Of a stretch of 64,000 nucleotides of DNA, positions 1 to 64,000 are shown piece after piece. The translations under genes were made by a program, and so were the position numbers. Source of the DNA: Bacteroidota bacterium (lineage in GTDB: Bacteria > Bacteroidota > Bacteroidia > AKYH767-A > OLB10); the NCBI GenBank assembly GCA_024638565.1, contig JAHEKC010000001.1, positions 10,245 to 74,244 of the forward strand. The letters run 5' to 3'. The notes under the pieces are model-generated. The model was not told the origin of the DNA, ran no database searches, and was given only the letters and a program-made list of their open reading frames with translations. Each line of letters begins with the position of its first letter. Positions within the stretch are counted from its first letter, which is position 1.

Positions 1-469
1 ACCGGAATCGGTGCTGGAACTGGGCACCTCTCTGGGCTTCGGTACGATGTACCTGGCGGCCGGGGCGCCAAACGCCAGCATCGTCACACTCGAGGGCTGC
101 CCGGCCACCGCGGCCATCGCGGAAGCGAATTTCAGGGAGGCTGGACTTACAAATATCGAACTCATCACCGGCCCGTTTGAAGATACGCTGGACAAGGTGC
201 TGGAAGGCGACTTCAGGCCCGGCCTCGTTTTTTTCGACGGCAACCACACGCGTGACGCAACACTGCGCTATTTCAGGCGATGCATCAGCAGGCGTGGGGA
301 GAAGGCCGCATTCGTATTCGACGATATCAACTGGTCACACGGCATGCGGGAAGCATGGAATGAAGTCAGGTCAGAACCGCTGGTCTCCGCCACGGCCGAC
401 CTGTTTCGGCTCGGCATCGCCTTCTTCGATCCGGGATTGCAGAAAGAGGATTTTGTATTAAGGTATTGA
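1..469 (+). CDS. Class I SAM-dependent methyltransferase (O-methyltransferase-like), C-terminal part; gene starts upstream of the window
   Basis: The frame is open from nt 2 with no upstream stop. The translation (VFFDGNHT...FVFDDINWSHG) looks like a Rossmann-fold SAM methyltransferase core. The stop is at 467-469. Confidence 0.55.
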   Translation, partial: PESVLELGTSLGFGTMYLAAGAPNASIVTLEGCPATAAIAEANFREAGLTNIELITGPFEDTLDKVLEGDFRPGLVFFDGNHTRDATLRYFRRCISRRGEKAAFVFDDINWSHGMREAWNEVRSEPLVSATADLFRLGIAFFDPGLQKEDFVLRY

Positions 470-616
470 CCCGTTGTAGTGCATGGTGCGTCGCGTGTTA
501 ATTTTCAATCTCTAAACAAGCGGCAGCCGGCAGCAGCAGTCGGCAGGAGTGTATAGTTAAGTGTTAATGATTGATTCATCAGGGCCGTTCATAATATTGT
601 TACCTTTAAAGCGGTC

Positions 617-1213
617 ATGAAACGAATTTTTAACCGTGTTCCGTACGGGATATTTTTTGCTTTGATTTTGGCATTTCTGATGCCTGGCGGCGCAACGGCA
701 CAGGAGGGTGTATACAAGTCGCTGGATGCCGCACTTGCCGATCCCGGATCGGTACGCGTGCTGCAACTCGGCAAGCAGCGTTTCAAGTCCTTTCCTTCGG
801 CGGTATTCCGGTTTCCCAACCTGGAAGAGCTTCACCTGCGCAAGAACAAAATTCCCGCCATCCCTGACAGCATTGCATTCCTGAAGAACCTGCGGCTGCT
901 CGACCTCAGCAAGAACAAGCTCACCGCGCTGCCGCCGGCCATCGGTGACCTGCCGGCGCTTGAAACCCTGCTCCTGAACCGGAACAGGATCACGGCATTG
1001 CCACCCGAAATTGGTGACCTCGCCACTCTCGTGACACTCGAGCTGTGGGATAATGAACTGGATACGATCCCGGACGACATCGGACGGCTGAAGTCGCTGC
1101 AAAAGCTGGAGCTGCGCGGAATCCTTTTTTCGGATGCGGAGCAGGCGCATATCGCATCCCTGCTGCCGAAAACGAAAATCTTCTTTTCGCCCAGCTGCGC
1201 CTGCAAGGACTAA
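617..1213 (+). CDS. Secreted leucine-rich-repeat (LRR) protein
   Basis: There is an N-terminal signal peptide (FFALILAFLMPGGATAQ). It is followed by about 6 tandem 23-aa LRR units (LxxLxLxxNxLxxLPxxIGxL). Confidence 0.7.
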   Translation: MKRIFNRVPYGIFFALILAFLMPGGATAQEGVYKSLDAALADPGSVRVLQLGKQRFKSFPSAVFRFPNLEELHLRKNKIPAIPDSIAFLKNLRLLDLSKNKLTALPPAIGDLPALETLLLNRNRITALPPEIGDLATLVTLELWDNELDTIPDDIGRLKSLQKLELRGILFSDAEQAHIASLLPKTKIFFSPSCACKD

Positions 1214-1325
1214 GTTCACGGTTCACGCAAAACACCACACCAATTCGCTTGATAACTCAAAAACTTAATCTCTCTGCGGCATTGCGTCTTGGCGCCTTTT
1301 CGTGAAATGCAGTTCGCTCATGCAG
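1211..1325. repeat. Copy 1 of an interspersed ~110-bp noncoding element (blocks TCACGGwTCACG / TAACTCAnnAACTT / CTGCG / CGTGAAAnnCAGTTCG / TGCAG)
   Basis: It shares ordered sequence blocks with 20296-20445. Both copies lie in spacers between convergent genes. TTCACG...CGTGAA are inverted. Confidence 0.45.
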
Positions 1326-1457
1326 AGAAAAGGGATCACGCAAAGACGCAAAGGGGTCGTAGCGAAGGTCGGCATCCCGTCACCTGGTGATTGCAGGTCC
1401 ATCGGGGCCATGAACAAGCACTGAAAAGACAAATTTATACGCAACTCCCGGGGCTGA

Positions 1458-2183
1458 CTACTCCGATCCGCTGCCGGCAAAGTAGAACCGCAGGCCCGCT
1501 CCTGCATAGAGCGACTTGTTTTTCAGGGTTTCGTCGGAAAAGTATTCTTCGGTGGCCACGTCTTTCAGCCCAACCGAATAACTGCCGCCTAACTCGATGG
1601 CGAGGAATGTCAGGAGTTTGAACTCAACGGAAACGCGGGCAAGCGCACCAAAATCCATTGATGAAAAGCTGTTCGAGTAATCGATGTCCTCGACCCCGGG
1701 ACTGAGGTCGTCGGCTTCCACCCGGAGCCTGGATTCGCTCAGGAAGCCCAGGTAGCCTCCCGCGCCCAGGTTAAGCCGGATGCGGTCACCCACGGTAAGG
1801 TTCAGCGTGACGGGTATGGTAAAATAGTTGCTCATGTAGAGCAGGTCGCCGCTGACGGTCCACAGGGAAGTATCAAGCGTGATGTTGGAATCAACCAGCA
1901 GCTCTTTCTGCTTAAACCCTTTCTGTTCGTACGAGGGTTCAATGAGCAGGACCAGGCGCCGGTTGAACTTGATGCCGATCAGTGAATAAAACCGGATACC
2001 TGTCAGGTTGAACGATTCAATGTCGCTCCTGGATGGCAGGTCGGCCTTGCCACTAACATTGGTCACGTTCAGCCCCAGGCCGGTGCCCATGGAGAAAGCG
2101 CTCTCCTGTGCGGGTGAGATTTTAGCAGACAGCGACATGACAGCCAGGAAGAAAATCAGAAACCTGTTCGGGTGATTGGACAT
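1458..2183 (-). CDS. Outer-membrane beta-barrel (OmpA-like/porin-family) protein, hypothetical
   Basis: The protein has a signal peptide (LIFFLAVMSLSAKISPAQ). The rest shows alternating amphipathic beta-strand character and is rich in G/S/Y/F. Confidence 0.5.
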   Translation of the reverse strand: MSNHPNRFLIFFLAVMSLSAKISPAQESAFSMGTGLGLNVTNVSGKADLPSRSDIESFNLTGIRFYSLIGIKFNRRLVLLIEPSYEQKGFKQKELLVDSNITLDTSLWTVSGDLLYMSNYFTIPVTLNLTVGDRIRLNLGAGGYLGFLSESRLRVEADDLSPGVEDIDYSNSFSSMDFGALARVSVEFKLLTFLAIELGGSYSVGLKDVATEEYFSDETLKNKSLYAGAGLRFYFAGSGSE

Positions 2184-2303
2184 GCTGATCGTATCAGTTA
2201 TGATTCGCGATGGCAGACTGCTGGTTTAATATATCAGATTTATAAAGGATTGCAGCAAAAAATAAATAATCGCCAATCGATAGGATACTGCGGCAGTTGA
2301 CCG

Positions 2304-3324
2304 CTAATGGATCTCCCAGACGTCCCTGCCCCGCAGGAGCTTGTCCAGGTCGCCCTCCCCGTTGCTGGCAATCGCCTGCTTGATCTGCTCGTTAAAGGCG
2401 TCTTCATACCGGAACCGCTCTTCGATATAGAACACGCCGAACGGGCGGGGGAAATGCCCGTCTGTTGCGGGATCGTCGAAGAAGCGGCTGAGGATGCCCG
2501 CCTTCACCCGGTCGCGTTCGTCGTGAACCCAAAGGTCGTCAGGCGAGTTCGAGGTGTCCTTCATATCTGCCACCACGGGCTTGAAGCCGTCAAGCCTGAC
2601 GCCCTTTTCGTTTTCGGCGCCGAACAGCAACGGCTTGCCATGTTCCACGAACAGGGTCTCAGCCTTCTTCGTGTCCTTTTCCGTATAAACGAAAAAGGCT
2701 CCGTCATTGAAGACATTGCAGTTCTGGTAGATCTCAAGGAATGAGGTGCCGCCATGATCGTACGACCGGCGAATCATCTCCTTCAGGTGTGCCGGGTCGC
2801 GGTCCATGGTGCGGGCAATAAAGGTGCCTTCGGCGCCCAGCGCAAGCGCAATCGGGTTGAAAGGATGGTCGACGCTTCCCATGGGGGTGGATTTGGTGAC
2901 CTTGCCTTCCTCGGAGGTGGGGGAGTACTGCCCCTTGGTAAGCCCGTAGATCTGGTTATTGAACATCAGCAGGTTGATGTTGAAGTTACGCCGCAACAGG
3001 TGGATGAAATGATTCCCGCCGATCGACAGCCCGTCGCCGTCACCGGTGACGACCCAGACACTGAGGTCGGGACGTGCTGACTTCAGCCCGCTGGCAATCG
3101 CTGTGGCGCGCCCATGGATGCTGTGCATGCCAAAGGTTTCCATGTAATAGGGGAAGCGCGACGAGCACCCGATCCCGGAAATGAAAACGATGTCTTCCCT
3201 GGGTATGCCCAGTGTGGGCATCACGGTTTGCACCTGCTTCAGGATGGAATAGTCACCGCACCCGGGACACCAGCGTACATCCTGGTCGGTAACGAAGTCT
3301 TTTGGTTTTAATGCTGGAGTTGCT

Positions 3325-3332
<8 letters not shown>
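2304..3332 (-). CDS. korB: 2-oxoglutarate/2-oxoacid:ferredoxin oxidoreductase beta subunit (TPP-binding)
   Basis: The N-terminal CPGCGDYS motif and the GDGDG TPP-binding motif match OFOR beta subunits. The start overlaps the stop of the upstream alpha subunit. Confidence 0.85.
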
Positions 3333-5187
<1,855 letters not shown>

Positions 5188-5471
5188 GAATTTCCTGGTT
5201 TTTGCGACCGCAAAATTAGTCATAATCATCTTCATGGCAGGTGAGATTCCTCGTCTGCATCGCCATCGCCGGAAGGTCCTCAACAGGCCGCCCCCCGTGT
5301 GTAAAACTTTGACTGCCCAGGGAGCCCGCCGGCGGGGCTTAACTCCCATATTGGTTACCTTTGTCGGCCTCGGTGCAGGTTGCCGGCCACTGCAAAAGCC
5401 TGTGAGGCAACGGCATCGCTGAGGCACCCCGGCACGACCGCTTTTTGCCGTTTGGGCCGCAAAGAATAGAA

Positions 5472-6473
5472 ATGAAAATCATCGTTCCCATGGCGGGTAT
5501 GGGCAAGCGCATGCGGCCGCACTCGCTGACTATTCCCAAACCCCTCATCCCGGTGGCAGGGAAGCCTATTGTACAGCACCTGCTCGAGGACCTGGTCAGC
5601 GTATGCCCCGAAAAGGTCGACGAGATCGCATTCGTCATCGGTCGGTTTGGAAAGGAAACGGAGGACCGCCTGGCAGCCATCGCCGCATCCCTCGATGCCC
5701 GTGCCACCATTCACTACCAGGACGAGGCGCTGGGAACGGCACATGCCATCCTGTGTGCAAAACCCGCCCTTACAGGCAAGGTTATCGTGGCGTTTGCGGA
5801 CACACTGTTCAGTACGGATGCAGCCATCGACACCGACAGTGACGGTACCATTTGGGTCAAGAAGATCGACGACCCCAGGCAATTTGGCGTGGTGAAGGTG
5901 GACGGTAACGGGGTGATCACGGATTTCGTGGAAAAACCACAGGAGTTCGTATCCGACCTCGCCATCATCGGGATCTATTTCTTCCGCGACGGCGAGAACC
6001 TGTGTGGGGAACTGCAGTATTTGCTCGACAACGATATCCGTGACAAGGGCGAATACCAGCTGACCAATGCCATGGAGAACATGAAAAACAAGGGCCGGAA
6101 GCTGGTACCCGGCAAGGTGGTGGAATGGCTTGACTGCGGCAACAAGGATGCCACGGTGCACACGAACCGGCGCGTGCTGGAACTCAAGTACCCGGACAGC
6201 ATGGTGTCGGAGGGGGTGAAAACCAGTAATTCCGTGATTATACCGCCCTGCTTCATAGGCGCGGATGCGGTGCTGGAAAATTCGGTCGTGGGACCCTATG
6301 CAAGCATTGGCGCAGGAACCACGGTGCGGGGATCCGTGGTGGAGGATTCCATTGTCCAGGAAAATACCCTGATAGAATCTGCCGTTATAAAAAACAGCAT
6401 GGTAGGCAGTCACGTTAAATACAAGGGACCCGTTCAGGACCTGAGCCTGGGCGACTATACCACCCGTGCATAG
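5472..6473 (+). CDS. Sugar-phosphate nucleotidyltransferase (NTP_transferase N-domain plus left-handed beta-helix C-domain; GlmU/RmlA-like)
   Basis: The product begins MKIIVPMAGMGKRMRP...KPLIPVAGKP, which has the G-x-G-x-R nucleotide-binding signature. The C-terminal region carries hexapeptide repeats. The start was taken at the internal ATG at 5472. Confidence 0.7.
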   Translation: MKIIVPMAGMGKRMRPHSLTIPKPLIPVAGKPIVQHLLEDLVSVCPEKVDEIAFVIGRFGKETEDRLAAIAASLDARATIHYQDEALGTAHAILCAKPALTGKVIVAFADTLFSTDAAIDTDSDGTIWVKKIDDPRQFGVVKVDGNGVITDFVEKPQEFVSDLAIIGIYFFRDGENLCGELQYLLDNDIRDKGEYQLTNAMENMKNKGRKLVPGKVVEWLDCGNKDATVHTNRRVLELKYPDSMVSEGVKTSNSVIIPPCFIGADAVLENSVVGPYASIGAGTTVRGSVVEDSIVQENTLIESAVIKNSMVGSHVKYKGPVQDLSLGDYTTRA

Positions 6474-6485
6474 CGCGGGCCACGT

Positions 6486-8240
6486 ATGAGAGGGATTCTG
6501 AAAAAACATATCGTATGGGGCATGGTGGTGCTCATGGGGGCGCTGGCCGGCTGCAGCGGCACGGGTCCGTCAGCCGGTGGCCGCCAGTCCTCCCGGGGGG
6601 CCAGCAACCTCACCGAAGAGGAGCGTATCAAGCTGCAGTATATTTTCTTCAATGCCCACAAGGAAAAGATTCTTGGAAACACGGACAAGGCGGTCGAGAT
6701 GTTTGCAGAATGTATCCGTATTGACAACCGGCACGCCGCCTCCATGTACGAGCTGGCCGGGGTCTATGCCGGAAAGAAGAAGTTCAATGATGCCCTGTTC
6801 TTCGCCAATGGTGCCGCGGAAATAGATCCGGGGAACGAATGGTACCAGCTCCTGCTGGCCACCTTGTACAGGGAAACGGGTAAATACAAGGAGGCGGTCG
6901 AGGTGCATGAGCGCCTGGTAAAGGAAAACCCGGACCGCCTGGCGTACTATTTCAACTTGGCGGACGCCCTGGTCTATGCCGGAAGGCTGCCTGAAGCCAT
7001 CGGGGTACTGGACCAGGTCGAGGAGCGGACAGGTGTGAAAAAAGAGCTGATCATCCAGAAGCAACGGCTGTACCTGAAGCTTGGCAAGACTGAAAAGGCG
7101 GCCGCGGAGCTGGAGAAGCTCATCGCCTCCGATCCCAAAGACCTGAATGCTTATTCCCTGCTGGTGGACCTATACCAGGCCAACGACATGGATGACAGGG
7201 CATACGAGACCATCGAAAGGATGCGCGCCATCAACCCGGAGAGCCCGCATGTGTTCCTGGCGCTGGCCGAGTATTACCGTTCACAGGGAGAGAGCGATAA
7301 GTCATTCGAGCAGCTGCGCCGTGCCTTCCGCAGTGACCTGCTCAACTCGGATATCAAGCTGCGGATCATCGGTTCCTATTTCCCGCTGGCACAGCAGGAC
7401 GAGAAGATGATGACCCAGGCCCTGGAGCTGGGTAAGATCCTGGCCGAGCAGCATCCCAACGAACCCATGCCTCTCACGGCCTATGCCGAGTTCCTGACCC
7501 TGGCCGAACAGTACAAGGAAGCCAATGAACAGTACCGCAAAGTGCTCGAGCTGGATAAGAGCAATGAGAATGTATGGCAGCAGTACGTGGTCAACACCGA
7601 GTACCTCCGGGATTACGACCACATGCATACCGCCACGGATGAAGCGATGGAGCTGTTTCCCAATAACCCGCTGTTTTACCTGTACAACGGCCTGGCCCGG
7701 GGTGGCAAGGACGACTACGAGGGTTCGGTACGCGTGCTGGAGTCCGGCGCCAAAATAGTAGTCGACAACGATGCAATTCTCGCACAGTTCCACCGCCTGC
7801 TCGGCGACCATTACCATGAACTGGAAAAGCATACCGATTCCGACAGGAATTATGATAAGGCACTCGAGCTGGAGCCTACCGACGCCTACACGCTGAACAA
7901 CTACAGCTATTACCTTTCATTGCGGAAGGTCAGGCTTGAAAAGGCTGCCAGGATGTCGCTCCGGTCCAACGAACTCATGCCGGGACAGGCTTCGTTCGAG
8001 GACACCTACGGATGGATCAAATACCAGCAGGGAGAATACACCGAGGCGAAGATATGGCTGGAGCGCGCCATGGAGCATGGCGGTGACAACAACGGCACGA
8101 TCCTGGAGCATTACGGTGATGTGTTGTTTAAACTCGATGACGTCACCGGCGCCGTGAATTACTGGCAGAAAGCCAGGACGGCGGGCGACGGTTCGGACCT
8201 GCTGGACAAGAAGATCGCCGAGCGTAAACTGTATGAATGA
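6486..8240 (+). CDS. Tetratricopeptide-repeat (TPR) lipoprotein
   Basis: There is a signal peptide with an LAGCSG lipobox. Multiple TPR-like 34-aa helical repeats follow (AxxxxYxLAxxY...). Confidence 0.7.
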   Translation: MRGILKKHIVWGMVVLMGALAGCSGTGPSAGGRQSSRGASNLTEEERIKLQYIFFNAHKEKILGNTDKAVEMFAECIRIDNRHAASMYELAGVYAGKKKFNDALFFANGAAEIDPGNEWYQLLLATLYRETGKYKEAVEVHERLVKENPDRLAYYFNLADALVYAGRLPEAIGVLDQVEERTGVKKELIIQKQRLYLKLGKTEKAAAELEKLIASDPKDLNAYSLLVDLYQANDMDDRAYETIERMRAINPESPHVFLALAEYYRSQGESDKSFEQLRRAFRSDLLNSDIKLRIIGSYFPLAQQDEKMMTQALELGKILAEQHPNEPMPLTAYAEFLTLAEQYKEANEQYRKVLELDKSNENVWQQYVVNTEYLRDYDHMHTATDEAMELFPNNPLFYLYNGLARGGKDDYEGSVRVLESGAKIVVDNDAILAQFHRLLGDHYHELEKHTDSDRNYDKALELEPTDAYTLNNYSYYLSLRKVRLEKAARMSLRSNELMPGQASFEDTYGWIKYQQGEYTEAKIWLERAMEHGGDNNGTILEHYGDVLFKLDDVTGAVNYWQKARTAGDGSDLLDKKIAERKLYE

Positions 8241-9084
8241 GGTGTCTTCAAGGGCTTCACTCATCACCCTTCTCCCGATCCTGGCCATCGTGATAGCGCT
8301 TGCCTCGTGCAAGTCGCTCCGCAGGGCGGAACGGCCCGTTACCATCAAGGAAAACCGTAAGCTGGTCGAGCGAACCGCCGAGGAGCTGTTGTCCATGATC
8401 CGGGACAGCTCCTTCCAGGCGGAATGGATGCATGGCAAGGCGGAAGTGGTCACCAATATCGAGGAGAAATCCCAGTCCTTCGATATTTTTTTTCGTGCCC
8501 GGAGGGACAGTGCCATCTGGATTTCCATTTCCCCGCTGCTGGGCATCGAGGTGGCCAGGGTCCTCATAACGCGTGATTCCGTGCTTTTTATGGACCGGCT
8601 GCACAGGAAATACCATGCCGCCGACTATGGTTTTTTGAACAACCTCCTGAGGATGAATATCGACTTTGACATCGTCCAGGGCGTGTTTACCGGGAATATA
8701 TTTGCCTACAAGAAAAACAAGTTCAATTCCGTTTACATCGAGGAAGACCAGTTTTATATCCTGAGCACACTGAGCAAGCACAAACTCAAGCGCAGCCTTG
8801 AAGAGAAGGATCCAAGCAAGCCCATCATCCAGGATATGTGGATCAGTGACCTGAACTACAGGATCAGCAAGCTATCCGTGGAGGACAACAAGGTGCAGAA
8901 AAAGATGATGACCCATTACGACGATTTCCGGTTGACGGACGCCGGGCTTTTCCCGTTCGAGTCGCGTACCACCATATACGCTGAACGCGTAGTTGAACTG
9001 GAGATCAGGTACTCGAAATTAAAGGTTGGCCAGACACAGTCATTCCCGTTTAAAATACCCGGCAGCTATGAGCGGATATACTAG
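8233..9084 (+). CDS. Putative lipoprotein (DUF4292/LolB-like, tentative), part of a conserved TPR-lipoprotein-M23 triad
   Basis: The signal peptide has an LASCKS lipobox. The gene overlaps the upstream TPR gene by 8 nt. The family name comes from recalled synteny only. Confidence 0.5.
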   Translation: MNEVSSRASLITLLPILAIVIALASCKSLRRAERPVTIKENRKLVERTAEELLSMIRDSSFQAEWMHGKAEVVTNIEEKSQSFDIFFRARRDSAIWISISPLLGIEVARVLITRDSVLFMDRLHRKYHAADYGFLNNLLRMNIDFDIVQGVFTGNIFAYKKNKFNSVYIEEDQFYILSTLSKHKLKRSLEEKDPSKPIIQDMWISDLNYRISKLSVEDNKVQKKMMTHYDDFRLTDAGLFPFESRTTIYAERVVELEIRYSKLKVGQTQSFPFKIPGSYERIY

Positions 9085-10303
9085 GCGGTTTATATGGCTG
9101 GCGCTCCTGCTTGTGTGGCCCGTCGCGCTGCAGGCGCAAAGCAAGAAGTCGCTCCAGCAAAAGAAAAGCAAGCTCCAGAATGAAATAAATGAAGCCAATA
9201 AGTTGCTGCGGCACCTGTCAAAAAGCAAAAAGGTTTCGGTAAGGGAAATAGGCGCACTTAAACGCAAGATCGGCGCCAGGGAAGAGCTGATTCGTACCAT
9301 GAACCAGGAGGTTGGGGTGATCAAGCGCGATATCCGGGAAACGGAAAATTCCATCAGGGAACTGGAACGCGAGATGAAAACGCTCAAGTCCGGGTATGCG
9401 GATATGATCCGGCTGGCGCATAAGCACAGCAACCGGTATGAAAAACTGATGTACATCTTCGCGGCGGACGATTTCAACCAGGCGCTGAAACGCATGAAGT
9501 TCCTGCGGCAGGTCAGCGACCAGCGTCGTGCACAGGCGGCAGCCATTGATTCCGCACAGGTGCTGATGACCGCACGCAGGGAAAGCCTGGAATCACAGAA
9601 AAAAGAAAAAACCGCCTTGCTGGCGAACGAGATTCGGCAGAAGGATCAGCTGGATAGTGAGCGGAAAGACCAGGATCGCATGCTGACCAAACTCAAAAGC
9701 CGTGAGTCGAAGGTGAAAAGGGACCTCGCGGCAAAACGCAAGGCCAAGGCACGGCTGGAGCGCGCTATCGCGGATATCATCCGGCGGGAAGTGGAGGAAG
9801 CCAGGCGCAAGGCGGCCCTTGCGGAAGGAAAGAAAGACGTCAGTGCCACCGAAGCGTTCGCCCTCACCCCGGAAGCAAGGAAGCTATCCAAGAGCTTTGC
9901 AGGCAACAAGGGCGCCCTGCCCTGGCCCGTAGAGAAAGGGGTGATCTCCGGCTATTTCGGAGAGCATGCGCACCCCACCCTCAGGGGGGTCAAGATCAAG
10001 AATGACGGCATCGACATCATGAGCTCCAGGGGCAGCCGGGCCCGATCGATCTTCCGTGGCGAGGTAAGCGGGACCGTAGACCTGCCCGGCAGCGGGGCGG
10101 CGGTCATCATCAGGCATGGGGAATACCTGTCTGTTTACTCGAATCTTGAACGTGTGTTCGTGAAAAAGGGTGACCGGATCGACACGCGACAGGAGATCGG
10201 GGTAATCGGAACTGATGAGGACGGCGCGCGCTCTGAAATAAACCTGCAGATATGGAAGGGATTCAGCAAACTGAATCCCACCAAGTGGATTGCCAGGAAT
10301 TAA
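9068..10303 (+). CDS. Peptidoglycan DD-metalloendopeptidase family protein (M23/LytM domain, EnvC-like murein hydrolase activator)
   Basis: A signal peptide is followed by a long coiled-coil (Q/K/E/R-rich). The C-terminal LytM/M23 domain contains GVKIKNDGIDI...VIIRHGEYLSVYSNL. The start is at an internal ATG (MSGYTRRFIWLALLL). Confidence 0.8.
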   Translation: MSGYTRRFIWLALLLVWPVALQAQSKKSLQQKKSKLQNEINEANKLLRHLSKSKKVSVREIGALKRKIGAREELIRTMNQEVGVIKRDIRETENSIRELEREMKTLKSGYADMIRLAHKHSNRYEKLMYIFAADDFNQALKRMKFLRQVSDQRRAQAAAIDSAQVLMTARRESLESQKKEKTALLANEIRQKDQLDSERKDQDRMLTKLKSRESKVKRDLAAKRKAKARLERAIADIIRREVEEARRKAALAEGKKDVSATEAFALTPEARKLSKSFAGNKGALPWPVEKGVISGYFGEHAHPTLRGVKIKNDGIDIMSSRGSRARSIFRGEVSGTVDLPGSGAAVIIRHGEYLSVYSNLERVFVKKGDRIDTRQEIGVIGTDEDGARSEINLQIWKGFSKLNPTKWIARN

Positions 10304-10363
10304 GGCCCCGGAGCCGTATGCCCTATTATATGTACTTTTGCTTCTGTTATTAATCGCTTCAAA

Positions 10364-10570
10364 ATGACTGAAAACTTCATTCCCGCCTTCCTGGGCGGAC
10401 TGGGCGGAGGAGAAATTTTCCTGATTGCCGTGGTCCTGCTTTTGCTTTTTGGCGGCCGGAAGATCCCCGAACTCATGCGTGGCCTGGGAAAGGGCATCCG
10501 CGAATTCAAGAATGCCCAGTCAGGCATGGACGAGGAAGAGGAAAAGAAGAAGATCGATAAGGAAAAGTAA
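10364..10570 (+). CDS. tatA: Twin-arginine translocase subunit TatA/E
   Basis: The 68-aa product has a single TM helix followed by an [21 protein letters not shown] amphipathic helix and an acidic tail. Confidence 0.8.
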
Positions 10571-10753
10571 ATCGACAACTGATTTTTTCAAGATCTTGAT
10601 CCGGCCCCGGATGGGTTTGTTGGCGGCTGTTCAAATTTCGCCGTTAAGAAAATAAGCCGGCAGGAAGGGATTGCCCTTCATGGTCTGACGGCAACGACAG
10701 CCGCTACTTACTCATCACTATTCACAATTCCAGTTGTCTTCGGCTTCCCCCGG

Positions 10754-11428
10754 TCAATACCTTTTCAGCTTGAACTTGATCGGCATGGTCTGCCGGACAG
10801 CTACCGGGTAGCCGTTGGTCCTGCCGGGTTTCCATCTGGGCATCGACTTCAGCACCCGCATGGCTTCGCGGTCCAGGTCGATGTGTATGCCTTTTCTTAA
10901 TTGCACATCGGTGACGTGGCCCGAAGTATCCACGACAAAGGTTACAAATACGGTTCCTTCCACACCTGCCCTAACCGCCCCGGACGAATAGGTAATATGA
11001 TTTCTGATGTAGGCATCAAGGGATGCCTGGCCATCCATGAATTTTGGCATCACATCGGCTATCAGCAGGGGGACGTTGTGGTCCGGTGCCGGCGGGCCGG
11101 GAAGGACGGCTGGCGGTTTCGGGATGACCGGTGCCGGTTCGATAGTCCTGTAATCAGGAACTTTCCGCGGTGGCAACGGACTTACCGGCACCACAGTGGA
11201 GCGGGAGACCTTCGGCGCCGCAGGTTTTTCCTTTTCAGGGTAAACAATCACCCCCTGCGTGTACTCCCAGTCGGGTTCGTCGAGCGGCTCATCCGGAATC
11301 CCGGGCGCATACCTGGATTTCCAGTCGAATGCAAGCATGACCAGTCCCAGTGAAACGATCATCCCGATGCGGAAGAACAGGCCCCGCTTGTTTTCTAAAT
11401 CTGCAACTGCCTTGTGTCTCTGGTCCAT
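10754..11428 (-). CDS. Energy transducer TonB family protein
   Basis: The product has an N-terminal TM helix, a proline-rich linker (PAPVIPKPPAVLPGPPAP) and a C-terminal TonB domain (GTVFVTFVVDTSGHVTDVQL). Confidence 0.75.
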   Translation of the reverse strand: MDQRHKAVADLENKRGLFFRIGMIVSLGLVMLAFDWKSRYAPGIPDEPLDEPDWEYTQGVIVYPEKEKPAAPKVSRSTVVPVSPLPPRKVPDYRTIEPAPVIPKPPAVLPGPPAPDHNVPLLIADVMPKFMDGQASLDAYIRNHITYSSGAVRAGVEGTVFVTFVVDTSGHVTDVQLRKGIHIDLDREAMRVLKSMPRWKPGRTNGYPVAVRQTMPIKFKLKRY

Positions 11429-11591
11429 GACATGGTGGTTTTAGGTTCATCCTTAAAACGATCCCTTGCGCCGGTTGGTATTATATAGGTGCATGAACGG
11501 GCCGGATTCCACAACAGTTTGACAATAAGATGACAAAATGGATGCGCTGCCTTCAGGCAGGGGAAATTGAGCTGAAAAAGTGAACGTTGAA

Positions 11592-13043
11592 CTACAATTC
11601 CTTCCGCAGCCTGGCCACGGGGATGTGCAGCTGTTCCCGGTACTTCGCCACGGTACGCCGGGCGATGTTATAGCCCTTCTCCTTTAACAGCTGTGCCAGC
11701 TGGTCGTCCGGGAGCGGCTTACGCTTGTCCTCGGACCCCACTGCCTCGCTCAGGATCTTCTTTACCTCGCGGCTCGATACTTCCTCGCCGCTTTCCGTGG
11801 TCATCGATTCGGAGAAAAAGGTTTTAAGCAGAAAAGTGCCGAACGGCGTCTGGACATACTTGCTGTTGGCTACACGGGAAACGGTACTGATGTCCATGCC
11901 CACAATTTCCGCAATGTCTTTCAGGATCATCGGCTTGAGCGCTTTTTCGTCTTCTTCCAGGAAATACTCCTGCTGGTATTCCAGGATGGCCTGCATGGTG
12001 CGGAGCAGGGTGGCCTGCCGTTGCTTGATCGCATCGATGAACCACTTGGCGGCATCGAGTTTTTGCTTGACGAACTGGAAAGCTTCCCGGTTGCTTTTCT
12101 TCTTTTCCTTTGCATACCCTTCGAGCATGTCGGAATAGGTGCGGCTCAGGCGCAGCTCCGGGGCATTCCGGGCGTTCAGGGTCAATTCCAGCTTGCCGTC
12201 GTTGTTGTTCAGGATGAAATCGGGAATGATGGCCTCGCTTGTCCGGGCATCAGTGGCGAAGGTACTGCCGGGGCGCGGGTTGAGCTTCAGGATTTCGTGT
12301 ATGGCATCCTTGAGGGTTTCATCATCGAGCCCCAGCGCACCGGCAATCTTGCTGTAATGTTTTTTGGAGAATTCGCTGATATATTCGTCAACGATACGGA
12401 TAGCGTAGCGTGTAAGCCTGTCCTCGTCTTCCCGCCGTTGCAGTTGCAGCAACAGGCATTCCCTCAGGTCGCGTGCCCCAACACCGGCGGGGTCAAAAGT
12501 CTGAATGGTCCGCAGCAGACCCAGCACTTCCTCTCCGGTGGTGGTGATATTCTGGGAAAAGGCCATGTCGTCGACAATGCTCTCCACGTCACGGCGCAGG
12601 TAACCGTCGTCATCCAGGCTGCCGATCAGCTGCAGCCCGATCAAGTGCTGCCTTTCATCCAGTTCCAGGATCCCGAGTTGGGCTACCAGTTGCTCATGGA
12701 ATGATTTGCCACTGGTAAGCGGTGCCTCGTATTTCTCGTCGTCCGCAGAACTGTTGTTGGCAGAAGTTTTGTAATAGGGGATATCGTCGTCGTTGATATA
12801 ATCGTCGATATCGAAATCGTCCTCGGGCTGCTCTTCCGTTTCCTCGCTTTTCTCGTTCCGGTCGTCCAGGTTGTATTCATCCTCTTCTTCCTCTTTGCCT
12901 TCCTCCAGTGCGGGATTTGCCTCCAGCTCCTCCTTGATGCGCTGCTCCAGCGAGGCCGTAGGAACCTGCAGCAGCTTCATGAGCTGTATCTGCTGCGGCG
13001 ATAACTTTTGCAGCATTCGTTGGTGCAGTCCCTGCTTGAGCAT
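11592..13043 (-). CDS. rpoN: RNA polymerase sigma-54 factor
   Basis: The N-terminus carries a Gln/Leu-rich activator-interacting region, followed by an acidic linker. The C-terminus has a helix-turn-helix and the RpoN box (ARRTVAKYRE). Confidence 0.9.
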   Translation of the reverse strand: MLKQGLHQRMLQKLSPQQIQLMKLLQVPTASLEQRIKEELEANPALEEGKEEEEDEYNLDDRNEKSEETEEQPEDDFDIDDYINDDDIPYYKTSANNSSADDEKYEAPLTSGKSFHEQLVAQLGILELDERQHLIGLQLIGSLDDDGYLRRDVESIVDDMAFSQNITTTGEEVLGLLRTIQTFDPAGVGARDLRECLLLQLQRREDEDRLTRYAIRIVDEYISEFSKKHYSKIAGALGLDDETLKDAIHEILKLNPRPGSTFATDARTSEAIIPDFILNNNDGKLELTLNARNAPELRLSRTYSDMLEGYAKEKKKSNREAFQFVKQKLDAAKWFIDAIKQRQATLLRTMQAILEYQQEYFLEEDEKALKPMILKDIAEIVGMDISTVSRVANSKYVQTPFGTFLLKTFFSESMTTESGEEVSSREVKKILSEAVGSEDKRKPLPDDQLAQLLKEKGYNIARRTVAKYREQLHIPVARLRKEL

Positions 13044-13163
13044 AACTCAAAATTAGCTATTAATAATGTCGGTATATACGACCCCGGACGGTTTTAGTTC
13101 GTTGGCAAACAGCGAAAAAGGGTCAGCGGGGGACGATGTAAGAATATGGTGAAAATGGGCCGG

Positions 13164-14549
13164 TCAGAACTCCGCGTTCTGCGGTGTGCGCGGGAACGGG
13201 ATCACGTCCCGGATGTTGGTCATGCCGGTAACGAACAGCATGAGTCTTTCAAACCCCAGCCCGAAACCGGAATGGGGTACGGTGCCGTATTTCCGTGTTT
13301 CGAGGTACCACCACAAGCTTTCCTCCGGAATGTTCATCTCCCGGATCCTGTTTTGCAATACCTCATGCCGCTCCTCCCGCTGGGAGCCTCCTATGATCTC
13401 GCCAATCCAGGGAAACAGCACGTCCATGGCGCGGACGGTCTTGCCATCGTCATTCTGCTTCATGTAAAACGCCTTGATGTCGCGCGGGTAATCAGAAAGA
13501 ATCACCGGGCCCTTGAAATGATCCACCAGGTGATTTTCATGTTCCTTCTGCAGGTCGGCACCCCAGGAAACCGGGTATTCGAATTCCTTGCCGGATGCGG
13601 TCAGGAGATCTATCGCTTCCGTGTATGACATGCGATGGAAGGTGGATGCGGCCGCTGACTGCAGCCTGGCAGTCAGCTCCTGGTCGTACATCTTGTTGAG
13701 AAAAGCCACGTCATCAGCACAATGGTCCAGGATGTAGGCCACCAGGTATTTGAGCATGTCCTCCGCCAGGTCCATGTTATCATGAATGTCGTAGAATGCC
13801 ATTTCCGGTTCGATCATCCAGAATTCCGCCAGGTGCCTTGGGGTATTGGAGTTTTCCGCACGGAAGGTGGGTCCGAACGTGTAAACTTTTCCCAGCGCCA
13901 GGGCCGCCATCTCACCTTCGAGCTGCCCGGAAACGGTAAGGTTCGTTTCCTTGCCGAAGAAATCCTTCTTGAAATCCACGTGCCCTTTTTTATTCCTTGG
14001 CGGGTTGACAGCATCCAGCGTGGTCACGCGGAACATCTCCCCGGCACCTTCAGCATCGGAACCTGTGATAATGGGGGAGTGCAGGTAAAAAAATCCGCGG
14101 TCATTAAAATAGGTGTGAATGGCATAGGACAACGCATGCCGGATGCGTAGCACGGCGCCGAAGGTGTTGGTGCGCGGCCGGAGGTGTGCTATCTCCCGGA
14201 GGAATTCAAGCGAATGGCCTTTCTTCTGCAGCGGGTACGAGGCGGGATCAGCGCTGCCGTAAAGCTCCAGCTTTTCGGCATGCACTTCCACCGGCTGGTC
14301 ACGGCCTTCGGTACGCACCAGCTTGCCGGTGACCGCCACGGCGGCACCCGTGGTCACTGACCGGAGCAACTCCTCCTCGAATTTCGTGGGATCAGCCACT
14401 ACCTGTATGCTGTGAATCACGGATCCGTCATTGACGGCCAGGAATACGATCTTCTTGTTACCCCGCTTTGTGCGCACCCACCCGTTCAGGGTAACGTTGG
14501 TGTCATAGGCCGTTGAGGCCAGCAGCTCCTTGACTGTAGGACTTCCCAT
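13164..14549 (-). CDS. asnS: Asparagine--tRNA ligase
   Basis: The product has an N-terminal OB-fold and class II aaRS motifs ([13 protein letters not shown]). The length and layout match AsnRS. Confidence 0.9.
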
Positions 14550-14559
14550 TCCGGCAAAG

Positions 14560-15306
14560 CTATATTAGAAACCGTTTTTGTAACAGGGCCGTGATTTCCG
14601 TGAAGGCCTCCGATTCCAGGTCGGATTCGAACCTGCCGGCCACCACTTCTTCAAGCAATCCCCGGGCTTCTGCCAGCGAAGCAGCGGCGTTCACTTTGGC
14701 AATGCAATCATTGTACTCCTTGAGGTTCCCGTCGAACAGGGCATTCACGAACTTGTACTTCTCGTTGATGCCAATCATTTGTTTCAGGTCTTCCGCGGGC
14801 GAGGAGGCCAGCTTCTCCGCGAGGCTTTTCGCGCCCTCGGCCTGTGAGATTTTGTCATGCAGGCTTTGGGGCGCCTCTTCCGGCGCCTCGTCGAACAGCG
14901 TGGCTGGTGGCTTGTTTGCTTCGGACATCACCTTTTGCCTGCGGTCCCGTTGCCGGTCGCTGGAGGCCTGCCCTTCAGGGGCATCGTCGGTTGATTTGCT
15001 GACGGTCGCCGGTTTCGAAGCTTGCGCCGATGGCGCCCCGGGGTCCTGCTCCCGGAAGGATTCTTCCGCGTGACGTTTATCTAGGGACATTTTTACCAGT
15101 TGCGCCTGGGCCGTCGCCGAATCAGGCATGGCGGGAGCACCGGGTTCCGCATCCAGGGAGAGCAGCAGGTCGTACAGCTCGCGTGTATCACGCAGTGACA
15201 TGTCCAGGTCCAGCTTCGACACCGGGTTGGTTTTCATTTGGCCGGCACGCGCTTCCAGTTTGCGTACCAGTGCCAGGATTTTGTCTGTGGCAGCGCCTTT
15301 ATCCAT
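14560..15306 (-). CDS. Hypothetical acidic protein with low-complexity/disordered centre
   Basis: This 248-aa ORF lies 10 nt upstream of asnS on the same strand. The middle section is Ala/Ser/Glu/Pro-rich. I recognise no domain. Confidence 0.45.
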
Positions 15307-15417
15307 AGGTGAAGGTTCGTTTTTCTTTAAAAACAGGACGTCTGCAAATATATTGCGCGTATGGAAGCGCAGAGGTTCGAAACCGGGATTTTTGTCACGC
15401 TTTCGCGCGATGACAGG

Positions 15418-15831
15418 TCAGGCAAGGGCGACCACCTTGAGTTCGATGGCAATGGGCGTGGGGAGGCAGTTGATCTCTAACGTGGTTCTGCATGGCTGGT
15501 TATCGCGAAAATACTCAGCCCATAACCTGTTGTAGGCAGGAAAGTCGTCCTTCATGTTGGTTAGGTATACGGTTACGTCCACGATCTTGTCCCAGTGGCT
15601 GCCCGCATCCTCCAGGATGGCTTTGACATTGCCAAATACGGACCTGCACTGCGCTTCAATGTCATATGAAACGATACCACCGTCTTCGCCTAATTCGACG
15701 CCGGGAATCTTTTTCGTTCCGCGTTCACGCGGCCCCACGCCGGACAGGAAAAGCAGTTCACCCACACGCCGGGCATGCGGATACAGGCCTACCGGTTCAG
15801 GGGCTTTATTGGATTCTATCTTTTGATTTGA
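15418..15831 (-). CDS. ridA: RidA/YjgF family reactive-intermediate deaminase
   Basis: The PVGLYPHARRVGELLFLSG...AILEDAGSHWDKIVDVTVYL segment matches the YjgF/chorismate-mutase-like fold signature. The start is taken at the internal ATG (MSNQKIES). Confidence 0.75.
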   Translation of the reverse strand, partial: SNQKIESNKAPEPVGLYPHARRVGELLFLSGVGPRERGTKKIPGVELGEDGGIVSYDIEAQCRSVFGNVKAILEDAGSHWDKIVDVTVYLTNMKDDFPAYNRLWAEYFRDNQPCRTTLEINCLPTPIAIELKVVALA

Positions 15832-16040
15832 CATGGCAGTGCGTAAAGATCGATAATCGTCATAAATACCGGTGGCCCGGCAAACCATTCACCCGTGGCC
15901 CCGGAGGAATGGATCCCATCCTGTTCCGCAGTGTGCGCCACCTGGCAAAACCGCCAATGGCACGCCTGTTCCCTGTGTGCCCCGTTCTCAAAGGACAGCT
16001 GGCAACGGGCATCGTTAATGGCAGGCGGACGCTTTTAAAT

Positions 16041-16078
16041 GACTGCCGACTGCCGGTAAAAGACTGCCGACTGCCGGT
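16041..16078. repeat. Heptamer array (GACTGCC)x2-GGTAAAA-(GACTGCC)x2
   Basis: A perfect 17-nt direct repeat, GACTGCCGACTGCCGGT, is separated by AAAA. It lies in the spacer upstream of ridA and 3' of the lipoprotein gene. Confidence 0.6.
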
Positions 16079-16135
16079 CCCGGCGAACACTTGGCCCACT
16101 TCGCCCCGGGTATGAGCTGCAACAGCTTCCGGCAG

Positions 16136-17713
16136 CTACCTCCCCGTATCGAGATCCACCTCCAGGTCCCAGTTCGCCCTGATGGTTATCTCGGCCGGGT
16201 GGTATTGCACCTGTTCCGGTTGCCGCTTTCGCGTGTAGTCACCGGTGTCCCACCTTCCGTTTCCGTTCGCATCGTGGATCAGCCGGACGCGGTAGCCACC
16301 CGGTTCCAGGCGGTCGAAATTCATATCTGTCCTGGCCTCCCTTTCCACCACCACAGATTCACGGGTAAGGAGTTGCACGATTACATTCGTGGTATCCTTC
16401 AGTTTTACCCGCAGGGTCCCCAGGTCGGTGTCCGGCCGGTTGCGGAACCGTATCCGGACGGTATCAGTCCCGGCCTGTCCCCGGAAATCCGTAATGGCGC
16501 CAGGGAGCATTGTAAGCGTGAACGCCGTATCGGGACCAAAGATCCTGTCGATCGCCATTTGCCTTTTCGCCTTGTCCGTAAATGAAATTTTCGGCATCTC
16601 CTGCGGGAGGGAATCAGCTGTCAACATCATCAGGGAGGTGTCGGGTGGCAGGCACGGTAGGGTGAGGTACAACAGGACCCTGCCCGCCGGCGGCACCATG
16701 CCGCCCCTGATGTTGGAGGTGACGGCCGGCCCCGTGGTGATCAGGTTCTTCCCGGTCTTCCGCCATGCCTGGATGGCGACAGTGTCGAACGGCATCCCGT
16801 TATTCATGCATACGACTTGCAGGGTATCCTGCGTGGTATCCGAAAACCACAGCAGCAGCGTGTCACGCGTGGCATTATACTCTTCGGCGGACCAGGGTGC
16901 TTCATCCATGCCCATGGCATGTACGCCCGGGTTTTGGTATGGCTCATTGAATGTGATGCGAAACAGGCCCGGTGCTGCGAGGCGCGATTCCGCTAGTCTC
17001 AGGGATGCGGCAGGCTGCCTGAACATGCGCAGGGTCAGGGAGACAGTGTCTGCCGCTGACACCGCCGAATCGGCGAAAGCCACATTTTCCCCTTCGTCGT
17101 GCGTGTAATCGCTGTCGGCATCCTGCAGGGCAAGCACCCTGTAGGATCCTGCGGCCATGTGTGTAAAGCGAAACCGGCCCGATTCGTCCGTTCGCGTGAA
17201 GTACCCGGGAAGCGAGTCTGGGGCGCCCACCAGGTATAACATCACCGTTACACCTTGTTGTGGTTCCAGGTCCCGGGCCGCATGCACGTGACCGCCAAGG
17301 GTAAGCGAATCAAGAAATTTCCCGGTGGAAAAGACATATTTGAAACCAGGGATGGCATTGTTCTCCCGGATATCAGTGATGGCATCGCCGAAGTTGATGG
17401 TGTAGGTCGTACGGGGCCTCAGGTCCTGCTGGAACCGTATGATCAAAGATCTTTTCCGCACCTGGATTTCCGGCATGGGATCCATGGGGGGTGAGACGAC
17501 AAGCTGCTTTTGCAGGTTGTCAAGCCGGATGAACTCATCGAAGTCGATCCGCACTTCCTTTGCGGTCATTCCCGTGCTGAAGTTTTCGGGCATCGAAAAA
17601 GTGGCTTTCGGCGGATCCGTGTCCTGGGTGCCTCCTGAGGGTGAAACCTTGTTCGCGCAGGCGCCGATCAGGCATGCCCATACGGCAAGGAAGGGCGTGA
17701 TGACCTGCTTCAT
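16136..17713 (-). CDS. Lipoprotein, predicted Ig-like/beta-rich surface protein (hypothetical)
   Basis: The signal peptide carries an LIGACAN lipobox. The rest is predominantly beta-type composition. I found no catalytic motif. Confidence 0.5.
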   Translation of the reverse strand: MKQVITPFLAVWACLIGACANKVSPSGGTQDTDPPKATFSMPENFSTGMTAKEVRIDFDEFIRLDNLQKQLVVSPPMDPMPEIQVRKRSLIIRFQQDLRPRTTYTINFGDAITDIRENNAIPGFKYVFSTGKFLDSLTLGGHVHAARDLEPQQGVTVMLYLVGAPDSLPGYFTRTDESGRFRFTHMAAGSYRVLALQDADSDYTHDEGENVAFADSAVSAADTVSLTLRMFRQPAASLRLAESRLAAPGLFRITFNEPYQNPGVHAMGMDEAPWSAEEYNATRDTLLLWFSDTTQDTLQVVCMNNGMPFDTVAIQAWRKTGKNLITTGPAVTSNIRGGMVPPAGRVLLYLTLPCLPPDTSLMMLTADSLPQEMPKISFTDKAKRQMAIDRIFGPDTAFTLTMLPGAITDFRGQAGTDTVRIRFRNRPDTDLGTLRVKLKDTTNVIVQLLTRESVVVEREARTDMNFDRLEPGGYRVRLIHDANGNGRWDTGDYTRKRQPEQVQYHPAEITIRANWDLEVDLDTGR

Positions 17714-18198
17714 AGCCTGTCGCTGATAAGCGTGGCGACCTCTTCGAGGTACCTGCGGTCTGTTTCGTCGAATGCATCGGCCTGGTCGCTGTCCACATCC
17801 AGCACCATGGCCACCTGGTTGTTGCGTATGACCGGTATCACGATCTCCGAACGCGACAGCGTGCTGCAGGCAATATGGCCCGGAAATGCATGCACGTCCG
17901 GAACGACAACAGTTTCACCACTTGCCCAGCTGGTTCCGCATACGCCCTTGCCGTAGCCGATGCGTGTGCATGCCACAGGTCCCTGGAACAGGTCCAGCAA
18001 CAGCACCTCCCTGTCATTGCCGTTGCCGGGCGCCACACGGTACAACCCGATCCATAACCATTTCATCTCTTCCTTCAGGGCTGCGAGCAGGTTGCCCACC
18101 GCGGGAACAAAAGCGGATTCCGCCCGGAGCAGTTCACGGAGTCCCGGCATCAGGGCGGCGTACCGGCCCGCTTTATCTGTTTGCGCTGTGGTCATAAC
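17710..18198 (-). CDS. GAF domain-containing protein (free Met-R-sulfoxide reductase-like)
   Basis: The GAF fold is suggested by the conserved Cys-containing motif (YGKGVCG) and VIPV...VLDVDS. The start is an internal ATG (MTTAQTD). The gene overlaps the ComF gene stop. Confidence 0.65.
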   Translation of the reverse strand, partial: VMTTAQTDKAGRYAALMPGLRELLRAESAFVPAVGNLLAALKEEMKWLWIGLYRVAPGNGNDREVLLLDLFQGPVACTRIGYGKGVCGTSWASGETVVVPDVHAFPGHIACSTLSRSEIVIPVIRNNQVAMVLDVDSDQADAFDETDRRYLEEVATLISDRL

Positions 18199-18881
18199 TG
18201 GTTGGCATAGGCCATCGCGGCAACGCTTACCCGGGCACCGGGAAGCGATAGCAGCGCTTCGGCGCATGCGGCTGTAGTCGAACCGGTGGTAATGACATCG
18301 TCCACGACCAGGAAATGCCTGTTCGCAGGACGCTTTAACGGTGTGAATACGTCGTGCACGTTTTGCCAGCGTTCAAACCGGTGTTTGCGGGTTTGCGATT
18401 CGGTGGGTCTGTTCCTGCACAGCAGCTGGTTATCCACCGGCACACCCAGGGCACGTGACATCCCGTCGGCAAAACAAACACTTTGATTGAAACCACGGCT
18501 GCGCTGCCGCGCCGGATGCAGCGGGACAGGAATGATCGCATCTACCCTTTGGAATCCGTCGAGGCGGCACAACTCTGTTCCGAACAGGTGTCCGATGAAC
18601 ACGCCAATGTCTTTCCGCTTGCGGTACTTGAGGTTATATACGAGCCGCTGTACCCTTTTGCCCTTGTTGAACTGCAGGAAGGCCGCCGCCGCGCCGACCC
18701 TTACCTTGCCCCAGAAATGACGCGCCACGGCATTGTCCTGCCCGTTCCTGGTGCGGATCCGGGGCAGGTGGTACAGGCATGAAGTGCATACCACCCGCTC
18801 CCCGGTTGCCAGCCCTGAACCGCAAGCCTGGCATAACCTCGGGAAAAAGAGGGAAATCAGGCCTTCCACCCGTTGGTTCAT
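18192..18881 (-). CDS. comF: ComF family protein (phosphoribosyltransferase domain)
   Basis: The N-terminus has a zinc-finger-like CxxC...CxxC region (CQACGSG...CTSC). The C-terminus has a PRTase motif (VVDDVITTGST). The long ORF reaches 18941; the start could be 18941 or 18881. Confidence 0.7.
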   Translation of the reverse strand: MNQRVEGLISLFFPRLCQACGSGLATGERVVCTSCLYHLPRIRTRNGQDNAVARHFWGKVRVGAAAAFLQFNKGKRVQRLVYNLKYRKRKDIGVFIGHLFGTELCRLDGFQRVDAIIPVPLHPARQRSRGFNQSVCFADGMSRALGVPVDNQLLCRNRPTESQTRKHRFERWQNVHDVFTPLKRPANRHFLVVDDVITTGSTTAACAEALLSLPGARVSVAAMAYANQL

Positions 18882-19082
18882 CACGGGTAAATGTACCCAT
18901 TTTGCCCTAATTCCTTCATTATTCAAGGCTTGCAAAGCCATTTCCGTGCATCCTTTTTCAATGAATCACGTAGAAGAGGTGTCAGCATTTTGCCTGGAGA
19001 ACCAGAGTAGTCCGCGAATTACAGGCGGGTTTCATCGAAAAAATAAACGCTAATTTAGTCCCGTAAGCCAAACCGGAAGGCC

Positions 19083-20018
19083 ATGTCAGACCAATTTCAA
19101 GAAACGGCGGAAATAGACCACAAGGAGCAGGACTCCAAGAAGGTTATCGTCATTGTGGTGATTTCCATTTTGCTTGCCGTCAACGGTTTGCTGCTCTGGC
19201 AGTTTTTCGACAAGAAAACCCATCTCGAAGAGGTTAATAAAACCCTCGATTCTACCATCGCCGAGCGTGATGCCATCTCCGCGGAGCTGCAGCGGGTTAA
19301 AAACGAATACGATAAAATCAACCAGGAGAATGCAGGGTTGCAAAGCCAGCTTTCTGCCAAGGACGAGGAAATCAAGAACAAGATCGCCGAGATCCAGCGG
19401 CTCATCAATTCGGGTGATGCCGTGCAGTTGCAGAAAGCCCGCGAGGAGCTGTCTATCCTGAAGGCGCTGAACCAGCGTTATATCACCCAGATCGACTCGT
19501 TGCGGATCGAAAACGAACAACTGGTGGCCCAGACCGAGTTACTGAACGAGGATCTTTCCACGGAGCGCGGAAAGGTGCAGAGCCTGACACAGGAAAACAC
19601 CCTGCTTGCCAACAAGGTAGCGATAGGCAGCATCCTGCGAACCGTAAACGTAAGTTCCGTCGCGGTTCGTTACAAGTCGAACGGGCGTGAGGCGGAAACC
19701 AAAAGGGCCTCCAGGGCCAGCAAGATCAAAACCTGCTTTACCATTCTCGAGAACAATGTCGTGAATAAAGGCACCAAGGACGCCTATATCCGGGTCCTGG
19801 GACCTGACGGTTCGGTTATCACCACGTCCACGGAATCATTCATGTACAACGGACAGGCTACCTTGTACACGACGCGTGATTCCTTTGATTTCGATAACCA
19901 ACGCACCAGCGTTTGTATTTACAGTGACAAGGGCAGCCAGCTCAGTGGCGGCGACTATACCGTTGAAATATACAGCGGCGGCAGTATCATCGGCAGCACG
20001 AAGATGAAGCTGAAGTAG
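19083..20018 (+). CDS. Hypothetical membrane-anchored coiled-coil protein
   Basis: The product has a single TM helix (VIVIVVISILLAVNGLLLW), an extended coiled-coil and a C-terminal beta-rich domain. I recognise no family. Confidence 0.5.
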   Translation: MSDQFQETAEIDHKEQDSKKVIVIVVISILLAVNGLLLWQFFDKKTHLEEVNKTLDSTIAERDAISAELQRVKNEYDKINQENAGLQSQLSAKDEEIKNKIAEIQRLINSGDAVQLQKAREELSILKALNQRYITQIDSLRIENEQLVAQTELLNEDLSTERGKVQSLTQENTLLANKVAIGSILRTVNVSSVAVRYKSNGREAETKRASRASKIKTCFTILENNVVNKGTKDAYIRVLGPDGSVITTSTESFMYNGQATLYTTRDSFDFDNQRTSVCIYSDKGSQLSGGDYTVEIYSGGSIIGSTKMKLK

Positions 20019-20295
20019 CCGGCCTTTCCAGACATCATTTCTTTTTTACTCGACTTGCGAATGCCCGTAACGGGTGTGGTGTAGCGGTTCAATGTTCATC
20101 GTTCGCCTGCCCTGAAGCTTAATCCAGGCGCTTAGACATTCCAGCCTATGTTAAAGAATCCATACCGGGATATCTGCCTCAAAAAGGTTCCGGGTTCAAA
20201 TGATATACTATCTTTTCTTGTAAAAGAATGGATAAATGATTAGCGATATATGTTTTATGATTTGAGGCATTTGGCTTAGCCAAAGAGATGCGAAA

Positions 20296-20445
20296 CTAAT
20301 CACGGATCACGATTCACGTTTGGTGGCTCAAAGTTTGAAGTAACCAGCGCGCGAACCCATAATCCCGCCAACGCATTAACTCAGTAACTTTACATTTCCT
20401 GCGTTTCTGCGTGAAAAATCAGTTCGTGATTGCTGGTTTGCAGTC
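20296..20445. repeat. Copy 2 of the interspersed noncoding element
   Basis: It has the same ordered blocks as 1211-1325, with indels between blocks. It lies inside a 526-bp ORF-free AT-rich spacer. Confidence 0.45.
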
Positions 20446-20544
20446 TGATGTTTGTGAATATACCATTCGTCGCTCGTCATTCAGGTGTTCGATCCGACTG
20501 CCGCTTACTTCTATGGCCAGGATGATCCCCCAATCGGGCTGCTT

Positions 20545-23500
20545 CTAGAAGAACGCCCTCACCTCCACGCCGCCGGTATGTACCGGGGGGTTGTCACCTG
20601 ATTTCCTTCCTTCGTAGTTAAGGTTCAGCTGCACGTTGCCTGACAGGTTGCGCAACAGGGAGACATTCCAGGTGAAGTTAGTGCCGGCGCGCAATCCTTC
20701 CAGCATTTCATAGGCAATTGGCGAATTCTCATCGGCGTTGTATGCATTCCGGATAATGTTGAATGCCACGGACAGGATTCCTTTTTTCACGGAGCTGTAC
20801 CGGCCTTCGATACCGCCTTTGTGCTGCAGGGTCCGTTCCCCCGCATCTGCAAGTTCGTTTTGTTTGAGCTTGTAGAGATACAGCAGGGTGATCCGCCAAA
20901 CGGTACCCGGCTGCAGGTGCAGCCTGGTTTCGGTGGAATGGTAGCGGATAAGGAAATCCCGTGACGAGAAAAAATCAGAGGTGTTTGTTTTCTCTCCCGC
21001 TTCCGCAAGCTCATTCAGCGTGAGTGACGGCGTTATATTCCAGCGCATATTGGTATTACCCTTGCGCAGTACGCGTGACTCGAAGCCGTTGGTGAGCAGT
21101 TGCTTGTTCCGGTTTTCCTCCACGGTCACGTCCATTCCGAATTTGGAGCTGGTCCGGTTAAAATAAAGCGTGTTGCGGAAAGCCGAATTTGTAGCGAGGA
21201 GCAGGGAATCGTCCACGCGGTTCCCAAAAGGGTTGAGCGCCTCAAGTAAGTCGTCTTTCGTGGTCTTGTTGCTCAGCCGGATGGAAAACCGGTTGCTGAA
21301 CCGTGCAAGCAACTTTCCCGCCTTCGTTTCACCTGCAGACAGGGCGGCGGGATTCAGATTCAGCGTCTGGCTGAACTGGGAGAACCTTGATTTGACGAAC
21401 TGATCCGTGGGCAGGAATACACGGATGTAATTGGCCTCGTCCTTGAAGGCCGCCGTTTCGAATTCGTTGAGTTGGGGAATGCCGTCGTTGTTGTAATCAT
21501 TCCATGCGTAAATTCCGGTACCGTCTGTGACTTTGACATACGAGAATTCACGTTTCAGTTCCTGGCCTGTCCCTACTTCGTAGAACGTGTTTGACATGAC
21601 CGCGCCCTTGAGGGCGGTGAGACTATATTCAACCCTGTTGAGGAGGTTGTCGTCGGGCCGTTGTGTGGTCAGGACCGTATCCGTGATGTCCAGCTTCCGG
21701 TACGTGCCCGTGACCGCCAGCCTGGACCTTTCATTGGGCTTCCAGGTGACAGAAGCGGTGGCCTCGTCCGCAACAGTGGCATTCCGGAATTCGTTGTACC
21801 GGATGCCATAGTCGGTACGCCGGGCATAGTCAGCCCGGAACTGGACCCTGGAGGTATCGGCGGAAGCCAGGTAAACCGCGCCCGTGTGATTGTAAAAACC
21901 CGATGCGATGAGGGAGTCGGTGCCGGGTACGTACAACCTGTTGCGTTCACCGTCGCCACGCACCCCCACGCGCACGCGGCCGGCAACCAGGCGGGAGAAA
22001 TCCGCCCTGCCCCGGATGAATTGTGACTTGCTCAGGTCCCCTGACGTGACCAGGTAACTGCCGCTGAACTCGAACCGGTACCCGGAGAATGCGGTCTTTC
22101 CGGATAGCAAGTTGTTGAATCCCCGGTAGCGGCTGCCACGCTGGAAGGACCGCAATTCGTAATCGAACCGGTGTGCCGGTCCCCGGTGCAGGCCAAGAAG
22201 AAAGGACGCCGCCTGCTCGTCGGAGGTGTCGCTGTCGGACAGGTTCCAATCGCGGCTGAACTCCACGGGCCGGTACGTTTCGATGGGTTTGAAATACCTG
22301 TTGACGTGTTCGAATTTCAAACCGGTTTTGATTTTCCAGCCACGCCTGGCGGTATCCAGGTCAAAAACATGGTTCATGGCGGTGCGCAAAGCATAGCCCT
22401 TGTCATTCCCCTTGTCGGCTTTCGAGAACAGGTTTACATTATAGTTGGAAAACGCACCCTCCACGGATAGGGTCGTCCTTTCGGAAACCATGAAATCAGC
22501 ACCCAGGGAAGCCATTTGCTGCTGCCTTGGCGTTATCAGGAGTGTAACGGGTTCATAGCTTCCCTGCGGGATGCCGCCAACAGGTGGGATCCACTCGTAT
22601 ACCCTGCCGTTGGCGCTGGTGGTCACCTGTACGTAGTTCCCATTGCCAGGCCCGGTATTCGCAAAGCCCAGGCGGTAATGCGCCACGGCGGAATCTGTTG
22701 AATAGCGGTAGAAGGTAAAGCTGGCAGAGTCGATTCGCTGGTAGAGGATCTCATCCACGTTGAACGCCACGCTGTCGATATTCTCGAAGAAGGCTTGCTG
22801 GATGTCATCCCCGATTTCAGAAAGAAAACGCTTCTGTGTATCGCTCAGGTCCTGCAGCAGCGGCTGGTTCTTGCTGTCCTGCTCCGAATAAACATTCAGT
22901 TTCAGTCTTACCTTTCTGGCCTCGTATTCCGTATTGGCATAAACGAGCGACCGTGCGAAATTCTTTTCGGAGTACTGGAACTCGACCACGATGCGCTTGT
23001 CCTTGGTGATCAGCCTCCGTGCGGTAAAGATGATCTCTGCTGTATTGTAGTCGATCACGTAATCGTAATCCTGGCCACGCGCCATCTGCATCCCGTCTAT
23101 AAATACCTTTTCGGATCCGGAAAGGATGATGATGAATGTTTCGTTGTCCGCGCCTCGCAGTTTGTAAGGGCCCTGGTTGGCCTCGATGCCGTTAAAGACA
23201 TTCCGCGCGTACTTGCCCTTGGACACCGCGCCGCTTGCCGCCACACGCATGACCCTTCCCGTGTCGCCTTTCCCGATGTCAAAGGCGGTACGAAAAAGCC
23301 CTCCCTGCCCTTTCTTCGAAAAGTTCATGAAATAGCTCTCGGGCCGCTCGAGATCGAAATCCCCCGCGACCAATGAACTCCGGTTCTTGCTGATCCGGAT
23401 AAATACCTTGTCAAATTCATTCAGTTGCTGTGTATTGCCTTCCGGCTGCACGGGAATGTTGTTGTCCGTGATGGCGGCAAGGATCTCGACATCGTCGCTC

Positions 23501-24006
23501 AGCGTTCCGGCAAGCTGCAGGTTCAGACTCGAGTTGACCACCACATCCTGGCTGTTTCCGAACCGTACTCCACGGGAGATGCTTCCGCTCTTGCTGAGCC
23601 CCCTGATGTCAAGAACACCACCGCCCTCACCCCGGTCATATTGCTTCGGGTTGTACACCCCTCCGAACTTCTTTTCGATAATCTCGCGGCTTCTCCGGAA
23701 AGCGGGCCTGGTGAACAGCACGGGAAATACACGGTATACGGCAAGCAGGCTGTCAGGCCAGGCCGGATCCCTGTTCTTCCAGGTAAGCTGCGCACGTGAA
23801 GGCATGACCGAAAAGGCGGAGCTGTCCACCACGCGGCCGTCATGCAGCATAAAGAAGGAGCCGGGTATCAGGCTGAGGGTATCAAGGGTAACCGAATCCG
23901 TCGTGGTGGATACATAGCGTTGCCTCAGATTGCTAAGTTCCTGTGCCCCGGCGGCTCCTATGAATCCGGTAAAAAGCAGGACAACGGTTAGTTTCCGTAA
24001 AAGCAT
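20545..24006 (-). CDS. Large predicted outer-membrane beta-barrel protein (1153 aa), family unknown
   Basis: There is a signal peptide (VVLLFTGFIGAAGAQE). The composition is beta-rich throughout. The C-terminus ends in an aromatic residue (...VEVRAFF), typical of beta-barrel outer-membrane proteins. Confidence 0.55.
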   Translation of the reverse strand: MLLRKLTVVLLFTGFIGAAGAQELSNLRQRYVSTTTDSVTLDTLSLIPGSFFMLHDGRVVDSSAFSVMPSRAQLTWKNRDPAWPDSLLAVYRVFPVLFTRPAFRRSREIIEKKFGGVYNPKQYDRGEGGGVLDIRGLSKSGSISRGVRFGNSQDVVVNSSLNLQLAGTLSDDVEILAAITDNNIPVQPEGNTQQLNEFDKVFIRISKNRSSLVAGDFDLERPESYFMNFSKKGQGGLFRTAFDIGKGDTGRVMRVAASGAVSKGKYARNVFNGIEANQGPYKLRGADNETFIIILSGSEKVFIDGMQMARGQDYDYVIDYNTAEIIFTARRLITKDKRIVVEFQYSEKNFARSLVYANTEYEARKVRLKLNVYSEQDSKNQPLLQDLSDTQKRFLSEIGDDIQQAFFENIDSVAFNVDEILYQRIDSASFTFYRYSTDSAVAHYRLGFANTGPGNGNYVQVTTSANGRVYEWIPPVGGIPQGSYEPVTLLITPRQQQMASLGADFMVSERTTLSVEGAFSNYNVNLFSKADKGNDKGYALRTAMNHVFDLDTARRGWKIKTGLKFEHVNRYFKPIETYRPVEFSRDWNLSDSDTSDEQAASFLLGLHRGPAHRFDYELRSFQRGSRYRGFNNLLSGKTAFSGYRFEFSGSYLVTSGDLSKSQFIRGRADFSRLVAGRVRVGVRGDGERNRLYVPGTDSLIASGFYNHTGAVYLASADTSRVQFRADYARRTDYGIRYNEFRNATVADEATASVTWKPNERSRLAVTGTYRKLDITDTVLTTQRPDDNLLNRVEYSLTALKGAVMSNTFYEVGTGQELKREFSYVKVTDGTGIYAWNDYNNDGIPQLNEFETAAFKDEANYIRVFLPTDQFVKSRFSQFSQTLNLNPAALSAGETKAGKLLARFSNRFSIRLSNKTTKDDLLEALNPFGNRVDDSLLLATNSAFRNTLYFNRTSSKFGMDVTVEENRNKQLLTNGFESRVLRKGNTNMRWNITPSLTLNELAEAGEKTNTSDFFSSRDFLIRYHSTETRLHLQPGTVWRITLLYLYKLKQNELADAGERTLQHKGGIEGRYSSVKKGILSVAFNIIRNAYNADENSPIAYEMLEGLRAGTNFTWNVSLLRNLSGNVQLNLNYEGRKSGDNPPVHTGGVEVRAFF

Positions 24007-24166
24007 AAACGCCAGCGTATTGCCGTTCGCGAGATTTACAAGTTATAAAGAAACGGCTTGCGGAGGTTAAAACGGTGCTGGTGGCGTAATATTGGCATGG
24101 AGCGGTGTGCGGCTTTTAAACGATAGCGTCCGGAAAAGCATCCTGGGGTGACTGGCATTGCTGCTG

Positions 24167-24619
24167 CTAGGGCCGCTCATTTAACGTTTCCCATACCAGG
24201 GCAGGTTCAAATCCTCTTCCGATTGCATACCGGGCCATGCGTTGCTTTTCCGCCGCCGGGTGCCGGCGCTTGTTCCTGGAGCCGTATGTTTCAAGCACCT
24301 TTCGCAGAGAATTCCGGTAATCCTGTTCGTCAATGCCATCCAGCGCTTCCCGGATACATTTGTCTGACACCTTCTTTTGCAGCAGCGATGAACGGATTTT
24401 CACACGGCCCCAATGCCGTATGCGGAATTTCCCGCCCGCGTATGCGGTTGCAAAGCGTTGTTCGTTGAGCGTGCCCTCCGAGATCATGGCGGCAATGACT
24501 TCTTCCACCTCCCGCCGGTGCAGATGCCAGGCGTAGAGCCTGTCACGCAATTCCTGCTGGCAACGTTCCTGGTATGCGCAGTAACGGCGTGCCCTGGTCA
24601 GAATGGCGGGGTCGATCAT
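24167..24619 (-). CDS. recX: Regulatory protein RecX
   Basis: The ~150-aa product is a three-helical-repeat protein with YAxxLL/RG motifs typical of RecX. Confidence 0.7.
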   Translation of the reverse strand: MIDPAILTRARRYCAYQERCQQELRDRLYAWHLHRREVEEVIAAMISEGTLNEQRFATAYAGGKFRIRHWGRVKIRSSLLQKKVSDKCIREALDGIDEQDYRNSLRKVLETYGSRNKRRHPAAEKQRMARYAIGRGFEPALVWETLNERP

Positions 24620-24948
24620 GCAAACGAAAATAAAAAACGCTTTGGAAACAATTGCCCGTCCCGGGACCGGCTGCCTGCAGGTGCATGGGGTGCCGGCCCC
24701 GGAGCATACGGGGAAGGCGCCAGGCTTACAGTGGCTGGCATCAGTGGTTCTGTAATTGAAATATCCAGAAGTTTAATGAGGGCAGGGTGGCGGGTCTTTT
24801 AATGCAGTCACATTGCTTGCGCGGTGTTTCCGATGTGTACGCTGTACCTGTTCATGAATGTATATGAAAGGAGAAAGGTCATGTGTAGGTGAATGTCCAT
24901 GGTTACACGTACATGCTTATTTTTATCCGGAATTCGAATGAACCCGGA

Positions 24949-25653
24949 ATGCTGCGCAAGGTGAATGGTATATTGAAAAGGGCCGGAAGGTGGGTGATCG
25001 GCATCAGCGGAATAGTCATGTTGCTGTTTGTCCTGCTCAGCTTCACCGACCTGCCCTACCATGCCTATCACCGGCTGGGGGTGTCAGTCAAGCCACTCAG
25101 GGGTGCTCCGGACCTGATCGTATTGCTGGGCGGCGGGGGGATGCCCAGTCCTGACGGGCTGATCCGGTGTTACTACGCCGCAGGGGCGGCCGCGGATTAC
25201 CCGCTTGCCCCTGTGGTGATCGCACTGCCGGCAAACGAGGACGGAAGCATGCGCCAGCTGGACCTCATGGCACGAGAACTGGTGCTGAAGGGAGTAGATT
25301 CATCGCGCATCGGGTATGAACCGGAGGGCCACAACACCCGTTCCCAGGCTGAATATATAGCAAAACATTTCATCGGGGATCACCGAAAGCCCGTAGCGCT
25401 GATTGTCACCTCGCCGGATCACATGTACCGCGCTGCACGCGTATTTGAAAAGCTGGGTTTCGACGCCCGGGGTATGCCGGCATTTGAAAAGCCGGTCGAC
25501 GAAAAGATGGCAAAGGAAAAAGCAAAAGACGGTTCCGGGCGGGTGCGCAGCGTGTCCCTCCGCTACAATATGTGGAGTTACATGAACTATGAACTTCTGG
25601 TGGTGCGCGAGTACCTGGCGATCAGCTACTATAAGCTGAAAGGGTGGATCTGA
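24949..25653 (+). CDS. YdcF/ElyC/SanA (DUF218) family protein
   Basis: The N-terminus has a TM helix. A DLIVLLGGGG...-type motif and a later conserved SxxH region match DUF218. The start is at an internal ATG (MLRKVNG). Confidence 0.55.
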   Translation: MLRKVNGILKRAGRWVIGISGIVMLLFVLLSFTDLPYHAYHRLGVSVKPLRGAPDLIVLLGGGGMPSPDGLIRCYYAAGAAADYPLAPVVIALPANEDGSMRQLDLMARELVLKGVDSSRIGYEPEGHNTRSQAEYIAKHFIGDHRKPVALIVTSPDHMYRAARVFEKLGFDARGMPAFEKPVDEKMAKEKAKDGSGRVRSVSLRYNMWSYMNYELLVVREYLAISYYKLKGWI

Positions 25654-27247
25654 CCGTTTTCGGGAGGGCGGCCAGGAGTTGCCGGGTATGGGTGGATTCA
25701 GGGTTTGAGAATACCTGTGCCGGGTCCCCTGCCTCGACGATGCGTCCATCATGCATGACCATGACGCGGTCGCTTACCTGCCGGATGACCTGCAGGTCGT
25801 GGGAGATGAAAAGGAAGCTTAGCCCCAGCTGCTGTTTGAGGCTGTCGAGTAATTCCAATACCTGGATCCTTACGGTAGCATCAAGTGAGGACACCGGTTC
25901 ATCGCATATCACTAATTGCGGTTCCATGGCCAGTGCCCTCGCAATGCAAACCCGTTGTTTCTCACCGGCACTCATCTCGCGCGGGTAACGGTTGGCATAG
26001 CCGGGATCCAGGCCTGTCTGTTCGAGTAACATGGCAACCTGCTTGCGTGCCGCGGCATGACCGTGGATACGATGCACGCGCATGGGCTCCATGAGCGCTT
26101 CCCCCACGCGCATAGCTGGATTCAGAGACGCGGCAGGATCCTGGAAAACGGCCTGTGTATGCCTGCGAAACCGTCGCAGGCCCGGTTTCGAATCGGTTTC
26201 CATGCCGCGAAACAGGATCTTACCCGCATCTGCGGAGGTAAGCCGGAGGATGGTACAGCAAAGGGTTGTCTTGCCGCACCCCGACATGCCCGCAAGGCCC
26301 AGGGTCTCTCCCGGGGCGATTTCGAGGTCAACTCCGTCAACGGCTTTTACGGTTTCGCCCCGGCCGCCCTGGAACCACTTTCTCAGACCTGCCACCTGCA
26401 GCAGCGGCTCCTGTTCAGCGCTTTTACGTGTACCACGTTTTCTTTGCCCGCCCTCGCTTGCCGCGAGAAGTTTTTTGGTGTAGTCGTTGCTTGGACGTGT
26501 GATCACTTCCCTGACGGGTCCAGATTCGACCACACGGCCGTTCTGCAAAACCAGCACCGCGTCTGCCATCTCGCGGATCACATCCAGGTCATGCGAGATG
26601 AAGATGACACCCATCCCGTATTCCTGCTGCAGGTTCCGGATCAGCTCCAGGATGCCCGCCTGTGTCACCATGTCGAGCGCGGTGGTTGGCTCGTCGGCAA
26701 TCAGCAGGGAAGGATTGCAGGCGGTGGCCATGGCGAGCAGGACACGCTGGCGCTGACCGCCGGATAACTGGTGGGGATACCTGCCATACAGGTTCGGCGC
26801 GAGGCCCGTGCGTTCCCATATCTCCATTGAATGGCTCTTCGCCCCGGCCTGATCCATATCCAGGTGCCTGCGCAGTACCTCCGCCACCTGGCTGCCGCAG
26901 GTGAATACGGGATTCAGTGCGGGAAGCGGTTCCTGGAAAACCATGCCTATTTCCCGCCCGTTGACCGACCCCCGCCTGCCCGGTGGCAAGTCCAGCAGGT
27001 CGACCGGGTCCGTGCCGGGCCGGCTCCACCTGGCATTTCCGGCCCTTATGCGCGATGTGCCGGGGGGCAAAAGGCCCATCAGGGACAGCGCCAGCGTCGT
27101 TTTTCCTGATCCCGATTCACCGGCAATGCCGAGGGTTTGTCCGGTCCCGATTTGGAAGTCAATGCCATGTAGAGCATTAAAACACTGATTATCAATATAA
27201 TAATCAACAGACAGCTCAGAAACGTTCAGCAAGTCAGGGGCCGGCAT
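25622..27247 (-). CDS. ABC transporter ATP-binding protein with duplicated ATPase domains (DppD/DppF-like fusion)
   Basis: There are two Walker A sites (GESGSGKTT and GMSGCGKTT) and two LSGGQRQR / SAGEKQR signature motifs. The start is at the internal ATG (MPAPDLLNVSELSV). Confidence 0.85.
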   Translation of the reverse strand: MPAPDLLNVSELSVDYYIDNQCFNALHGIDFQIGTGQTLGIAGESGSGKTTLALSLMGLLPPGTSRIRAGNARWSRPGTDPVDLLDLPPGRRGSVNGREIGMVFQEPLPALNPVFTCGSQVAEVLRRHLDMDQAGAKSHSMEIWERTGLAPNLYGRYPHQLSGGQRQRVLLAMATACNPSLLIADEPTTALDMVTQAGILELIRNLQQEYGMGVIFISHDLDVIREMADAVLVLQNGRVVESGPVREVITRPSNDYTKKLLAASEGGQRKRGTRKSAEQEPLLQVAGLRKWFQGGRGETVKAVDGVDLEIAPGETLGLAGMSGCGKTTLCCTILRLTSADAGKILFRGMETDSKPGLRRFRRHTQAVFQDPAASLNPAMRVGEALMEPMRVHRIHGHAAARKQVAMLLEQTGLDPGYANRYPREMSAGEKQRVCIARALAMEPQLVICDEPVSSLDATVRIQVLELLDSLKQQLGLSFLFISHDLQVIRQVSDRVMVMHDGRIVEAGDPAQVFSNPESTHTRQLLAALPKTVRSTLSAYSS

Positions 27248-27398
27248 GGCGTAAAAGTAACCGCTGGCGGCCCGTGGCCGGCCGGACGGCATACCATACT
27301 TATTAACAGGGGATTTTAGGCACAAAGTTGCGATTCTGATTTGTTGCTTTGGAAATAAATCCTACTTTTGCGTCCCCTAAAATCCATAGGGACCTGAA

Positions 27399-27836
27399 GT
27401 GGAAATTAGCTATAAGACCAAGTCGTTGAATGCCAAGACAGCAGATAAAAGCTGGGTGGTAATAGACGCTGAGAACCAGGTCGTTGGACGACTGGCTTCA
27501 CGCGTGGCCTTCATGCTGCGCGGCAAGCATAAGCCCTCATTTACACCCCATGTGGATTGCGGGGACAACGTGATCATCATCAATGCGGAAAAGGTCCGGT
27601 TCACGGGCAAGAAATGGACGGACAAAGAGTATGTCTGGTACACCGGCTACCCGGGTGGCCAGCGCACCACTAACCCCGAGCGCATGATGAAGAAGAATCC
27701 CATTGGTGTGATGGAGCATGCCGTGCATCGGATGCTTCCCAAGAGCAGGCTTGGAAACAAACTCAAGCGAAACCTTTTCATCTATGCCGGCGCCGATCAC
27801 CCGCATACGGCACAACAACCCACTAAAATCGCATAA
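27399..27836 (+). CDS. rplM: 50S ribosomal protein L13
   Basis: The WVVIDAENQVVGRLAS N-terminal motif matches L13. Length and position, directly upstream of rpsI, also match. Confidence 0.9.
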   Translation: MEISYKTKSLNAKTADKSWVVIDAENQVVGRLASRVAFMLRGKHKPSFTPHVDCGDNVIIINAEKVRFTGKKWTDKEYVWYTGYPGGQRTTNPERMMKKNPIGVMEHAVHRMLPKSRLGNKLKRNLFIYAGADHPHTAQQPTKIA

Positions 27837-27841
27837 CCTGC

Positions 27842-28228
27842 ATGGAGCCCATTCATACTATCGGCAGAAGAAAGAAGGCCATTGCCCGTGTTTACATGGC
27901 CCCCGGCAAGGGTGATGTCAAGATCAACAACCGCGATTACAAAGAGTACTTCCCCACGCTTCCGCTTCAGTATGTGGTGCAGCAGGCTTTCGAAGTCAGC
28001 GGCACCAAGGAGGCATACGATGTAAAGGCCAACCTCGATGGCGGTGGTATCGCCGGACAGGCGGAAGCGCTGCGCTTGGCGATCTCCAGGGCGCTCGTCC
28101 GGACCAACGAGGAAACCAAACCTTCGCTAAAGGCCAAGGGGCTGCTGACCCGCGATCCACGCATGGTGGAACGTAAAAAACCGGGACAGAAGAAGGCCAG
28201 GAAGCGATTCCAGTTCAGCAAACGATAA
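27842..28228 (+). CDS. rpsI: 30S ribosomal protein S9
   Basis: The GRRKKAIARV start and the basic C-terminal tail ending ...RKRFQFSKR match S9. Confidence 0.9.
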   Translation: MEPIHTIGRRKKAIARVYMAPGKGDVKINNRDYKEYFPTLPLQYVVQQAFEVSGTKEAYDVKANLDGGGIAGQAEALRLAISRALVRTNEETKPSLKAKGLLTRDPRMVERKKPGQKKARKRFQFSKR

Positions 28229-28250
28229 CCTTTCCCGATACAACGATTTC

Positions 28251-29123
28251 ATGATCAATATCTCCCAGCAGGAAATGCTCGATGCCGGTGTGCATTTCGG
28301 CCACCTCAAGCGGAAGTGGAACCCGAAGATGGCGCCGTATATTTTTATCGAACGCAACGGCATTCACCTGATAGACCTGAATAAGACACAGGCGAAGCTG
28401 GAAGAAGCTGCTGCCGCCATCAGGCAGATTGCAAAATCAGGAAAGAAGATTCTATTCGTGGCCACCAAGAAACAGGCCAAGGAAATTGTGGCCAATGCCG
28501 CCGGTTCTGTGAACATGCCCTATATCACCGAGCGCTGGCCCGGCGGTATGCTGACCAATTTCGCGACCCAGCGCAAGTCGGTGAAGAAGATGACGTCGTT
28601 TGAGCGTATGCTTAACGATGGCACCCTGGTGAATGTATCCAAGAAGGAGCGACTGATGGTGGCCCGCCAGAAGGCCAAAATGGAGAAGCTCCTGGGCAGC
28701 ATCTCGGACCTGACCCGCCTGCCGGCAGCCCTGTTCATCGTGGACATCATGAAGGAACATATTGCCGTGGCCGAGGCGAAGAAACTGAATATCCCCACCA
28801 TTGCCATCTGCGATACCAATACCGATCCCACCGAAATCGATTTTCCGATTCCCGCCAACGACGATGCCAGCAAATCCGTGGAGCTCATCATGAAGATCAT
28901 GGTGGCCGCCATTGAAGAAGGGCTGCAGGAGCGCAAGCAGGATAAGGAGATGGAGCGTGAAAAAGAAGCGGCTGCCGAAGAGGAAGCCGCTGACCGTGAA
29001 GAAACCGGGGAAGAGAAGCTGGTGACCGCCGAAGTTGGCGAAGAAAACACCGAAGAGGCTCCGAAGAAACCCAGGGGCAAGGGGCGGCCGCGCAAGCAAA
29101 CTGTGAAGAAGGAAGAAGAGTAG
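28251..29123 (+). CDS. rpsB: 30S ribosomal protein S2
   Basis: The LDAGVHFGH...WNPKMAPYIF motif matches S2. There is an acidic and basic C-terminal extension. Confidence 0.9.
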   Translation: MINISQQEMLDAGVHFGHLKRKWNPKMAPYIFIERNGIHLIDLNKTQAKLEEAAAAIRQIAKSGKKILFVATKKQAKEIVANAAGSVNMPYITERWPGGMLTNFATQRKSVKKMTSFERMLNDGTLVNVSKKERLMVARQKAKMEKLLGSISDLTRLPAALFIVDIMKEHIAVAEAKKLNIPTIAICDTNTDPTEIDFPIPANDDASKSVELIMKIMVAAIEEGLQERKQDKEMEREKEAAAEEEAADREETGEEKLVTAEVGEENTEEAPKKPRGKGRPRKQTVKKEEE

Positions 29124-29186
29124 TATCCTTCACAGGCATTTTTCCAATTCATCCCGGATTAAACACTATTTGAACGTAAGCATACT

Positions 29187-30023
29187 ATGAGTACAGCGAC
29201 CATATCAGCAGCAGATGTCAATAAGCTGCGCAAGATGACCGGCGCCGGCATGATGGACTGCAAGAAAGCCCTCGTGGAAGCGGGCGGCGATTTCGACAAA
29301 GCCATCGATGAACTCCGCAAGAAAGGTCAAAAAGTGGCGGCCAACCGCGCCGGCCGTGAAGCCAATGAAGGATATATAGTGGCGAAGACCAATGAAGCAG
29401 CGGACAGGGGATACCTGCTTGCGCTCAGCTGCGAAACCGACTTTGTTGCCAAGAATGAGGATTTTGTAAAGTACGCCAATGACGTCCTGGAACTGGCGAT
29501 GAATAACAATCCCGACAGCATGGACGCACTCCTGGCCATGCCCATCGACGGCGTGACCGTGAAAGACAAGCTGACAGACCTGGTAGGTAAGATCGGGGAG
29601 AAGATTGAGATCACAAATTACGAAACCATTGAGGCACCTCACGTGTCTATTTATATCCACCCCGGCAACAAGGTAGTGTCAATGACCGGCATGTCATCCG
29701 GTGCGGTAAAGCCCGAGGTGGCCCGCGACGTATCCATGCAGATAGCAGCCATGAGCCCGGTGGCGCTGGATAAGGATGATGTTTCGAAAGAAATCATCGA
29801 CAGAGAGCTGGAGATTGGCAAGGAACAGGCGCGTGCCGACGGCAAGCCCGAGCAGATGATAGAAAAGATCGCCATGGGCAAGCTCAACAAGTTCTACAAG
29901 GAAAGCACCCTGCTTAACCAGTCCTATATCAAGGACGAGAAAATGACGATCCGGCAGTTCCTCGACGGAGCCGAAAAAGGATTGACCGTGAAGTCGTTCA
30001 CCAGGGTACAGGTAGGGGAATGA
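29187..30023 (+). CDS. tsf: Translation elongation factor Ts
   Basis: The LRKMTGAGMMDCKKAL N-terminal UBA-like motif matches EF-Ts. The gene sits directly downstream of rpsB. Confidence 0.9.
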   Translation: MSTATISAADVNKLRKMTGAGMMDCKKALVEAGGDFDKAIDELRKKGQKVAANRAGREANEGYIVAKTNEAADRGYLLALSCETDFVAKNEDFVKYANDVLELAMNNNPDSMDALLAMPIDGVTVKDKLTDLVGKIGEKIEITNYETIEAPHVSIYIHPGNKVVSMTGMSSGAVKPEVARDVSMQIAAMSPVALDKDDVSKEIIDRELEIGKEQARADGKPEQMIEKIAMGKLNKFYKESTLLNQSYIKDEKMTIRQFLDGAEKGLTVKSFTRVQVGE

Positions 30024-30043
30024 GGAATTCCATGAAACCATTG

Positions 30044-30080
30044 AGCCGCCCGGATAAGCACCGAGGCGGCTTTTTTATTT
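30044..30080 (+). terminator. Putative intrinsic terminator after tsf
   Basis: A 7-bp stem AGCCGCC...GGCGGCT is followed by a TTTTTTATTT tract. It lies 20 nt after the tsf stop. Confidence 0.6.
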
Positions 30081-30117
30081 CCGTCAGGTTGTCTTACTTT
30101 TGAAATCCACACCACCC

Positions 30118-30825
30118 ATGAAATACAAACGCATTCTCCTAAAACTTAGCGGTGAAGCCCTGATGGGCGAGCAGCAATTTGGTATTGACAACGACAGGCT
30201 GATACAATATGCCGCCGAGGTCAGAAGCGTCACCGAGCGTGGCATCCAGGTGGCCATCGTGATCGGCGGAGGCAATATATTCCGGGGTGTGCAGGCCGCC
30301 GAGGGTGGCATGGACCGCGTGCATGGTGATTACATGGGCATGCTGGCCACGGTGATCAATGCCATGGCCCTGCAGACCGCCCTGGAGGGGATGGGGGTCT
30401 ATACGCGCCTGCAGTCAGCCATCAATATGGAAGCGATCTGTGAGCCGTTTATCAGGCGCCGCGCCATCCGTCACCTGGAAAAGAACCGGGTGGTCATCTT
30501 CGGCGCCGGTACGGGTAACCCATATTTCACAACGGATACCGCTGCCTCGTTACGCGCGGTGGAGATCGAAGCCGATGTCATCCTGAAAGGCACACGCGTG
30601 GACGGCATTTATTCCGCGGATCCGCTCAAGGTCAAGGATGCAGTGCGCTTTGACAAACTTACCTTCACGGAGGCCTATGACAAAAAATTGCAGGTCATGG
30701 ACCGTACCGCCTTTACGCTGTGCCAGGAAAACAAACTGCCCATCATTGTCTTCGACATCAACCGGAAGGGGAACCTGCTGAAAGTGGTCGAGGGCGAGGA
30801 AGTGGGCACGCTGGTAGAGGCCTGA
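30118..30825 (+). CDS. pyrH: UMP kinase
   Basis: The [14 protein letters not shown] and [10 protein letters not shown] motifs match UMP kinase. The start is at the internal ATG. Confidence 0.9.
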
Positions 30826-30910
30826 GGAATAACTGCTGCCAGGATGGAATAATCAAAGGCAGGAGATGGGTGACGGGGAGCGGCGGTCCGGTGTTGGAAT
30901 TTTTTGTCCT

Positions 30911-32161
30911 TTAAAGCTTTCGGGAAGGCTTTTTATCCAACTCCCGGTACCAGGTTAAGTATTCTTTTGCCTTCCAGTTGACATTGACAGGCCAGCAGGC
31001 GATTTGACTGAACTTGCTTACCGCGTCAAGTACCGGAATTTCTGAAAATGTGGAGCGGGTATGATGAACGTACTTCAGCACCATGAACCCGTCGAACCAG
31101 CCGAAGAAGCGTTTCACGAAAGCCTTTTCCGAGGCGCTGTGCTCCCTGATCTCTCGTAATTTGTTTTCAAAGTCCTGCGTGGCCAGGAATGCCGTAACAG
31201 GGGCGGGCCAGTGCATGCCATCGCCTGAGGGGCTGTATAAACCCGGAACCGCGTCAAAAAGCAACTTCAGGTTGGAAAAGGTCCGCGGATCGTAGGTTGT
31301 GTAATCGCGCTCACCGGAATCAAGAAAGTTTTGAATGGCCCTGCCCGTGCCGAAGGGTACGCGGTGTGATGGTCGTGGAGATGGAATCACGCGTGTGGTA
31401 TTGAGCTCGTGGAAATTTCCAAGAAGGAATATCTTATGCAGAAAATAAAAATCCTCGCCCGCCTGCCTGCGGTTCATGCCACCCTGTTTGCAGTAGGCAT
31501 TGCATCGTACTGCCATACTGGAACCCACGGTATGAAACGGGTACGGAAAACCGCAGTAGGCAAGGGCGTTCTTGTAGTACCGGAGGAAAAGTTCATATTC
31601 GACAATGCCACGGTACGCCCCCGCATCAAAGGTATCGCCCTCCAGGGGGTGTTCGAAATAGATGGAGCATCCGCTGGCTTTGGGGTGCGCGGTGAAAAGG
31701 CGTTCGATCTCCAGCAGGTAACCGGGGTCCACCGTGCAATCGGCGTCCAGGCAAATAATTGCTCCATCCTCCCCGGCGGCCATGAACCGCCGGGCCGCCT
31801 CGTCCATGCCGATCTTGCGTGCCAGTCCCACGCCCGCATGGCGGTCGTGCAGCCCTGAAGCGCGGATCATATGTAAGTTCAATCCGGGATGCCGTTCGCT
31901 CCAGGCCAATGCTTCCTGGTAAGTCCGATCGTTGCGCTGCTTTATTTCGCCATCGGCGGAAGCCCCTTCGTTCACAACCACCAGCACTTCCGCTGGCCGC
32001 GGGGGAGGCGTACAGGCACTCAGCGATTCCAGTGTAATGAGAAGGTTCTCCTCGTCGTAACAGGGAATGACGACAATGCTGTGAAGCCCGGGGGCAGGCG
32101 GGTCCGGGACCAGCGCGCCGTACAGGGCATGCTTTTCCAGGTATCGTGAAACGGATGTCAA
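30911..32161 (-). CDS. Glycosyltransferase family 2-like protein (tentative)
   Basis: The VVIPCYDEE N-terminal motif and a DAD motif (CLDADCTV) are GT-A fold hallmarks. The 416-aa product has a C-terminal extension. Confidence 0.55.
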   Translation of the reverse strand: MTSVSRYLEKHALYGALVPDPPAPGLHSIVVIPCYDEENLLITLESLSACTPPPRPAEVLVVVNEGASADGEIKQRNDRTYQEALAWSERHPGLNLHMIRASGLHDRHAGVGLARKIGMDEAARRFMAAGEDGAIICLDADCTVDPGYLLEIERLFTAHPKASGCSIYFEHPLEGDTFDAGAYRGIVEYELFLRYYKNALAYCGFPYPFHTVGSSMAVRCNAYCKQGGMNRRQAGEDFYFLHKIFLLGNFHELNTTRVIPSPRPSHRVPFGTGRAIQNFLDSGERDYTTYDPRTFSNLKLLFDAVPGLYSPSGDGMHWPAPVTAFLATQDFENKLREIREHSASEKAFVKRFFGWFDGFMVLKYVHHTRSTFSEIPVLDAVSKFSQIACWPVNVNWKAKEYLTWYRELDKKPSRKL

Positions 32162-32213
32162 CCTTGCGAAGATAATAAGGCGGTACGCCCCTGCTTCGTA
32201 TCTTCGCTATCCC

Positions 32214-32798
32214 GTGAAATTGTCGCTCGACCTCACTTATGAAACACCGCCTGCCTGGACCAAGGCGGTGCTGGCGGACTTCGATTCGTTCCTGCAGGAT
32301 CATGCCGACTGCGAACGGAAGGCGTCGGCCATGGCCATGAGCCTGGTGTATAAGTGCCCCGACAAGGTGGAAATCATTCCCATGCTCATTGAAACGGCCG
32401 TGGAGGAGATGGAGCACTTTCAGCAGGTATATGCGATTATGAACAGCCGCGGGGTCCGGCTGGCCAGCCATGCACGAAAGGATCCTTACGTGGATCCATT
32501 GCTGAAGCTCCTGCGAACACCATCGCAGCAAAGGCTCATGGACCGGTTCCTGCTGGGTTCCATTATCGAATGCAGGGGGACGGAACGCTTCCGGCTGGTG
32601 GAGGAAGGACTGGAGGATCCCGAGCTTAAACGCTTTTATAAAGTTCTGTGGGCCTCGGAAGCCAAACACGGGAATATTTTCGTGGAGATGGCGTTAACCT
32701 ATTACGACGAAAAGGAAGTGTACGACCGGCTTGCTGAGCTTACCGAGGCGGAGGGCAGGATCTGCGAATCATTACCGCACCGCGCTGCCCTTCATTGA
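32214..32798 (+). CDS. miaE: tRNA-(ms2io6A37)-hydroxylase MiaE-like ferritin-fold protein
   Basis: The ~194-aa product contains di-iron ligand motifs (E...EExEH, and later E...H) in a helical bundle characteristic of MiaE. Confidence 0.65.
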   Translation: MKLSLDLTYETPPAWTKAVLADFDSFLQDHADCERKASAMAMSLVYKCPDKVEIIPMLIETAVEEMEHFQQVYAIMNSRGVRLASHARKDPYVDPLLKLLRTPSQQRLMDRFLLGSIIECRGTERFRLVEEGLEDPELKRFYKVLWASEAKHGNIFVEMALTYYDEKEVYDRLAELTEAEGRICESLPHRAALH

Positions 32799-33092
32799 AG
32801 TCGCCGACGACAAGCCTTTTTATAGTTCAATTTGATATTCCACCGTCCGGGACGGCGGTTGTGGGCTGATGGCTGTGTGGCCATGAAGTTGCGGGCCCTT
32901 GCATAACGGCGTTTATTAGCAGGTTGCCGGCTTTATGCCTGGTGAAGCGCTGTCGAAGCGAAGCGCACAGGCGGGCCGCTGATCCCGGTGTACGTGGGGG
33001 CCGCTTGTAAATACAAATGGGCATTACCTTCATTTCAATACCACCTGCCTGGAATGTGGATTTTTACTATTTTATCTGCTTAGCGAAACCGT

Positions 33093-34055
33093 ATGGGCAT
33101 ATTACGACTGGAAGGCAAAGAGGCCTCCTACCTTTTCGACCCCTCGAACCCCGAAACGCTGCTGCGGGAGAACGGTAAGTTCGGGAATGTATACGCCGGC
33201 GCAAGAGAGTCAGACAAGACACCTGTGGTGATCAAGCATCTGAACCCCGAGCTGCTAAGTCACCCCATGTCACTGCTGCAGTTCCGGTTTGAGGCCGACA
33301 TGGTCCTGGATCACCCGGTGCTGAGAAATACGCTGGAATATGCGCACACCGGGAAAGACCATTTCCTGATCCAGGAGTATGTCAAGGGCTGGGAGCTGAA
33401 AGTCTTTCTCATGCAATACGAGAAATACCGCACCGTGTCTTTTGTGCTGCAGTGCATGCTCCGGATCCTGGATGCCCTTGAATACCTGCATGGGAAGGAT
33501 GTCGTGCATTGTGATATCAAGCCGTCGAATATCCTTGTGGAAGAGCCACCCAAGGGGGAGAAGGTGGACAGGCAGCATCCACCGGTCAGGCTCATCGACC
33601 TGGGAAATGCCAGGACGCCGCTTGCGCAGTTCATGACGACGGTAAGGCCGTTCTCATTTATCTACTCGCCGCCAGAACAGGTGTTGCATCATTATTCCCT
33701 GGTTTGCCCAGCCAGCGACCTTTCCGCACTCGCCATCACCACCTATGAACTGATCACGGGGAAGAATGCCTTCGGCACCTATCATCCCGAGAAACTCATG
33801 CATATGCAGGTGGCAGGCAACCTTTTGCCAAATCCCGACATCCCGGAACCGCTTTTCAGGATCCTGGCAAAGGCGTCGGCACGCATATCGTTACCAAGGC
33901 CACCCAACCAGATGAACCGTGAGGAGCATTTCAAGCTTGCGCAGGACGGGATTGCCATGCGCTACCAGTCGGCCGATGAACTCAAATCCGCGTTCCGGGA
34001 ATTCCTGGAAAGCCATCCGGCGAAAAAGGGGGTGTTCGCCAGGCTGTTCGGGTAG
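33093..34055 (+). CDS. Serine/threonine protein kinase (Hanks-type)
   Basis: The product has a Gly-rich loop region and a VIKHL lysine. The catalytic loop HCDIKPSNILV and a DLGNA (DFG-like) motif are present. Confidence 0.75.
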   Translation: MGILRLEGKEASYLFDPSNPETLLRENGKFGNVYAGARESDKTPVVIKHLNPELLSHPMSLLQFRFEADMVLDHPVLRNTLEYAHTGKDHFLIQEYVKGWELKVFLMQYEKYRTVSFVLQCMLRILDALEYLHGKDVVHCDIKPSNILVEEPPKGEKVDRQHPPVRLIDLGNARTPLAQFMTTVRPFSFIYSPPEQVLHHYSLVCPASDLSALAITTYELITGKNAFGTYHPEKLMHMQVAGNLLPNPDIPEPLFRILAKASARISLPRPPNQMNREEHFKLAQDGIAMRYQSADELKSAFREFLESHPAKKGVFARLFG

Positions 34056-34098
34056 CCGGTTCGAATATTTGTTAACTTTACGTTAAACACGAACGACC

Positions 34099-34668
34099 AT
34101 GACCATGACCGACGAAACCAGGAAAATCAAAGGCGACCTGGAAGCGCACATCAACAAGGGGATGGACCACCTGGAACAGGAACTTGCCAAGATCAGGGCC
34201 GGGAAAGCCAACCCGCATGTCCTGGACGGCGTGCATGTCGACTATTACGGCACCAACACCCCGCTGAACCAGGTGTCGAGCGTAAACACGCCTGATGCGA
34301 AGACCATTGTAATTCAGCCATGGGAAAAGAACATGCTGCAGCCGATTGAAAAGGCCATTCATGCCGCCAACCTGGGCTTTAACCCGCAGAATGACGGTAC
34401 GCTTATCCGTATTAACGTTCCGCCGTTGACGGAAGAACGCAGGAAGGATCTTGTCAAGCTCACCCGGACGGAAGGCGAACATGCCAAGGTGGGGATCCGA
34501 AACATGCGAAGGGATGCGATGGAGGCAATCAAGAAGCAACAGAAAAACGGTCTGTCGGAGGACCTGGCCAAGGACGCGGAAGCAGAAATCCAGGAGCTCG
34601 TAAATGCCAGCATCAAGAAGGTAGACCAGCACCTGGATGCGAAAGAGAAGGAAATAATGACGATTTAA
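34099..34668 (+). CDS. frr: Ribosome recycling factor
   Basis: The ~185-aa product carries the RAGKANPHVLDGVHVDYYG motif. Confidence 0.9.
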   Translation: MTMTDETRKIKGDLEAHINKGMDHLEQELAKIRAGKANPHVLDGVHVDYYGTNTPLNQVSSVNTPDAKTIVIQPWEKNMLQPIEKAIHAANLGFNPQNDGTLIRINVPPLTEERRKDLVKLTRTEGEHAKVGIRNMRRDAMEAIKKQQKNGLSEDLAKDAEAEIQELVNASIKKVDQHLDAKEKEIMTI

Positions 34669-34909
34669 TTCCGCTTTTGTCAGTTAGTGTCTGTGCTGAA
34701 GGGAATCAGGCAATTTTTATATACTGGCGGAATATTCCGGTTTGTGATTCCGGGCAACTGCCTGGACCAACTTGCGGCAGGGCAGGCTGTTGCAGTCCCT
34801 TCGACCCCGCCTGGTGACCGGCTGGCCGCTACCAGTTAGTATCGGTTGCCACTGCAAGTAGCTGAATCTAACACAAAGCAAACCTCGAAGTAATGAATGA
34901 AAGGGGAAG

Positions 34910-37900
34910 TTACTTCCGGATAACAATATACCCCGTCATCGGCTTGTTCCCATCGTCGAGATCCAGGACATAATAATAGGTGCCGCCAGTAAGCTGCTTA
35001 CCGGCATTGGATCCCACGTTGGATTCGCCGCGCCAGCGGTTGTCGTAACGAGCCGACTTGTACACCAGTGCCCCCCAGCGATTATATATCCAGATCTTGA
35101 GCCTGGGATAGTGTTCGATGCCCTCGATCACGAAAAAGTCATTGAATCCGTCGTTGTTGGGACTGAATCCCGAGGGAATATTTAGGTCGTCACAGAGCAC
35201 GGTAACCAGGACCTCACCCGTGGTGCGGCAGCCGTTTGCTGCCGTAATTTCCACCTGGTAGGCGGTGGTTTGTGCCGGATGCGCCACGGGGTTTGGTGAC
35301 AGGGGGTAGTCCAGCCCTTCTTCCGGCCACCACTGGTAGGTGATGCCACCGGAGGCTTCCAGCCTGGTGGTTTCACCGGGGCAGAGAATGACATTGGGGC
35401 TTACGGCATAGTCCTCAACGGTCATGACGGTTACCTCGATTTCATCCGAGGTGAAGTTCCCGCATACACTTTCTACGCTGACCCGGTAAGTTCCTTCCTG
35501 GGGCGCAAGGTATACCTTGTCCACGGAGCCGTTCAATAATTGTTCGTCGAAATGCCACTGGTACTTGCCATCCCATACGGAATCAGCCACCAGTTCAACA
35601 AGGTCGCCCAGGCAGACCTGTGTGGGTCCTGTCGCCCGGGCTGCGAAAGTGCTCGTATCATGAACGGTGAACCGGTGCATTGCCTTGCATTGATCCGCAT
35701 CAATGACGGTCAGCTCATACTCCCCCTCGAAAATGTTCGTCAGTTTTTTTGTATTGGCGCCGTTGCTCCACTGGTAATCAAACGGGGCCCGGCCACCTGT
35801 AATTTGCGTGGAGATGGTACCCCCATTGTTGAGCAGGCAATTGGCAGGCGCTGCAATTCCTGCCACCTGGATGCCGGATGCGGTCATCCTGACTTCGATA
35901 TTTTTTGTAGTCGCGCACCCTGCAGCATCCGTGGAAGTGATGGTATAGGTACCGGCCACAAGGCTGTCTACGTCCTGGGTCGTGGCCTGGTTGCTCCACA
36001 GGTAAGTGTATGGTGCCTCGCCGGCTTCCGGCGTGATGTTGATGGCGCCGTTGCCGCCGTCGCCGCAGTTCGTTTCATCGGTCACACTGACCCCTAGCCT
36101 GAATGGCATGGCCGGCTGGATGACGGAGATTGTAACGGAACCAGTGCACTGGCCGGCGTCAGTTACAGTGACGCGGTAAACACCGGCGATCAGGCCCCCG
36201 ATGTGCTGGGTGGTGGCGCCGTTGCTCCAGCTGTACTGGTATGGCAGCGTTCCATTGGATACTTCCAGGCCTATGGATCCGTTATTGCCGCCATAACAGC
36301 TTACATGGTTCTGGGTGGTGGCGGTCAGGCTGATCGGGGCCGTGGGCTGCTGTACGGTAATGCTTTCCGTAATGGCGCAGCCATTGGCATCGGTCACGGT
36401 CACGGTATAGGCTCCTGATTTGAGACCCTGCAGGTGAGGGGAAACCGAACCGCTGTTCCAGCTCCAGGCATATGGAGGGGTTCCCCCGTTTGCCGTCATC
36501 TGTACCGCCCCGTTGGTGCCGTCGTAGCAGGTCACATGCGTGAGGGCCGTAACGTGGGTCTCAAGCATGGCCACCGGCCCGGTTACCTGGTGGCTGACGG
36601 TGGAGGTGCAGCCTTGCTGGTCGGTAACGGTCAACAGGTAAGCTCCCGCAGGGATGCCCTGGATCACAGGTGCGGTGGATCCGTTGGACCATAGGTAGCT
36701 GTATGGAGTCGTACCCCCGGAGGTTTCCGTTTCTATAAAACCATCCTGCCCGCCATGGCATGCGATGGCACCGGACTTGCTCACGGTGGCAAGGAGGGCA
36801 TCAGGCTCGGTAATCGTGAAGGATGTCGAGGCGGTGCACCCGGCATCGTCGGTAACGATTACCGCATAGGTGCCCGCAGCCAGGCCGGCCGGTGCGCCCT
36901 GTGATGACTGGTTGTTGAGACTGTAAGCATACGGTGCCGTACCGCCGGAGGCATGCAGCAATGCGGAGCCGTCCTGTCCGCCCGCGCAGGAAATCTGCTG
37001 CAGGTGGGCCACGGAGGCATCCAGTGGCTGCAAAGGTTCCGTGACCTGGCCCGTGGCGCTGGCTGTGCAGCCGCTGGCATCGGTCAGCTGGACATTGTAT
37101 GTCCCCGCTGACAGATTTGATGCTGCAGAAGCTGTTGTGCCGTTACTCCAGGCCCATGCATAAGGGGCGATTCCACCATTGGCGGAAGCGGACAATTGAC
37201 CGTCGGCACCCCCGTGGCAGCTTACCGCCTTTGTCATGGATATGGACGTGACAAGCGCGGCAGGTGATCCAATCGTGGCATTCAGGACCAAAGAGTTTCC
37301 GCCGTGGTTTACATTTACCGTGTACGTGCCGGCGGCCAAGCCCGAAACACTGGCCGTGGTTTCACCGGTGCTCCAGAGGAACAAGCTGCCGCTTGCGGCA
37401 TTGACCACTTCGGCCGTTCCGTCCGCGGCGCCATGACAGGAAATGTCCTGCGCATGCACCCCCACGCTTTTTTGCCTGACATAGATCGCGTAGGCGTATA
37501 CCTGGACCCCGTTTACCGGGCAGGCATCATCACGGAGTGTTACATTGAATACATATGGTATATTTCGTACGTGTGAGGCGTCAGGGGTCCAGCAAAAATC
37601 AATTACAGGCCGGTGATTGCTGTTGGCGGTAAGTTGTGCCCCTGCAATGGGATTGATGAATTTGATATCAATGTTTTGCGCGGGATCGCCGTCCATTGTA
37701 TTGATCTGGAAGCACAGCTGTTCGCCGGGATGTGCCTCAGCGGTGAAATCGTTCGTGCCATTGATGCCGGTGGCCTTCGGCTGCATGTTGCTGCACGCGG
37801 AGGTGTATATCTGCATATCACGGATCACGCTGCCCGCCAGCTGGCCATTCCGGTATTCATTTACACGCAGGGTGAGGATTCCGATCTGTGTCTGCCCGGC

Positions 37901-38650
37901 GGTAAAGGTAATCTGCCCGGTGGTCGTATCCAGTTCGAGCGGGGCGGAGCCCTGGAAGGGCTGTGAAGGTGAGTGGGGCGGGAAGTAAGTCACATGTGTT
38001 TGCGCACCGGTTTTCGGAGCGATAAGTTCATAAACCAGCGAATCCCCATCCTGTTCAAGTACACCGGGGTTGTAGCAGAAAGGCTGACCTATGCACACGA
38101 ATGCCACCGGATCAATGCCGAAATAGGGGGAGTTGTTTTCCGGTGCCGCCACGTTATTGAGCGTGGCCTCCACGTAGAGGTTGGAGCCGGCCGCGCAGGG
38201 ATTCTGGATGGTCGTCACAGCGCAGTTCCTGCAGCACACCTGGTAACTGAATACCCAATCTGTGCATGAGGCCGGAAGGGAAATGACCGCCTGGTAGACG
38301 AATTTCTCTATCCCGGTCTGGAAACCGCCGTTGCATGACGAGGGAACGGAAGCGCAGGGGGTGGTAATTTCGTATCCCGTACCTGGAATGCGTGCGGCCA
38401 TGGCTATGAGGTTATACCCGCACGAAGATGAGCTGTACGACACCGGGATGGCCAAGGGTGCAGATATGCCGGCACAGTCCCTGTAGAAAGTGACTTCCAC
38501 AAGGTAGCTGCCACCCCCGAGCGACCGGTAGGTGAGGTCCGCGCCGGCCGAGTGCGTGGCATGTACTTGCCGGAGCGGTGCCAGTACCAGGATGAATGCC
38601 ATGCAAACAATGACAACAGCCTGTATAGGACGACAGACACCAGTTTTCAT
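34910..38650 (-). CDS. T9SS type-B C-terminal-domain protein with ~8 SprB repeats, Ig-like modules and a Cys-rich ~230-aa N-terminal domain (gliding-motility-associated CTD family)
   Basis: There is a signal peptide. The N-terminal domain reads HSAGADLTYRSLGG...FYRDCAG...CCRNC. The repeats have the form CxGGxDG...GGTxPYxYxWSNG...TDxxGC. The C-terminus is IPSGFSPNNDGFNDFFVIEGIEHYPRLKIWIYNRWG...YYYVLDLDDGNKPMTGYIVIRK. The start could be the ATG at 38686 or 38650. Confidence 0.8.
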   Translation of the reverse strand: MKTGVCRPIQAVVIVCMAFILVLAPLRQVHATHSAGADLTYRSLGGGSYLVEVTFYRDCAGISAPLAIPVSYSSSSCGYNLIAMAARIPGTGYEITTPCASVPSSCNGGFQTGIEKFVYQAVISLPASCTDWVFSYQVCCRNCAVTTIQNPCAAGSNLYVEATLNNVAAPENNSPYFGIDPVAFVCIGQPFCYNPGVLEQDGDSLVYELIAPKTGAQTHVTYFPPHSPSQPFQGSAPLELDTTTGQITFTAGQTQIGILTLRVNEYRNGQLAGSVIRDMQIYTSACSNMQPKATGINGTNDFTAEAHPGEQLCFQINTMDGDPAQNIDIKFINPIAGAQLTANSNHRPVIDFCWTPDASHVRNIPYVFNVTLRDDACPVNGVQVYAYAIYVRQKSVGVHAQDISCHGAADGTAEVVNAASGSLFLWSTGETTASVSGLAAGTYTVNVNHGGNSLVLNATIGSPAALVTSISMTKAVSCHGGADGQLSASANGGIAPYAWAWSNGTTASAASNLSAGTYNVQLTDASGCTASATGQVTEPLQPLDASVAHLQQISCAGGQDGSALLHASGGTAPYAYSLNNQSSQGAPAGLAAGTYAVIVTDDAGCTASTSFTITEPDALLATVSKSGAIACHGGQDGFIETETSGGTTPYSYLWSNGSTAPVIQGIPAGAYLLTVTDQQGCTSTVSHQVTGPVAMLETHVTALTHVTCYDGTNGAVQMTANGGTPPYAWSWNSGSVSPHLQGLKSGAYTVTVTDANGCAITESITVQQPTAPISLTATTQNHVSCYGGNNGSIGLEVSNGTLPYQYSWSNGATTQHIGGLIAGVYRVTVTDAGQCTGSVTISVIQPAMPFRLGVSVTDETNCGDGGNGAINITPEAGEAPYTYLWSNQATTQDVDSLVAGTYTITSTDAAGCATTKNIEVRMTASGIQVAGIAAPANCLLNNGGTISTQITGGRAPFDYQWSNGANTKKLTNIFEGEYELTVIDADQCKAMHRFTVHDTSTFAARATGPTQVCLGDLVELVADSVWDGKYQWHFDEQLLNGSVDKVYLAPQEGTYRVSVESVCGNFTSDEIEVTVMTVEDYAVSPNVILCPGETTRLEASGGITYQWWPEEGLDYPLSPNPVAHPAQTTAYQVEITAANGCRTTGEVLVTVLCDDLNIPSGFSPNNDGFNDFFVIEGIEHYPRLKIWIYNRWGALVYKSARYDNRWRGESNVGSNAGKQLTGGTYYYVLDLDDGNKPMTGYIVIRK

Positions 38651-38690
38651 GGCCAGTATCGGGTTTCGATATGTTTCGCTGAACATGTGC

Positions 38691-41279
38691 TTATTTTCTA
38701 ATGACGATATAACCTGTCATTGGCTTTTTGTTATTGTTTAAATCAAGAATGTAATAGTAGGTCCCGGCAGGAACCATCTTGCCTGCCATCTCTCCACCAG
38801 TATTTGAGTAACCTGTCCAGTCATTGCGGTAATTCCTCGCCTTGTAAATGAGGCCGCCCCAGCGGTTGTAGATCCATATTTTATTATCCGGATATGCTTC
38901 GATGCCTTCGATTACAAATCCATCGTTTATGCCGTCCTGGTTGGGTGAATATCCGGAAGGCACCATGGGAGAATCGCACATGACTGAAACCGTAACCTCT
39001 CCTATGGCCTTGCAGCCATCGTCGTTTGTGACTTCCACCTTGTATACGGTGGTCTTTGGCGGTGAGGCGATGGGATCCGGCAGGGTGGCGTAATCCAGCC
39101 CGTCAGGTGGTTCCCACGCGTAATAAGTACCTCCACCCGCTTTTAGCTGAACCCGTTCCCCCGGACAAATGATCACATTGGGGCTTAACGTCATCCTTAC
39201 TTCTTCCTTTGAAGTGACATGCAGCGTATCTGAGTTGTATGTACCGCATCCGTGGCTTATAGTCACAGTATATGCACCGGCAACAGGTGTATAGAACTGC
39301 AGCCCGGTGGCACCACCGAGCGTCTGGCCGTTCAGGTACCATTGGTAAGATCCGCCGGCCACGGAGTCTGCGGTAAGGACTGCCAGTTCACCGATACACA
39401 GATCCGGGGAACCGGTGATGTTGGCGTTGAACAAGGAGGTGTCTGATACGGTGAAACTTTCAACAATCTCGCAACCTTTCTTGTCAGTCACCTTGACGGT
39501 ATATTGCCCGGCCGGCATGCCTGTGACTGTTTGTGTCGTGGCGCCCTGGTTCCACTGGAACGCATATGGTGAAGTGCCTCCCGAGGGCAAGGCGGTCACC
39601 TGGCCATAAGAGCCAGCCAGGCAATTGGCATGAACGGTAAGTTTATTGACCGTGAGATCGGAGTCAGGTTCGTGTATTGTCGTGGTGGCGCTGCCGGTAC
39701 AGCCATTCGCATCTGAAACAGTCACGGTATATGCTCCTGCTGGAATGTTTTTTATCTGCTTGGTGGCGGCACTGTTATCCCAAAAGTAGCTATAGGGTGG
39801 TGTGCCCCCGGCCGAAGAAGCAACGGCAATGCCGTCGGATCCGCCAAAGCAGGACACATGGGCTGTTGCATGGGCGTCAGGCGCAAGGGCTGGTGGTTCC
39901 GTGATCATTGCGTTGAACACGGTGGTGTCTGATTGATGCACCATAATCGCAGATTGCTGTCCCGCACCCAGGCCACTGATTGCTGCGGTGGTGGCACCAT
40001 TGCTCCAAAGGATGGAGGCGCCCGACGGTACATTGACGATAGTAGCAGATCCGTCCTGCGCCCCATGGCAGGTGATCCCTGTGACATTTATTGCGGCTGT
40101 TTTAGCGTTGACATATATTGTATACCCGAATACTAGCTCTGCATTGAACGGACAGGCGTTATCCCTGACGCTGATGGTAAAATTGTAAGGCGTTTCCCGG
40201 ACATGGGTGGCGTCGGGAGTCCAGGATACGGATACACCGGGCCTGCTGCCGCCGCCTATGCCAAACTGTGCGCCCGGTACCTGAGAGCCAATAGATGCGG
40301 AAAGGACCTGGAGTGAATCCGCATCATGTGTTTGTATGGAAGCTGATAAGGTATTGCCGGCAAGAACAACCTTGGTATAATTGTTTGTGCCGTCAAAGCC
40401 TCCGGCGATAGGCTGATGGTTGCTGCAGGGATCGGTGTACACCTGCATGTCACGCAGGACTGAACCTGCCAGTACCTGCCCGCGATACTCGGAAACCTTC
40501 AATGTGATTACCCCGATCTGTGCTTGGACGGGCGTAAACGAGAGTTGACCGGTTTGCGGGTCCAGGATGACCGGGCCGTTGGTAAGCATCGGGTTCTGCG
40601 CGGTGAGTAATGGCTGGTAGGTCGCGGTAGTGGATGCGCCTGTTCTGGGTGTAACCAACTCGAAATAAAGAGAGTCGCCGTCATCCTCCGTGACGGAGGG
40701 ATTGAAGCTGAATGGCTGGCCGGCGCAGATGATGACAATAGGATCGCGCGAGAACCGGGGAGAGTTGTTACCCGGTGCATCCAGGTTATTCAATTCAGCT
40801 TCCACAAAGAGGTTTGACCCCGCAGCGCATGGGTTTTTAAGCGTGGTGATTGCACAATTCCTGCAGCAGATCTGGTAACTGAACTTCCAGTCCGTACAGG
40901 CAGCCGGCAGGGCAATGGTCGCCTGGTAAAGGAACTTCTGGATACCGGTGAACGATCCGCCATTGCAGGTAGTGGCGGCGGTGACACAGGGCAGCGTGAT
41001 TTCCTGCCCGGTATTCTGGACCTGGATGGCCATAGCCGAAAGGCTGAAACCACAATTCACACTTTCGTATGTGAGAGGAATAGCAACCGGGGCGTTTATT
41101 CCGAGGCAATCCCTGTAAAAAGTTAATTCGACCAGGTAGTTGTTCCCTCCGAGGCTAGTGTAAGTAAGGTCAGCTCCAGCCGAGTGGGTTGCCGGACAGT
41201 ATTCCGGCCAGGCAAGCAACAAACCTGCCAGCAAGGCACAGGCAGGCCACCAGGATCTGCTATTCGGCATGTGATTCAT
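38691..41279 (-). CDS. Paralogous T9SS type-B CTD protein (862 aa) with the same Cys-rich N-terminal domain and ~4 SprB repeats
   Basis: The N-terminal domain is roughly 60% identical to that of the 34910-38650 protein (HSAGADLTYTSLGG...FYRDCLG...CCRNC). It has the same C-terminal sorting domain (...GTYYYILDLNNNKKPMTGYIVIRK). Confidence 0.8.
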   Translation of the reverse strand: MNHMPNSRSWWPACALLAGLLLAWPEYCPATHSAGADLTYTSLGGNNYLVELTFYRDCLGINAPVAIPLTYESVNCGFSLSAMAIQVQNTGQEITLPCVTAATTCNGGSFTGIQKFLYQATIALPAACTDWKFSYQICCRNCAITTLKNPCAAGSNLFVEAELNNLDAPGNNSPRFSRDPIVIICAGQPFSFNPSVTEDDGDSLYFELVTPRTGASTTATYQPLLTAQNPMLTNGPVILDPQTGQLSFTPVQAQIGVITLKVSEYRGQVLAGSVLRDMQVYTDPCSNHQPIAGGFDGTNNYTKVVLAGNTLSASIQTHDADSLQVLSASIGSQVPGAQFGIGGGSRPGVSVSWTPDATHVRETPYNFTISVRDNACPFNAELVFGYTIYVNAKTAAINVTGITCHGAQDGSATIVNVPSGASILWSNGATTAAISGLGAGQQSAIMVHQSDTTVFNAMITEPPALAPDAHATAHVSCFGGSDGIAVASSAGGTPPYSYFWDNSAATKQIKNIPAGAYTVTVSDANGCTGSATTTIHEPDSDLTVNKLTVHANCLAGSYGQVTALPSGGTSPYAFQWNQGATTQTVTGMPAGQYTVKVTDKKGCEIVESFTVSDTSLFNANITGSPDLCIGELAVLTADSVAGGSYQWYLNGQTLGGATGLQFYTPVAGAYTVTISHGCGTYNSDTLHVTSKEEVRMTLSPNVIICPGERVQLKAGGGTYYAWEPPDGLDYATLPDPIASPPKTTVYKVEVTNDDGCKAIGEVTVSVMCDSPMVPSGYSPNQDGINDGFVIEGIEAYPDNKIWIYNRWGGLIYKARNYRNDWTGYSNTGGEMAGKMVPAGTYYYILDLNNNKKPMTGYIVIRK

Positions 41280-41306
41280 ATACGTTGTTGCTGACCTCGT
41301 TATATT

Positions 41307-44300
41307 TTATTTCCTGAGTACGATATATCCGGTACGCGGCTTGGTGCCGTCACCCAGGTTCAATACGTAGAAATACGTTCCGGCAGGCACCCGTTTTCCG
41401 ATATAAATACCGGTTACATTCGATAACCCGTCCCAGTTGTTTTTATAGCTCCTGGCCTTGTAGACCAGGTTGCCCCACCTGTTGTAAATCCAGATCATGT
41501 TGCCCGGGTAATGTTCTATTCCCTTGATGACAAAGGCATCATTGATGCCATCATCATTTGGCGAGTATCCAGACGGAATGATGAGGGTGTCGCACATGAC
41601 GGTCACGATCACCTGACCGTTTGTTTTACAGCCATGTTCGCTTGTGATTTCCACGTTGTAAGAAGTCGTCAGGGTAGGCGACGCGATAGGATTGCTGACC
41701 GTGGTAAAATCGAGCCCCGTGGCCGGACTCCACAGGTAGCTTGCACCTCCGGAGGCGGACAGCTGTGTGCTTTCGCCCGGGCAGATGATGACGTTCGGGC
41801 TCAGGCTTACGTTGGTCATGGACTGCACATTGACTTCTATGGTATCTGAATGGAACTCGCCGCACGGGTGACTGATCGAAACGGAATAAAAGCCTGCGGC
41901 CGGCGTCACGAACACAGGGTATGTGGCGCCACCGAGTATTTGTCCGTTCAGGTACCATTGGTAGGTGGCGCCGTCAATTGAGTCTGCAAGCAGAGTCACC
42001 AGGTCGCCAACGCAGACAGTCGTCGGGCCATCTGCTTTAGCATGAAATTCTGAGATGTCCCCAACCGTTACCTGGTATTCCGAGGTGCATCCATTGTCGT
42101 CAGTGACGGTAACCGTATATGTGCCCTGTGGAAGATTCGTGATTTGCTGAATGGTGCCGCCCTGGCTCCACTGGTACTGGTAGGGCGCGGTTCCACCTGA
42201 AGGGTTGGCCGTTGCCGAACCACCTGTATTCATCAGGCAGTTGGAAGGTGTGGTCGTGCCGGTAACCATTACGGATGCCGGGGGCTGAATGATGGAAGCC
42301 GTGGTAACGACCGTGCAGCCGTTGGCGTCTGTCACCGTGACGGTATAGCTTCCTGCAGGCAGCCCCGAAACATCCTCCGTGGAGGCCCCATGGCTCCATG
42401 TATAGGTATAGGGCGGGGTGCCCTGCGTTACAGTGAGGTCGATGCTGCCGTCGCTTCCATTGTGGCAGCTTACCTGCTGTGTCACCGTGGCACCCACGGA
42501 CAGCGCTCCCGCTGGCTGGGTCACCTCAACAGAATCGGTCAGCGTACATCCGTTCGCATCAGTAATTGTTACGGCATAGGTGCCGGCTGGCAGGGAAGAA
42601 ATGTCCTTTGTGGTATCCCCGCTGCTCCACTGGTAACTGTAAGGGGCCGTGCCCATGCTGGTATTCACAGTTATGGCGCCATTGGCACCTCCATAACAGC
42701 TGACCGGCTGGCTCATGGTGAGCGTTGCGTTGAGGGCCCCTGCCGGCTGGGTGATGGTAACACTGTGTGTATCCGTACAGCCGTTGGAATCTGTGATGAT
42801 AACGGTGTAGGTACCGGCCTGGAGATTCATGATGTCTTCCGTAGTCATGCCGTTTGACCATGAGTAGCTATAGGGTGGGGTTCCCATCTGGACCGTGAGG
42901 TCTATTTGGCCGTCAGATCCTGCATGACAGCTGACCTGCTGCAAAACGTTTGATGAAATCGACAGGGCGCCATTCGGCTGAGTGATTGCAACCGTTTGTA
43001 CGCCGCTACATCCGTTAGCATCTGTTACAGTCACCGTATAGGTGCCGGCAGTGAGGCTGTCGATATCTTCCGTGATTGCACCCGTGCTCCAGTTGAAATT
43101 GTAAGGAGGTGTGCCTTGTGTTACGGTAAGGTTCAAAGCACCATTATTACCATTATAACAACTTACCTGCTGAAGTACGGTGATGCCAGTGGAAAGCGCA
43201 CCTGCTGGCTGGGAAATGGATATTGCCAGCGTATCAACGCATCCATTGGCGTCGGTAACCGTTACTGAGTAATTGCCTGATGGCAGGTTACTTATATCTT
43301 CCGTGGTATCACCGGTATTCCAGGCATAGCTATATGGCGGCGTGCCCATGACCACCGTCAGGTCAATGTTGCCTGTACTGTCTGCAAAACAACCTACATT
43401 TTGGGACGAGGAGACCGTGGCATTCAGCGCACCGGCAGGCTGGGAAATCAAAGTCATAAGCGTATCGGTGCAACCATTCGTATCCGTCACGATTACGGAG
43501 TAGTTGCCCGATGCAAGGCCGGAAATGTTTTGCGTGGTCTGACCGCCACTCCAGTTGAACGAATAGGGTGGCGTACCCATGGACACGGTCAGATCAATGG
43601 AGCCATCCGAACCAGCATAACAATTTACATTTTGTGAAGCGGCAAGGGTGGCAGAAAGTGCGCCTGCGGGTTGTGAGACCACGACTGTTTGCATGGACAG
43701 GCACCCGTTGGCATCATTAACAGTTACTGTATAGGTCCCGGACGGAAGGTTGTTAATATCCTCTGTTGTAGCGCCATTGCTCCACAGGAAAGTATAAGGT
43801 GGGGTGCCACTGCTGGCTGTGAGGTTGACAGATCCGTTCGATCCTCCATGGCAGGATACATTCTGTGATATGGAAACACTCGTGGTGAGTGATCCGGGTG
43901 GCTGCGTGATGGTTGCCGAAGTCACATAAGTACAGCCATTCGCATCTGTCACGGTAACCGTGTATGTGCCTGCTGCAAGTCCAGAAAGGTCTTCACTTGG
44001 GGACCCGGTATTCCAGAGATAGGCGTATGGTGGCGTGCCACCGTTGACAGTCAGGTCAATGGAGCCGTTGTTTCCGGAGAAGCATGAAATATTGGAAGTG
44101 ACTGACGCTGTACCACTAAGAGGATTTAGCGGCTGGTTCAGCGTTAAAGTTTGCTGGCTGGTGCAGCCATTGGCATCGGTAATATTTACCGTGTAGGTAC
44201 CCGCCGTGAGTCCGGATAAATCCTTAGTTGTCGCACCGTTGCTCCAGCTGTATGAATAAGGGGTAGTGCCACCTGATACCGTTAGGCCGATGGAACCGTC

Positions 44301-47300
44301 CGTACCGGCATGGCAGTTAATATTTTGAGATGCGCTGATTGATGAAGAAAGCGTGGCCAGCGGTTCGCTTACGGATGCGGATTGCGTGGCAGTACAGCCA
44401 TTTACATCCGTGATAATTACTGTATAATTACCGGCTTGAAGGTTGGCTATATTCTGTGAGGTATTTCCGTTGCTCCATTGATAGGTATATGGAGAGGTGC
44501 CGCCATTGACGGTAAGGGATACCGCGCCATTCGATCCAGCGAAGCAGCTTACGTTCTGGAATGAAGAAACCGAGGCAGCAAGGGTTGCGGCAGGCTGGGT
44601 AATGGTGGCTGCAAGTGATGTGGTGCATCCGTTTGCATCGGTGATGACGACTGTATAGGTGCCAGAGGAAAGGCCTGTAAGATCTTCAGTCCCGGCTCCG
44701 TTATTCCAGGCAAATGTATAAGGAGGGGTGCCTTGTGTAACGGTAATATCAATAGTTCCATCCGAGCCAGCATAACAGTTTACAGGAGTGGATGAAAAGA
44801 TTGTTGCGCTGAGCGCACCTGACGGTTGTTGTATTGTCGTGGTTGCAGTGGCGGTGCAGCCGTTGGCATCGGTAATGGTGGCAGTATATGTTCCTGCCGG
44901 AAGACCGCTTAGATCCTCCGTTGCCGACCCGTTACTCCACGCTACCGTATACGGGGGTGTGCCTTCCTGGATGGTAAGGTCAATTGATCCGCTGGTCCCG
45001 CCGAAACATAATACGTTTTGTGAAGCGCTGATGGCCGCAGACAGGGGACCCGATGGTTGGGCGATAGTGACGGATAGCGCCGTCAGGCAGCCATTTGCGT
45101 CTGTGATCGTTACATTGTAGGTGCCTGTGCTGATATTCTGAAGGTCTTCAGTGGTCGCGCCGTTACTCCAGTTATAGGTGTAAGGAGGTGTGCCACCGCT
45201 GGTTGAAAGGTCAATAGAGCCGTCCGTGCCTCCAAAGCAGTTAACATTTTGTGTTGCTGAAACGGCTGACGCCAATGATGCAGCAGGCTGGGTGATGGTG
45301 ATGGACTGAGAATCTGTACATCCGTTGGCATCCGTTACGGTTACGCTGTAACTGCCGGCGGCCAGGTTAGCCTGATTTTGATTTGCAGAGCCATTTGACC
45401 ATAAGTATGTATATGGCGGTGTGCCGCCGACTACAGATAGAGATGCCGTTCCATTGCTCCCGCCAAAGCAGTTCACCTGTTGTGTGGCATTCGCACTTGC
45501 GCTGATTGCCTGGCTTGGTTCTGTTATGGTGCCTGTGACGGATGCCGAACAACCGTTTACATCTGTGATCGTCGCGGTATAGACACCTGCACTGAGGCTT
45601 TGAATGTCTTCCGTGGTGGCTCCGTTACTCCATGTATAGGCATAAGGAGGCGTACCCCCGGTAACCGTCAGGTCGATATTCCCGTCATTACCCCCGTAAC
45701 ACAATACACCCTGCGTAACCTGGATGCTCGTTGAGAGCGCACCCGCCGGCTGTGTAATCGTATCTGTAACGGTGAATGTGCAGCTATTGGCATCAGTAAT
45801 CGTGACTATGTAAATGCCTGCTGACAAATTGGATATGTCTTCCGTATTGGCTCCCGTGTTCCAGGCGTAGGAGTAAGGCGCGGTTCCACCTGTCGCGGTA
45901 AGGTCAATAGATCCGTTGTTTCCGGAAAAACAGGATATATTGGACGTAACCTGGGTTGCGCCGGAAAGTGGTGCAGCGGGTTGGCTTATCGTCGCCGATT
46001 CGGAGCTGGTACAGCCATTGGCATCGGTAACGGTGACGCTGTAAGTGCCGGCGGCAAGGCCGTTTATATCCTCTGTCGTGGATCCGTTGCTCCAGTTATA
46101 TGTGTATGCGGTCGTTCCGCCATTTACGGTTAGGTCTATTTCGCCATTATTCCAGCCAAAACAGGATACTTGTTGTATATTAATGTTTGTTGAAAGCGCG
46201 GAAGCAGGCTGGCTGACTGATGAAGAGTGAATGTACGTACAGCCATTTGCGTCTGTGATGGTGACGGTGTATGATCCTGCCGCGAGACCGGTGAGATCCT
46301 GCACGGTGTTTCCGTTGGACCAGTTGTAGGAATATGCCGGTGTGCCCCCGGTTACAGTTAGGTCTATTGCGCCGTTGCTGCCGCCGAAGCATGAAACAGC
46401 TTGTGGCGAACTGCTGGTAGCGCTCAAGGAGACGGGAGGTTCTGTCACGCTGATGGTCGAGGATGAAGTACACCCCAGGGTGTCGGTTACGGTAACAGTA
46501 TATGTTCCTGCAGGAATACTTGTCAGGTTTTGTGTTTGACTTCCGTTATTCCACTGATATGAATATGATGGCGTGCCGCCTGAGGTTAATAGCGTTATAG
46601 AAGCATTTGTTCCGCCATGACATGAAACATTCTGGGAAGAAGATATAGAGGAGGTCAGTGGTGCAGTTGGTTGGGTGATTTCGTGACTTTGAACAAGAGT
46701 ACATCCGTTGGCGTCAGTTATGGTCACCGTGTATGTACCGGCACTCAGGTTGTCAATGTTTTGTGTGGTGCTTCCCTTGCTCCACAAGAAAGTATACGGG
46801 CTGGTTCCGCCGCTGACAAACAGGTTCACGGAACCGTTGGTTCCGCCAAAGCAAGAGACATTCGGGGAGGCTGTTGTGATGGCCGACAGGGCCGCGCCCG
46901 GCTGGCTTACACCTGCAGTGATGCTTTTAGAACAGCCATTGGCGTCCGTAATGATAATTGTGTAGGTTCCGGCGCTGATTCCTGAGATGTTTTGTGAAGT
47001 GGAGCCATTGGACCATGTGAACGAATAGGGAAGGGTTCCGCCTGAAACAGTTGTATTGGCGCTACCGGTAGACCCGGAGTGGCATGCGACTGGGATGGTG
47101 GTTACACTGGCGGATAAGGTGGGAGTCGCATCGATTGTTACGGAAATAGCAGCCGTGCATGAAGCCCGGTCGGTAACGGTAACGGAATACGTGCCAGCTG
47201 ACAGGCCTGATAGATCCTCCGTGATCTGACCGTTGCTCCATTGGAACGAATATGGCGGGAAGCCGCCTGAAGGTGTTAAATCGACAGAACCCGTGTTCGT

Positions 47301-48428
47301 GCTGCATGAATAATCCACATGCGTTTCAGAAAGCGACACTTCGCCGACTAAAACTTCCTTGGAGCATATGCCGGAATAACCGGTAATGGTCATTTCGACA
47401 TTGATGATAAAGCTACCACTGCTGGCCCCAGTATTCAAGGTGATGGATGTTCCCACGTTGCTGCTGGTAATGGAAGCTCCGGCCGTGTTATTAGCAAGGC
47501 TCCATGTGTAGGTATACCCGACGTAGGGATCGACACTATAGGTCATCGTTTGTCCGGTACAGACACTGTCCTCTCCGCTGAATTCACAGGGCGGTACGGG
47601 TATGACAGCAGCTGTGGAAAGGGAGAGGTCCGAATTTCCTCCGCTCCCGTCAAGCGACTTGAGTGCCATGTGGTATCCTGATCCGCTGATGCCTGCCGCC
47701 GAATACTCCGGGCACCAGTCAAAGGCAGCTGCGATGTGCCCGCCCCATGCAAGCACCACCGTATCCCTTGAGGATACGAAGGTTATCTGCAGTCGCTGCG
47801 ACTCGTCTGAAGCATTCAGGTCCGGACTAAGCAGGTATTGTATGTCGGTGATGGAATCCCCGTTGAACATCGTAAACATTCTTTCTGATGCCGGAAGGGA
47901 ATTGAACGATGTAGCTGGCTGAGACAGTCCTGTACAGGTAACGACCTTGTTGGAAACAGGAACCGGGATCGGGAAGTTAAATGGCGTGGGATCGACGGTT
48001 GGGAGCCCTCCCAGTAAGTCGATGACTTCTGCAGAATGTGAAAACTGGTCATGAGGTTCCAGTCTGTTATAGTGGGTTATGTAATCTATCGCGTGGTTGT
48101 AGTTTTTTTTAATGTCGTATTCTATGATAAGCGTGTGCGTGCCTGGTGCCAGTCCGGTGATTACGTAACGGTAAGGCACAGACATACTTTCCAGGAAATG
48201 CGAATTGCTTGATCCGGCATTGCCGTTCACAAAATCCACGGGCGATACCGGAGAGTTGGCAGCGCCGTTCCTGGCCTGTTTCAGGTTACCTGATTGCCCA
48301 TGAACGGTCAGGGAAGTCATAATCATGAACGACAGGGCTAAAAACAAGGCAGCCGCCCGTGTGGAGGGGCGGTTGGAGCGGTTTCTAAGCGCCTGCCGGT
48401 GAGTATTGCCTGGGTTTATTGATTCCAT
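41307..48428 (-). CDS. Giant (2373 aa) SprB-repeat cell-surface protein with type-B T9SS CTD and an unrecognised ~290-aa N-terminal domain
   Basis: There is a signal peptide. The N-domain contains NGNAGSSNSHFLESMSVPYRY...EYDIKK...THYNRLEPH. About 24 SprB repeats of 75-77 aa follow, then two Ig-like modules. The C-terminus is IPSGYSPNDDGINDAFVIKGIEHYPGN...YIVLRK. Confidence 0.85.
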   Translation of the reverse strand: MESINPGNTHRQALRNRSNRPSTRAAALFLALSFMIMTSLTVHGQSGNLKQARNGAANSPVSPVDFVNGNAGSSNSHFLESMSVPYRYVITGLAPGTHTLIIEYDIKKNYNHAIDYITHYNRLEPHDQFSHSAEVIDLLGGLPTVDPTPFNFPIPVPVSNKVVTCTGLSQPATSFNSLPASERMFTMFNGDSITDIQYLLSPDLNASDESQRLQITFVSSRDTVVLAWGGHIAAAFDWCPEYSAAGISGSGYHMALKSLDGSGGNSDLSLSTAAVIPVPPCEFSGEDSVCTGQTMTYSVDPYVGYTYTWSLANNTAGASITSSNVGTSITLNTGASSGSFIINVEMTITGYSGICSKEVLVGEVSLSETHVDYSCSTNTGSVDLTPSGGFPPYSFQWSNGQITEDLSGLSAGTYSVTVTDRASCTAAISVTIDATPTLSASVTTIPVACHSGSTGSANTTVSGGTLPYSFTWSNGSTSQNISGISAGTYTIIITDANGCSKSITAGVSQPGAALSAITTASPNVSCFGGTNGSVNLFVSGGTSPYTFLWSKGSTTQNIDNLSAGTYTVTITDANGCTLVQSHEITQPTAPLTSSISSSQNVSCHGGTNASITLLTSGGTPSYSYQWNNGSQTQNLTSIPAGTYTVTVTDTLGCTSSSTISVTEPPVSLSATSSSPQAVSCFGGSNGAIDLTVTGGTPAYSYNWSNGNTVQDLTGLAAGSYTVTITDANGCTYIHSSSVSQPASALSTNINIQQVSCFGWNNGEIDLTVNGGTTAYTYNWSNGSTTEDINGLAAGTYSVTVTDANGCTSSESATISQPAAPLSGATQVTSNISCFSGNNGSIDLTATGGTAPYSYAWNTGANTEDISNLSAGIYIVTITDANSCTFTVTDTITQPAGALSTSIQVTQGVLCYGGNDGNIDLTVTGGTPPYAYTWSNGATTEDIQSLSAGVYTATITDVNGCSASVTGTITEPSQAISASANATQQVNCFGGSNGTASLSVVGGTPPYTYLWSNGSANQNQANLAAGSYSVTVTDANGCTDSQSITITQPAASLASAVSATQNVNCFGGTDGSIDLSTSGGTPPYTYNWSNGATTEDLQNISTGTYNVTITDANGCLTALSVTIAQPSGPLSAAISASQNVLCFGGTSGSIDLTIQEGTPPYTVAWSNGSATEDLSGLPAGTYTATITDANGCTATATTTIQQPSGALSATIFSSTPVNCYAGSDGTIDITVTQGTPPYTFAWNNGAGTEDLTGLSSGTYTVVITDANGCTTSLAATITQPAATLAASVSSFQNVSCFAGSNGAVSLTVNGGTSPYTYQWSNGNTSQNIANLQAGNYTVIITDVNGCTATQSASVSEPLATLSSSISASQNINCHAGTDGSIGLTVSGGTTPYSYSWSNGATTKDLSGLTAGTYTVNITDANGCTSQQTLTLNQPLNPLSGTASVTSNISCFSGNNGSIDLTVNGGTPPYAYLWNTGSPSEDLSGLAAGTYTVTVTDANGCTYVTSATITQPPGSLTTSVSISQNVSCHGGSNGSVNLTASSGTPPYTFLWSNGATTEDINNLPSGTYTVTVNDANGCLSMQTVVVSQPAGALSATLAASQNVNCYAGSDGSIDLTVSMGTPPYSFNWSGGQTTQNISGLASGNYSVIVTDTNGCTDTLMTLISQPAGALNATVSSSQNVGCFADSTGNIDLTVVMGTPPYSYAWNTGDTTEDISNLPSGNYSVTVTDANGCVDTLAISISQPAGALSTGITVLQQVSCYNGNNGALNLTVTQGTPPYNFNWSTGAITEDIDSLTAGTYTVTVTDANGCSGVQTVAITQPNGALSISSNVLQQVSCHAGSDGQIDLTVQMGTPPYSYSWSNGMTTEDIMNLQAGTYTVIITDSNGCTDTHSVTITQPAGALNATLTMSQPVSCYGGANGAITVNTSMGTAPYSYQWSSGDTTKDISSLPAGTYAVTITDANGCTLTDSVEVTQPAGALSVGATVTQQVSCHNGSDGSIDLTVTQGTPPYTYTWSHGASTEDVSGLPAGSYTVTVTDANGCTVVTTASIIQPPASVMVTGTTTPSNCLMNTGGSATANPSGGTAPYQYQWSQGGTIQQITNLPQGTYTVTVTDDNGCTSEYQVTVGDISEFHAKADGPTTVCVGDLVTLLADSIDGATYQWYLNGQILGGATYPVFVTPAAGFYSVSISHPCGEFHSDTIEVNVQSMTNVSLSPNVIICPGESTQLSASGGASYLWSPATGLDFTTVSNPIASPTLTTSYNVEITSEHGCKTNGQVIVTVMCDTLIIPSGYSPNDDGINDAFVIKGIEHYPGNMIWIYNRWGNLVYKARSYKNNWDGLSNVTGIYIGKRVPAGTYFYVLNLGDGTKPRTGYIVLRK

Positions 48429-48452
48429 TTTGATTTGGTTGATACGTTGTAA

Positions 48453-51400
48453 TTATTTTCTTAATACAATATACCCTGTCCTTGGCTTGGTGCCATTGTT
48501 TAAGTCCAGGATGTAAAAGAATGTACCGTTGGGCAGTTGTTTGCCGATATAAATCCCACTAACATTTGAAGTTCCATTCCAGTTATTTTCATAATCCGTC
48601 GCTTTAAAGATCAACGCTCCCCAACGGTTGTAGATCCAAAGCTTGTTTCCAGGAAATTTCTCAATCCCGGGGATAGTGAATTCATCGTTATATCCGTCAT
48701 TATTGGGTGAGTAGCCAGACGGAATGACGAGCGAGTCACATACCACGCTGACAAGCACTTCACCGGTGGCACGGCAACCGTCCTCATTAGTGACCTCCAC
48801 GGTATAGGTTGTAGAGACGGTAGGGGAGGCAACCGGATTTTCGACATCCGTACGGTCAAGGCCTGTAGCCGGGCTCCAGGAATAGCTTACACCACCACTG
48901 GCAAGCAGCGGCGCGCTTTCGCCCGGGCAAAGGATCACGTTCGGGCTGACTGAAAGATTCTGTACCACAGATACCGTCACTTCGATTGAATCGGAGATGA
49001 AATACCCGCACGCATGATTGATGGCTACCGTATAGATTCCGGCAGCCGGAGTGGTAAAATCGGTATATACAGCACCTCCGAGGGCTTCACCATCTAGAAA
49101 CCACTGGTAGGTGGCGCCTTGAATAGAATCCGCAACCAGGGTTACGAGATCTCCGGAGCATATAGTCGTGGGTCCGGTTGCATTGGCACTGAATACCGAA
49201 TTATCTCCAACTGTATAAGTTTCACGGGTAGTACATCCGTTCCCTTCTGTTACAATGACCGTGTAGCTTCCATGCGGTATATTTGAAAGGTTCTGTGTTG
49301 TCGCACCATTGCTCCATTGGAACAAGAAAGGACCTATGCCTGTCGTTATACTGACATTAACGCTTCCAGAAATATTATCAAGACAATTTGCATTGGCAAT
49401 TGTGCCCGTTATGACGATGGCGGGTGGGGGTTGCAGTACGGAGGCTATGAAGCTTTTCGTGCATCCGTTGCCGTCTGTTACCGTTACCGTATACCCTTCA
49501 GCCGGTATATTGCTAAGGTTTTGCGTAGTTGCACCAGTACTCCACATATATGAATAAGGTGGCGTACCGCCGGCCGCAGTCAGATTGATTGTCGCAGTGC
49601 TGTCTCCGAAACAGGATAAGCCGGGATCGATTACTATTGAAGTGGATAATTCAAGCGGCTGCGTGACCGAACCGGTAGTATTTGCCTTGCAGCCATTTGC
49701 GTCGGTAACCGTGACAAGGTAGGTTCCGGGCGGTAATCCACTCAAGTCTTCGGTAATTACACTATTGCTCCACTTGAATGAATAAGGTGGTGTGCCCATA
49801 GATACTGTCAGGTCAATGGAGCCGTTGTTATTCCCGAAGCAATCGATGTTTTGTGAGACGGCACCTGCGGAAAGTGCGCCTGCGGGCTGTGTCACAGATG
49901 CTATAACGGTGTCCACACATCCATTGGCATCTGTTATTGTGACGCTATACGTACCAGAAAGCAAGCCTGAAACAGAATTGATGGTATCACCGTTGCTCCA
50001 TGAGTATGAATAGGGAGAAGTGCCTCCGTTGACTGAGAGACTGATGGAGCCGGTAGCTTCTGAGAAGCAAAGTACATTTTGCAAATCTGTGATTGCCGGA
50101 GAAAGCGGGGCAGGCTCACTAATGTACACAGGCTGCGATGTGGTACAGCCATTTGAATCTGTTATAATAACGTTGTATGTGCTGGCTGACAAGCCGCCAA
50201 TGTTTTGAGTTGTATTCCCATTGTTCCAGGCATATGAATACGGGCTCGTGCCGCCTGTTACGGAAACTGTAACAGAACCGTCTGATCCTGAAAAACAACT
50301 TACATCCTGTTGGGTTTGGACCAGTGACGACAGCGGTGCAGCCGGTTCCAGGATGGAATGAGTTTGTTCAACCGTGCAATTATTTGCATCGGTTACGGTG
50401 ACACTATATGTTCCTGGAGCCAGCGGACTGATGTTTTGAGCAGTCGACCAATTGCTCCAGCTGAATGTATAGGGTGCTGTGCCCTGGGATACTATTAGGC
50501 TTATGGCTCCGTTGCCGTTGCCGAAACAGTCAATATTCTGAACCTGCGCGGAAACAGCCAGGGCGCCTGCAGGCTGTAAAACAGTTGATGTACTTGAATC
50601 AGTGCATCCGTTAGCGTCTGTAACTATTACCGTATAGTTGCCAGTTGCCAGACCGCCGATATCCTCAGTGGTGGCGCCATTGCTCCAGTTGAAAGCAAAC
50701 GGAGGTGTTCCACCGCTGACTGTTAGATCAATTAAGCCATCATTGCCGCCATTGCAGCTCACGTTTTGTAAAGTGGCTACACTAGCGGCCAGCATGGAGG
50801 CGGGCTGGGTGACATTGGCCGTTTGGAGGCCAGTACATCCATTGAGGTCTGTGATCGTTACAGTGTAGTTTCCGGCAGAAAGATTGTTAACATTTTGAGT
50901 AGTACTTCCTGTACTCCAGTTGTATGAATACGGACTTGTTCCTCCATTGACCGATAGTATTATTGATCCATCGCTTCCGGAATGGCAACCAACACTTTGT
51001 ACAGCTGATACCGAAATAGAAAGTGGTGATGCCGGCTCGCCTATGGATTGCGTGGCTTGTGCAGTACAATTGTTAGCATCGGTTACGGTGACAGTATAAA
51101 TACCGGCTGAAAGACCAGAGATGCCCTGAGCGGTGTCACCTGTATTCCATAAAAAGGAGTATGGGCTGGTACCTTGCGAAACAGAAAGATTAATGGCGCC
51201 ACTGTTTGCCCCGAAACATGAAACATCTTGTACGGATGATACTGATAAGCTTAGTGCGCCGGAAGGTTGACTTATGATAACCGTTGCAGAGTCGATGCAA
51301 CCATTCGCATCGGTAACTGTAAGGGTGTAGCTGCCGGAACTAAGGTTGTTTATGTCTTCGGTGGTAGATCCGTTGCTCCAGAGAAATGAATAAGGGGGTG

Positions 51401-54400
51401 TGCCTTGTGTAACAGTTAGATCCGCCGAGCCATCCGATCCCCCACTACAGTTTACGTCTTGTGATGAATCGACAGTAATGCTGAGTAGACTTGATGGCTG
51501 GCTGATAACAACATTTTGATTTGCAACACATCCGTTGGAATCGGTAACCGTAACCGTATAAGCCCCTGAAGGCAGATTGCTTATATCCTCTGTGGTTTGT
51601 CCGCTACTCCAGGAGAATGTAAAAGGAGGTGTGCCGTTGCTGACAGTCAGGTTGATAGCTCCATTTGAACCGCCAAAGCAGGATACGTTCTGAAGAATAT
51701 CGATGCTTGCCGTCACCAACGGTACTGGAAGTAAAAGCATTGAGGTGATGGAAAAGGTACAGCCATTGGCATCAGTGGCCGTAACCGTGTATGTACCCTT
51801 TCCGAGATTTATCAGATCCTCAGAAGTAGCGCCGGTATTCCAGAGGAACGTATAAGGCGGTGAGCCCCCATTGATTGTTACATCAATGGAACCCGTATTA
51901 CCGGCGGTGCACGAAGCGTTTTCAAAGACAACTGCACTGCCGGTGATGGAATCTGCAGGTTGTGATACGGTTGCCGACTGTTGAAGCGTACAGCCATTCG
52001 CATCAGTAACTGTAACGGTATAGTTGCCTGGTAAAAGAGAGCTAATATTTTGGGTAGTTTCACTATTGCTCCAAACGTATGAATATGGTTGAGTTCCCTG
52101 TGCGACTGTCAGGTTGATCGAACCATTTGCGTTGCCATAACAATCAACATCCTGCACTGATGGAGTTGCTGACAGGTTCCCGGCAGGTTGCGTGATTGTA
52201 ACAGTAATAGAATCGATGCATCCGTTTGCATCCAAAACTGTAGCCGTATACTGGCCTGCGGGGATTCCGGACAAATCTTCAGTAGTAGCTCCTGTACTCC
52301 AGTTGACAGTATAAGGGGCCGTACCGCCACTTACAGTCAGATCGATATCACCATCCGTACCAGAAAAACAGTTTACATTTTGAGCGGAACTTATCGCAGT
52401 TGTTAGTGCGAACAGAGGTTCGGATATTGTGAAGGACTGGGTGTCTGTGCAGCCGAGTGTATCCGTAACAGTGATGATGTAATTACCTGTTGGCAGGTTA
52501 CTTATGTTCTGGGTAGTGCTTCCATTGCTCCAGTTATATGTAAATGGAAAAGTTCCCCCGGTTACCTGCAGAATGATAGAGCCGTCAGAACCCGAATGGC
52601 AATTTACATTTTGAACTGTTGTAGCTGATGCGGCAATTGAAGCGGCCGGCTGTGAAATGACATATGAAAGTGAATCGAGACACCCGTTGAAATCAGCTAT
52701 CGTTACGACGTATGTGCCCGCTGCAATAGACGAGATGTCTTCAGTGGTGGCACCGTTACTCCAGTTAAATGTATACGGAGGTGTTCCGCCACCTACTGAA
52801 AGGTCAATTGACCCGTCATTCCCGGTGAAGCAACTCACGTTTTGAGCACCGGTAATACTTGAAAACATGGAGTCGGGTTCGGATACTGTGGCGTTCTGAA
52901 TGATGGCACAACCATTGGCATCTGTAACAGTGACTGTATAGCTACCGGCGGACAGGCTGGAAATATTCTGCGTTGTGACACCGTGGCTCCATGCAAAGGT
53001 GTATGGGCCCGTGCCCCCGTTTACGGAGATATTTACGGCCCCGTCAGATGCTGAGAAGCAATTAGCGTTTTGAATGGTGTTGATGCTGGCATTTAATGAT
53101 GCGGCCGGCTGGGATACGCTAACGTTCTGTCTTTCGGTACAGCCATTATTGTCAGTTACGGTTACGGTATAAGTACTGGCTGATAAAACGCTCAGGCTCT
53201 GTGCCGTTGCACCCGTGTTCCATATATAGGAATATGGCGGGACTCCTCCGGTGACAGCAACAGATGCAGCCCCGCTGTTATCACCAAAACAGGAGGCATT
53301 TGTTGAAGAGCTTGTTAGTGATAATGCAGCCGGCTGTGTGAGGATGACGCTGGTTGCGTCAGTGCAACCATTGGCATCCGTGACGGTTGCAGTATATGTT
53401 CCGGCGACCAGCCCCGTAACCGTTTGGTTATTAGATCCGGTTGACCATTGGAAATTGAAGGGTGCCGTGCCTCCCGAAATGTTAAGGGATATTGAGCCGT
53501 TGTTGCCGTTAAAGCAGGAAACCTCGGAAGGAGATCCGGACACGGAAACCAGCGGAACCTGGTTGATGGTTACAGCCGTTGTCCCGGTACAGCCCATCTG
53601 GTCAGTAACAGTTACGACATAGTTGCCTGCGCCAAGCCCGGTAAGATCTTCTGTAGTTTGCCCATTGCTCCAGAGGAATGAATATGGCGGGAAGCCGAAG
53701 GTTACGGTAAGGTTAATTGAGCCCATAGAGCTGGGGCAGGCTAGATCCTCATTAGTAGCATTGAGTACCGGCCCGGAAACGGTTACTTCGCTCGAGCATG
53801 TATCTGTATATCCGGATGCGTTGACTACCACGTGTATGGTAAATCCTCCTGGGTTGTTTCCTGCAATTACATTGACAGATGACCCGGTATTGGATCCAGA
53901 AAAGGATGCCCCGGATACATTGTCCGACAGGAACCATGAATAATCAAATCCAATAAGGCTGTCAGATGTAAAGACCAGCGTGTCTGCCATGCAGGCTACG
54001 GACGGCCCTGTCAGGCCACAGCCATCCAGCGTCATTACGGCGGTAGCAGACAGAGAGCGATCCCCGGTACCTTTCCCTCCATCTACTTCAACTATGGTCA
54101 TATGATAAGCTGAACCAGGAATTCCTGAGATTGAATATTGGGGGCACCAGTCGTGCGTAGTTGCCAGATGCCCGCCCCAGACAAATACCACGTGTGGATT
54201 CAGGGTGGTGAAAGTGACCTGCATCAATTGCTCCCCTCCTGATTGGTTAAGGTCGGGTACGTTTAGGTACTGGATATCAGTAATGGCCGTTCCGTTGAAC
54301 ATGGTCATCAGTCGTTCTGATGGCGGTAACTTATTGAAAGCTGTTTTCGGCTCCAGTAAACCTGTGCATGTTACCAGCTTGTTTGACGGTGGTTCTGGGA

Positions 54401-54905
54401 TGGGGTACGTAATAGGGGTAGGGTCTATTCCGACCTGGTCTGCCAGCGGATCAATTGTTTCAGCCGGATGCCAGAAAAGTCCGTGAGGTGAAAGTCTGTC
54501 ATAGTGTGTAAGGAAATCAAAAGCGTGTTTATCTCCTTTTTTTATGTCATATTCAATGATAAAATTATGTGTGCCGGGTGTGAGCCCCTTTAATATAAAC
54601 CGGTAGCTTGCGGACATGCCTTCCAAGTAGTGTGAATTGGATGTACCGGCATTGCCATTTGACCAATATGCAGGGGTAACAGGTGATAGTCGGCTCCCAT
54701 TCCTGATCTGTTCCAGCCTGAGGGTTTGTCCAAGAACGGACTGGCCACTCATCAATGCCAGTGCAATTATGGCCAGCAAGTGTCGAATCCGTACATGCGT
54801 AATAGATAGACACGTAATCAGTGCATATTGGATCTTCCTTGCGGCTAAGTTTAAGCCGAAATTTGAGGTTATGAATGGTTTTGGTGAAATCCTGGTACCG
54901 AGCAT
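48453..54905 (-). CDS. Giant (2150 aa) SprB-repeat cell-surface protein, paralogue of 41307-48428 with the same N-terminal domain type and a type-B T9SS CTD
   Basis: The N-domain (NGNAGTSNSHYLEGMSASYRF...EYDIKKGDKHAFDFLTHYDRLSPH) is homologous to the upstream giant protein. About 22 SprB repeats follow. The C-terminus is IPSGYSPNNDGYNDEFTIPGIEKFPGN...YIVLRK. The true start may be downstream of the ATG at 54905, because the ORF begins with a long leader before the signal peptide. Confidence 0.8.
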   Translation of the reverse strand: MLGTRISPKPFITSNFGLNLAARKIQYALITCLSITHVRIRHLLAIIALALMSGQSVLGQTLRLEQIRNGSRLSPVTPAYWSNGNAGTSNSHYLEGMSASYRFILKGLTPGTHNFIIEYDIKKGDKHAFDFLTHYDRLSPHGLFWHPAETIDPLADQVGIDPTPITYPIPEPPSNKLVTCTGLLEPKTAFNKLPPSERLMTMFNGTAITDIQYLNVPDLNQSGGEQLMQVTFTTLNPHVVFVWGGHLATTHDWCPQYSISGIPGSAYHMTIVEVDGGKGTGDRSLSATAVMTLDGCGLTGPSVACMADTLVFTSDSLIGFDYSWFLSDNVSGASFSGSNTGSSVNVIAGNNPGGFTIHVVVNASGYTDTCSSEVTVSGPVLNATNEDLACPSSMGSINLTVTFGFPPYSFLWSNGQTTEDLTGLGAGNYVVTVTDQMGCTGTTAVTINQVPLVSVSGSPSEVSCFNGNNGSISLNISGGTAPFNFQWSTGSNNQTVTGLVAGTYTATVTDANGCTDATSVILTQPAALSLTSSSTNASCFGDNSGAASVAVTGGVPPYSYIWNTGATAQSLSVLSASTYTVTVTDNNGCTERQNVSVSQPAASLNASINTIQNANCFSASDGAVNISVNGGTGPYTFAWSHGVTTQNISSLSAGSYTVTVTDANGCAIIQNATVSEPDSMFSSITGAQNVSCFTGNDGSIDLSVGGGTPPYTFNWSNGATTEDISSIAAGTYVVTIADFNGCLDSLSYVISQPAASIAASATTVQNVNCHSGSDGSIILQVTGGTFPFTYNWSNGSTTQNISNLPTGNYIITVTDTLGCTDTQSFTISEPLFALTTAISSAQNVNCFSGTDGDIDLTVSGGTAPYTVNWSTGATTEDLSGIPAGQYTATVLDANGCIDSITVTITQPAGNLSATPSVQDVDCYGNANGSINLTVAQGTQPYSYVWSNSETTQNISSLLPGNYTVTVTDANGCTLQQSATVSQPADSITGSAVVFENASCTAGNTGSIDVTINGGSPPYTFLWNTGATSEDLINLGKGTYTVTATDANGCTFSITSMLLLPVPLVTASIDILQNVSCFGGSNGAINLTVSNGTPPFTFSWSSGQTTEDISNLPSGAYTVTVTDSNGCVANQNVVISQPSSLLSITVDSSQDVNCSGGSDGSADLTVTQGTPPYSFLWSNGSTTEDINNLSSGSYTLTVTDANGCIDSATVIISQPSGALSLSVSSVQDVSCFGANSGAINLSVSQGTSPYSFLWNTGDTAQGISGLSAGIYTVTVTDANNCTAQATQSIGEPASPLSISVSAVQSVGCHSGSDGSIILSVNGGTSPYSYNWSTGSTTQNVNNLSAGNYTVTITDLNGCTGLQTANVTQPASMLAASVATLQNVSCNGGNDGLIDLTVSGGTPPFAFNWSNGATTEDIGGLATGNYTVIVTDANGCTDSSTSTVLQPAGALAVSAQVQNIDCFGNGNGAISLIVSQGTAPYTFSWSNWSTAQNISPLAPGTYSVTVTDANNCTVEQTHSILEPAAPLSSLVQTQQDVSCFSGSDGSVTVSVTGGTSPYSYAWNNGNTTQNIGGLSASTYNVIITDSNGCTTSQPVYISEPAPLSPAITDLQNVLCFSEATGSISLSVNGGTSPYSYSWSNGDTINSVSGLLSGTYSVTITDANGCVDTVIASVTQPAGALSAGAVSQNIDCFGNNNGSIDLTVSMGTPPYSFKWSNSVITEDLSGLPPGTYLVTVTDANGCKANTTGSVTQPLELSTSIVIDPGLSCFGDSTATINLTAAGGTPPYSYMWSTGATTQNLSNIPAEGYTVTVTDGNGCTKSFIASVLQPPPAIVITGTIANANCLDNISGSVNVSITTGIGPFLFQWSNGATTQNLSNIPHGSYTVIVTEGNGCTTRETYTVGDNSVFSANATGPTTICSGDLVTLVADSIQGATYQWFLDGEALGGAVYTDFTTPAAGIYTVAINHACGYFISDSIEVTVSVVQNLSVSPNVILCPGESAPLLASGGVSYSWSPATGLDRTDVENPVASPTVSTTYTVEVTNEDGCRATGEVLVSVVCDSLVIPSGYSPNNDGYNDEFTIPGIEKFPGNKLWIYNRWGALIFKATDYENNWNGTSNVSGIYIGKQLPNGTFFYILDLNNGTKPRTGYIVLRK

Positions 54906-55049
54906 TTCAGTTTGATTATTTGTTCACAAAACGTTATCCCGTTATACTGCCAAACCGGACCTAAAGGTTACAGGATGAATGGATTATATCATGGAGCCCT
55001 GGACAGGTGCCCGTTACGGAAAAAGTGCTCTTCGAAAGCAGAAAAAAGA

Positions 55050-55090
55050 CGGAAAAAACACAAAAAAGCGGACTGTTTGTGAGAGCCCGC
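55050..55090 (-). terminator. Putative intrinsic terminator after the ompA-family gene
   Basis: On the minus strand the sequence reads AAAGCGG-(loop)-CCGCTTTTTTGTGTTTTTT. That is a 7-bp stem followed by two U-tracts, 30-60 nt after the stop at 55116. Confidence 0.4.
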
Positions 55091-55115
55091 TTTAAACGAA
55101 ATTGCCTTGATTAGG

Positions 55116-57320
55116 TTACTTGTTGGAAGAAAGATCTTTGGCGACCCTGATCACCCTGATTTCAGTCCTCCGGTTCTTTTGATGGTCTTCTTCTGAACAG
55201 ATTGATCCATCCGCACACTTGTTCATCAGCATCGTTTCGCCTCCCCATTCCATTTTTTCGACGACAGACCTTGAAGTGCCGTTATTGACAAGCCACTGGG
55301 TAGCGGCCTCGGCCCTGTGCCTGGAGAGTCTTTCGTTGTATGCATTTGTCCCCCTGGAATCACAATAGGAGTTCATCAGCAGGCGCACCTCGGGGTTTGC
55401 TTTTACGAACTGCAACACCTCCATCATTGTTTTGACAGCGTCTGGCCGGATATTGGATCTGTCGAAGTCATAGTAGATGATCTTGTACCAGCGGGCGAAT
55501 TTGCCCACGTCAGCACCTTTCTTCAGGTCTACGACAACCTCGAAGTCCTTGTCAATCTTCTGCCCCACGTTGGACAGTGTGACCACCTTGGGATCGTAGC
55601 CGCTTTTCATGATGATCAGCGCAATCTGCAGGTCGCGCTCAAGGGGTTGCATGTATACGCCTTTCTTGTCCGTCTTGCCCAGGGTCTTGTTCGTCTGATC
55701 AATGCCGATAACGGCATTGTGCAGCATCTTTTTCGTTTCCCTGTCGCGTACTTTCACGATCAGGTTATAAACCCGCTCCTGCTTCTTGATTTCCAGCTTG
55801 ACGAAGAAATCCTCGGACGGGAAGTAGTCTATGGTTTTGAAGTGTTCAAAGTCCCGTGAATAGGATTCCTTGGTGCCTTCGACAGTATATTCCTCGTCAT
55901 AGTCTATAGGAAACTCGAACATGGCATCTTCACCGGCAGTCATCTCCAGGACATCGTTGCTGCTGTTCCGAAGCTTTACATGTGCCATGGGGATGGGCTT
56001 GTCCGTTCCTTCCTCGACCACGATACCGCGCACCTTGAGCATGCGGCGGAAGCTGTATATATCATCATCAACCCCTTTAGACTCTCGGTTTGAGCTGAAA
56101 TAGCCGTAATGCGTCTTGGTATTGAATATGATGCCGAAGTCGTCCTCACTGGAGTTCACCGGCGCGCCCATGTTTTTCGCATCCATCCAGGTCGTGTCCT
56201 TCTGGTGCGTGTAAAAGACATCCAGTCCGCCCAGGACATCACGGCCGTTGGAAGCAAAGAGGAACGTGCCGTCAGCATGCTGGTATGGGAACAGCTCGTC
56301 ACCCTCCGTATTGATCGCTTCACCCATGTTGACAGGTGCATTCCATTCTGCGTTAGCGCTGTCACGGTCGCAGTAGTAAAGGTCCATGCCACCCTGGCCG
56401 CCCGGCATATCGGAGGTGAAATAAAGCCGGAGGTTGTCAGGCGAAACAAAGGCGTGTGCACAATTGAATTCGTCGTTGTTATACTTGAAGGGCGTGAGGT
56501 CCTTCCAGTTTCCATCCTTCATGCGGGCATGGAAGATCTTGAGCTTAACGACTGCGTCTTCACTGGTGAAGACCTTTTTCTTGACCACGTTATTTCGTGT
56601 GATATATACTTCCCCGCCATCCTGGCTGAACGCCACCGGGCCATCATTGTATTTGATCTGTACATTGTCCGAGAACGGTTCCACCTCCAGGAAGGTATTC
56701 CCTTTTCCTTTTGAGTAATACAGGTTCAGGTAGTTTTCATTGGTCCAGGAATGTTTTTTCTCAATCAGGTCTTTCGAGGGCCGTGCGGAGGAGAAAACCA
56801 TTCCCTCGTCGAAAAATGCCGGGGCAAAGTCCGCATTCGGGGAATTGATGATCAGCTTCCAGACGAAATAATTTGCCGTGTCCTTGAAGTAGGAAGGGAT
56901 ATTCTCGATCGTCTTAAGCGCGAACATCCCGCGCCTGTCGTCAGGGTTCAACTCGGCATAATCCCGGATCCAGGCTTTGGCGTCGTTGTATTTTCCGTTC
57001 TTCATCAGGGCCTGCCCGTAGTAATACTTATGGATGGGCTCATGGTCCTTGGTCTTGACCACTTCGCCATACCAGAATTCGGCCTTTTCACTGCGACCGG
57101 TCTTGCGGTAGCAATGAGCCAGCTTGACCATGGCGGCGGTGAAATCGGGATGCTTTTCCAGGATCTTCTCGTATGCCATGATGGCCTCGCTGTATGCGAG
57201 CTGGTCATACAATTCATCCGCTTTTTCCAGTTGCTTGCTCTGCCCGAATCCGTAATGCGCCACCAGTGAAAATATGGCTGTGAGCAGAATCAGGTGTGCG
57301 ATCGTCTTTTTCATGAGCAT
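55116..57320 (-). CDS. OmpA-family protein (N-terminal TPR, central beta-propeller-like repeats, C-terminal OmpA/MotB peptidoglycan-binding domain)
   Basis: The signal peptide is followed by TPR helices. Repeated Tol-type (PD40-like) motifs follow (FSPDNLRLYFTSD, FASNGRD). The C-terminal OmpA domain contains YCDSRGTNAYNERLSRHRAEA. The gene sits immediately downstream of the PorP/SprF gene. Confidence 0.8.
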   Translation of the reverse strand: MLMKKTIAHLILLTAIFSLVAHYGFGQSKQLEKADELYDQLAYSEAIMAYEKILEKHPDFTAAMVKLAHCYRKTGRSEKAEFWYGEVVKTKDHEPIHKYYYGQALMKNGKYNDAKAWIRDYAELNPDDRRGMFALKTIENIPSYFKDTANYFVWKLIINSPNADFAPAFFDEGMVFSSARPSKDLIEKKHSWTNENYLNLYYSKGKGNTFLEVEPFSDNVQIKYNDGPVAFSQDGGEVYITRNNVVKKKVFTSEDAVVKLKIFHARMKDGNWKDLTPFKYNNDEFNCAHAFVSPDNLRLYFTSDMPGGQGGMDLYYCDRDSANAEWNAPVNMGEAINTEGDELFPYQHADGTFLFASNGRDVLGGLDVFYTHQKDTTWMDAKNMGAPVNSSEDDFGIIFNTKTHYGYFSSNRESKGVDDDIYSFRRMLKVRGIVVEEGTDKPIPMAHVKLRNSSNDVLEMTAGEDAMFEFPIDYDEEYTVEGTKESYSRDFEHFKTIDYFPSEDFFVKLEIKKQERVYNLIVKVRDRETKKMLHNAVIGIDQTNKTLGKTDKKGVYMQPLERDLQIALIIMKSGYDPKVVTLSNVGQKIDKDFEVVVDLKKGADVGKFARWYKIIYYDFDRSNIRPDAVKTMMEVLQFVKANPEVRLLMNSYCDSRGTNAYNERLSRHRAEAATQWLVNNGTSRSVVEKMEWGGETMLMNKCADGSICSEEDHQKNRRTEIRVIRVAKDLSSNK

Positions 57321-57343
57321 GGTTATAGATTCCTATTCCTGAA

Positions 57344-58300
57344 TTAGAAGTAACGCGGCGTAACCACCTTGTCCTTCTCGAATGAGAAGTCGTACCCGAT
57401 GGTGAATTCATGCGTGCCACTGTTGTAATTATTAAGCTTGGTAAGCGTGTAGTCGTAAGAATATCCGAAGCGAAGCTGCTTGGTAAGCTGGTACTGGGTA
57501 AGTACCGACACGGCATCACCGGTCCTGTATGCCATGCCAAACCAGAATACCTCCTTGAACAGGGCATTAAGCGTGATATCGGCTTCCAGCGGTGCGCCGG
57601 ATACGGCAGCAACCATGAGGGAAGGCTTCATCTTCACACTTTCGTTGATGTCGAAAACGTAGGCCGAGAACAGGTAATAGTGCCAGTTCTGAAGGTTGAC
57701 CTTGTTCGCTGTCGCTTTCTGGGTCACCGGGTCTATCTTGTTTTCGAGAAACCGCGGGATAGACAAGCCGGCATAGAAACGGTCCGTATGGAAATAGGTG
57801 CCGAATCCGAAGTTGGGCATAAGCTTGTTCTGGATGTTCCTTGAGAATTCAGGATCGTTGGGATCGATGGTGATCACATCGAGCAGCTTTTCCTCCACGT
57901 TGATAATGCCACCCTGCAGTCCCATGGACAGGATGCCCTGGTCGCTGACCTGCATGTGATGGGCGTAGCTGACGAATGCCGCCGTCTGGTTGGTGACCCC
58001 TATCCTGTCGTTCAGGATGCTGATGCCCACCCCGTTCGTTTCACGGGAAAAGGGCATGTGGAAGTTGACAGTGGCGGTTTTCGGCGCTCCCTCGATGCCT
58101 ACCCACTGGTCCCTGTAAAGCAGGGAAGCGGCCGCGAAGCCCCTTGAACCTGCATAGGCCGGGTTGATGAACATCTCGTTGTTCATGTACTGTGTGAAAT
58201 GGGGCTCGTACTGGGCCTCTGCCCTTTCCGATGCCATCACACTCATGGCCAGCGCCGCTACAGCTATGATTCCTTTCCTGAAATGCTGTTTCATATACAT
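57344..58300 (-). CDS. PorP/SprF family type IX secretion system membrane protein
   Basis: The 318-aa product has a signal peptide and a beta-barrel with a C-terminal F. The motifs FNPAYAG, DQW and GAPxTxxxN are characteristic of PorP/SprF. The gene sits directly downstream of a type-B CTD gene, as sprF does relative to sprB. Confidence 0.8.
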   Translation of the reverse strand: MYMKQHFRKGIIAVAALAMSVMASERAEAQYEPHFTQYMNNEMFINPAYAGSRGFAAASLLYRDQWVGIEGAPKTATVNFHMPFSRETNGVGISILNDRIGVTNQTAAFVSYAHHMQVSDQGILSMGLQGGIINVEEKLLDVITIDPNDPEFSRNIQNKLMPNFGFGTYFHTDRFYAGLSIPRFLENKIDPVTQKATANKVNLQNWHYYLFSAYVFDINESVKMKPSLMVAAVSGAPLEADITLNALFKEVFWFGMAYRTGDAVSVLTQYQLTKQLRFGYSYDYTLTKLNNYNSGTHEFTIGYDFSFEKDKVVTPRYF

Positions 58301-58374
58301 CCGGTTTTTAGCTTTTTTATTTGTTATTGATAATCAGTCTGATAAGATTACCAGGTTCTGATTTGCACAGTTTT

Positions 58375-61300
58375 TCAATACCTCAATACGATATATCCCT
58401 GTAAAGGTTTTGTATTGTTGTTGAGGTCAAGCACATAGAAATAGGTGCCTGCCGGGACGCGTTTCCCGATATAGATGCCTGATACATTGCTGATTCCGTC
58501 CCAGTTACTCTTGTAGTCATTCGACTTGTATATCAGGTTGCCCCACCGGTTGTAAATCCAGATCCGGTTGCCGGGATAGTGATCGATTCCCTTGATCACG
58601 AAGGCATCGTTTATGCCGTCGTCGTTTGGTGAGTATCCCGAGGGGATGATCAGTGTGTCGCATTCTACCGTTACCATGACCTGTGCTGTTGCCGTGCATC
58701 CTTCGAAATTGGTAACCTGTACCATGTACGTGGTTGTTTGCAGCGGGCTGGCAACAGGATTGGGCACGTCATCGTAATCCAGGCTGGTCGCCGGTGTCCA
58801 GATATAACTGATACCTCCGCTGGCAAACAGCTGCGTGCTTTCTCCTGCACAAATGGTCACATCCGGATCAATCTGCACCGACGGACCAGGATTTACCGTG
58901 ATCTCGATCGGCTGCGAATCGAAGGTGCCACAGGGTCCGGTGATGGTGACCGTGTATATACCCGCCGTGGGGGTAGTGAGCACTGGGCTGTTTTCACCTG
59001 CAAGTGCCGTGCCATCCAGGTACCACTGGTAGGTTACATTGTCAATTGAGTCGGCAATGAGGGTGGTCACATCACCGGCGCAGAGCACGCCTGGTCCGTC
59101 TGCATTGGCATTGAATACCGAAAGGTCGTTGACCGTATAGGTGCCCGTGGTTTCACATCCGTTGACATCCGTGATCTTCACGGTGTAGGTGCCCTGTGGC
59201 AGGCCTGTGAGATTTTGCGTGGTATCGCCATTGCTCCAACTGTATGCATATGGGCTTGTACCTCCAGCCGGGTTGATCGAAACCGAACCAGTGATGCCAT
59301 ACAGGCAATTGGACGAGGTCGTACTGCCAGTCACGGCAAGGGAAGCGGAAGGCTGTGTGATCGTTACGGTTGCCGTGGTGGTACAACCGTTGGCATCCGT
59401 GATGGTTACCGTATAGGTGCCTGCCGGAAGGTTGGAAATATCTTCCGTGATTTCCCCGGTACTCCATACATAGGTATAGGGCGCGGTGCCGTCCTGGACC
59501 GTCAGGTCTATAGAGCCGTCGCTGCCTGCATGGCAGTTTACCTGCTGGGATACGGTGGCGTTCGCATTGAGCGCCGCCGCGGGCTGGGTAACCGTTGCCG
59601 TGGCGGTGACCGTACATCCGTTGGCATCGGTGATGGTGACCGTATAGGTTCCTGCTGTGAGGTTCGAGATGTCCTCGATGGTGTCACCGTTGCTCCACAC
59701 GTAAGCATATGGTGGTGTGCCATCACCCACGGTAAGGTCAATAGAGCCGTCATTTCCTGCATGGCAGTTCACCTGCTGGGTGACGGCAGTGCTGGCATTG
59801 AGTGCAGCGGCAGGCTGCGTGACGCTTGCCGTCGCGGTGACCGTACAGCCATTTGCATCGGTAATGGTGACCGTGTAGGTGCCGGCTGAGAGATTTGAAA
59901 TGTCTTCCAGCGTATCGCCATTGCTCCATACGTAGGTATACGGCGGCGTGCCGTCACCCACTGTAAGGTCTACCGAACCGTCATTCCCGGCATGGCAGTT
60001 CACCTGCTGGGTGACAGCGGCACTGGCATTCAGTGCCGCGGCGGGCTGGGTAACTGACGCGGATGCGGTGACCGTACATCCGTTGGCGTCAGTGATGGTA
60101 ACTGAATAAGTTCCGGCTGCCAGGTTGGCGATATCCTCAATCGTTGCACCATTGCTCCATACATAAGCATAAGGCGGCGTGCCGTCACCTACGGTCAGAT
60201 CGATGGATCCGTCATTGCCCGCATGGCAGTTCACCTGCTGGGTGACAGCAGCACTGGCAATGAGCGATGCGGCCGGCTGGGTCACGGATGCAGATGCAGT
60301 GATCGTACAGCCATTGGCATCAGTGATGATCACTGAATAAGTTCCGGCTGCCAGGTTGGCGATATCCTCGATCGTGTCACCATTGCTCCATACATAAGCA
60401 TAAGGAGGCGTGCCGTCACCCACGGTCAGGTCAATAGAGCCGTCAACCCCGGCATGGCAGTTCACCTGCTGGGTGACAGCAGCACTGGCACTGAGCGATG
60501 CGGCCGGCTGGGTCACGGATGCAGATGCAGTGACCGTACAGCCATTGGCGTCAGTAATGGTGACCGAATAAATCCCGGCCGCCAGGTTGGCAATGTCCTC
60601 GATCGTGTCGCCATTGCTCCACGCGTAGGTGTAGGGCGGTGTACCGTCGCCCACGGTCAGGTCAATGGAGCCGTCAACCCCGGCATGGCAGTTCACCTGC
60701 TGGGTGACAGCGGCACTGGCATTCAGTGCCGCAGCGGGCTGGGTAATCGTTACCGTGGCCATCGAATTACATCCGTTCACGTCCAGGATTGTGACCGTGT
60801 AGGTGCCGGCGGAAAGGCCGCTGATGTCCTCGGTCGTGTCGCCGTTGCTCCAGGTATAGGTGTAGGGCAGCGTACCGCCGTTGACAGTCAGGTTGGCGGC
60901 CCCGTTAGCGCCGCTGTGACAGCTCACCTGCTGTGTGGCGGAGACACTAGAGGCGAGTGCACCGGCCGGCTGCTGGATGGTGGCAGTGACACTGCTGGTG
61001 CAGCCGTTGATATCGGTGATCGTAACGGTATAGGTGCCGGCCGAAATCCCTGAAAGATCTTCCAGTGTGGAACCCGTGCTCCACAGGAAGGAATAGGGCT
61101 GCGTGCCGCCCGATGCGGTCAGGTCGATCGCACCGTTATTTCCGCTGAAGCATGAGATATTGGCGGTTACCGTGGCGCTGCTTGTGAGCGGTGCGACCGG
61201 CTGTCCGATCGATGCAATTTGCGTGAACGTACACCCGTTGGCGTCTGTGATCGTAACCGTGTAGGCTCCTGCCGCAAGGTTTGAAATGTCCTCGGTTGTT

Positions 61301-64000
61301 ACGCCATTGCTCCATGCAAAAGTATAAGGGATAGTACCCCCGGCAACGGTCAGGTCAATAAACCCGTTGGCGCCACCGTGACAGAATACATCCTGTGAGC
61401 TGGCAACGCCGGCGTTGAGTGCAGCGGCAGGCTGGCTTACCGTGCCGGTCTCCACGATCGTGCAGCCGTTGGCATCGGTTACGGTAACCGTATAGGTGCC
61501 GGATGTAAGTCCGGTGATATCCTGGGCCGTAGCGCCTGTACTCCAGTTATAGGTATACGGGGGTGTGCCGTTGGTGACCGTCAGGTCAATAGAGCCGTCG
61601 CTACCCGCATGGCAGTTTACATTTTGGGATGTGGCGGCAAATGCATTCAACTCGGCGGCAGGCTGTGTCACGGTAGCCGTGGCTGTGGTCACACAGCCAT
61701 TGGCATCCGTAACGGTAACCGTATAGGTGCCTGCGGCCAGGTTGCCAATATCTTCCGTGTTCGCGCCGGTGCTCCACGCGAATGTATAGGGGGCTGTGCC
61801 GTCGCCAACCGTCAGGTCGATCGATCCGTCATTACCCGCATGGCAGTTCACCTGCTGGGATACGGAAGCACTTGCGCTCAGTGCAGCGGCAGGCTGGGTG
61901 ACCGATGCGGTTTGCTCTGCCGTACAGCCGTTGGCGTCTGTGACCGTTACCGTGTAGGATCCGGCGGCAAGTCCACTGATGTCTTCTGTGTTGGCGCCTG
62001 TATTCCAGCTGAAGGTGTACGGTGCCGTGCCGTCACTGACCGTAAGATCGATGGATCCGTTGTTGCCTGCATGACAGCTTACCTGCTGTGAAACGGACAG
62101 GCCGGCATTCAATGCAGCAGCAGGCTGGGTTACCGTGGCCGCCGCGGTAGTAACACAACCGTTGGCGTCGGTAACGGTAACGGTGTAGGTGCCGGATGCC
62201 AGGCCTGTGATGTTCTGTGAGGTCTGCCCGTTGCTCCAGCTGAATGCGTAAGGCGGTGTGCCGTCCACAACCTGCAGGTCGATGTGACCGTCACTGCCTG
62301 CATGGCAACTCACATTTTGTGATGCGGTAGCACCCGCGTTGAGGGCGCCTGCAGGCTGCGTGATGGTAACGGAGGCAGTGGCATTGCAGCCGTTTACATC
62401 CACAATGGTAACCGTATAGGTGCCTGCTGCAAGCCCGCTTACATCTTCCGTGTTGGCACCGTTGCTCCAGGTGTAGGAATAGGGTTGGGTTCCGCCGGTA
62501 ACGGTCAGGTTCGCCGAGCCGTTTGCGCCACTGTAGCAGCTCACCTGCTGGGTGGCGGAAAGGCTCGTGGCCAGTGCACCCGCAGGTTGCTGGATGGTTT
62601 CGGTTGAGCTGCTGGTGCAGCCGTTGGCGTCTGTAACTGTTACGGTATAAGTGCCTGCCGAAACACCGGACAGGTCCTCCTGGGTGCTGCCGGTGCTCCA
62701 GAGATAGGTATAGGGTTGTGTGCCGCCTGACGCAGTCAGGTCAATGGCCCCGTTGTTCCCGCTGAAACAGGAAATATTGGACGTCACCGAGGTGCTCGTG
62801 GAAAGGGAGGCAACCGGTTCCGTGATACTTGCAATTTGTGAGAAGGTACAGCCATTCGCGTCCGTGATCGTAACGGCATAGTTGCCGGCGGACAGGCCGG
62901 AAACGTCCTCCGAAGTTTCGCCGTTGCTCCATGCGTAAATGTATGGATAGGTGCCGCCCGTAACGGTCAGGTCAATGAATCCGTTGGCGCCGCCATGGCA
63001 GAAGACGTTCTGCGATGAGGAAACAGATGCCTGCAATGCTGCTGCCGGCTGGCTTACCGATCCGGTTGCGATGGTGCTGCAGCCGTTGGCATCCGTAATC
63101 GTCACAGTATAGGTACCGGTGGCCAGCCCGGAAAGATCTTCTGTATTGGCACCGGTACTCCAGTTGAAAGTGTAGGGGGCCGTACCCTGTGCAACGGTCA
63201 GGTCAATAGATCCGTTTGCACCGCCATGGCAGCTCACCTGCTGCGTGGTGGTGGCGGAGGCGCTGAGGGCACCTGCCGGCTGGGTGATCGTGGCCGAAGC
63301 AGTGGTCGTGCAACCGTTGGCATCGGTGACCAGTACCGTGTACGTGCCTGCAGCAAGATTGGACAGGTCCTTTGTAGAAATCCCGTTGCTCCAGCTGAAA
63401 TTATACGGGGCGGTACCCTGTGTAACCTCAAGGTCGATGGCACCATCAGCGCCGCTGTGACAGCTTACGTTCTGGGTGGTATTGATGCTGGCTGTCAGCG
63501 CGCCTGCCGGCTGTGTGACCGTAGCTGAAGCGATTGCCGTACAGCCGTTTGCATCAGTTACAGTCACGCTGTAACTGCCGGCCGAGAGGCTGTTGAGGTC
63601 TTCTGATGAAGCGCCGTTGCTCCAGCTGTACGAATATGGTGGGGTACCCTGGGTGACACCCAGGTCGATGGAACCATCCACGCCGCCGAAGCAGCTGACG
63701 GCCTGGCTTACGCCTATAGTAACGGATAATGCCCCGGCGGGCTGACTTACCGACTGGCTGGCAGAATAGGTACAGCCGTTGGCATCGGTGATCAGCACTG
63801 TGTAGACACCGGTTGACAGCCCGGATATATCCTCGCTGTTGTCATTGTTGCTCCACTGGAATGAATAGGGCGCGGTGCCGCCGCTGACAGTAAGGTCTAT
63901 GGCGCCGTCGTCACCACCGAAACAGGATACTTGCTGCGAAGCAGTAGTGGAGGCGGACAACGCTGCTGACGGCTGGCTGACGGAAGCCTGCGCGGAAGCT
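58375..64000 (-). CDS. Giant SprB-repeat cell-surface protein with type-B T9SS CTD (C-terminal >1870 aa; N-terminus beyond the window end)
   Basis: The ORF is continuous to the window edge. It holds at least 22 SprB repeats, many near-identical at DNA level, then Ig-like modules. The C-terminus is IPSGYSPNDDGINDAFVIKGIDHYPGN...GYIVLRY. Confidence 0.85.
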   Translation of the reverse strand, partial: ASAQASVSQPSAALSASTTASQQVSCFGGDDGAIDLTVSGGTAPYSFQWSNNDNSEDISGLSTGVYTVLITDANGCTYSASQSVSQPAGALSVTIGVSQAVSCFGGVDGSIDLGVTQGTPPYSYSWSNGASSEDLNSLSAGSYSVTVTDANGCTAIASATVTQPAGALTASINTTQNVSCHSGADGAIDLEVTQGTAPYNFSWSNGISTKDLSNLAAGTYTVLVTDANGCTTTASATITQPAGALSASATTTQQVSCHGGANGSIDLTVAQGTAPYTFNWSTGANTEDLSGLATGTYTVTITDANGCSTIATGSVSQPAAALQASVSSSQNVFCHGGANGFIDLTVTGGTYPYIYAWSNGETSEDVSGLSAGNYAVTITDANGCTFSQIASITEPVASLSTSTSVTSNISCFSGNNGAIDLTASGGTQPYTYLWSTGSTQEDLSGVSAGTYTVTVTDANGCTSSSTETIQQPAGALATSLSATQQVSCYSGANGSANLTVTGGTQPYSYTWSNGANTEDVSGLAAGTYTVTIVDVNGCNATASVTITQPAGALNAGATASQNVSCHAGSDGHIDLQVVDGTPPYAFSWSNGQTSQNITGLASGTYTVTVTDANGCVTTAAATVTQPAAALNAGLSVSQQVSCHAGNNGSIDLTVSDGTAPYTFSWNTGANTEDISGLAAGSYTVTVTDANGCTAEQTASVTQPAAALSASASVSQQVNCHAGNDGSIDLTVGDGTAPYTFAWSTGANTEDIGNLAAGTYTVTVTDANGCVTTATATVTQPAAELNAFAATSQNVNCHAGSDGSIDLTVTNGTPPYTYNWSTGATAQDITGLTSGTYTVTVTDANGCTIVETGTVSQPAAALNAGVASSQDVFCHGGANGFIDLTVAGGTIPYTFAWSNGVTTEDISNLAAGAYTVTITDANGCTFTQIASIGQPVAPLTSSATVTANISCFSGNNGAIDLTASGGTQPYSFLWSTGSTLEDLSGISAGTYTVTITDINGCTSSVTATIQQPAGALASSVSATQQVSCHSGANGAANLTVNGGTLPYTYTWSNGDTTEDISGLSAGTYTVTILDVNGCNSMATVTITQPAAALNASAAVTQQVNCHAGVDGSIDLTVGDGTPPYTYAWSNGDTIEDIANLAAGIYSVTITDANGCTVTASASVTQPAASLSASAAVTQQVNCHAGVDGSIDLTVGDGTPPYAYVWSNGDTIEDIANLAAGTYSVIITDANGCTITASASVTQPAASLIASAAVTQQVNCHAGNDGSIDLTVGDGTPPYAYVWSNGATIEDIANLAAGTYSVTITDANGCTVTASASVTQPAAALNASAAVTQQVNCHAGNDGSVDLTVGDGTPPYTYVWSNGDTLEDISNLSAGTYTVTITDANGCTVTATASVTQPAAALNASTAVTQQVNCHAGNDGSIDLTVGDGTPPYAYVWSNGDTIEDISNLTAGTYTVTITDANGCTVTATATVTQPAAALNANATVSQQVNCHAGSDGSIDLTVQDGTAPYTYVWSTGEITEDISNLPAGTYTVTITDANGCTTTATVTITQPSASLAVTGSTTSSNCLYGITGSVSINPAGGTSPYAYSWSNGDTTQNLTGLPQGTYTVKITDVNGCETTGTYTVNDLSVFNANADGPGVLCAGDVTTLIADSIDNVTYQWYLDGTALAGENSPVLTTPTAGIYTVTITGPCGTFDSQPIEITVNPGPSVQIDPDVTICAGESTQLFASGGISYIWTPATSLDYDDVPNPVASPLQTTTYMVQVTNFEGCTATAQVMVTVECDTLIIPSGYSPNDDGINDAFVIKGIDHYPGNRIWIYNRWGNLIYKSNDYKSNWDGISNVSGIYIGKRVPAGTYFYVLDLNNNTKPLQGYIVLRY
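59529..60915 (-). repeat. Intragenic tandem array of six 231-bp (77-codon) near-identical repeat units
   Basis: The string CATGGCAGTTCACCTGCTGGGTGAC recurs at 59529, 59760, 59991, 60222, 60453 and 60684, exactly in phase. Unit-to-unit identity is about 88-95%. Confidence 0.8.

What the first reader, a model, noticed from the sequence alone, without database searches (positions are those of the whole stretch)
34910..64000. Roughly 29-kb minus-strand array of five tandem giant SprB-repeat / type-B T9SS-CTD adhesin genes served by a single PorP/SprF-OmpA pair
Seen in sequence: five consecutive same-strand genes (>1870, 2150, 2373, 862 and 1246 aa), separated by only 5-30 nt except around the sprF/ompA pair. 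Each ends in the same ~90-aa sorting domain (IPSGYSPNxDGxNDxFxIxGIExYP...IYNRWGxLxYK...GTYYYVLDL...GYIVLRK). Each is built from SprB-type repeats plus Ig-like modules.

Established knowledge: type-B CTD proteins such as SprB in Flavobacterium johnsoniae are T9SS cargo that travel along the cell surface, and each normally pairs with a dedicated downstream SprF/PorP-like protein. Here only the first gene in transcriptional order has a cognate SprF-like gene plus an OmpA-family partner. The four downstream type-B CTD genes have none.

Inference: either one SprF services several adhesins, or the downstream genes are alternative or exchangeable adhesin cassettes. Neither arrangement has been worked out experimentally. 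The locus is also the best candidate for lineage-specific surface or motility variation.
Basis: partly seen in the sequence, partly recalled or inferred. Interest (0 to 1): 0.6.

Follow-up and report, generated by a model that had tools for sequence, protein, structure and literature searches.

The report
Five-adhesin T9SS locus, one carrier-anchor pair

Summary
Five intact minus-strand genes all end in a type-B T9SS sorting domain above curated cut-offs and carry 77-aa SprB-repeat modules. The 64-kb window holds one PorP/SprF-family gene and one PorE-like TPR/OmpA gene.

The interpretation needs four corrections.
- **Two transcription units.** A hairpin plus U-run terminator follows the PorE-like gene.
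- **Sharing has precedent.** One carrier serving several type-B cargoes was shown in F. johnsoniae in 2025, for CTDs 44-68% identical. Here the CTDs are 61-82% identical.
- **Adhesins flank the pair in relatives too.** They lie upstream, downstream or on both sides. Downstream ones carry the same head as G4/G5, so G2-G5 are probably clients, not orphans.
- **Static, not gliding.** The carrier has no cysteine, so it lacks the Cys-X-Cys tail that links SprF to the gliding track. It is also paired with a peptidoglycan-binding protein.

Cassette exchange is unsupported: there are no inverted repeats, no recombinase, and paralogous DNA is only 60-77% identical.

G2 has odd codon composition (GC3 0.46 against about 0.70), which hints at foreign origin.

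I file this as a new member of a known kind, of modest interest. The genome beyond position 64000 could not be retrieved.

The parts
58375..64000 (-). G1: giant type-B CTD adhesin, 5' end beyond the window. It has at least 22 SprB-type 77-aa modules, then an Ig_7 domain, then the CTD (CTD coding about 58375-58647).
   Evidence: PF13573 scores 700 bits with 21 stretches. PF13585 scores 91 bits at residues 1784-1872. TIGR04131 scores 55.7 bits.
57344..58300 (-). PorP/SprF-family outer-membrane carrier (318 aa). It has a signal peptide, no cysteine, and ends ...VVTPRYF.
   Evidence: PF11751 at 2.8e-83 covering 273/273 profile positions, and TIGR03519 at 271 bits (cut-off 90.55); it is the only copy in 64 kb; no Cys and no C-terminal tail.
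55116..57320 (-). PorE-like periplasmic anchor (734 aa). Domains are TPR (about 30-135), PD40 beta-propeller, two CarboxypepD_reg-like domains, and an OmpA_C peptidoglycan-binding domain (616-702).
   Evidence: NF052230 PorE scores 320 bits and NF053607 CHU_0125_OmpA scores 369 bits. Both are below the equivalog cut-offs of 600 and 620; the best solved relative is 6top, an OmpA-family C-terminal domain.
55051..55093 (-). Intrinsic terminator after the PorE-like gene: AAAGCGGGCU, a 9-nt loop, AGUCCGCUUU, then a U-rich run.
   Evidence: MFE -13.9 kcal/mol, z -2.4. The consensus scan missed it because the loop exceeds 8 nt. An equivalent hairpin follows the PorE-like gene in L033 and L001.
54795..55050 (-). 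Spacer upstream of G2. It presumably holds the promoter of the G2-G5 unit, but no promoter was identified.
   Evidence: There is no TAnnTTTG motif here. The sigma-70-type scan is at chance level.
48453..54905 (-). G2: type-B CTD adhesin, 2150 aa from the ATG (probable start GTG at 54794). It has a signal peptide and a beta-sandwich plus PKD head (53745-54794). After the head come 21 SprB modules, Ig_7 and the CTD (48453-48725). GC3 is 0.46.
41307..48428 (-). G3: type-B CTD adhesin, 2373 aa. Its head (47313-48428) is of the same family as the G2 head. It has 23 SprB modules and a CTD (41307-41579) that is 82% identical to the G1 CTD.
38691..41279 (-). G4: type-B CTD adhesin, 862 aa. Its 'ATHSAGADLTY' head (40077-41279) is built of Ig/cadherin-like beta-sandwiches. 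It has 3 SprB modules and a CTD (38691-38963).
34910..38686 (-). G5: type-B CTD adhesin, 1258 or 1246 aa. Its head (37445-38686) is of the same family as the G4 head. It has 8 SprB modules and a CTD (34910-35182). It is convergent with frr (34099-34668, + strand).

Best explanation
This is a type IX secretion adhesin locus made of two transcription units.

**Unit 1** encodes a giant SprB-repeat adhesin (G1), a PorP/SprF-family outer-membrane carrier and a PorE-like peptidoglycan-binding protein. This is the known type-B cargo / carrier / anchor triad.

**Unit 2** starts after an intrinsic terminator. It encodes four more adhesins (G2-G5) whose sorting domains belong to the same CTD subfamily as that of G1.

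**Proposed mechanism (inferred).**
- Each adhesin crosses the inner membrane by Sec and passes the SprA translocon.
- Its uncleaved type-B CTD is collected by the single locus-encoded carrier and stays bound to it.
- The carrier is tied to the cell wall through the PorE-like protein.
- The five proteins are therefore displayed as static fibres with different tips: the G2/G3 head, the G4/G5 head, and the unseen G1 head. They do not ride the gliding track.

**Origin.** The locus is an expanded version of a conserved ancestral arrangement: G1-type adhesin, carrier, anchor, then an 'ATH-head' adhesin.

**Shown versus inferred.**
- Shown: gene content, domain membership, the terminator, CTD relatedness, absence of the Cys-X-Cys tail, and synteny in relatives.
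- Inferred: that one carrier serves all five, that display is static, and that the proteins act as adhesins.
For: - **Domain membership of all seven genes** is established.
- **Only one carrier gene** lies in the 64 kb. The other 35 kb is housekeeping: frr, pyrH, tsf, rpsB, rpoN, an aminoacyl-tRNA synthetase, LolB1 and others.
- **CTD relatedness.** The last 100 aa are 61-82% identical pairwise. With the CTDs of the two closest GTDB loci they form a clade with 100/100 bootstrap support.
- **Co-variation.** Across 17 adhesin/carrier pairs, CTD identity tracks carrier identity (r = 0.88). The window's carrier is likewise closest to those same loci.
- **Experimental precedent (PMC12618676).** One shuttle serves three cargoes whose CTDs are more than 44% identical. 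A non-cognate shuttle serves a CTD that is 68% identical. Triads with a PorE homologue give static localisation.
- **Synteny in the 66-74% carrier relatives.**
  - L031/L032 and L035 have carrier, anchor and then an adhesin 22-42 nt downstream, with no upstream adhesin.
  - L033 has an adhesin on both sides, with a terminator and a 225-nt spacer as in the window.
  - The downstream adhesins carry the G4/G5-type head (48-55% identity).
- **Two clients for one pair.** L001 has two tandem adhesins with 97%-identical CTDs ahead of one carrier/anchor pair.
- **Static class.** The carrier has zero cysteines and no tail beyond the barrel-ending PRYF. SprF Cys324 and Cys326 are required for track coupling (PMC12635249). 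The partner has a PorE-like architecture with an OmpA_C domain.
- **Adhesin-like heads.** Both heads fold confidently into beta-sandwich, Ig, cadherin or PKD-like domains, at pLDDT 90 and 84.
Against: - The rest of the genome is unseen, so an orphan SprF-like shuttle elsewhere (as Fjoh_1677 in F. johnsoniae) could serve G2-G5.
- G4 and G5 CTDs are only 61-64% identical to the G1 CTD. Among cognate pairs from different genomes, that level goes with carriers only 52-85% identical, so recognition is not guaranteed.
- The r = 0.88 partly reflects shared phylogeny.
- Type-B cargo stays bound to its carrier, so five cargo genes per carrier gene raises a stoichiometry problem.
- The static-versus-mobile call rests on the absence of a motif and on analogy. 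No localisation data exist for this carrier subfamily.
- The PorE-like protein scores below the PorE equivalog cut-off and has no lipobox cysteine.
- No promoter was found for unit 2.
Confidence: 0.6

Rival explanations
1. G2-G5 are true orphans. They are exported by one or more other SprF-like shuttles encoded elsewhere in the genome, and the local carrier/anchor pair is dedicated to G1.
For: - In F. johnsoniae the three orphan type-B cargoes use an unlinked orphan shuttle (PMC12618676).
- A terminator separates the two units.
- G4-head homologues in other genomes (L027, L028) sit with no SprF-like gene within 10 kb.
- G2-G5 all end in ...RK, whereas G1 and all nine upstream-type relatives end in ...Y.
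Against: - In L031/L032 and L035 the only adhesin adjacent to this carrier subfamily is a downstream G4/G5-type adhesin, 22-42 nt after the anchor gene.
- L033 repeats the window's layout.
- All five CTDs fall in the CTD subfamily that accompanies this carrier subfamily.
- Their identities (61-82%) lie in or above the range where sharing was demonstrated.
Confidence: 0.25
2. The five proteins are SprB-like mobile gliding adhesins. The array provides alternative motility adhesins for different surfaces.
For: - SprB repeats and type-B CTDs are shared with SprB.
- F. johnsoniae directs several type-B cargoes to the gliding machinery (PMC12618676).
Against: - The carrier lacks the Cys-X-Cys C-tail needed for the disulfide link to GldK, and has no cysteine at all (PMC12635249).
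- It is operonic with a PorE-like peptidoglycan binder. [quoted passage not shown]
- No gld or spr motility genes lie in the window.
Confidence: 0.1
3. The downstream genes are silent or exchangeable cassettes that recombine with the expressed gene, giving antigenic or phase variation.
For: - Tandem paralogues share 231-nt repeat units and similar 3' ends.
- The G1 and G3 CTDs are 82% identical and the last alignment window is 78% identical, which could reflect some past gene conversion.
Against: - No inverted repeats were found in 34-64 kb.
- Repeat units are only 60-77% identical at the DNA level, and CTD-coding DNA is 62-76% identical.
- There is no recombinase, invertase or transposase in the window.
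- Every gene is a complete ORF. G2-G5 each have their own start and signal peptide; the G1 start lies outside the window.
- Heads are of different families.
Confidence: 0.04

Closest known systems
F. johnsoniae Fjoh_3952 / Fjoh_3951 / Fjoh_3950 operon: type-B CTD cargo, SprF-like shuttle, PorE homologue. It is one of five such operons (PMC12618676; Kulkarni 2019 as cited there).
   Same: - The gene order cargo, PorP/SprF-family carrier, PorE-like OmpA protein matches G1, carrier, anchor.
- The CTD is of type B.
- Static surface anchoring is proposed.
- The shuttle can also serve a second cargo whose CTD is 68% identical.
   Different: - Here four further type-B cargo genes follow the triad in a second unit.
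- Relatives place cargo on either side of the pair.
- The cargoes are SprB-repeat giants.
- Nothing here has been tested experimentally.
P. gingivalis PG1035-PorP-PorE complex (PMC9143113)
   Same: A type-B CTD protein is bound to a PorP-family barrel, which in turn binds a TPR / beta-propeller / CarboxypepD_reg / OmpA_C peptidoglycan-binding protein.
   Different: - P. gingivalis has one cargo and one PorP, which is also part of the core T9SS.
- The window's OmpA protein scores 320 bits against a 600-bit cut-off for the PorE equivalog.
- It lacks a lipoprotein cysteine.
F. johnsoniae SprB/SprF gliding adhesin pair
   Same: SprB repeats (PF13573), a type-B CTD and a PorP/SprF-family partner gene.
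   Different: - SprF has a periplasmic Cys-X-Cys tail that is disulfide-bonded to GldK, and has no PorE-like neighbour.
- The window's carrier has no cysteine and does have a PorE-like neighbour (PMC12635249, PMC9143113).
[quoted passage not shown]
   Same: One SprF-like protein handles several type-B cargoes with related CTDs.
   Different: There the shuttle and its cargoes are dispersed in the genome and the cargoes go to the gliding machinery. Here the presumed clients are clustered around the carrier.

Membership tests
T9SS type-B CTD cargo (TIGR04131 / PF13585) | Match to the type-B sorting-domain models above the curated cut-off | tested here: met
   All five score 50-56 bits on TIGR04131 (cut-off 35). 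They score 89-96 bits on PF13585 (cut-off 27).
T9SS type-B CTD cargo (TIGR04131 / PF13585) | The domain lies at the extreme C-terminus | tested here: met
   Matches end 0-2 residues before the stop codon, for example G3 at 2283-2371 of 2373.
T9SS type-B CTD cargo (TIGR04131 / PF13585) | N-terminal Sec signal peptide | tested here: inconclusive
   By inspection only. G2-G5 have a basic n-region, a hydrophobic core and an A/G-Q or A-T site. No predictor was available, and the G1 N-terminus lies outside the window.
T9SS type-B CTD cargo (TIGR04131 / PF13585) | T9SS-dependent secretion that needs a PorP/SprF-family protein | not testable with these tools
   This needs genetics or secretion assays.
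T9SS type-A CTD cargo (TIGR04183 / PF18962) | A discrete C-terminal type-A domain | tested here: not met
   Whole-protein scores exceed the cut-off, but there are zero individually significant stretches. The best stretches are internal, inside the repeats. This is an additive artefact of Ig-like repeats.
PorP/SprF family (PF11751 / TIGR03519) | Full-length match above the cut-off | tested here: met
   PF11751 scores 280 bits over profile positions 2-273 of 273. TIGR03519 scores 271 bits (cut-off 90.55).
SprF proper (gliding-adhesin carrier) | Periplasmic C-terminal tail with a Cys-X-Cys motif that bonds GldK (PMC12635249) | tested here: not met
   There is no cysteine anywhere in the 318 aa, and the protein ends ...VVTPRYF. 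Of 17 related carriers, 16 also lack the motif.
PorE (NF052230) | Score above the equivalog cut-off | tested here: not met
   320 bits against a cut-off of 600. The CHU_0125 OmpA family scores 369 bits against 620.
PorE-like architecture | TPR, beta-propeller, CarboxypepD_reg and OmpA_C domains in that order | tested here: met
   TPR at 31-135, PD40 at 291-315, CarboxypepD_reg at 430-487 and 523-590, and OmpA at 616-702. The best PDB match is 6top, an OmpA-family C-terminal domain.
PorE-like architecture | Lipoprotein signal with a lipobox cysteine | tested here: not met
   The first cysteine is at residue 70. The N-terminus is MLMKKTIAHLILLTAIFSLVAHYGFGQ.
SprB-repeat proteins (PF13573) | Multiple SprB repeats | tested here: met
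   Pfam finds 21, 20, 23, 2 and 7 stretches. The 77-aa (231-nt) modules number 22, 21, 23, 3 and 8.
Invertible or cassette-type variation locus | Inverted repeats, a site-specific recombinase, or near-identical donor and acceptor segments | tested here: not met
   There are no inverted repeats, and DNA identity between copies is 60-77%. No recombinase lies in the window.

The most novel reading that the evidence does not exclude
A single static carrier/anchor pair is the shared, possibly limiting, docking platform for five co-located giant adhesins of at least two head classes. Surface composition would then be set by competition for the carrier and by separate transcription of the two units. 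Adhesin genes could be gained, including horizontally (G2 has GC3 0.46 against a host value of about 0.70), as long as their CTD fits the resident carrier. The five natural CTD variants (61-82% identical) would then form a ready-made series for mapping what determines type-B CTD/carrier specificity, which PMC12618676 leaves open.
Probability: 0.4. Interest if true: 0.45.

Novelty: new member of a known kind. Interest (0 to 1): 0.3.

Why it matters
If one carrier really serves all five adhesins, the locus is a natural experiment on type-B CTD/carrier recognition. How a PorP/SprF-family shuttle tells CTDs apart is still unsolved. The locus also shows that in an uncultured Bacteroidia clade the carrier/anchor pair, not the adhesin, is the stable core. 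Around that core, adhesin genes are added on either side. Beyond that it is a standard T9SS surface-protein locus, useful mainly for correct annotation. These proteins should not be called gliding adhesins merely because they contain SprB repeats.

Tried and rejected
- **Recovering the source contig to see beyond position 64000.**
  - An exact-protein look-up failed.
  - An exact 60-mer scan of the metagenome contigs found nothing.
  - A 100%-identical SprF (P0041) exists on a 93,633-nt NCBI contig, but it was not retrievable.
  - The best relative among the GTDB representative genomes is only 65% identical.
- **Promoter search upstream of G2.** No Bacteroidetes -7 motif TAnnTTTG lies in the spacer, and window-wide counts are below chance. 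Sigma-70-like hits are at chance level.
- **Identifying the heads by sequence.** There were no Pfam hits beyond a PKD_6 segment in G3, and no PDB sequence hits.
- **Resolving the duplication history from a tree of the last 240 aa.** Inner nodes are poorly supported. With more taxa, monophyly of G1-G5 was recovered in 0 of 200 replicates. The first bootstrap call used a rooting-sensitive routine and was discarded.
- **Rfam and tRNA scans of the window.** Both found nothing.
- **Type-A CTD hits.** Rejected as additive repeat artefacts.
- **Context of a G2-head homologue (L038).** Uninformative.
Full report
**Observation**

- On the minus strand lie G1 (58375 to beyond 64000, at least 1874 aa), a 318-aa gene (57344-58300) and a 734-aa gene (55116-57320).
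- They are followed by G2 (48453-54905), G3 (41307-48428), G4 (38691-41279) and G5 (34910-38686).
- Gaps are 74, 23, 210, 24, 27 and 4 nt.

Family searches confirm the domain assignments.
- All five large proteins match PF13585 (89-96 bits) and TIGR04131 (50-56 bits, cut-off 35) at their very C-termini.
- They contain SprB repeats in 21, 20, 23, 2 and 7 stretches.
- The 318-aa protein is a full-length PorP/SprF family member (PF11751 at 280 bits, TIGR03519 at 271 bits).
- The 734-aa protein has TPR, PD40, CarboxypepD_reg and OmpA domains. It scores 320 bits on the PorE model and 369 bits on the CHU_0125 OmpA model, both below the equivalog cut-offs.
- The apparent type-A tail hits have no individually significant stretch and lie inside the repeats, so I treat them as additive artefacts.

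tblastn finds exactly one SprF-like gene and five CTDs in the 64 kb. The other 35 kb is housekeeping and holds no T9SS, gliding or recombinase genes. It includes frr, a Ser/Thr kinase, pyrH, tsf, rpsB, an ABC-F ATPase, recX, an aminoacyl-tRNA synthetase, rpoN, tonB, LolB1 and a 2-oxoacid:ferredoxin oxidoreductase.

**Anatomy**

- The repeat unit is 231 nt (77 aa) with two cysteines per unit. G1, G2, G3, G4 and G5 carry 22 or more, 21, 23, 3 and 8 units.
- All five share an Ig_7-like region plus the CTD over roughly the last 240 residues.
- The heads fall into two families.
  - G2 and G3 share a domain of about 250 aa plus a PKD-like domain.
  - G4 and G5 share a head of about 375 aa that begins ATHSAGADLTY directly after the signal peptide.
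- Neither head has a Pfam or PDB sequence match.
- AlphaFold models built on small alignments are confident: pLDDT 90 for G4 and 84 for G2. They are all-beta stacks of Ig, cadherin or PKD-like sandwiches. This fits adhesin tips but gives no ligand.
- G2 probably starts at the GTG at 54794, where its signal peptide and its homology to G3 begin.

**Transcription units**

A 10-bp hairpin with a U-run lies at 55051-55093, directly after the PorE-like stop codon (dG -13.9 kcal/mol, z -2.4). It is followed by 210-321 nt of spacer. G1, carrier and anchor therefore form one unit. G2-G5, separated by gaps of 4-27 nt, form a second. No promoter could be recognised.

**Does one carrier serve all five?**

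- The last 100 residues of the five CTDs are 61-82% identical.
- In F. johnsoniae most type-B CTDs are 20-30% identical to each other (PMC12618676).
  - Three orphan cargoes whose CTDs are more than 44% identical share the shuttle Fjoh_1677.
  - The Fjoh_3952 CTD is also secreted with the shuttle of Fjoh_1645, whose CTD is 68% identical.
- Across 17 adhesin/carrier pairs from related loci, CTD identity tracks carrier identity (r = 0.88). This is partly phylogenetic.
- The window's five CTDs group with those of the loci whose carriers are closest to the window's carrier (100/100 bootstrap for the subfamily).

The strongest evidence is synteny among carrier relatives that are 66-74% identical.

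| Locus | Carrier identity | Arrangement |
|---|---|---|
| L029/L030 | 74% | adhesin, carrier, anchor |
| L034 | 72% | adhesin, carrier, anchor |
| L037 | 67% | adhesin, carrier, anchor |
| L036 | 67% | adhesin, three intervening genes, carrier, anchor |
| L031/L032 | 66% | carrier, anchor, then an adhesin 42 nt downstream; nothing upstream except the dcw-ftsZ-yqeY cluster |
| L035 | 70% | as L031/L032, with a 22-nt gap |
| L033 | 66% | adhesin on both sides, with a terminator hairpin and a 225-nt spacer as in the window |
| L001 | 65% | two tandem adhesins with 97%-identical CTDs, then one carrier/anchor pair |

- The downstream adhesins of L031, L033 and L035 carry the G4/G5-type head (48-55% identity).
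- The upstream adhesins have G1-type CTDs (72-83% identity).
- The ancestral locus therefore appears to be a G1-type adhesin, carrier, anchor and then an ATH-head adhesin.
- The window is an expanded version. G2 and G3 lie between the anchor gene and the ATH-head genes, and there are two ATH-head genes rather than one.
- No relative examined has more than two adhesins.

**Static or mobile?**

- F. johnsoniae SprF couples SprB to the gliding track through a disulfide from Cys326 to GldK. [quoted passage not shown]
- The window's carrier has no cysteine and ends at the barrel terminus ...PRYF. Of 17 relatives, 16 are the same.
- It is operonic with a PorE-like protein carrying an OmpA_C domain. 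The best solved match is 6top, which I recall as the PorE C-terminal domain but did not verify.
- PMC9143113 and PMC12618676 associate such triads with wall-anchored, non-mobile cargo.
- I therefore favour static adhesin fibres over gliding adhesins. This is inference by analogy.

**Cassette exchange**

There are no inverted repeats. Paralogous DNA is 60-77% identical. No recombinase is present. Every gene is a complete ORF, and G2-G5 each have their own start and signal peptide. I reject this reading.

**Caveats**

- The genome outside the window is unknown. The 100%-identical carrier record P0041, on a 93.6-kb NCBI contig, could not be fetched.
- An unlinked shuttle, or another SprF-like gene upstream of G1, therefore cannot be excluded.
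- G4 and G5 CTDs are 61-64% identical to the G1 CTD. Recognition at that level is plausible but unproven.

**Comparison and verdict**

- The locus is a member of the known class of type-B cargo plus PorP/SprF carrier plus PorE-like anchor. The closest known example is Fjoh_3952-3951-3950.
- It is not an SprB/SprF gliding pair.
- What is new is the degree of expansion and the bilateral arrangement around one pair in an uncultured Bacteroidia lineage.
- Interest is modest. The most useful aspect is a natural series of five CTD variants for studying carrier specificity.

Noticed in passing
window 48453-54905 (G2), also 41307-48428 (G3) and 38691-41279 (G4): Third-position GC is 0.46 in G2, uniform along the gene. 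It is 0.55 in G3 and 0.59 in G4. Eleven housekeeping genes give 0.65-0.72, the carrier 0.72, the anchor 0.68, G1 0.645 and G5 0.67. This suggests that G2, and perhaps G3, came from a lower-GC donor.
   Followed up: partly
window 53745-54794 and 47313-48428 (G2/G3 heads): The head domain (NLxQxRNG...WVNGN...SNAHYxEGMS) is rare. Only 10 relatives turned up among 5.8 billion proteins. All are short proteins (184-558 aa), some with a type-A CTD. One (P0036) has an LPxTG-like C-terminal anchor. No other fusion of this head to SprB repeats and a type-B CTD was seen.
   Followed up: partly
window 40077-41279 and 37445-38686 (G4/G5 heads); L031, L033, L035, L027, L028: The 'ATHxAGADLTY' head family has about 30 relatives. 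It has invariant Cys, Trp and Arg positions and is joined to either type-A or type-B CTDs. In L027 and L028 such genes have no SprF-like neighbour within 10 kb.
   Followed up: partly
last residue of each adhesin: window G1-G5; L001, L029, L033, L034, L036, L037: All nine adhesins encoded upstream of the carrier gene end in Y (...LRY...LKY or ...MRY). All five encoded downstream (G2-G5 and the L033 downstream adhesin) end in K (...RK or ...KK). The meaning is unknown.
   Followed up: no
L027:10001-13978: The G4-like adhesin of MAG GCA_016722525.1 is called as three consecutive or overlapping genes: head plus SprB, SprB, and CHU_C. This looks like a frameshifted or mis-assembled single gene.
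   Followed up: no
L031, L032, L035, L027: In several relatives the carrier/adhesin locus sits directly after the dcw cluster (murD, ftsW, murG, ftsA, ftsZ, yqeY). In the window the array instead abuts frr.
   Followed up: no
window 20545-24006 (-): This 1153-aa ORF has host-like GC3 (0.70) but no Pfam or NCBIfam match. Neighbouring ORFs at 19083-20018 (+) and 14560-15306 (-) also lack significant family matches.
   Followed up: partly
window 57344-58300: A protein 100% identical to the carrier (P0041) is recorded on an NCBI contig of 93,633 nt. Relatives at 89% and 81% identity exist only on JGI contigs of 2 kb or less. The source contig could not be read with the tools.
   Followed up: yes
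L004:1-20387: Two complete triads lie in tandem. Their CTDs are 53% identical and their carriers 60% identical. The second carrier has a CxC near its C-terminus. This shows that more diverged CTDs keep their own carrier.
   Followed up: partly

What the first reader, a model, noticed from the sequence alone, without database searches (positions are those of the whole stretch)
40589..41279. Cysteine-rich ~230-aa N-terminal domain (HSAGADLTY...FYRDC...CCRNC...CAAGSNL) shared by the two smaller CTD proteins; first copy, in the 862-aa protein
Seen in sequence: both smaller proteins begin, right after the signal peptide, with a conserved domain containing at least 10 cysteines in fixed positions (xTHSAGADLTYxSLGGxxYLVExTFYRDCxGIxAP...CNGGxxTGIxKFxYQAxIxLPAxCTDWxFSYQxCCRNCAxTTxxNPCAAGSNLxVEAxLNN..NNSPxF). 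I do not recognise it. It is a second head type attached to the same repeat-plus-CTD chassis, which implies modular tip swapping within the locus.
Basis: partly seen in the sequence, partly recalled or inferred. Interest (0 to 1): 0.5.

Follow-up and report, generated by a model that had tools for sequence, protein, structure and literature searches.

The report
Uncurated disulfide-locked head of T9SS adhesins
The cysteine-rich stretch is real: it is the first domain of a three-domain, roughly 365-residue head at the free end of Bacteroidota surface fibres, and it belongs to a very large family (over 10,000 sequence clusters) that no curated database or solved structure describes and whose binding target is unknown.

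Summary
The 862-aa (38691..41279, minus) and 1258-aa (34910..38686, minus) proteins share an N-terminal region with ten cysteines in identical positions. The "~230-aa domain" is really signal peptide + domain D1 + half of D2. The conserved unit is a ~365-aa head of three β-sandwiches (AlphaFold pLDDT 95.6, pTM 0.92): Cys-rich Ig-like D1, a cadherin-like domain (D2, by inference) and D3.

No Pfam, NCBIfam or PDB entry matches it, even at permissive thresholds, and fold searches give only generic Ig-like or cadherin hits. Yet a D1 profile finds 10,287 cluster representatives. In 147 of the best 150, D1 starts right after the signal peptide. Full-length relatives carry type-A or type-B T9SS tails behind SprB or PKD stalks.

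Cysteine co-occurrence pairs all 12 head cysteines, including a D1–D3 pair and a self-contained adjacent CC pair, probably a vicinal disulfide. Signal-peptidase statistics put the family's conserved His at mature residue 2.

The locus encodes a cysteine-free PorP/SprF-like carrier and a PorE-like anchor, which favours a static fibre with this head at its free end. The ligand is unknown.

"Second head type on a shared chassis" is supported. Recent tip swapping within the locus is not.

The parts
41190..41279 (-). Sec signal peptide of the 862-aa protein (aa 1-30), with predicted signal peptidase I cleavage after Ala30, so the mature protein starts Thr31-His32
   Evidence: In 204 family members the residue two before the conserved Ala is A/S/V/L/T/I/G/C in 202 and the Ala itself is present in 199. 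This fits the (-3,-1) rule only if cleavage follows that Ala.
40770..41189 (-). D1 (aa 31-170): the Cys-rich seven-strand Ig-like beta-sandwich that the finding is about, with motifs [ST]-H-x-x-G-A-D-L-T-Y, F-Y-R-D-C, C-N-G-G, D-W and C-C-R-N-x-A-I-T-T
40428..40769 (-). D2 (aa 171-284): N-N-S-P-x-F linker plus the probable cadherin-like beta-sandwich, with G-D-S-L invariant in the 60-sequence alignment (preceding Asp >=90%) and an E-Y-R-x-G...R-D motif. The finding's coordinates end in the middle of this domain.
40101..40427 (-). D3 (aa 285-393): third beta-sandwich of the head. It carries Cys376, the predicted disulfide partner of Cys98 in D1.
   Evidence: Model. Cys69/Cys347 (head numbering) co-occur in 221 sequences, with 0 having only C69 and 3 only C347, out of 230 full heads. 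Faint Big_9 hit only.
39444..40100 (-). Short stalk of SprB-type repeats (aa ~394-612)
   Evidence: PF13573 SprB, 51.4 bits against a cutoff of 28, 2 stretches. The repeat pattern CxGxxxG...GGxxPYxYxW...G.Y.V.V.D..GC is visible.
38964..39443 (-). Pre-CTD Ig-like region (aa ~613-772) shared by all five cargo proteins of the locus
   Evidence: Sub-threshold Ig_7, BiPBP_C and PKD-like hits. 44-63% identity among the five proteins.
38691..38963 (-). Type-B T9SS C-terminal sorting domain (CHU_C, aa 773-862) plus stop codon
   Evidence: PF13585, 94.4 bits against a cutoff of 27. TIGR04131, 50 bits against 35.
37469..38560 (-). Second copy of the three-domain head, in the 1258-aa paralogue (aa 43-406)
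   Evidence: BLASTP. 56% identity over 364 aa. D1 profile E 8.6e-54.
57344..58300 (-). PorP/SprF-like carrier protein (318 aa), the likely shared shuttle and anchor for the five type-B cargo proteins. It contains no cysteine.
   Evidence: PF11751, 280 bits. Translation shows no Cys, so there is no SprF-type Cys-x-Cys tail.
55116..57320 (-). PorE-like protein (734 aa): TPR + PD40 + CarboxypepD_reg + OmpA_C
   Evidence: Pfam hits. The same four-domain layout is described for PorE in the abstract of PMC12773672.

Best explanation
The finding is the first domain of a three-domain, ~365-residue head at the N-terminal end of a T9SS-exported, C-terminally anchored surface fibre, so it sits at the cell-distal end.

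Proposed mechanism:
1. The protein crosses the inner membrane by Sec. Signal peptidase I cuts after Ala30, leaving Thr-His as the new N-terminus.
2. In the periplasm the head folds into three tightly packed beta-sandwiches, locked by six predicted disulfides. In head numbering (Ala30 = residue 1) these are 29-76, 47-99, 113-122 and the adjacent pair 109-110 within D1; 156-256, which brackets D2; and 69-347, which staples D3 to D1.
3. The type-B C-terminal domain takes the folded protein through the T9SS translocon onto a PorP/SprF-like carrier.
4. That carrier has no cysteine, so it lacks the twin-Cys tail that links SprF to the gliding track, and it is encoded next to a PorE-like OmpA-domain protein. 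The fibre is therefore most likely held in a static, cell-wall-tethered complex rather than driven along the gliding track.
5. A short SprB-repeat stalk holds the head away from the cell, where it acts as the binding module for a ligand that is still unknown.

What is shown and what is inferred: the domain architecture, family size, N-terminal position, absence from curated libraries, cysteine co-occurrence and gene context are shown. The disulfide geometry, the static anchoring and the adhesive role are inferred.
For: Fold and compactness: pLDDT 95.6, pTM 0.92, three all-beta domains.

Position: D1 starts at residue <=45 in 147 of the 150 best of 10,287 profile hits, and directly after the signal peptide in the aligned homologues.

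Modularity: among 30 full-length proteins (the two window proteins plus 28 from other genomes), 21 have CHU_C tails and the other nine end in type-A-style tails, with SprB repeats in 25 and PKD in 10. Minimal members of ~370-470 aa are head plus CTD only, so the head works as an autonomous unit.

Disulfides: co-occurrence is 29/76 299 both, 0 and 3 single; 109/110 274 both, 3 single, varying independently of 29/76 (26 and 3 sequences have one pair without the other); 47/99 phi 0.88; 113/122 phi 0.86; 156/256 phi 0.97; 69/347 phi 0.81. P0071 has only the CC pair in the whole protein. Every predicted intra-D1 pair joins positions that lie at the same end of an alternating seven-strand sandwich, using the strand boundaries.

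Anchoring: CHU_C; PorP/SprF-like and PorE-like genes in the same-strand array; no Cys in the carrier. Cargo, PorP-like and PorE-like genes recur together in related loci.

Literature: type-B substrates stay bound to dedicated PorP/SprF carriers; operons with a PorE homologue are proposed to form static complexes; highly similar CTDs can share a shuttle (PMC12618676). The SprF Cys-x-Cys tail is needed for the link to the track (PMC12635249). [quoted passage not shown]
Against: No ligand, binding assay or expression data exist for any member.

The most conserved D1 motifs (His3, YRDC, CNGG, CCRN) lie at the end of D1 that, judging from the C69-C347 co-occurrence, abuts D3. They may be conserved for head architecture rather than for ligand binding.

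Fold matches are generic, so the fold gives no functional clue.

I could not read the model coordinates, so no S-S distance was checked.

The PorP/SprF-like gene is not directly downstream of the 862-aa gene. It follows another cargo gene, three genes upstream of the 862-aa gene, so sharing of the carrier is inferred from 61-82% CTD identity.

The static-versus-mobile rule comes from a single model organism.
Confidence: 0.62

Rival explanations
1. The head is a structural cap or folding nucleus, not a ligand-binding module. In this view a rigid, disulfide-locked N-terminal knob starts or protects folding of the fibre in the periplasm, or caps the stalk, and has no specific partner.
For: The best-conserved residues cluster at the predicted D1-D3 interface. 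The head is unusually rigid (pTM 0.92) and heavily cross-linked. Mean conservation is similar in all three domains (entropy 1.86, 1.77 and 2.07), with no obviously hypervariable tip.
Against: Minimal proteins consist of only head plus CTD, so there the head has no stalk to cap and must itself be the displayed function. Genomes keep 2-4 diverged copies, which is what diversified binding specificities would look like. The beta-C/beta-D face of D1 is clearly more variable (entropy 2.2-2.55).
Confidence: 0.18
2. The head is a metal-binding, redox-active or catalytic tip. The conserved His at mature residue 2, together with the CC-R-N motif, would form a metal or redox site, for example a Cu or Zn site or a vicinal-disulfide switch.
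For: His3 is present in at least 90% of sequences in the unbiased alignments, and Gly6 is similarly conserved. The CC pair is gained and lost as a unit and is followed by a highly conserved Arg (>=90% in every alignment; invariant in the 14-, 9- and 30-sequence sets). By strand topology, His3 and CCRN lie at the same end of D1. Vicinal disulfides can act as switches in a force-bearing adhesive protein (VWF, PMC5834005).
Confidence: 0.1
3. This is recent cassette-like tip swapping within this locus, the first reader's evolutionary reading: heads are exchanged between neighbouring cargo genes by recombination across the shared repeats and CTD.
For: Two head types sit on a chassis whose CTDs are 61-82% identical. 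There are long tandem arrays of near-identical SprB repeats. In the closest related locus (L001) a gene with this head type directly follows PorE, whereas in the window the gene in that position has the other head type.
Against: Heads of the same type are only 45-52% identical, no closer than the chassis. No segment of near-identity between genes was seen that would mark a recent exchange. No invertase or recombinase was looked for or noticed next to the array.
Confidence: 0.1

Closest known systems
SprB / SprF gliding adhesin system of Flavobacterium johnsoniae
   Same: Sec signal peptide, SprB repeats (PF13573), a type-B CHU_C sorting domain, and dependence on a PorP/SprF-family carrier encoded in the locus.
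   Different: Far smaller (862 or 1258 aa against ~6,500). The carrier has no Cys-x-Cys tail, which SprF needs for its disulfide link to GldK and for movement (PMC12635249). A PorE-like gene is present, which mobile substrates lack (PMC12618676). Whether SprB has this head was not tested.
Static type-B adhesin operons (cargo + SprF-like shuttle + PorE homologue), e.g. Fjoh_3952/3951/3950 and P. gingivalis PG1035/PorP/PorE
   Same: The same three gene types lie on one strand, and the arrangement recurs in relatives. The literature proposes a static, cell-wall-anchored complex (PMC12618676; PMC9143113).
   Different: Here one PorP/PorE pair is accompanied by five cargo genes, one upstream and four downstream. 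The heads of the F. johnsoniae and P. gingivalis proteins were not compared.
GhpA grappling hook of Aureispira (GhpA + GhpB PorP homologue + GhpC PorE homologue)
   Same: [quoted passage not shown]
Cadherin / protocadherin extracellular (EC) domains
   Different: No cadherin Pfam model matches, even at E<=10. The domain is single rather than a tandem array. Calcium binding was not tested.
Tip (adhesive) domains of bacterial fibrillar adhesins
   Same: Overall logic: anchor, repetitive stalk, distal non-repeat module (concept as in PMC8286594, seen).
   Different: Polarity is reversed compared with many Gram-positive adhesins, because the anchor is a C-terminal T9SS signal. The tip family here is absent from the curated adhesive-domain sets tested (Pfam, NCBIfam).

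Membership tests
T9SS type-B CTD cargo (CHU_C / TIGR04131) | C-terminal CHU_C / Bac_Flav_CTERM domain above the curated cutoff | tested here: met
   PF13585, 94.4 bits (cutoff 27), aa 773-860. TIGR04131, 50 bits (cutoff 35).
T9SS type-B CTD cargo (CHU_C / TIGR04131) | N-terminal Sec signal peptide with a signal peptidase I site | tested here: met
   Hydrophobic leader followed by C-P-A|T-H. Family-wide (-3,-1) statistics.
T9SS type-B CTD cargo (CHU_C / TIGR04131) | PorP/SprF-family carrier gene in the locus | tested here: met
   PF11751, 280 bits, at 57344..58300. It is not immediately downstream of this gene.
T9SS type-B CTD cargo (CHU_C / TIGR04131) | Actual T9SS-dependent export and surface anchoring | not testable with these tools
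   Needs genetics and fractionation in the source organism or a relative.
SprB-type mobile gliding adhesin | SprB repeats | tested here: met
   PF13573, 51.4 bits (862 aa) and 184.6 bits (1258 aa).
SprB-type mobile gliding adhesin | Carrier with a conserved Cys-x-Cys C-tail that disulfide-links to GldK (PMC12635249) | tested here: not met
   The 318-aa PorP/SprF-like protein contains no cysteine.
SprB-type mobile gliding adhesin | Operon without a PorE-like gene (PMC12618676) | tested here: not met
   A TPR + PD40 + CarboxypepD_reg + OmpA protein lies directly after the carrier gene.
Any curated domain family for the head (Pfam-A 2025, NCBIfam 20.0) | HMM match to aa 31-393 | tested here: not met
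   Nothing on the head in whole-protein scans apart from a faint, sub-threshold Big_9 hit over D3. Zero hits at E<=10 for D1, D2 and D3 scanned separately, and none on the heads of five distant members.
Solved-structure relatives | Sequence or profile match to a PDB chain, or a specific fold match | tested here: not met
Ig-like / E-set beta-sandwich fold (D1) | Seven-strand antiparallel sandwich superposable on Ig-like domains | tested here: met
Cadherin-like domain (D2) | EC-domain fold | tested here: met
Cadherin-like domain (D2) | Cadherin sequence-family membership and calcium-binding motifs | tested here: inconclusive
   No cadherin HMM hit at E<=10. The conserved D-G-D-S-L and N-x-S-P-x-F motifs resemble cadherin calcium motifs but are not identical to them.
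Histidine-brace copper proteins (LPMO, CopC, YcnI-like) | His as residue 1 of the mature protein | tested here: not met
   Cleavage-site statistics place the His at mature residue 2.
Histidine-brace copper proteins (LPMO, CopC, YcnI-like) | A second conserved metal-ligand His, or a fold match | tested here: not met
GhpA grappling-hook protein | Cargo + PorP homologue + PorE homologue gene cluster | tested here: met
   compared.
GhpA grappling-hook protein | ~1,400-aa N-terminal hook resembling antigen I/II adhesins; heptameric stem | tested here: not met

The most novel reading that the evidence does not exclude
The conserved cluster at one end of D1 would be a functional metal- or redox-sensitive site shared by thousands of Bacteroidota surface proteins, not just scaffolding. 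The cluster comprises the new N-terminus Ser/Thr-His created by signal-peptide cleavage, YRDC, CNGG, and the self-contained adjacent Cys-Cys followed by a highly conserved Arg-Asn. One possibility is a vicinal-disulfide switch that changes the head's binding state with redox conditions or mechanical load. That would make this a new class of regulated adhesin tip.
Probability: 0.1. Interest if true: 0.7.

Novelty: new variant of a known kind. Interest (0 to 1): 0.4.

Why it matters
T9SS cargo with type-B tails are thought to be adhesins, but what their free ends bind is almost entirely unknown.

This head is one of the commonest N-terminal modules on such proteins, with over 10,000 clusters at 50% identity across Saprospiraceae, Chitinophagales, Flavobacteriales, Cyclobacteriaceae and many unclassified Bacteroidota. 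It nevertheless has no entry in Pfam, NCBIfam or the PDB, so these proteins are annotated only by their stalk or tail.

This report defines the family's boundaries, conserved motifs and probable disulfide map, and identifies small natural versions (head plus CTD, ~370-470 aa). That gives a tractable target for structure determination and ligand screening, and enough information to build a family model that would improve annotation of thousands of environmental genomes. The predicted conserved vicinal Cys-Cys pair is a rare feature that deserves direct testing.

Tried and rejected
- AFDB fold search: afdb50 is not installed, so there are no UniProt-level structural neighbours.
- The look-up of encoding contigs for the 862-aa protein: no record. 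The source is known only as an unnamed NCBI contig of 93,633 bp.
- The search for related loci with the 60-sequence alignment failed because it was too diverse. A 14-sequence alignment worked.
- LPMO or CopC-like histidine brace: rejected, because the His is mature residue 2, there is no second conserved His and there is no fold match.
- ATCUN (X-X-His) reading, with cleavage before the conserved Ala: rejected, because the residue before that Ala is mostly Y, K, F, N, Q or R, which is incompatible with the -1 position of a signal peptidase I site.
- Thioester, isopeptide or ester cross-link domains of Gram-positive adhesins: considered from memory only. No Lys or Gln is among the residues conserved at >=90% in D1. 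Not pursued.
- TANFOR N-terminal domain of Bacteroidota polymorphic toxins (PMC7073777, seen): no NCBIfam hit, so not related.
- Relationship between the two head types in the window: the D1 and full-head profiles hit the giant proteins only through their SprB repeats.
- Direct disulfide mapping on the AlphaFold model: not possible, because coordinates are not exposed. Cysteine co-occurrence was used instead.
- Literature searches for any description of this head: nothing found.
Full report
**1. What is at the coordinates**

The interval 40589..41279 is the 5' end of an 862-aa ORF on the minus strand (38691..41279). The next gene downstream on that strand is a 1258-aa ORF (34910..38686). BLASTP between the two gives 45% identity overall, with a continuous high-identity block from the signal peptide to about residue 395 of the shorter protein. 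Identity is 56% over the 364-aa head and 69% over the first 147 residues.

Below I use head numbering, in which Ala30 of the precursor is residue 1. The 862-aa protein has Cys at 29, 47, 69, 76, 99, 109, 110, 113, 122 and 156 inside the finding's coordinates, and further Cys at 256 and 347. All ten within the finding are matched in the paralogue.

The interval is not one domain, however. It contains the signal peptide, one complete domain and the first half of a second.

**2. Anatomy**

An AlphaFold2 model of residues 1-364, built on a 60-sequence alignment, is very confident: pLDDT 95.6, pTM 0.92, with 346 of 364 residues at pLDDT >=90. It is all-beta and divides into three sandwiches:
- D1, about residues 1-141, seven strands.
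- D2, about residues 146-255.
- D3, about residues 256-364.

A D1-only model agrees (pLDDT 92.3). After the head come SprB repeats, an Ig-like region and a CHU_C type-B T9SS sorting domain.

**3. Is the head a known family?**

No, as far as these tools can tell:
- Pfam-A and NCBIfam give nothing on residues 30-393 of either paralogue except a faint Big_9 hit.
- D1, D2 and D3 scanned separately at E<=10 give zero Pfam families, and five distant members have hits only on their tails.
- phmmer against all PDB sequences gives no hit at E<=10. Profiles of D1 and of the whole head give only noise.
- Foldseek against 350,542 PDB chains gives nothing at E<=1e-3, with a best query TM-score of 0.41.

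Cadherin matches appear only when D2 and D3 are included, so they come from one of those two domains. The motifs point to D2 (my inference): G-D-S-L (172-175) is invariant across the 60-sequence alignment, and the Asp before it and the preceding N-x-S-P-x-F linker are conserved at >=90%.

**4. Family size and position**

A word-indexed search found 94 clusters. Those that carry a source name are all labelled Bacteroidota, Bacteroidia or Bacteroidales, and their precomputed Pfam domains cover only stalks and tails (SprB, PKD, CHU_C, Por_Secre_tail).

An exhaustive HMMER search with a D1-only profile against 1.84 billion cluster representatives found 10,287 proteins at E<=1e-3, 6,716 at E<=1e-10 and 848 at E<=1e-30. 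In 147 of the best 150, D1 begins at residue 45 or earlier. One of those hits, P0119, is 100% identical to the window protein. Its source is an unnamed NCBI contig of 93.6 kb.

The best 80 are nearly all titled as uncultured Bacteroidota (Bacteroidia, Flavobacteriales, Chitinophagales, Saprospiraceae); two are titled 'uncultured Bifidobacterium sp.', probably mislabelled. The best identity is 49%, and several genomes carry 2-4 copies.

A profile of the divergent 'ATHI[VI]GGE' branch found 704 more clusters at E<=1e-10, in Cyclobacteriaceae, Lewinellaceae, Crocinitomicaceae and others. These are named only 'hypothetical', 'PKD domain-containing' or 'T9SS type A sorting domain-containing'.

**5. 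Modularity**

I scanned 30 full-length proteins: the two window proteins and 28 from other genomes.
- 21 carry CHU_C tails. The other nine end in type-A-style tails.
- Por_Secre_tail matched 12 proteins; the excess over nine is probably secondary matches inside SprB repeats.
- 25 have SprB repeats and 10 have PKD domains.
- Sizes range from ~800 to over 2,300 aa.
- Natural mini-proteins of ~370-470 aa consist of signal peptide, head and CTD only.

The head is therefore an autonomous, N-terminal module that has been combined with different stalks and both anchoring routes.

**6. The N-terminus**

In 204 members, the residue two positions before the conserved Ala is A/S/V/L/T/I/G/C in 202 cases. 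The residue immediately before the Ala is mostly Y, K, F, N, Q or R, and the Ala itself is present in 199. This fits the signal peptidase I (-3,-1) rule only if cleavage follows the Ala.

The mature protein therefore starts [Ser/Thr]-His. The His is present in at least 90% of sequences in the unbiased alignments and is residue 2 of the mature chain. That excludes both a histidine brace (which needs His1) and an ATCUN motif (which needs His3).

**7. Disulfide map by co-occurrence**

Model coordinates are not exposed, so I used gain and loss patterns of cysteines.

In 307 distinct D1 sequences:
- C29 and C76 occur together in 299, with 0 and 3 single occurrences.
- C109 and C110 occur together in 274, with 3 single occurrences.
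- The two pairs vary independently. 26 sequences have 29/76 without the CC pair, 3 have the CC pair without 29/76, and in two sequences the CC pair is the only Cys in D1.

In 230 full heads:
- 47-99, phi 0.88.
- 113-122, phi 0.86.
- 156-256, phi 0.97. This pair brackets D2.
- 69-347, phi 0.81 (221 together, 0 and 3 single). This is a D1-D3 staple.
- Other subfamilies add 13-141, 162-218, 283-323 and 337-358.

P0071, a complete 467-aa member, has only two cysteines in the whole protein, and they are the adjacent CC.

This accounts for all 12 head cysteines of the 862-aa protein as six pairs. As a consistency check, using the strand boundaries and the alternating strand direction of an Ig-like sandwich, each predicted intra-D1 pair joins positions at the same end of the sandwich. 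Positions 47 and 99 are at one end. Positions 29, 76, 109, 110, 113 and 122 are at the other.

The simplest reading of the CC unit is a vicinal disulfide. Free thiols, metal binding or an intermolecular bond are not excluded.

**8. Conservation pattern**

The least variable blocks of D1 are residues 1-10 (A-[ST]-H-x-x-G-A-D-L-T), 21-30 (F-Y-R-D-C) and 101-120 (D-W...C-C-R-N-x-A-I-T-T). The most variable are residues 31-60 (strands C and D) and 121-130.

By strand topology, His3, YRDC, CNGG and CCRN lie at the same end of D1 as C69, and C69 co-varies with C347 of D3. That conserved end may therefore be the D1-D3 interface rather than a ligand site. The variable C/D face is an alternative candidate for ligand contact. 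This part is inference.

**9. Locus and anchoring**

On the minus strand the gene order is as follows:
- A SprB-repeat/CHU_C protein of more than 1,861 aa, cut by the window end.
- A PorP/SprF-like protein (PF11751, 280 bits).
- A protein with TPR + PD40 + CarboxypepD_reg + OmpA domains, which is the PorE layout.
- Four CHU_C cargo genes of 2150, 2373, 862 and 1258 aa, separated from one another by gaps of 4-27 nt.

The five CTDs are 61-82% identical.

The literature says the following:
- Type-B substrates remain bound to dedicated PorP/SprF carriers.
- Operons that include a PorE homologue are proposed to form static, cell-wall-anchored complexes, whereas mobile substrates such as SprB lack a PorE gene.
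- Very similar CTDs can share a shuttle (PMC12618676).
- SprF needs a C-terminal Cys-x-Cys to form its disulfide link to GldK and move (PMC12635249).

The window's carrier has no cysteine at all. Cargo, PorP-like and PorE-like genes recur together in related loci. Aureispira GhpA, with GhpB (a PorP homologue) and GhpC (a PorE homologue), is an imaged precedent in which the N-terminal module is the distal, prey-binding end. I infer a static fibre with this head at its tip.

**10.

Two head types on one chassis is correct. Heads are 52% (862/1258) and 45% (2150/2373) identical within a type and about 20% across types. The D1 and full-head profiles touch the giant proteins only through their SprB repeats.

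Recent swapping within the locus is not shown. Same-type heads are no more similar than the chassis, and no near-identical segment was seen. The closest related locus, L001, has a gene with this head type directly after PorE, where the window has the other type. That shows array content differs between relatives, but it does not show how the difference arose.

**11. Verdict**

This is a real, very widespread but uncurated N-terminal head module of T9SS surface proteins. It has an Ig-like, cadherin-like and Ig-like architecture, a probable six-disulfide lock that includes a rare adjacent Cys-Cys unit, and a conserved His at mature residue 2.

The kind of system is known. The domain family and its features have not been described in the libraries and papers available here. 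An adhesive function is the most likely role but is untested.

Noticed in passing
window 48001-56000: G+C drops to 0.48-0.49 over the 2150-aa cargo gene and part of the PorE-like gene, compared with 0.52-0.59 on both sides. This could mark a different origin or age for that cargo gene.
   Followed up: no
window 41307-48428 and 48453-54905 (minus strand), first ~370 aa of each: The two giant cargo proteins share a different N-terminal head (45% identity to each other, ~20% to this head). The D1 and full-head profiles do not hit it, and no Pfam family had its best stretch there. It may be another uncurated head family.
   Followed up: partly
window 57344-58300 (minus strand): [quoted passage not shown]
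   Followed up: yes
L001:2663-7086 (Bacteroidia bacterium SJ183): This locus has the closest PorP-like (E 2.7e-150) and PorE-like (E 0) relatives of the window's genes. They are followed directly by a gene carrying this head type, whereas in the window the gene after PorE carries the other head type. The content of the cargo array differs between relatives.
   Followed up: partly
L002, L006, L017, L020, L028, L040, L051, L064: The order cargo, then PorP-like, then PorE-like on one strand recurs downstream of type-B members of this head family.
   Followed up: partly
L018, L026; P0297: MAG records titled 'uncultured Bifidobacterium sp.' and 'Limisphaerales bacterium' encode this Bacteroidota-type T9SS cargo. 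They are probably mislabelled or misbinned contigs.
   Followed up: no
P0071 (467 aa): A complete mini-member (signal peptide, three-domain head, type-A CTD) has only two cysteines in the whole protein, the adjacent CC of the CCRN motif. It would be an ideal test case for a vicinal disulfide.
   Followed up: partly
window 33093-34055 (plus strand): A Ser/Thr protein kinase gene (Pkinase, E 6.7e-27) converges on the 3' end of the 1258-aa cargo gene.
   Followed up: no
window 38650-38686 (minus strand), start of the 1258-aa ORF: The listed ATG start gives a 43-residue leader. Met13 (MKTGVCRPIQAVVIVCMAFILVLAPLRQVHA|TH) would give a more typical signal peptide, so the true protein may be 1246 aa.
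   Followed up: no
full-length relatives in alignment A5: PF23585 (DUF7137) matches 13 of the 30 full-length proteins at E<=1e-5 but not the 862-aa window protein. Where it matches within those proteins was not looked up.
   Followed up: no

What the first reader, a model, noticed from the sequence alone, without database searches (positions are those of the whole stretch)
47558..48428. Unrecognised ~290-aa N-terminal head domain shared by the two largest adhesins (first copy, in the 2373-aa protein)
Seen in sequence: after the signal peptide both giant proteins carry a paralogous non-repetitive domain (RNGxxxSPVxP...NGNAGxSNSHxLExMSxxYRxxxxGLxPGTHxxIIEYDIKK...THYxRLxPH...PIPxPxSNKxVTCTGL...WGGHxAxxxDWCP...GSxYHM). 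It differs from the SprB/Ig repeats that make up the rest of each protein. I cannot assign it to a known family. By position it is the distal tip of the fibre, so it may be a ligand-binding or adhesive module.
Basis: partly seen in the sequence, partly recalled or inferred. Interest (0 to 1): 0.5.

Follow-up and report, generated by a model that had tools for sequence, protein, structure and literature searches.

The report
Uncatalogued head domain of surface fibres
Two giant secreted surface proteins each start with the same ~230-residue beta-sandwich domain, which belongs to a large family found in many bacterial phyla but absent from the domain catalogues searched; its function is untested, so it is worth cataloguing but not a surprise in kind.

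The parts
41307..48428 (-). Gene A, 2373 aa: signal peptide, head, PKD-like Ig domain, 23 SprB repeats, Ig-like domains, CHU_C tail
   Evidence: ORF list, translation, Pfam SprB E 2e-249 with 23 stretches and CHU_C E 4e-26
48297..48428 (-). Signal-peptide region of A, residues 1-44 (charged stretch, hydrophobic core, ...TVHG|QSG)
   Evidence: Read from the translation; the cleavage site is inferred by eye, no predictor was run
47595..48293 (-). Head domain of A, residues 46-278: the finding itself
   Evidence: 57% identical to head B; AlphaFold model with pLDDT 94.7, ordered over query residues 3-235; no Pfam or NCBIfam hit
47343..47594 (-). PKD_6-like Ig domain immediately after head A, residues ~279-362
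   Evidence: Pfam PF19408 E 2.2e-7, residues 277-339; 36% identical to the equivalent stretch of B
41316..41582 (-). CHU_C (T9SS type B) C-terminal sorting domain of A, residues 2283-2371
   Evidence: Pfam PF13585 E 4.2e-26
48453..54905 (-). Gene B, 2150 aa: same architecture with 20 SprB repeats; its stop codon lies 24 nt upstream of the start of A
54027..54728 (-). Head domain of B, residues 60-293: the second copy
48462..48725 (-). CHU_C sorting domain of B, residues 2061-2148
   Evidence: Pfam PF13585 E 2.6e-25
57344..58300 (-). PorP/SprF-family outer-membrane protein, the likely surface anchor partner for the type B cargo in this cluster
   Evidence: Pfam PF11751 E 2.8e-83; anchoring role taken from PMC9143113 (listed)
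55116..57320 (-). TPR + PD40 + OmpA-family protein between the PorP/SprF gene and gene B
   Evidence: Pfam hits

Best explanation
The head is a member of a large, uncatalogued family of single-copy N-terminal domains that cap secreted cell-surface fibres.

Each protein is exported by Sec. It is then taken across the outer membrane by the type IX secretion system through its CHU_C tail and held at the surface by its C-terminus, probably on a PorP/SprF-type protein. The long SprB-repeat stalk therefore presents the head at the end away from the cell.

The head is an enlarged beta-sandwich. Its core resembles pilin/MSCRAMM (Gram-positive cell-wall-anchored adhesin) and cohesin modules, and about half of it is family-specific loops. 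A set of near-invariant polar residues appears to converge on one region flanked by variable, indel-rich loops. In protein A numbering these are Q51, N54, H77, E80, S83, Y86, R87, D105, D115, T118, H231, S250, H253 and D267.

I propose that this region is a binding site, possibly metal-assisted, for a ligand common to many environments, such as a glycan or another cell-surface component.

Shown: the paralogy, the family's size and spread, the single N-terminal position, the anchor swapping, the fold class, the conserved residues, and the absence of a conserved lysine.
Inferred: the clustering of the residues (from covariation only), and the binding function and ligand.
For: - Paralogy: E 3e-117 between the two heads, and only two copies in the window.
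- Family size: 3787 50%-identity cluster representatives at E<=1e-3 and 1413 at E<=1e-30. The query profile also included the following PKD-like region, so the weakest hits may come from that part.
- Genome spread: 353 tblastn-confirmed loci in species-representative genomes, found with two strict peptide patterns. They come from Bacteroidota, Verrucomicrobiota, Acidobacteriota, Patescibacteria, Actinomycetota, Ignavibacteria, KSB1, Eisenbacteria and Planctomycetales.
- Position: one head per protein. It starts within the first ~160 residues in 142 of the 150 listed representatives (a count I made by hand from the table) and in nearly all 80 loci.
- Anchors differ at the other end: CHU_C here, T9SS type A tail in Flavobacterium and Hymenobacter, LPxTG plus a hydrophobic and basic tail in Patescibacteria.
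- Stalks differ: SprB, PKD, HYR_4C, SpaA_2/4, DUF11.
- Conservation: in 294 non-redundant heads, E37, D72, H188, H210 and W195 are 100% conserved; Q8, N11, S40, Y43, R44 and D224 are 99% (query numbering, add 43 for protein A).
- Clustering: mean-field covariation recovers the predicted strand pairings. It couples G12-H34, N27-S207, S40-T75, D62-R212, I189-I41/P208/R225 and Y209-S226, and links the variable loops 96-102, 111-116 and 156-166 to the same region.
- Type B tails are anchored through PorP-like proteins (PMC9143113), and a PorP/SprF gene lies in the cluster.
Against: - No ligand, metal or binding activity was demonstrated.
- I could not inspect model coordinates, so burial and exact geometry of the conserved residues are unknown.
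- Adhesin tips usually evolve fast. Here identity is 40-60% across phyla with ~50 near-invariant positions, which fits an enzyme or a structural core at least as well as a binding site.
- Covariation places the N-terminus and the C-terminal exit at opposite poles, with the conserved cluster in the half nearer the stalk rather than at the distal pole.
- The covariation analysis is underpowered (effective sequence number ~245). Couplings at near-invariant columns rest on a few variant sequences.
- Both window copies lack residues that are 92-95% conserved elsewhere: R212 is A/T and Q223 is S/G in A/B, and R225 is L in A. Whatever the canonical site does may be altered here.
Confidence: 0.5

Rival explanations
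1. Structural cap: the head is a stabilised terminal beta-sandwich with no ligand of its own. The invariant polar residues would form a buried hydrogen-bond network, a structural metal site, or an autocatalytic internal cross-link. One candidate is a Ser/Thr-Gln ester bond like those in Clostridium perfringens Cpe0147 repeats. Any of these would hold the long loops together and protect the free end of the fibre.
For: The closest folds are cross-linked pilin/adhesin domains: CppA, PrgB, AgI/II C-terminus, BcpA, RrgB and CLIPPER. The family has an invariant Gln in the first strand (Q8) next to a hydrophobic-facing position (L6). It also has conserved Ser/Thr (S40, T75, S207, S226), two invariant His and invariant acids. 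That is the residue set an ester-forming site needs; the chemistry is from my own knowledge of Kwon et al. 2014 (PNAS) and was not checked here. About half the domain is irregular loop that needs stabilising.
Against: The domain is never repeated and is always terminal, unlike stalk cross-link domains. There is no conserved Lys (maximum 52% in any column), so the canonical isopeptide is excluded. The strand register from covariation pairs Q8 with Y43 and N11 with S40, which does not obviously put Q8 beside a conserved Ser or Thr. Variable, indel-rich loops surround the conserved region, as around binding sites.
Confidence: 0.2
2. Tip enzyme: the His/His/Glu/Asp/Asp/Ser/Arg/Tyr constellation is a catalytic, possibly metal-dependent, centre. 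The fibre would then display an enzyme, for example one acting on a polysaccharide or on another cell's surface.
For: Conservation of polar residues across at least nine phyla is enzyme-like: 100% for E37, D72, H188 and H210, and 99% for D224, S40, R44 and Y43. These residues appear to cluster. An HxxE motif (H34-x-x-E37) plus two further invariant His could make a metal site; that is inference only.
Confidence: 0.12
3. Protein-docking module: the head works like a cohesin, binding a partner protein or another copy of itself. It would assemble surface complexes or zip cells together, possibly with a metal bridging histidines.
Against: No dockerin-like or otherwise conserved partner gene lies near the 80 loci examined. 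Similarity to cohesins is no better than to pilin domains and covers only ~110 of ~235 residues. There is no sequence-profile match.
Confidence: 0.1

Closest known systems
CnaA-like domains of Gram-positive pilins and adhesins (C. perfringens CppA D1-D2 5xcb, PrgB Ig-like domains 8beg, S. mutans AgI/II C-terminus 3qe5, BcpA 3kpt, RrgB 2x9w)
   Different: Only ~120-140 of ~235 residues superpose, at 6-14% identity. Foldseek finds nothing significant and there is no Pfam or PDB profile match. The family lacks the conserved Lys of the isopeptide triad. It is a single terminal domain, not a repeated shaft unit.
CLIPPER / DUF11 (PF01345; structure 9ifr; PMC12617251)
   Different: CLIPPER is a tandem stalk repeat of ~110 aa with a Lys-Asn isopeptide. 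A profile-profile comparison of the head family with a DUF11 profile built from session sequences gives 0.6% probability. No DUF11 hit overlaps a head.
Cohesin modules of cellulosomes
   Different: There is no sequence relationship and no dockerin partner in the neighbourhoods. The head is about 90 residues larger.
Flavobacterium johnsoniae SprB and other type B CTD cargo of the type IX secretion system
   Same: The whole-protein architecture matches: a giant SprB-repeat stalk, a CHU_C/type B tail and an adjacent PorP/SprF-like gene (PMC9143113 and PMC12618676, listed).
   Different: The comparison concerns the carrier, not the head. I did not test whether F. johnsoniae SprB itself has this head. 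In Flavobacterium the head was found on ~750-aa type A tail proteins.
'Choice-of-anchor' domain families of NCBIfam (concept)
   Same: They behave the same way: one N-terminal domain paired with alternative C-terminal sorting signals (T9SS type A, T9SS type B, LPxTG) in different lineages.
   Different: No NCBIfam model, choice-of-anchor or otherwise, matches any of 82 heads at E<=1 beyond noise.

Membership tests
T9SS type B cargo (SprB-repeat / CHU_C proteins): whole protein | C-terminal CHU_C (type B) sorting domain | tested here: met
   PF13585 E 4.2e-26 in A and 2.6e-25 in B, both above the 27-bit cut-off
T9SS type B cargo (SprB-repeat / CHU_C proteins): whole protein | Tandem SprB repeats forming the stalk | tested here: met
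   PF13573 with 23 stretches in A and 20 in B
T9SS type B cargo (SprB-repeat / CHU_C proteins): whole protein | Neighbouring PorP/SprF-like gene | tested here: met
   PF11751 E 2.8e-83 at 57344-58300, same strand
CnaA-like intramolecular-isopeptide domains | CnaA-type beta-sandwich fold | tested here: inconclusive
CnaA-like intramolecular-isopeptide domains | Conserved Lys (first strand) with Asn/Asp and a catalytic Asp/Glu triad | tested here: not met
   No column has Lys above 52% in 294 non-redundant heads; the first strand carries an invariant Gln instead
CnaA-like intramolecular-isopeptide domains | Sequence-profile match to a Pfam family of the clan | tested here: not met
   No such hit in 82 heads at E<=10; hhalign against DUF11 gives 0.6%
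Thr/Ser-Gln ester cross-link domains (Cpe0147 type) | Conserved Thr/Ser, Gln, His and acidic residues present | tested here: met
   Q8 99%, S40 99%, T75 97%, H188 and H210 100%, D72 and E37 100%; this shows composition only
Thr/Ser-Gln ester cross-link domains (Cpe0147 type) | Those residues within bonding distance; mass loss of 17 Da | not testable with these tools
The covariation register (Q8 opposite Y43, N11 opposite S40) does not obviously support it
Cohesin | Sequence-profile match and a dockerin-bearing partner | tested here: not met
PKD_6 (PF19408): the domain after the head | Pfam score above the gathering threshold | tested here: met
   A residues 277-339 score 31.5 bits against a cut-off of 25. 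B was not detected by Pfam but is 36% identical to A over that stretch
Any Pfam-A / NCBIfam family: the head itself | A hit at or near the curated threshold | tested here: not met
   only scattered chance hits, each in at most 4 of 82 members

The most novel reading that the evidence does not exclude
The head is a pan-bacterial tip module whose invariant His/His/Glu/Asp/Asp (+Ser, Gln, Asn, Arg, Tyr) cluster is a reactive centre rather than a passive binding surface. It could be a metal-dependent enzyme, or a covalent-bond-forming site analogous in role to the thioester domains of Gram-positive adhesins. Lineages as distant as Bacteroidota and the episymbiotic Patescibacteria would then present it at the end of surface fibres.
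Probability: 0.15. Interest if true: 0.75.

Novelty: new variant of a known kind. Interest (0 to 1): 0.42.

Why it matters
N-terminal heads give fibrillar surface proteins their specificity, yet very few are characterised outside Gram-positive pathogens. This one defines a family of well over a thousand sequence clusters with no model in Pfam or NCBIfam and no solved relative. It spans environmental Bacteroidota, Verrucomicrobiota (including Akkermansia MAGs), Acidobacteriota and the host-attached Patescibacteria. It is combined with at least three sequence-recognised anchoring systems, plus a shared unidentified C-terminus in Verrucomicrobiota.

Its unusually strong conservation suggests one shared chemistry or ligand. 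Identifying that would annotate thousands of 'hypothetical' giant proteins at once, and might explain how gliding bacteria and episymbionts attach. For the window itself the result is more modest: two old paralogues of this family, both with an altered version of the conserved site.

Tried and rejected
- Pfam and NCBIfam scans of the two heads and of 82 homologous heads at permissive thresholds returned only noise.
- PDB sequence-profile searches with 16- and 110-sequence alignments gave no hit in the head. The two weak hits fall in the downstream Ig region.
- Foldseek against PDB found nothing significant.
- The Foldseek AFDB50 library was not available, so annotated AlphaFold neighbours could not be checked.
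- A canonical isopeptide bond was rejected because the family has no conserved Lys.
- CLIPPER/DUF11 homology was rejected by hhalign (0.6%).
- A conserved partner gene was sought by all-against-all clustering of ORFs from 80 loci. The best cluster, a response regulator, is in only 10 loci.
- The first genome scan with the 16-sequence alignment failed for lack of a conserved stretch. It was repeated with a 6-sequence alignment.
- An exact-sequence look-up of the window's PorP/SprF protein, meant to identify the source organism, found nothing. asnS, rpoN and 2-oxoacid oxidoreductase genes show the window is chromosomal.
- A literature search found no description of this head. The fibrillar-adhesin surveys cover Firmicutes and Actinobacteria heads and isopeptide stalk domains.
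- One translation request and one family scan failed on frame errors.
Full report
**What is there**

The minus strand of 34.9-64 kb carries a run of same-strand genes:
- a SprB-repeat protein that runs off the window edge (58375 onward);
- a PorP/SprF outer-membrane protein (57344-58300);
- a TPR/PD40/OmpA protein (55116-57320);
- protein B (48453-54905, 2150 aa);
- protein A (41307-48428, 2373 aa);
- two further CHU_C proteins of 862 and 1258 aa.

A and B have 23 and 20 SprB repeats and a CHU_C (type IX secretion, type B) tail. The start of A lies 24 nt after the stop of B. Upstream genes include asnS, rpoN and a 2-oxoacid oxidoreductase, so this is a chromosome.

**Checking the observation**

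The N-terminal regions of A and B align without gaps at 50% identity over 311 residues, E 3e-117. The head alone is 57% identical over 228 residues. The next domain is 36% identical, the stalk ~51% and the tail 62-70%. tblastn of the head against the window finds these two copies and nothing else above noise.

- Residues 1-44 of A are a signal-peptide region.
- The ordered head is residues 46-278 (nt 47595-48293).
- A PKD_6-like Ig domain follows from residue 277 (Pfam 31.5 bits against a cut-off of 25).

**Is it a known family?**

No, by every catalogue I could search.
- Pfam-A and NCBIfam give nothing for either head.
- Scanning 82 homologous heads individually at E<=10 (Pfam) or E<=1 (NCBIfam) gives only scattered chance hits, none in more than 4 members.
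- PDB sequence-profile searches with 16- and 110-sequence alignments find nothing in the head.

**How widespread is it?**

A word-indexed search with the single sequence found only 14 relatives. A profile search of 1.84 billion cluster representatives found 3787 at E<=1e-3, 2823 at E<=1e-10 and 1413 at E<=1e-30. That profile also included the following PKD-like region, so the weakest hits may come from it.

Source names are uninformative: 'hypothetical protein', 'SprB repeat-containing', 'T9SS type A sorting domain-containing', 'TIGR01451 repeat protein'.

A scan of one genome per species with two strict peptide patterns returned 353 confirmed loci. The 80 retrieved come from:
- Bacteroidota (Flavobacterium, Chitinophaga, Hymenobacter, Cyclobacteriaceae, Saprospiraceae);
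- Verrucomicrobiota, including Akkermansia MAGs;
- Pyrinomonadaceae (Acidobacteriota);
- Patescibacteria (Terry-, Roizman-, Woese- and Saccharibacteria);
- Actinomycetota, Ignavibacteria, KSB1, Eisenbacteria and Planctomycetales.

**Anatomy across the family**

An HMM of the head finds exactly one copy per protein, near the N-terminus. In one search it starts within ~160 residues in 142 of the 150 listed representatives; I counted that by hand from the table.

What follows the head is interchangeable: SprB repeats, PKD, HYR_4C, SpaA_2/SpaA_4 prealbumin domains, DUF11/CLIPPER, Ig and beta-helix.

The C-terminal anchor also changes:
- CHU_C here;
- a type A T9SS tail in Flavobacterium yafengii and Hymenobacter antarcticus;
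- LPNTG, LPATG or LPRTG followed by a hydrophobic stretch and a basic tail in four Patescibacteria proteins;
- a shared '...FYRALMLP' end in Verrucomicrobiota.

Type B tails are held on PorP-like proteins (PMC9143113). In every lineage, therefore, the head is at the end of the protein opposite the anchor.

Head genes are sometimes tandem: two here, three in L008 and two in L054. No other gene is consistently nearby.

**Structure**

With 16 sequences AlphaFold gave pLDDT 81.5. With 110 sequences it gave pLDDT 94.7 and pTM 0.91, ordered over residues 3-235 of the 247-residue query. The model has about 14 strands, two short helices and long irregular segments (25-39, 76-105, 190-208).

Foldseek finds no hit at E<=0.001, with best TM 0.31.

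So the core is a pilin/MSCRAMM/cohesin-type sandwich, but there is no close solved relative and about half the domain is family-specific. A profile-profile test against DUF11/CLIPPER gives 0.6% probability.

**Conserved residues**

All residue numbers from here to 'Mechanism and rivals' use the query numbering; add 43 for protein A.

In 294 heads non-redundant at 90%:
- 100% conserved: E37, D72, H188, W195, H210.
- 99%: Q8, N11, G26, S40, Y43, R44, D224.
- 92-98%: N27, H34, D62, T75, W185, S207, Y209, R212, Q223, R225, S226.
- No column exceeds 52% Lys, so the Lys-Asn isopeptide typical of the structurally closest domains is not a feature of this family.

The residue set (Gln, Ser/Thr, two His, acids) would be compatible with an ester-type cross-link or with a metal or catalytic site. 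That is composition, not geometry.

**Where the conserved residues sit**

The top couplings reproduce antiparallel ladders between the predicted strands. In each ladder the paired residue numbers i and j add to a roughly constant sum:
- 3-13 with 40-48 (i+j=51);
- 40-48 with 53-65 (i+j~102);
- 53-65 with 166-176 (i+j~229);
- 209-216 with 221-228 (i+j~435).

That agreement gives some confidence in the analysis.

Couplings involving near-invariant positions are G12-H34, N27-S207, S40-T75, D62-R212, I189-I41/P208/R225, Y209-S226 and S228-A30. They place N11, N27, H34, S40, D62, T75, H188, S207, H210, R212, R225 and S226 in one neighbourhood. The variable, indel-rich loops (96-102, 111-116, 156-166) couple to the same region.

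Couplings 3-48 and 4-213 against 228-30 and 229-17 suggest that the N-terminus and the C-terminal exit are at opposite poles. They put the conserved cluster in the half nearer the stalk.

This analysis is underpowered. Couplings at near-invariant columns rest on few variants, so I treat it as inference.

**The window's copies are atypical**

Both keep all the fully invariant residues. They have lost others:
- R212 is A in copy A and T in copy B.
- Q223 is S in A and G in B.
- P208 is G in A and A in B.
- Copy A also has R225L and D7K.

Each of these states is seen in at most a few of the 294 sequences.

A is closer to heads from other genomes (P0016 64%, L010 63%, P0001 and P0015 61%) than to B (57%). 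The duplication is therefore old and at least some of these losses happened separately. P0016, a 2361-aa protein, already has R212S but keeps NQDR.

A, B and their nearest relatives share a clade-specific Cys pair (VTCTG and DWCP), likely a disulfide.

**Mechanism and rivals**

- Best supported (about 0.5): an anchor-distal binding head whose conserved polar region, framed by variable loops, recognises a widely available ligand, possibly with a metal.
- Structural cap (0.2): a stabilised terminal domain with a buried polar network or an internal cross-link.
- Tip enzyme (0.12).
- Cohesin-like docking or self-association module (0.1).

None can be excluded without coordinates or experiments. 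The unusually high cross-phylum conservation argues against a fast-evolving, host-specific adhesin tip, and it keeps the enzyme and structural readings alive.

**Novelty and score**

The kind of thing is familiar: a non-repetitive beta-sandwich head on a fibrillar surface protein. The family itself is absent from the libraries searched and from the papers I could find. It is large and taxonomically broad, with a striking conserved residue set.

I rate it a new variant of a known kind, interest 0.42. It is worth a Pfam entry and a structure-function study, but it is not a surprise in principle.

Noticed in passing
window 37490-38560 (-) and 40122-41192 (-): The 1258-aa and 862-aa CHU_C proteins share a second, unrelated, cysteine-rich N-terminal head. 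It is 56% identical over 357 aa, E 9e-151, and begins ATHSAGADLTY...FYRDC. Pfam finds nothing in that region; the first hits start near residues 441 and 475.
   Followed up: partly
window 58375-64000 (-): The third SprB-repeat/CHU_C protein is open in frame to the window edge. It is therefore longer than the 1861 aa listed, and its N-terminus is unseen. It may or may not carry the same head.
   Followed up: partly
window 48000-56000: GC content drops to 0.48-0.49 across gene B and the OmpA-family gene, against 0.52-0.59 in gene A and the rest of the window. The two paralogues differ in composition.
   Followed up: no
window 20545-24006 (-): A 1153-aa ORF with an apparent signal peptide has no Pfam or NCBIfam match at the thresholds used, E<=1e-5 and E<=1e-10.
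   Followed up: no
L008 1828-12388 and L054 5908-12872: Homologous head-bearing genes also occur in tandem arrays elsewhere: three in a Chitinophagaceae MAG and two in Chitinophaga tropicalis. Local duplication of head genes is therefore recurrent.
   Followed up: partly
L009, L040, L078, L080 (C-termini of the head proteins): Patescibacteria versions of the head protein end in LPxTG-type sortase signals and carry SpaA_2/SpaA_4 and DUF11/CLIPPER stalks. The same head is thus mounted on a Gram-positive-style fibre in episymbiotic bacteria.
   Followed up: partly
head family alignment, query positions 9 and 96/102; positions 122 and 196 (A residues 165 and 239): There are two different clade-specific cysteine pairs. 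C9 with C96/C102 occurs in about a fifth of members (LDQC...). C122 with C196 (VTCTG / DWCP) occurs in the SprB-linked clade that includes both window copies. These are probably alternative disulfides.
   Followed up: no
window 33093-34055 (+): A 320-aa Ser/Thr protein-kinase-like ORF lies just outside the adhesin cluster (NCBIfam kinase models, E 4e-25).
   Followed up: no

What the first reader, a model, noticed from the sequence alone, without database searches (positions are those of the whole stretch)
59529..60915. Six in-phase 231-bp near-identical tandem repeats inside the giant adhesin gene, a candidate length-variable region
Seen in sequence: the unit encodes one 77-aa SprB repeat (...[77 protein letters not shown]...). 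It recurs with exact 231-bp periodicity at about 88-95% nucleotide identity. That is far higher than the divergent repeats elsewhere in the same gene or in the paralogues.

Inference: this points to recent expansion by unequal recombination or slipped-strand events. The adhesin length is likely to vary between strains or subpopulations. The same region is also liable to be collapsed or expanded by short-read assembly.
Basis: seen in the sequence. Interest (0 to 1): 0.55.

Follow-up and report, generated by a model that had tools for sequence, protein, structure and literature searches.

The report
Old five-unit repeat run in adhesin
A giant bacterial surface-adhesin gene holds five neighbouring 77-residue repeat modules that are much more alike than its other modules, but their DNA has diverged so far that this is an old, stable duplication, common in this protein family, and not a fast-changing length switch.

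Summary
The minus-strand gene 58375..>64000 encodes at least 21 in-frame 77-aa SprB repeats with a 231-bp period and no indels. Only five units (59581-60735) form a high-identity cluster, not six. Their ten pairs are the ten most similar of 2016 SprB-unit pairs in the window (median 53%).

The expansion is not recent. Third codon positions carry 77% of the differences. Between units dS is 0.43-2.0 and dN/dS is 0.03-0.09. The longest shared exact tract is 54 bp. This points to an old, lineage-specific amplification of one unit subtype, kept alike by purifying selection, with one significant gene-conversion tract. Unequal recombination is possible but should be rare, and collapse in short-read assembly is unlikely.

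No conspecific sequence exists in any collection searched, so length variation could not be tested directly.

The gene is a T9SS type-B-CTD adhesin followed by PorP-like and PorE-like anchor genes. Each unit is predicted to be an Ig/PKD-like β-sandwich. Runs of highly similar SprB repeats are common among homologues, some far more uniform than this one. The finding is ordinary and of low interest.

The parts
59581..60735 (-). High-identity sub-array: five consecutive 231-bp / 77-aa SprB units. u15 60505-60735, u16 60274-60504, u17 60043-60273, u18 59812-60042, u19 59581-59811.
   Evidence: Pairwise 76-89% nt and 84-94% aa identity. These are the top ten of 2016 unit pairs in the window. dS 0.43-2.0, dN/dS 0.03-0.09.
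59350..59580 (-). Unit 20: same unit subtype but outside the cluster.
   Evidence: 71-74% nt and 71-79% aa identity to units 15-19.
60736..60966 (-). It is the copy of unit 7.
   Evidence: 61-66% nt to units 15-19, and 74% nt / 81% aa to unit 7.
61660..61890 (-). Unit 10: the closest relative of the cluster outside the C-terminal array.
   Evidence: 72-76% nt and 74-81% aa to units 15-20.
60736..61428 (-). Units 12-14: second copy of an older three-unit segmental duplication. The first copy is units 5-7 at 62353-63045, a lag of 7 units (1617 bp).
   Evidence: 5/12, 6/13 and 7/14 are 70-74% nt and 77-82% aa identical, with dS about 2-2.5.
58375..64000 (-). SprB-repeat adhesin gene, 5'-truncated by the window end: at least 1874 aa with 21 SprB units, an Ig-like region and a C-terminal sorting domain.
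   Evidence: Open frame from 63999 down to the stop at 58375-58377. Pfam SprB, Ig_7 and CHU_C hits.
58384..58650 (-). CHU_C / type-B T9SS C-terminal sorting domain (aa 1784-1872).
   Evidence: PF13585, 91 bits against a cut-off of 27.
57344..58300 (-). PorP/SprF-like outer-membrane protein gene, immediately downstream of the adhesin.
   Evidence: PF11751, 280 bits, full length.
55116..57320 (-). PorE-like gene (TPR + PD40 β-propeller + CarboxypepD_reg + OmpA).
   Evidence: Pfam hits. The domain order matches PorE as I recall it. PMC9143113 shows PorE binding PorP, and it postulates cell-wall anchoring of non-mobile type-B CTD proteins through PorP-PorE-like complexes.

Best explanation
The region encodes five consecutive Ig/PKD-like β-sandwich modules (SprB repeats). 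They sit in the C-terminal, membrane-proximal part of the stalk of a giant cell-surface adhesin. The adhesin carries a type-B C-terminal domain for export by the type IX secretion system. It is probably held on the outer membrane by the PorP-like and PorE-like proteins encoded just downstream.

The five modules arose by tandem amplification of one unit subtype within this lineage, most plausibly by unequal homologous recombination (inferred). The amplification happened long ago. Since then synonymous sites have run roughly half-way to fully towards saturation, while purifying selection kept the proteins 84-94% identical. Occasional short gene-conversion tracts have occurred.

Today the array is a stable structural segment that adds about five modules of length to the stalk. 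It is not a rapidly expanding or contracting contingency region.
For: Anatomy:
- 21 SprB hits, a CHU_C domain, and PorP_SprF and TPR/PD40/CarboxypepD_reg/OmpA neighbours.
- SprF binds the CTD region of SprB. PorP-PorE anchoring is proposed for non-mobile type-B CTD proteins (PMC9143113).

Fold:
- AlphaFold2 of unit 16 with a 60-unit alignment gives pLDDT 93.3 and six β-strands.
- Foldseek matches Ig/PKD domains, phage decoration Ig domains and the GhpA neck.
- C16 and C66 are invariant in all 60 units.

Age:
- 333 of 431 pairwise differences are at codon position 3.
- pS 0.33-0.70, dS 0.43-2.0, dN 0.04-0.10.
- The same-codon fraction at conserved residues is 0.47-0.73, against 0.40 expected at random and 0.43±0.07 for unrelated units.
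- Residual codon memory is 0.12-0.55. It is 0.08-0.16 for PorP and PorE against the closest relative found (PorP 89% aa, PorE fragment 84% aa) and 0.09-0.10 against the relative with 81% PorP identity.

Lineage-specific origin:
- No close counterpart exists elsewhere.
- Units 15-18 all best-match L029 unit 27.
- The orthologous partial unit in L031 is an outgroup: 76-80% aa, against 83-93% within the cluster.

Gene conversion:
- Units 15 and 18 share a concordant tract at unit positions 6-57 (p=0.0008). Units 16 and 17 give p=0.013.

Stability:
- The longest exact in-register tracts are 26-54 bp.
- The orthologue in a related species has no gaps over 4.9-11 kb in four samples at 99.2-99.4% identity. 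Its product is 4573 aa in all three samples that hold the whole gene.
Against: - No sequence from the same species or a close relative covers the array, so copy-number stability is inferred from divergence, not observed.
- Every pair in the cluster still shares at least one exact tract of 26 bp or more. From my own knowledge this is near the minimal length for RecA-dependent exchange in E. coli (about 23-27 bp), so rare unit loss or gain cannot be excluded.
- dS estimates above about 1 are unreliable because of saturation.
- The length-stable related orthologue (L029) lacks a comparable high-identity run, so it is only an indirect control.
- Surface localisation, T9SS export and PorP/PorE anchoring are inferred from homology.
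Confidence: 0.75

Rival explanations
1. The reader's hypothesis, a Periscope-type variable stalk. The array expanded recently and still gains and loses 231-bp units by intragenic recombination, so adhesin length differs between strains or subpopulations.
For: - Five tandem domains longer than 50 aa with at least 80% protein identity meet the operational screen used to find Periscope Proteins (PMC8201768; identities).
- A gene-conversion-like tract shows that the units have recombined.
- Exact tracts of 26-54 bp are shared.
- Authors working on Flavobacterium suspect repeat-number variation in repetitive T9SS adhesins (PMC9804748).
Against: - Nucleotide identity is only 76-89%, with dS 0.43-2.0. 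Even the youngest pair has lost about half of its synonymous codon identity.
- No two units are near-identical, so no duplication has happened for a long time.
- In the Periscope survey the extreme variation went with the highest repeat identity. Only 84 of 180 groups with highly identical repeats varied at all.
- A genuinely young SprB array looks different. In L028 the repeat-type units are 79-96% nt identical, with exact repeats up to 248 bp.
Confidence: 0.15
2. Ongoing concerted evolution. The units are ancient, but frequent gene conversion keeps homogenising them, and this explains their similarity better than a younger duplication does.
For: - Significant concordant tracts between units 15 and 18 and between 16 and 17.
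- The L031 orthologous unit is equidistant from all five units.
- L031's penultimate unit resembles window unit 10 (87% aa) more than unit 20 (76%), which indicates unit shuffling between lineages.
Against: - Conversion homogenises DNA as well as protein. Here amino-acid identity exceeds nucleotide identity, and synonymous sites are largely randomised in most pairs.
- Only one of ten pairs survives multiple-test correction.
Confidence: 0.07
3. Assembly artefact. The array is a misassembly, for example strain variants of fewer units concatenated, or a longer array collapsed.
For: - The identical PorP protein in the database is held on an unnamed 93.6-kb NCBI contig, which may be a metagenome-assembled genome.
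- Repeats are a classic source of assembly error.
Against: - The units differ by 11-24%, far more than strain variants would.
- The frame is intact across all 21 units with no indels.
- Differences are overwhelmingly synonymous.
- The longest exact repeat is 54 bp, shorter than usual reads and than the larger assembly k-mers.
Confidence: 0.03

Closest known systems
SprB and other type-B-CTD adhesins of the Bacteroidota type IX secretion system (Flavobacterium johnsoniae SprB/SprF; P. gingivalis PG1035/PorP/PorE)
   Same: SprB repeats (PF13573), a C-terminal CHU_C/type-B sorting domain and a cognate PorP/SprF-like gene immediately downstream. The protein is highly repetitive and giant.
   Different: A PorE-like gene follows the PorP-like gene here. 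F. johnsoniae sprB-sprF has no adjacent porE-like gene, and PMC9143113 proposes that PorE-linked type-B CTD proteins are non-mobile. The gene is one of five tandem paralogues. It is not shown to be the gliding-motility SprB orthologue.
Periscope Proteins (SasG, Aap, Rib, Sgo_0707 SHIRT arrays; PMC8201768, PMC9704523)
   Same: A single-chain surface protein whose stalk contains tandem, individually folding domains longer than 50 aa with at least 80% protein identity between neighbours.
   Different: The DNA identity is modest (76-89%) and synonymous sites are largely randomised. No length variation has been observed. Only 5 of at least 21 units are highly similar. SprB repeats and Bacteroidota are not mentioned in either paper.
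High-identity SprB arrays in other Bacteroidota (for example L028 from GCA_942492425.1, protein P0021; Chryseobacterium camelliae P0041/P0046; Lewinella marina P0055)
   Same: The same repeat family with runs of near-identical neighbouring units. Of 119 homologues, 17 have an adjacent pair at 80% aa or more, and 10 have runs of five or more units.
   Different: Those arrays can be much younger. The repeat-type units of P0021 are 79-96% nt and 91-100% aa identical, with exact repeats up to 248 bp. The window's array is an older, more diverged example.

Membership tests
T9SS type-B-CTD SprB-repeat adhesin | Tandem SprB repeats (PF13573) | tested here: met
   21 stretches, E 1.6e-216, 700 bits against a cut-off of 28.
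T9SS type-B-CTD SprB-repeat adhesin | C-terminal type-B sorting domain (CHU_C, PF13585) | tested here: met
   aa 1784-1872, 91 bits against a cut-off of 27.
T9SS type-B-CTD SprB-repeat adhesin | Adjacent cognate PorP/SprF-like gene | tested here: met
   57344-58300, PF11751 at 280 bits. The same synteny is seen in L001, L029 and L031.
T9SS type-B-CTD SprB-repeat adhesin | N-terminal Sec signal peptide, and actual secretion and surface display | not testable with these tools
   The 5' end of the gene lies beyond the window. Secretion needs an experiment.
SprB proper (gliding-motility adhesin orthologue) | sprB-sprF arrangement without an adjacent porE-like gene, and mobility along the cell surface | tested here: not met
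   A PorE-like gene (55116-57320) follows the PorP-like gene. PMC9143113 notes that sprB/sprF lack this neighbour. Mobility is not testable.
Periscope Proteins | [quoted passage not shown] | tested here: met
   Five 77-aa units at 84-94% aa identity. Criterion taken from PMC8201768.
Periscope Proteins | Long, highly similar DNA repeats that allow intragenic recombination | tested here: inconclusive
   76-89% nt identity, longest exact tract 54 bp, dS 0.43-2.0. This is weaker than in typical members, but the papers read give no numerical DNA threshold.
Periscope Proteins | Observed repeat-number variation between related strains | not testable with these tools
   No conspecific or near-relative sequence covers the array. 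The closest relative, at 89% PorP identity, is on a 1.8-kb contig.
Periscope Proteins | Repeats fold individually into a rod-like stalk | tested here: inconclusive
   A single unit is predicted with confidence as an Ig/PKD-like β-sandwich. The three-unit model without an alignment was poor (pLDDT 44), so rod geometry is inferred only.
Slipped-strand contingency locus (simple-sequence phase variation) | Short (about 1-10 bp), near-perfect tandem units whose number changes by replication slippage | tested here: not met
   The unit is 231 bp and the copies are 11-24% diverged.

The most novel reading that the evidence does not exclude
The five modules may be held nearly identical at the protein level for a specific repeated function. 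Examples would be a multivalent binding surface, or a glycosylated membrane-proximal stalk. The Bacteroidota O-glycosylation sequon D-[ST]-[AILVMT] occurs only in units 14, 15, 16, 18, 19 and 21. Their synonymous divergence could then be favoured because it protects the array against recombinational loss. That would make it a codon-scrambled, length-locked counterpart of a Periscope stalk.
Probability: 0.08. Interest if true: 0.4.

Novelty: new member of a known kind. Interest (0 to 1): 0.15.

Why it matters
It matters little beyond annotation. The result shows that protein-level similarity between tandem domains can badly overstate how recent and how unstable a repeat array is. Here the nucleotide and synonymous-site analysis reverses the inference. 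For this genome, the adhesin's C-terminal stalk can be treated as correctly assembled and probably fixed in length. If conspecific genomes did show copy-number differences, SprB-repeat T9SS adhesins would join the variable-length 'Periscope' class, which the two papers read do not yet list for Bacteroidota.

Tried and rejected
1. Searching for conspecific or close genomes in order to count units:
- Genome contigs with PorP gave a best match of 65%.
- Metagenome contigs gave a best match of 53%.
- A protein search with the array plus the C-terminus gave a best match of 57-58%.
- A protein search with PorP found the identical protein (P0121, NCBI contig of 93.6 kb). Its DNA look-up returned nothing. 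It also found relatives at 89% and 81% on contigs of 1.8 and 2.4 kb that stop short of the array.
- A search with the unique C-terminal 242 aa found nothing above 76%.

2. One-to-one orthology of P0003, P0004 and P0040 to this gene was rejected. Their C-terminal tails are equidistant from the three large paralogues.

3. The structure of three units without an alignment was unusable (pLDDT 44).

4. A sequence search of the PDB gave only marginal Ig-like hits.

5. Other features under the array:
- Rfam found nothing at 55-64 kb.
- Antisense ORFs of 199-224 aa overlap the array. I take them to be by-products of the repeat; they were not tested further.

6. Assembly artefact and slipped-strand mispairing were both considered and rejected, for the reasons given under the rival explanations and the membership test.

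Full report
**The observation**

The flagged interval lies on the minus strand inside a very large ORF. The ORF ends at 58375 and is still open at the window's last base, so the gene is 5'-truncated.

Its product is at least 1874 aa and consists of:
- 21 consecutive SprB repeats (Pfam PF13573, 21 stretches, E 1.6e-216);
- an Ig-like region;
- a CHU_C type-IX-secretion sorting domain.

The repeat period is exactly 77 codons for 20 units and 76 for the last. Tandem Repeats Finder reports the flagged stretch as 5.9-6.0 copies of a 231-bp unit with 80-81% matches and no indels. The in-phase 231-bp periodicity and the quoted peptide are therefore real.

**How similar the units are**

I cut the gene into units (unit n ends at 63969 − 231·(n−1)) and compared all of them.

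| Units | Coordinates | nt identity to cluster | aa identity to cluster |
|---|---|---|---|
| 15-19 (the cluster, among themselves) | 59581-60735 | 76-89% | 84-94% |
| 20 | 59350-59580 | 71-74% | 71-79% |
| 14 | 60736-60966 | 61-66% | 56-65% |

- Only units 15-19 stand out, so there are five similar units, not six.
Only two adjacent pairs reach 87-89%.
- The stated 88-95% is the protein-level figure, not the nucleotide one.
- The cluster is nevertheless exceptional. Its ten pairs are the ten most similar of 2016 pairs among 64 SprB units from the five paralogous genes in the window (median 53%, 99th percentile 71%).

**Age of the duplication**

- Of 431 pairwise differences among the five units, 333 (77%) are at third codon positions.
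- Nei-Gojobori estimates give pS 0.33-0.70, dS 0.43-2.0, dN 0.04-0.10 and dN/dS 0.03-0.09.

A test that does not depend on saturation corrections gives the same answer. At residues conserved between two units, the fraction using the same codon is 0.47-0.73. Random synonymous choice under this gene's codon usage gives 0.40, and unrelated units give 0.43 ± 0.07. The youngest pairs (16/17 and 15/16) have lost about half of their codon identity. The oldest pair (17/18) has lost nearly all of it.

For calibration, the residual codon memory compares as follows:

| Comparison | Residual codon memory |
|---|---|
| Pairs within the array | 0.12-0.55 |
| PorP and PorE fragment against the closest relative found (L034; PorP 89% aa, PorE fragment 84% aa) | 0.16 and 0.08 |
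| PorP and adhesin C-terminus against the next relative (L031; PorP 81% aa) | 0.09-0.10 |

The amplification is therefore younger than the rest of the gene and roughly coeval with, or younger than, those deep splits. It is still far older than strain-level divergence.

The ratio of amino-acid to synonymous change in the array resembles that of PorP. Ordinary purifying selection is enough to explain why protein identity exceeds DNA identity.

**Origin**

- No unit in the window's paralogues exceeds 68% aa identity to units 15-19, and none in the 120 best database homologues exceeds 62%.
- In the orthologue of a related species (L029, PorP 74%), units 15-18 all best-match one and the same unit, number 27, at 68-73%.
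- The partial orthologous unit in L031 is an outgroup. It is 76-80% aa identical to the five units, against 83-93% within the cluster.

This pattern fits amplification of one unit subtype within the window's lineage.

The gene also carries an older three-unit segmental duplication. Units 5-7 correspond to units 12-14 at 70-74% nt, a lag of seven units. The relative shows equivalent recurring subtypes.

A permutation test on runs of concordant polymorphic sites finds one significant mosaic tract, between units 15 and 18 at unit positions 6-57 (p=0.0008, ten pairs tested). A weaker one lies between units 16 and 17 (p=0.013). The units have therefore exchanged sequence at least occasionally.

- *Recombination.* The longest exact in-register tracts between cluster units are 26-54 bp. 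From my own knowledge, this is at or just above the minimal length for RecA-dependent exchange in E. coli, and sequence divergence of 10-20% strongly suppresses recombination. Unit gain or loss is possible but should be rare.
- *Slippage.* Slipped-strand mispairing does not apply to diverged 231-bp units.
- *Assembly.* Reads or k-mers longer than 54 bp resolve every unit, so collapse in short-read assembly is unlikely. The intact frame and mostly synonymous differences also argue that the assembly is correct.
- *Direct test.* A direct test of length variation was impossible. No conspecific or close sequence covers the array.
- *Indirect control.* The orthologue in the L029 species shows no gaps over 4.9-11 kb in four independent samples at 99.2-99.4% identity. 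Its product length is the same, 4573 aa, in the three samples that hold the whole gene. That gene lacks a comparable high-identity run.

**What the thing is and how it probably works**

AlphaFold2 on unit 16, using an alignment of 60 units from the window, gives a confident six-stranded β-domain (pLDDT 93.3). Foldseek matches it to Ig and PKD domains, to phage capsid-decoration Ig domains, and to the neck of the Aureispira grappling-hook protein GhpA. Two cysteines (C16 and C66) are invariant in all 60 units, which suggests an intradomain disulfide. This is an inference.

The adhesin gene is followed by a PorP/SprF-like gene (57344-58300) and by a gene with the TPR, PD40, CarboxypepD_reg and OmpA hits (55116-57320). 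I recall that set of domains as the architecture of PorE.

According to PMC9143113:
- the SprB CTD region binds SprF;
- PG1035 binds PorP, which binds PorE;
- type-B CTD proteins with adjacent PorP-like and PorE-like genes are proposed to be non-mobile and anchored to the cell wall.

By homology, the five modules form part of the membrane-proximal stalk of a T9SS-exported, PorP/PorE-anchored surface adhesin. Four further type-B-CTD SprB genes follow on the same strand, between 34910 and 54905.

**Comparison with what is known**

- The array passes that survey's operational screen: repeats longer than 50 aa with at least 80% identity.
- Its mechanistic premise, highly similar DNA, is only weakly met.
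- Its defining feature, observed length variation, is untested.

High-identity runs of SprB repeats are common. Of 119 homologues, 17 have adjacent units at 80% aa or more, and 10 have runs of five or more units. One array (L028, protein P0021) has repeat-type units 79-96% nt identical, with exact repeats up to 248 bp. That is what a genuinely young array in this family looks like.

**Verdict**

The window's array is an older, diverged example of an ordinary feature of a known adhesin family. Interest is low.

Noticed in passing
window 34910-64000, minus strand: Five consecutive genes for SprB-repeat proteins with CHU_C type-B sorting domains: 34910-38686, 38691-41279, 41307-48428, 48453-54905 and 58375->64000. 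One PorP-like and one PorE-like gene lie between the last two. The C-terminal tails of the paralogues are 51-66% identical.
   Followed up: partly
window 62353-63045 and 60736-61428: An older three-unit segmental duplication inside the adhesin gene. Units 5-6-7 correspond to units 12-13-14 at 70-74% nt and 77-82% aa, a lag of 1617 bp. The related orthologue L029 shows equivalent recurring unit subtypes (its units 19-20, 25-26 and 30-31), which suggests a conserved supra-repeat organisation.
   Followed up: partly
window 59119-60966 (units 14-21): The Bacteroidota O-glycosylation sequon D-[ST]-[AILVMT] (motif recalled from my own knowledge) occurs at the same loop position (residue 42-43) only in units 14, 15, 16, 18, 19 and 21. 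It is absent from units 1-13.
   Followed up: no
L031:139-369 compared with window 61660-61890 and 59350-59580: In the relative with 81% PorP identity, the penultimate SprB unit resembles window unit 10 (87% aa over 46 residues) more than the positionally equivalent unit 20 (76%). This suggests unit shuffling or conversion between lineages.
   Followed up: no
L028:1-13372 (GCA_942492425.1, contig CALOEQ010000002.1): Very long SprB arrays: a 450-bp period with 11.7 copies at 84% matches, and a 225-bp period with 34.7 copies. Exact repeats reach 248 bp. The coding region is broken into several called genes, possibly through frameshifts or assembly errors in a truly young array.
   Followed up: partly
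window 16036-16078: A 21-bp unit (TAAAAGACTGCCGACTGCCGG) repeated twice at 95% identity, next to the ORF at 16136-17713.
   Followed up: no
window 20545-24006 and 19083-20018: Two long ORFs (1153 aa on the minus strand and 311 aa on the plus strand) with no Pfam match at E ≤ 1e-5.
   Followed up: no
window 33093-34055, plus strand: A Ser/Thr protein-kinase-domain gene lies next to the end of the adhesin gene cluster.
   Followed up: no
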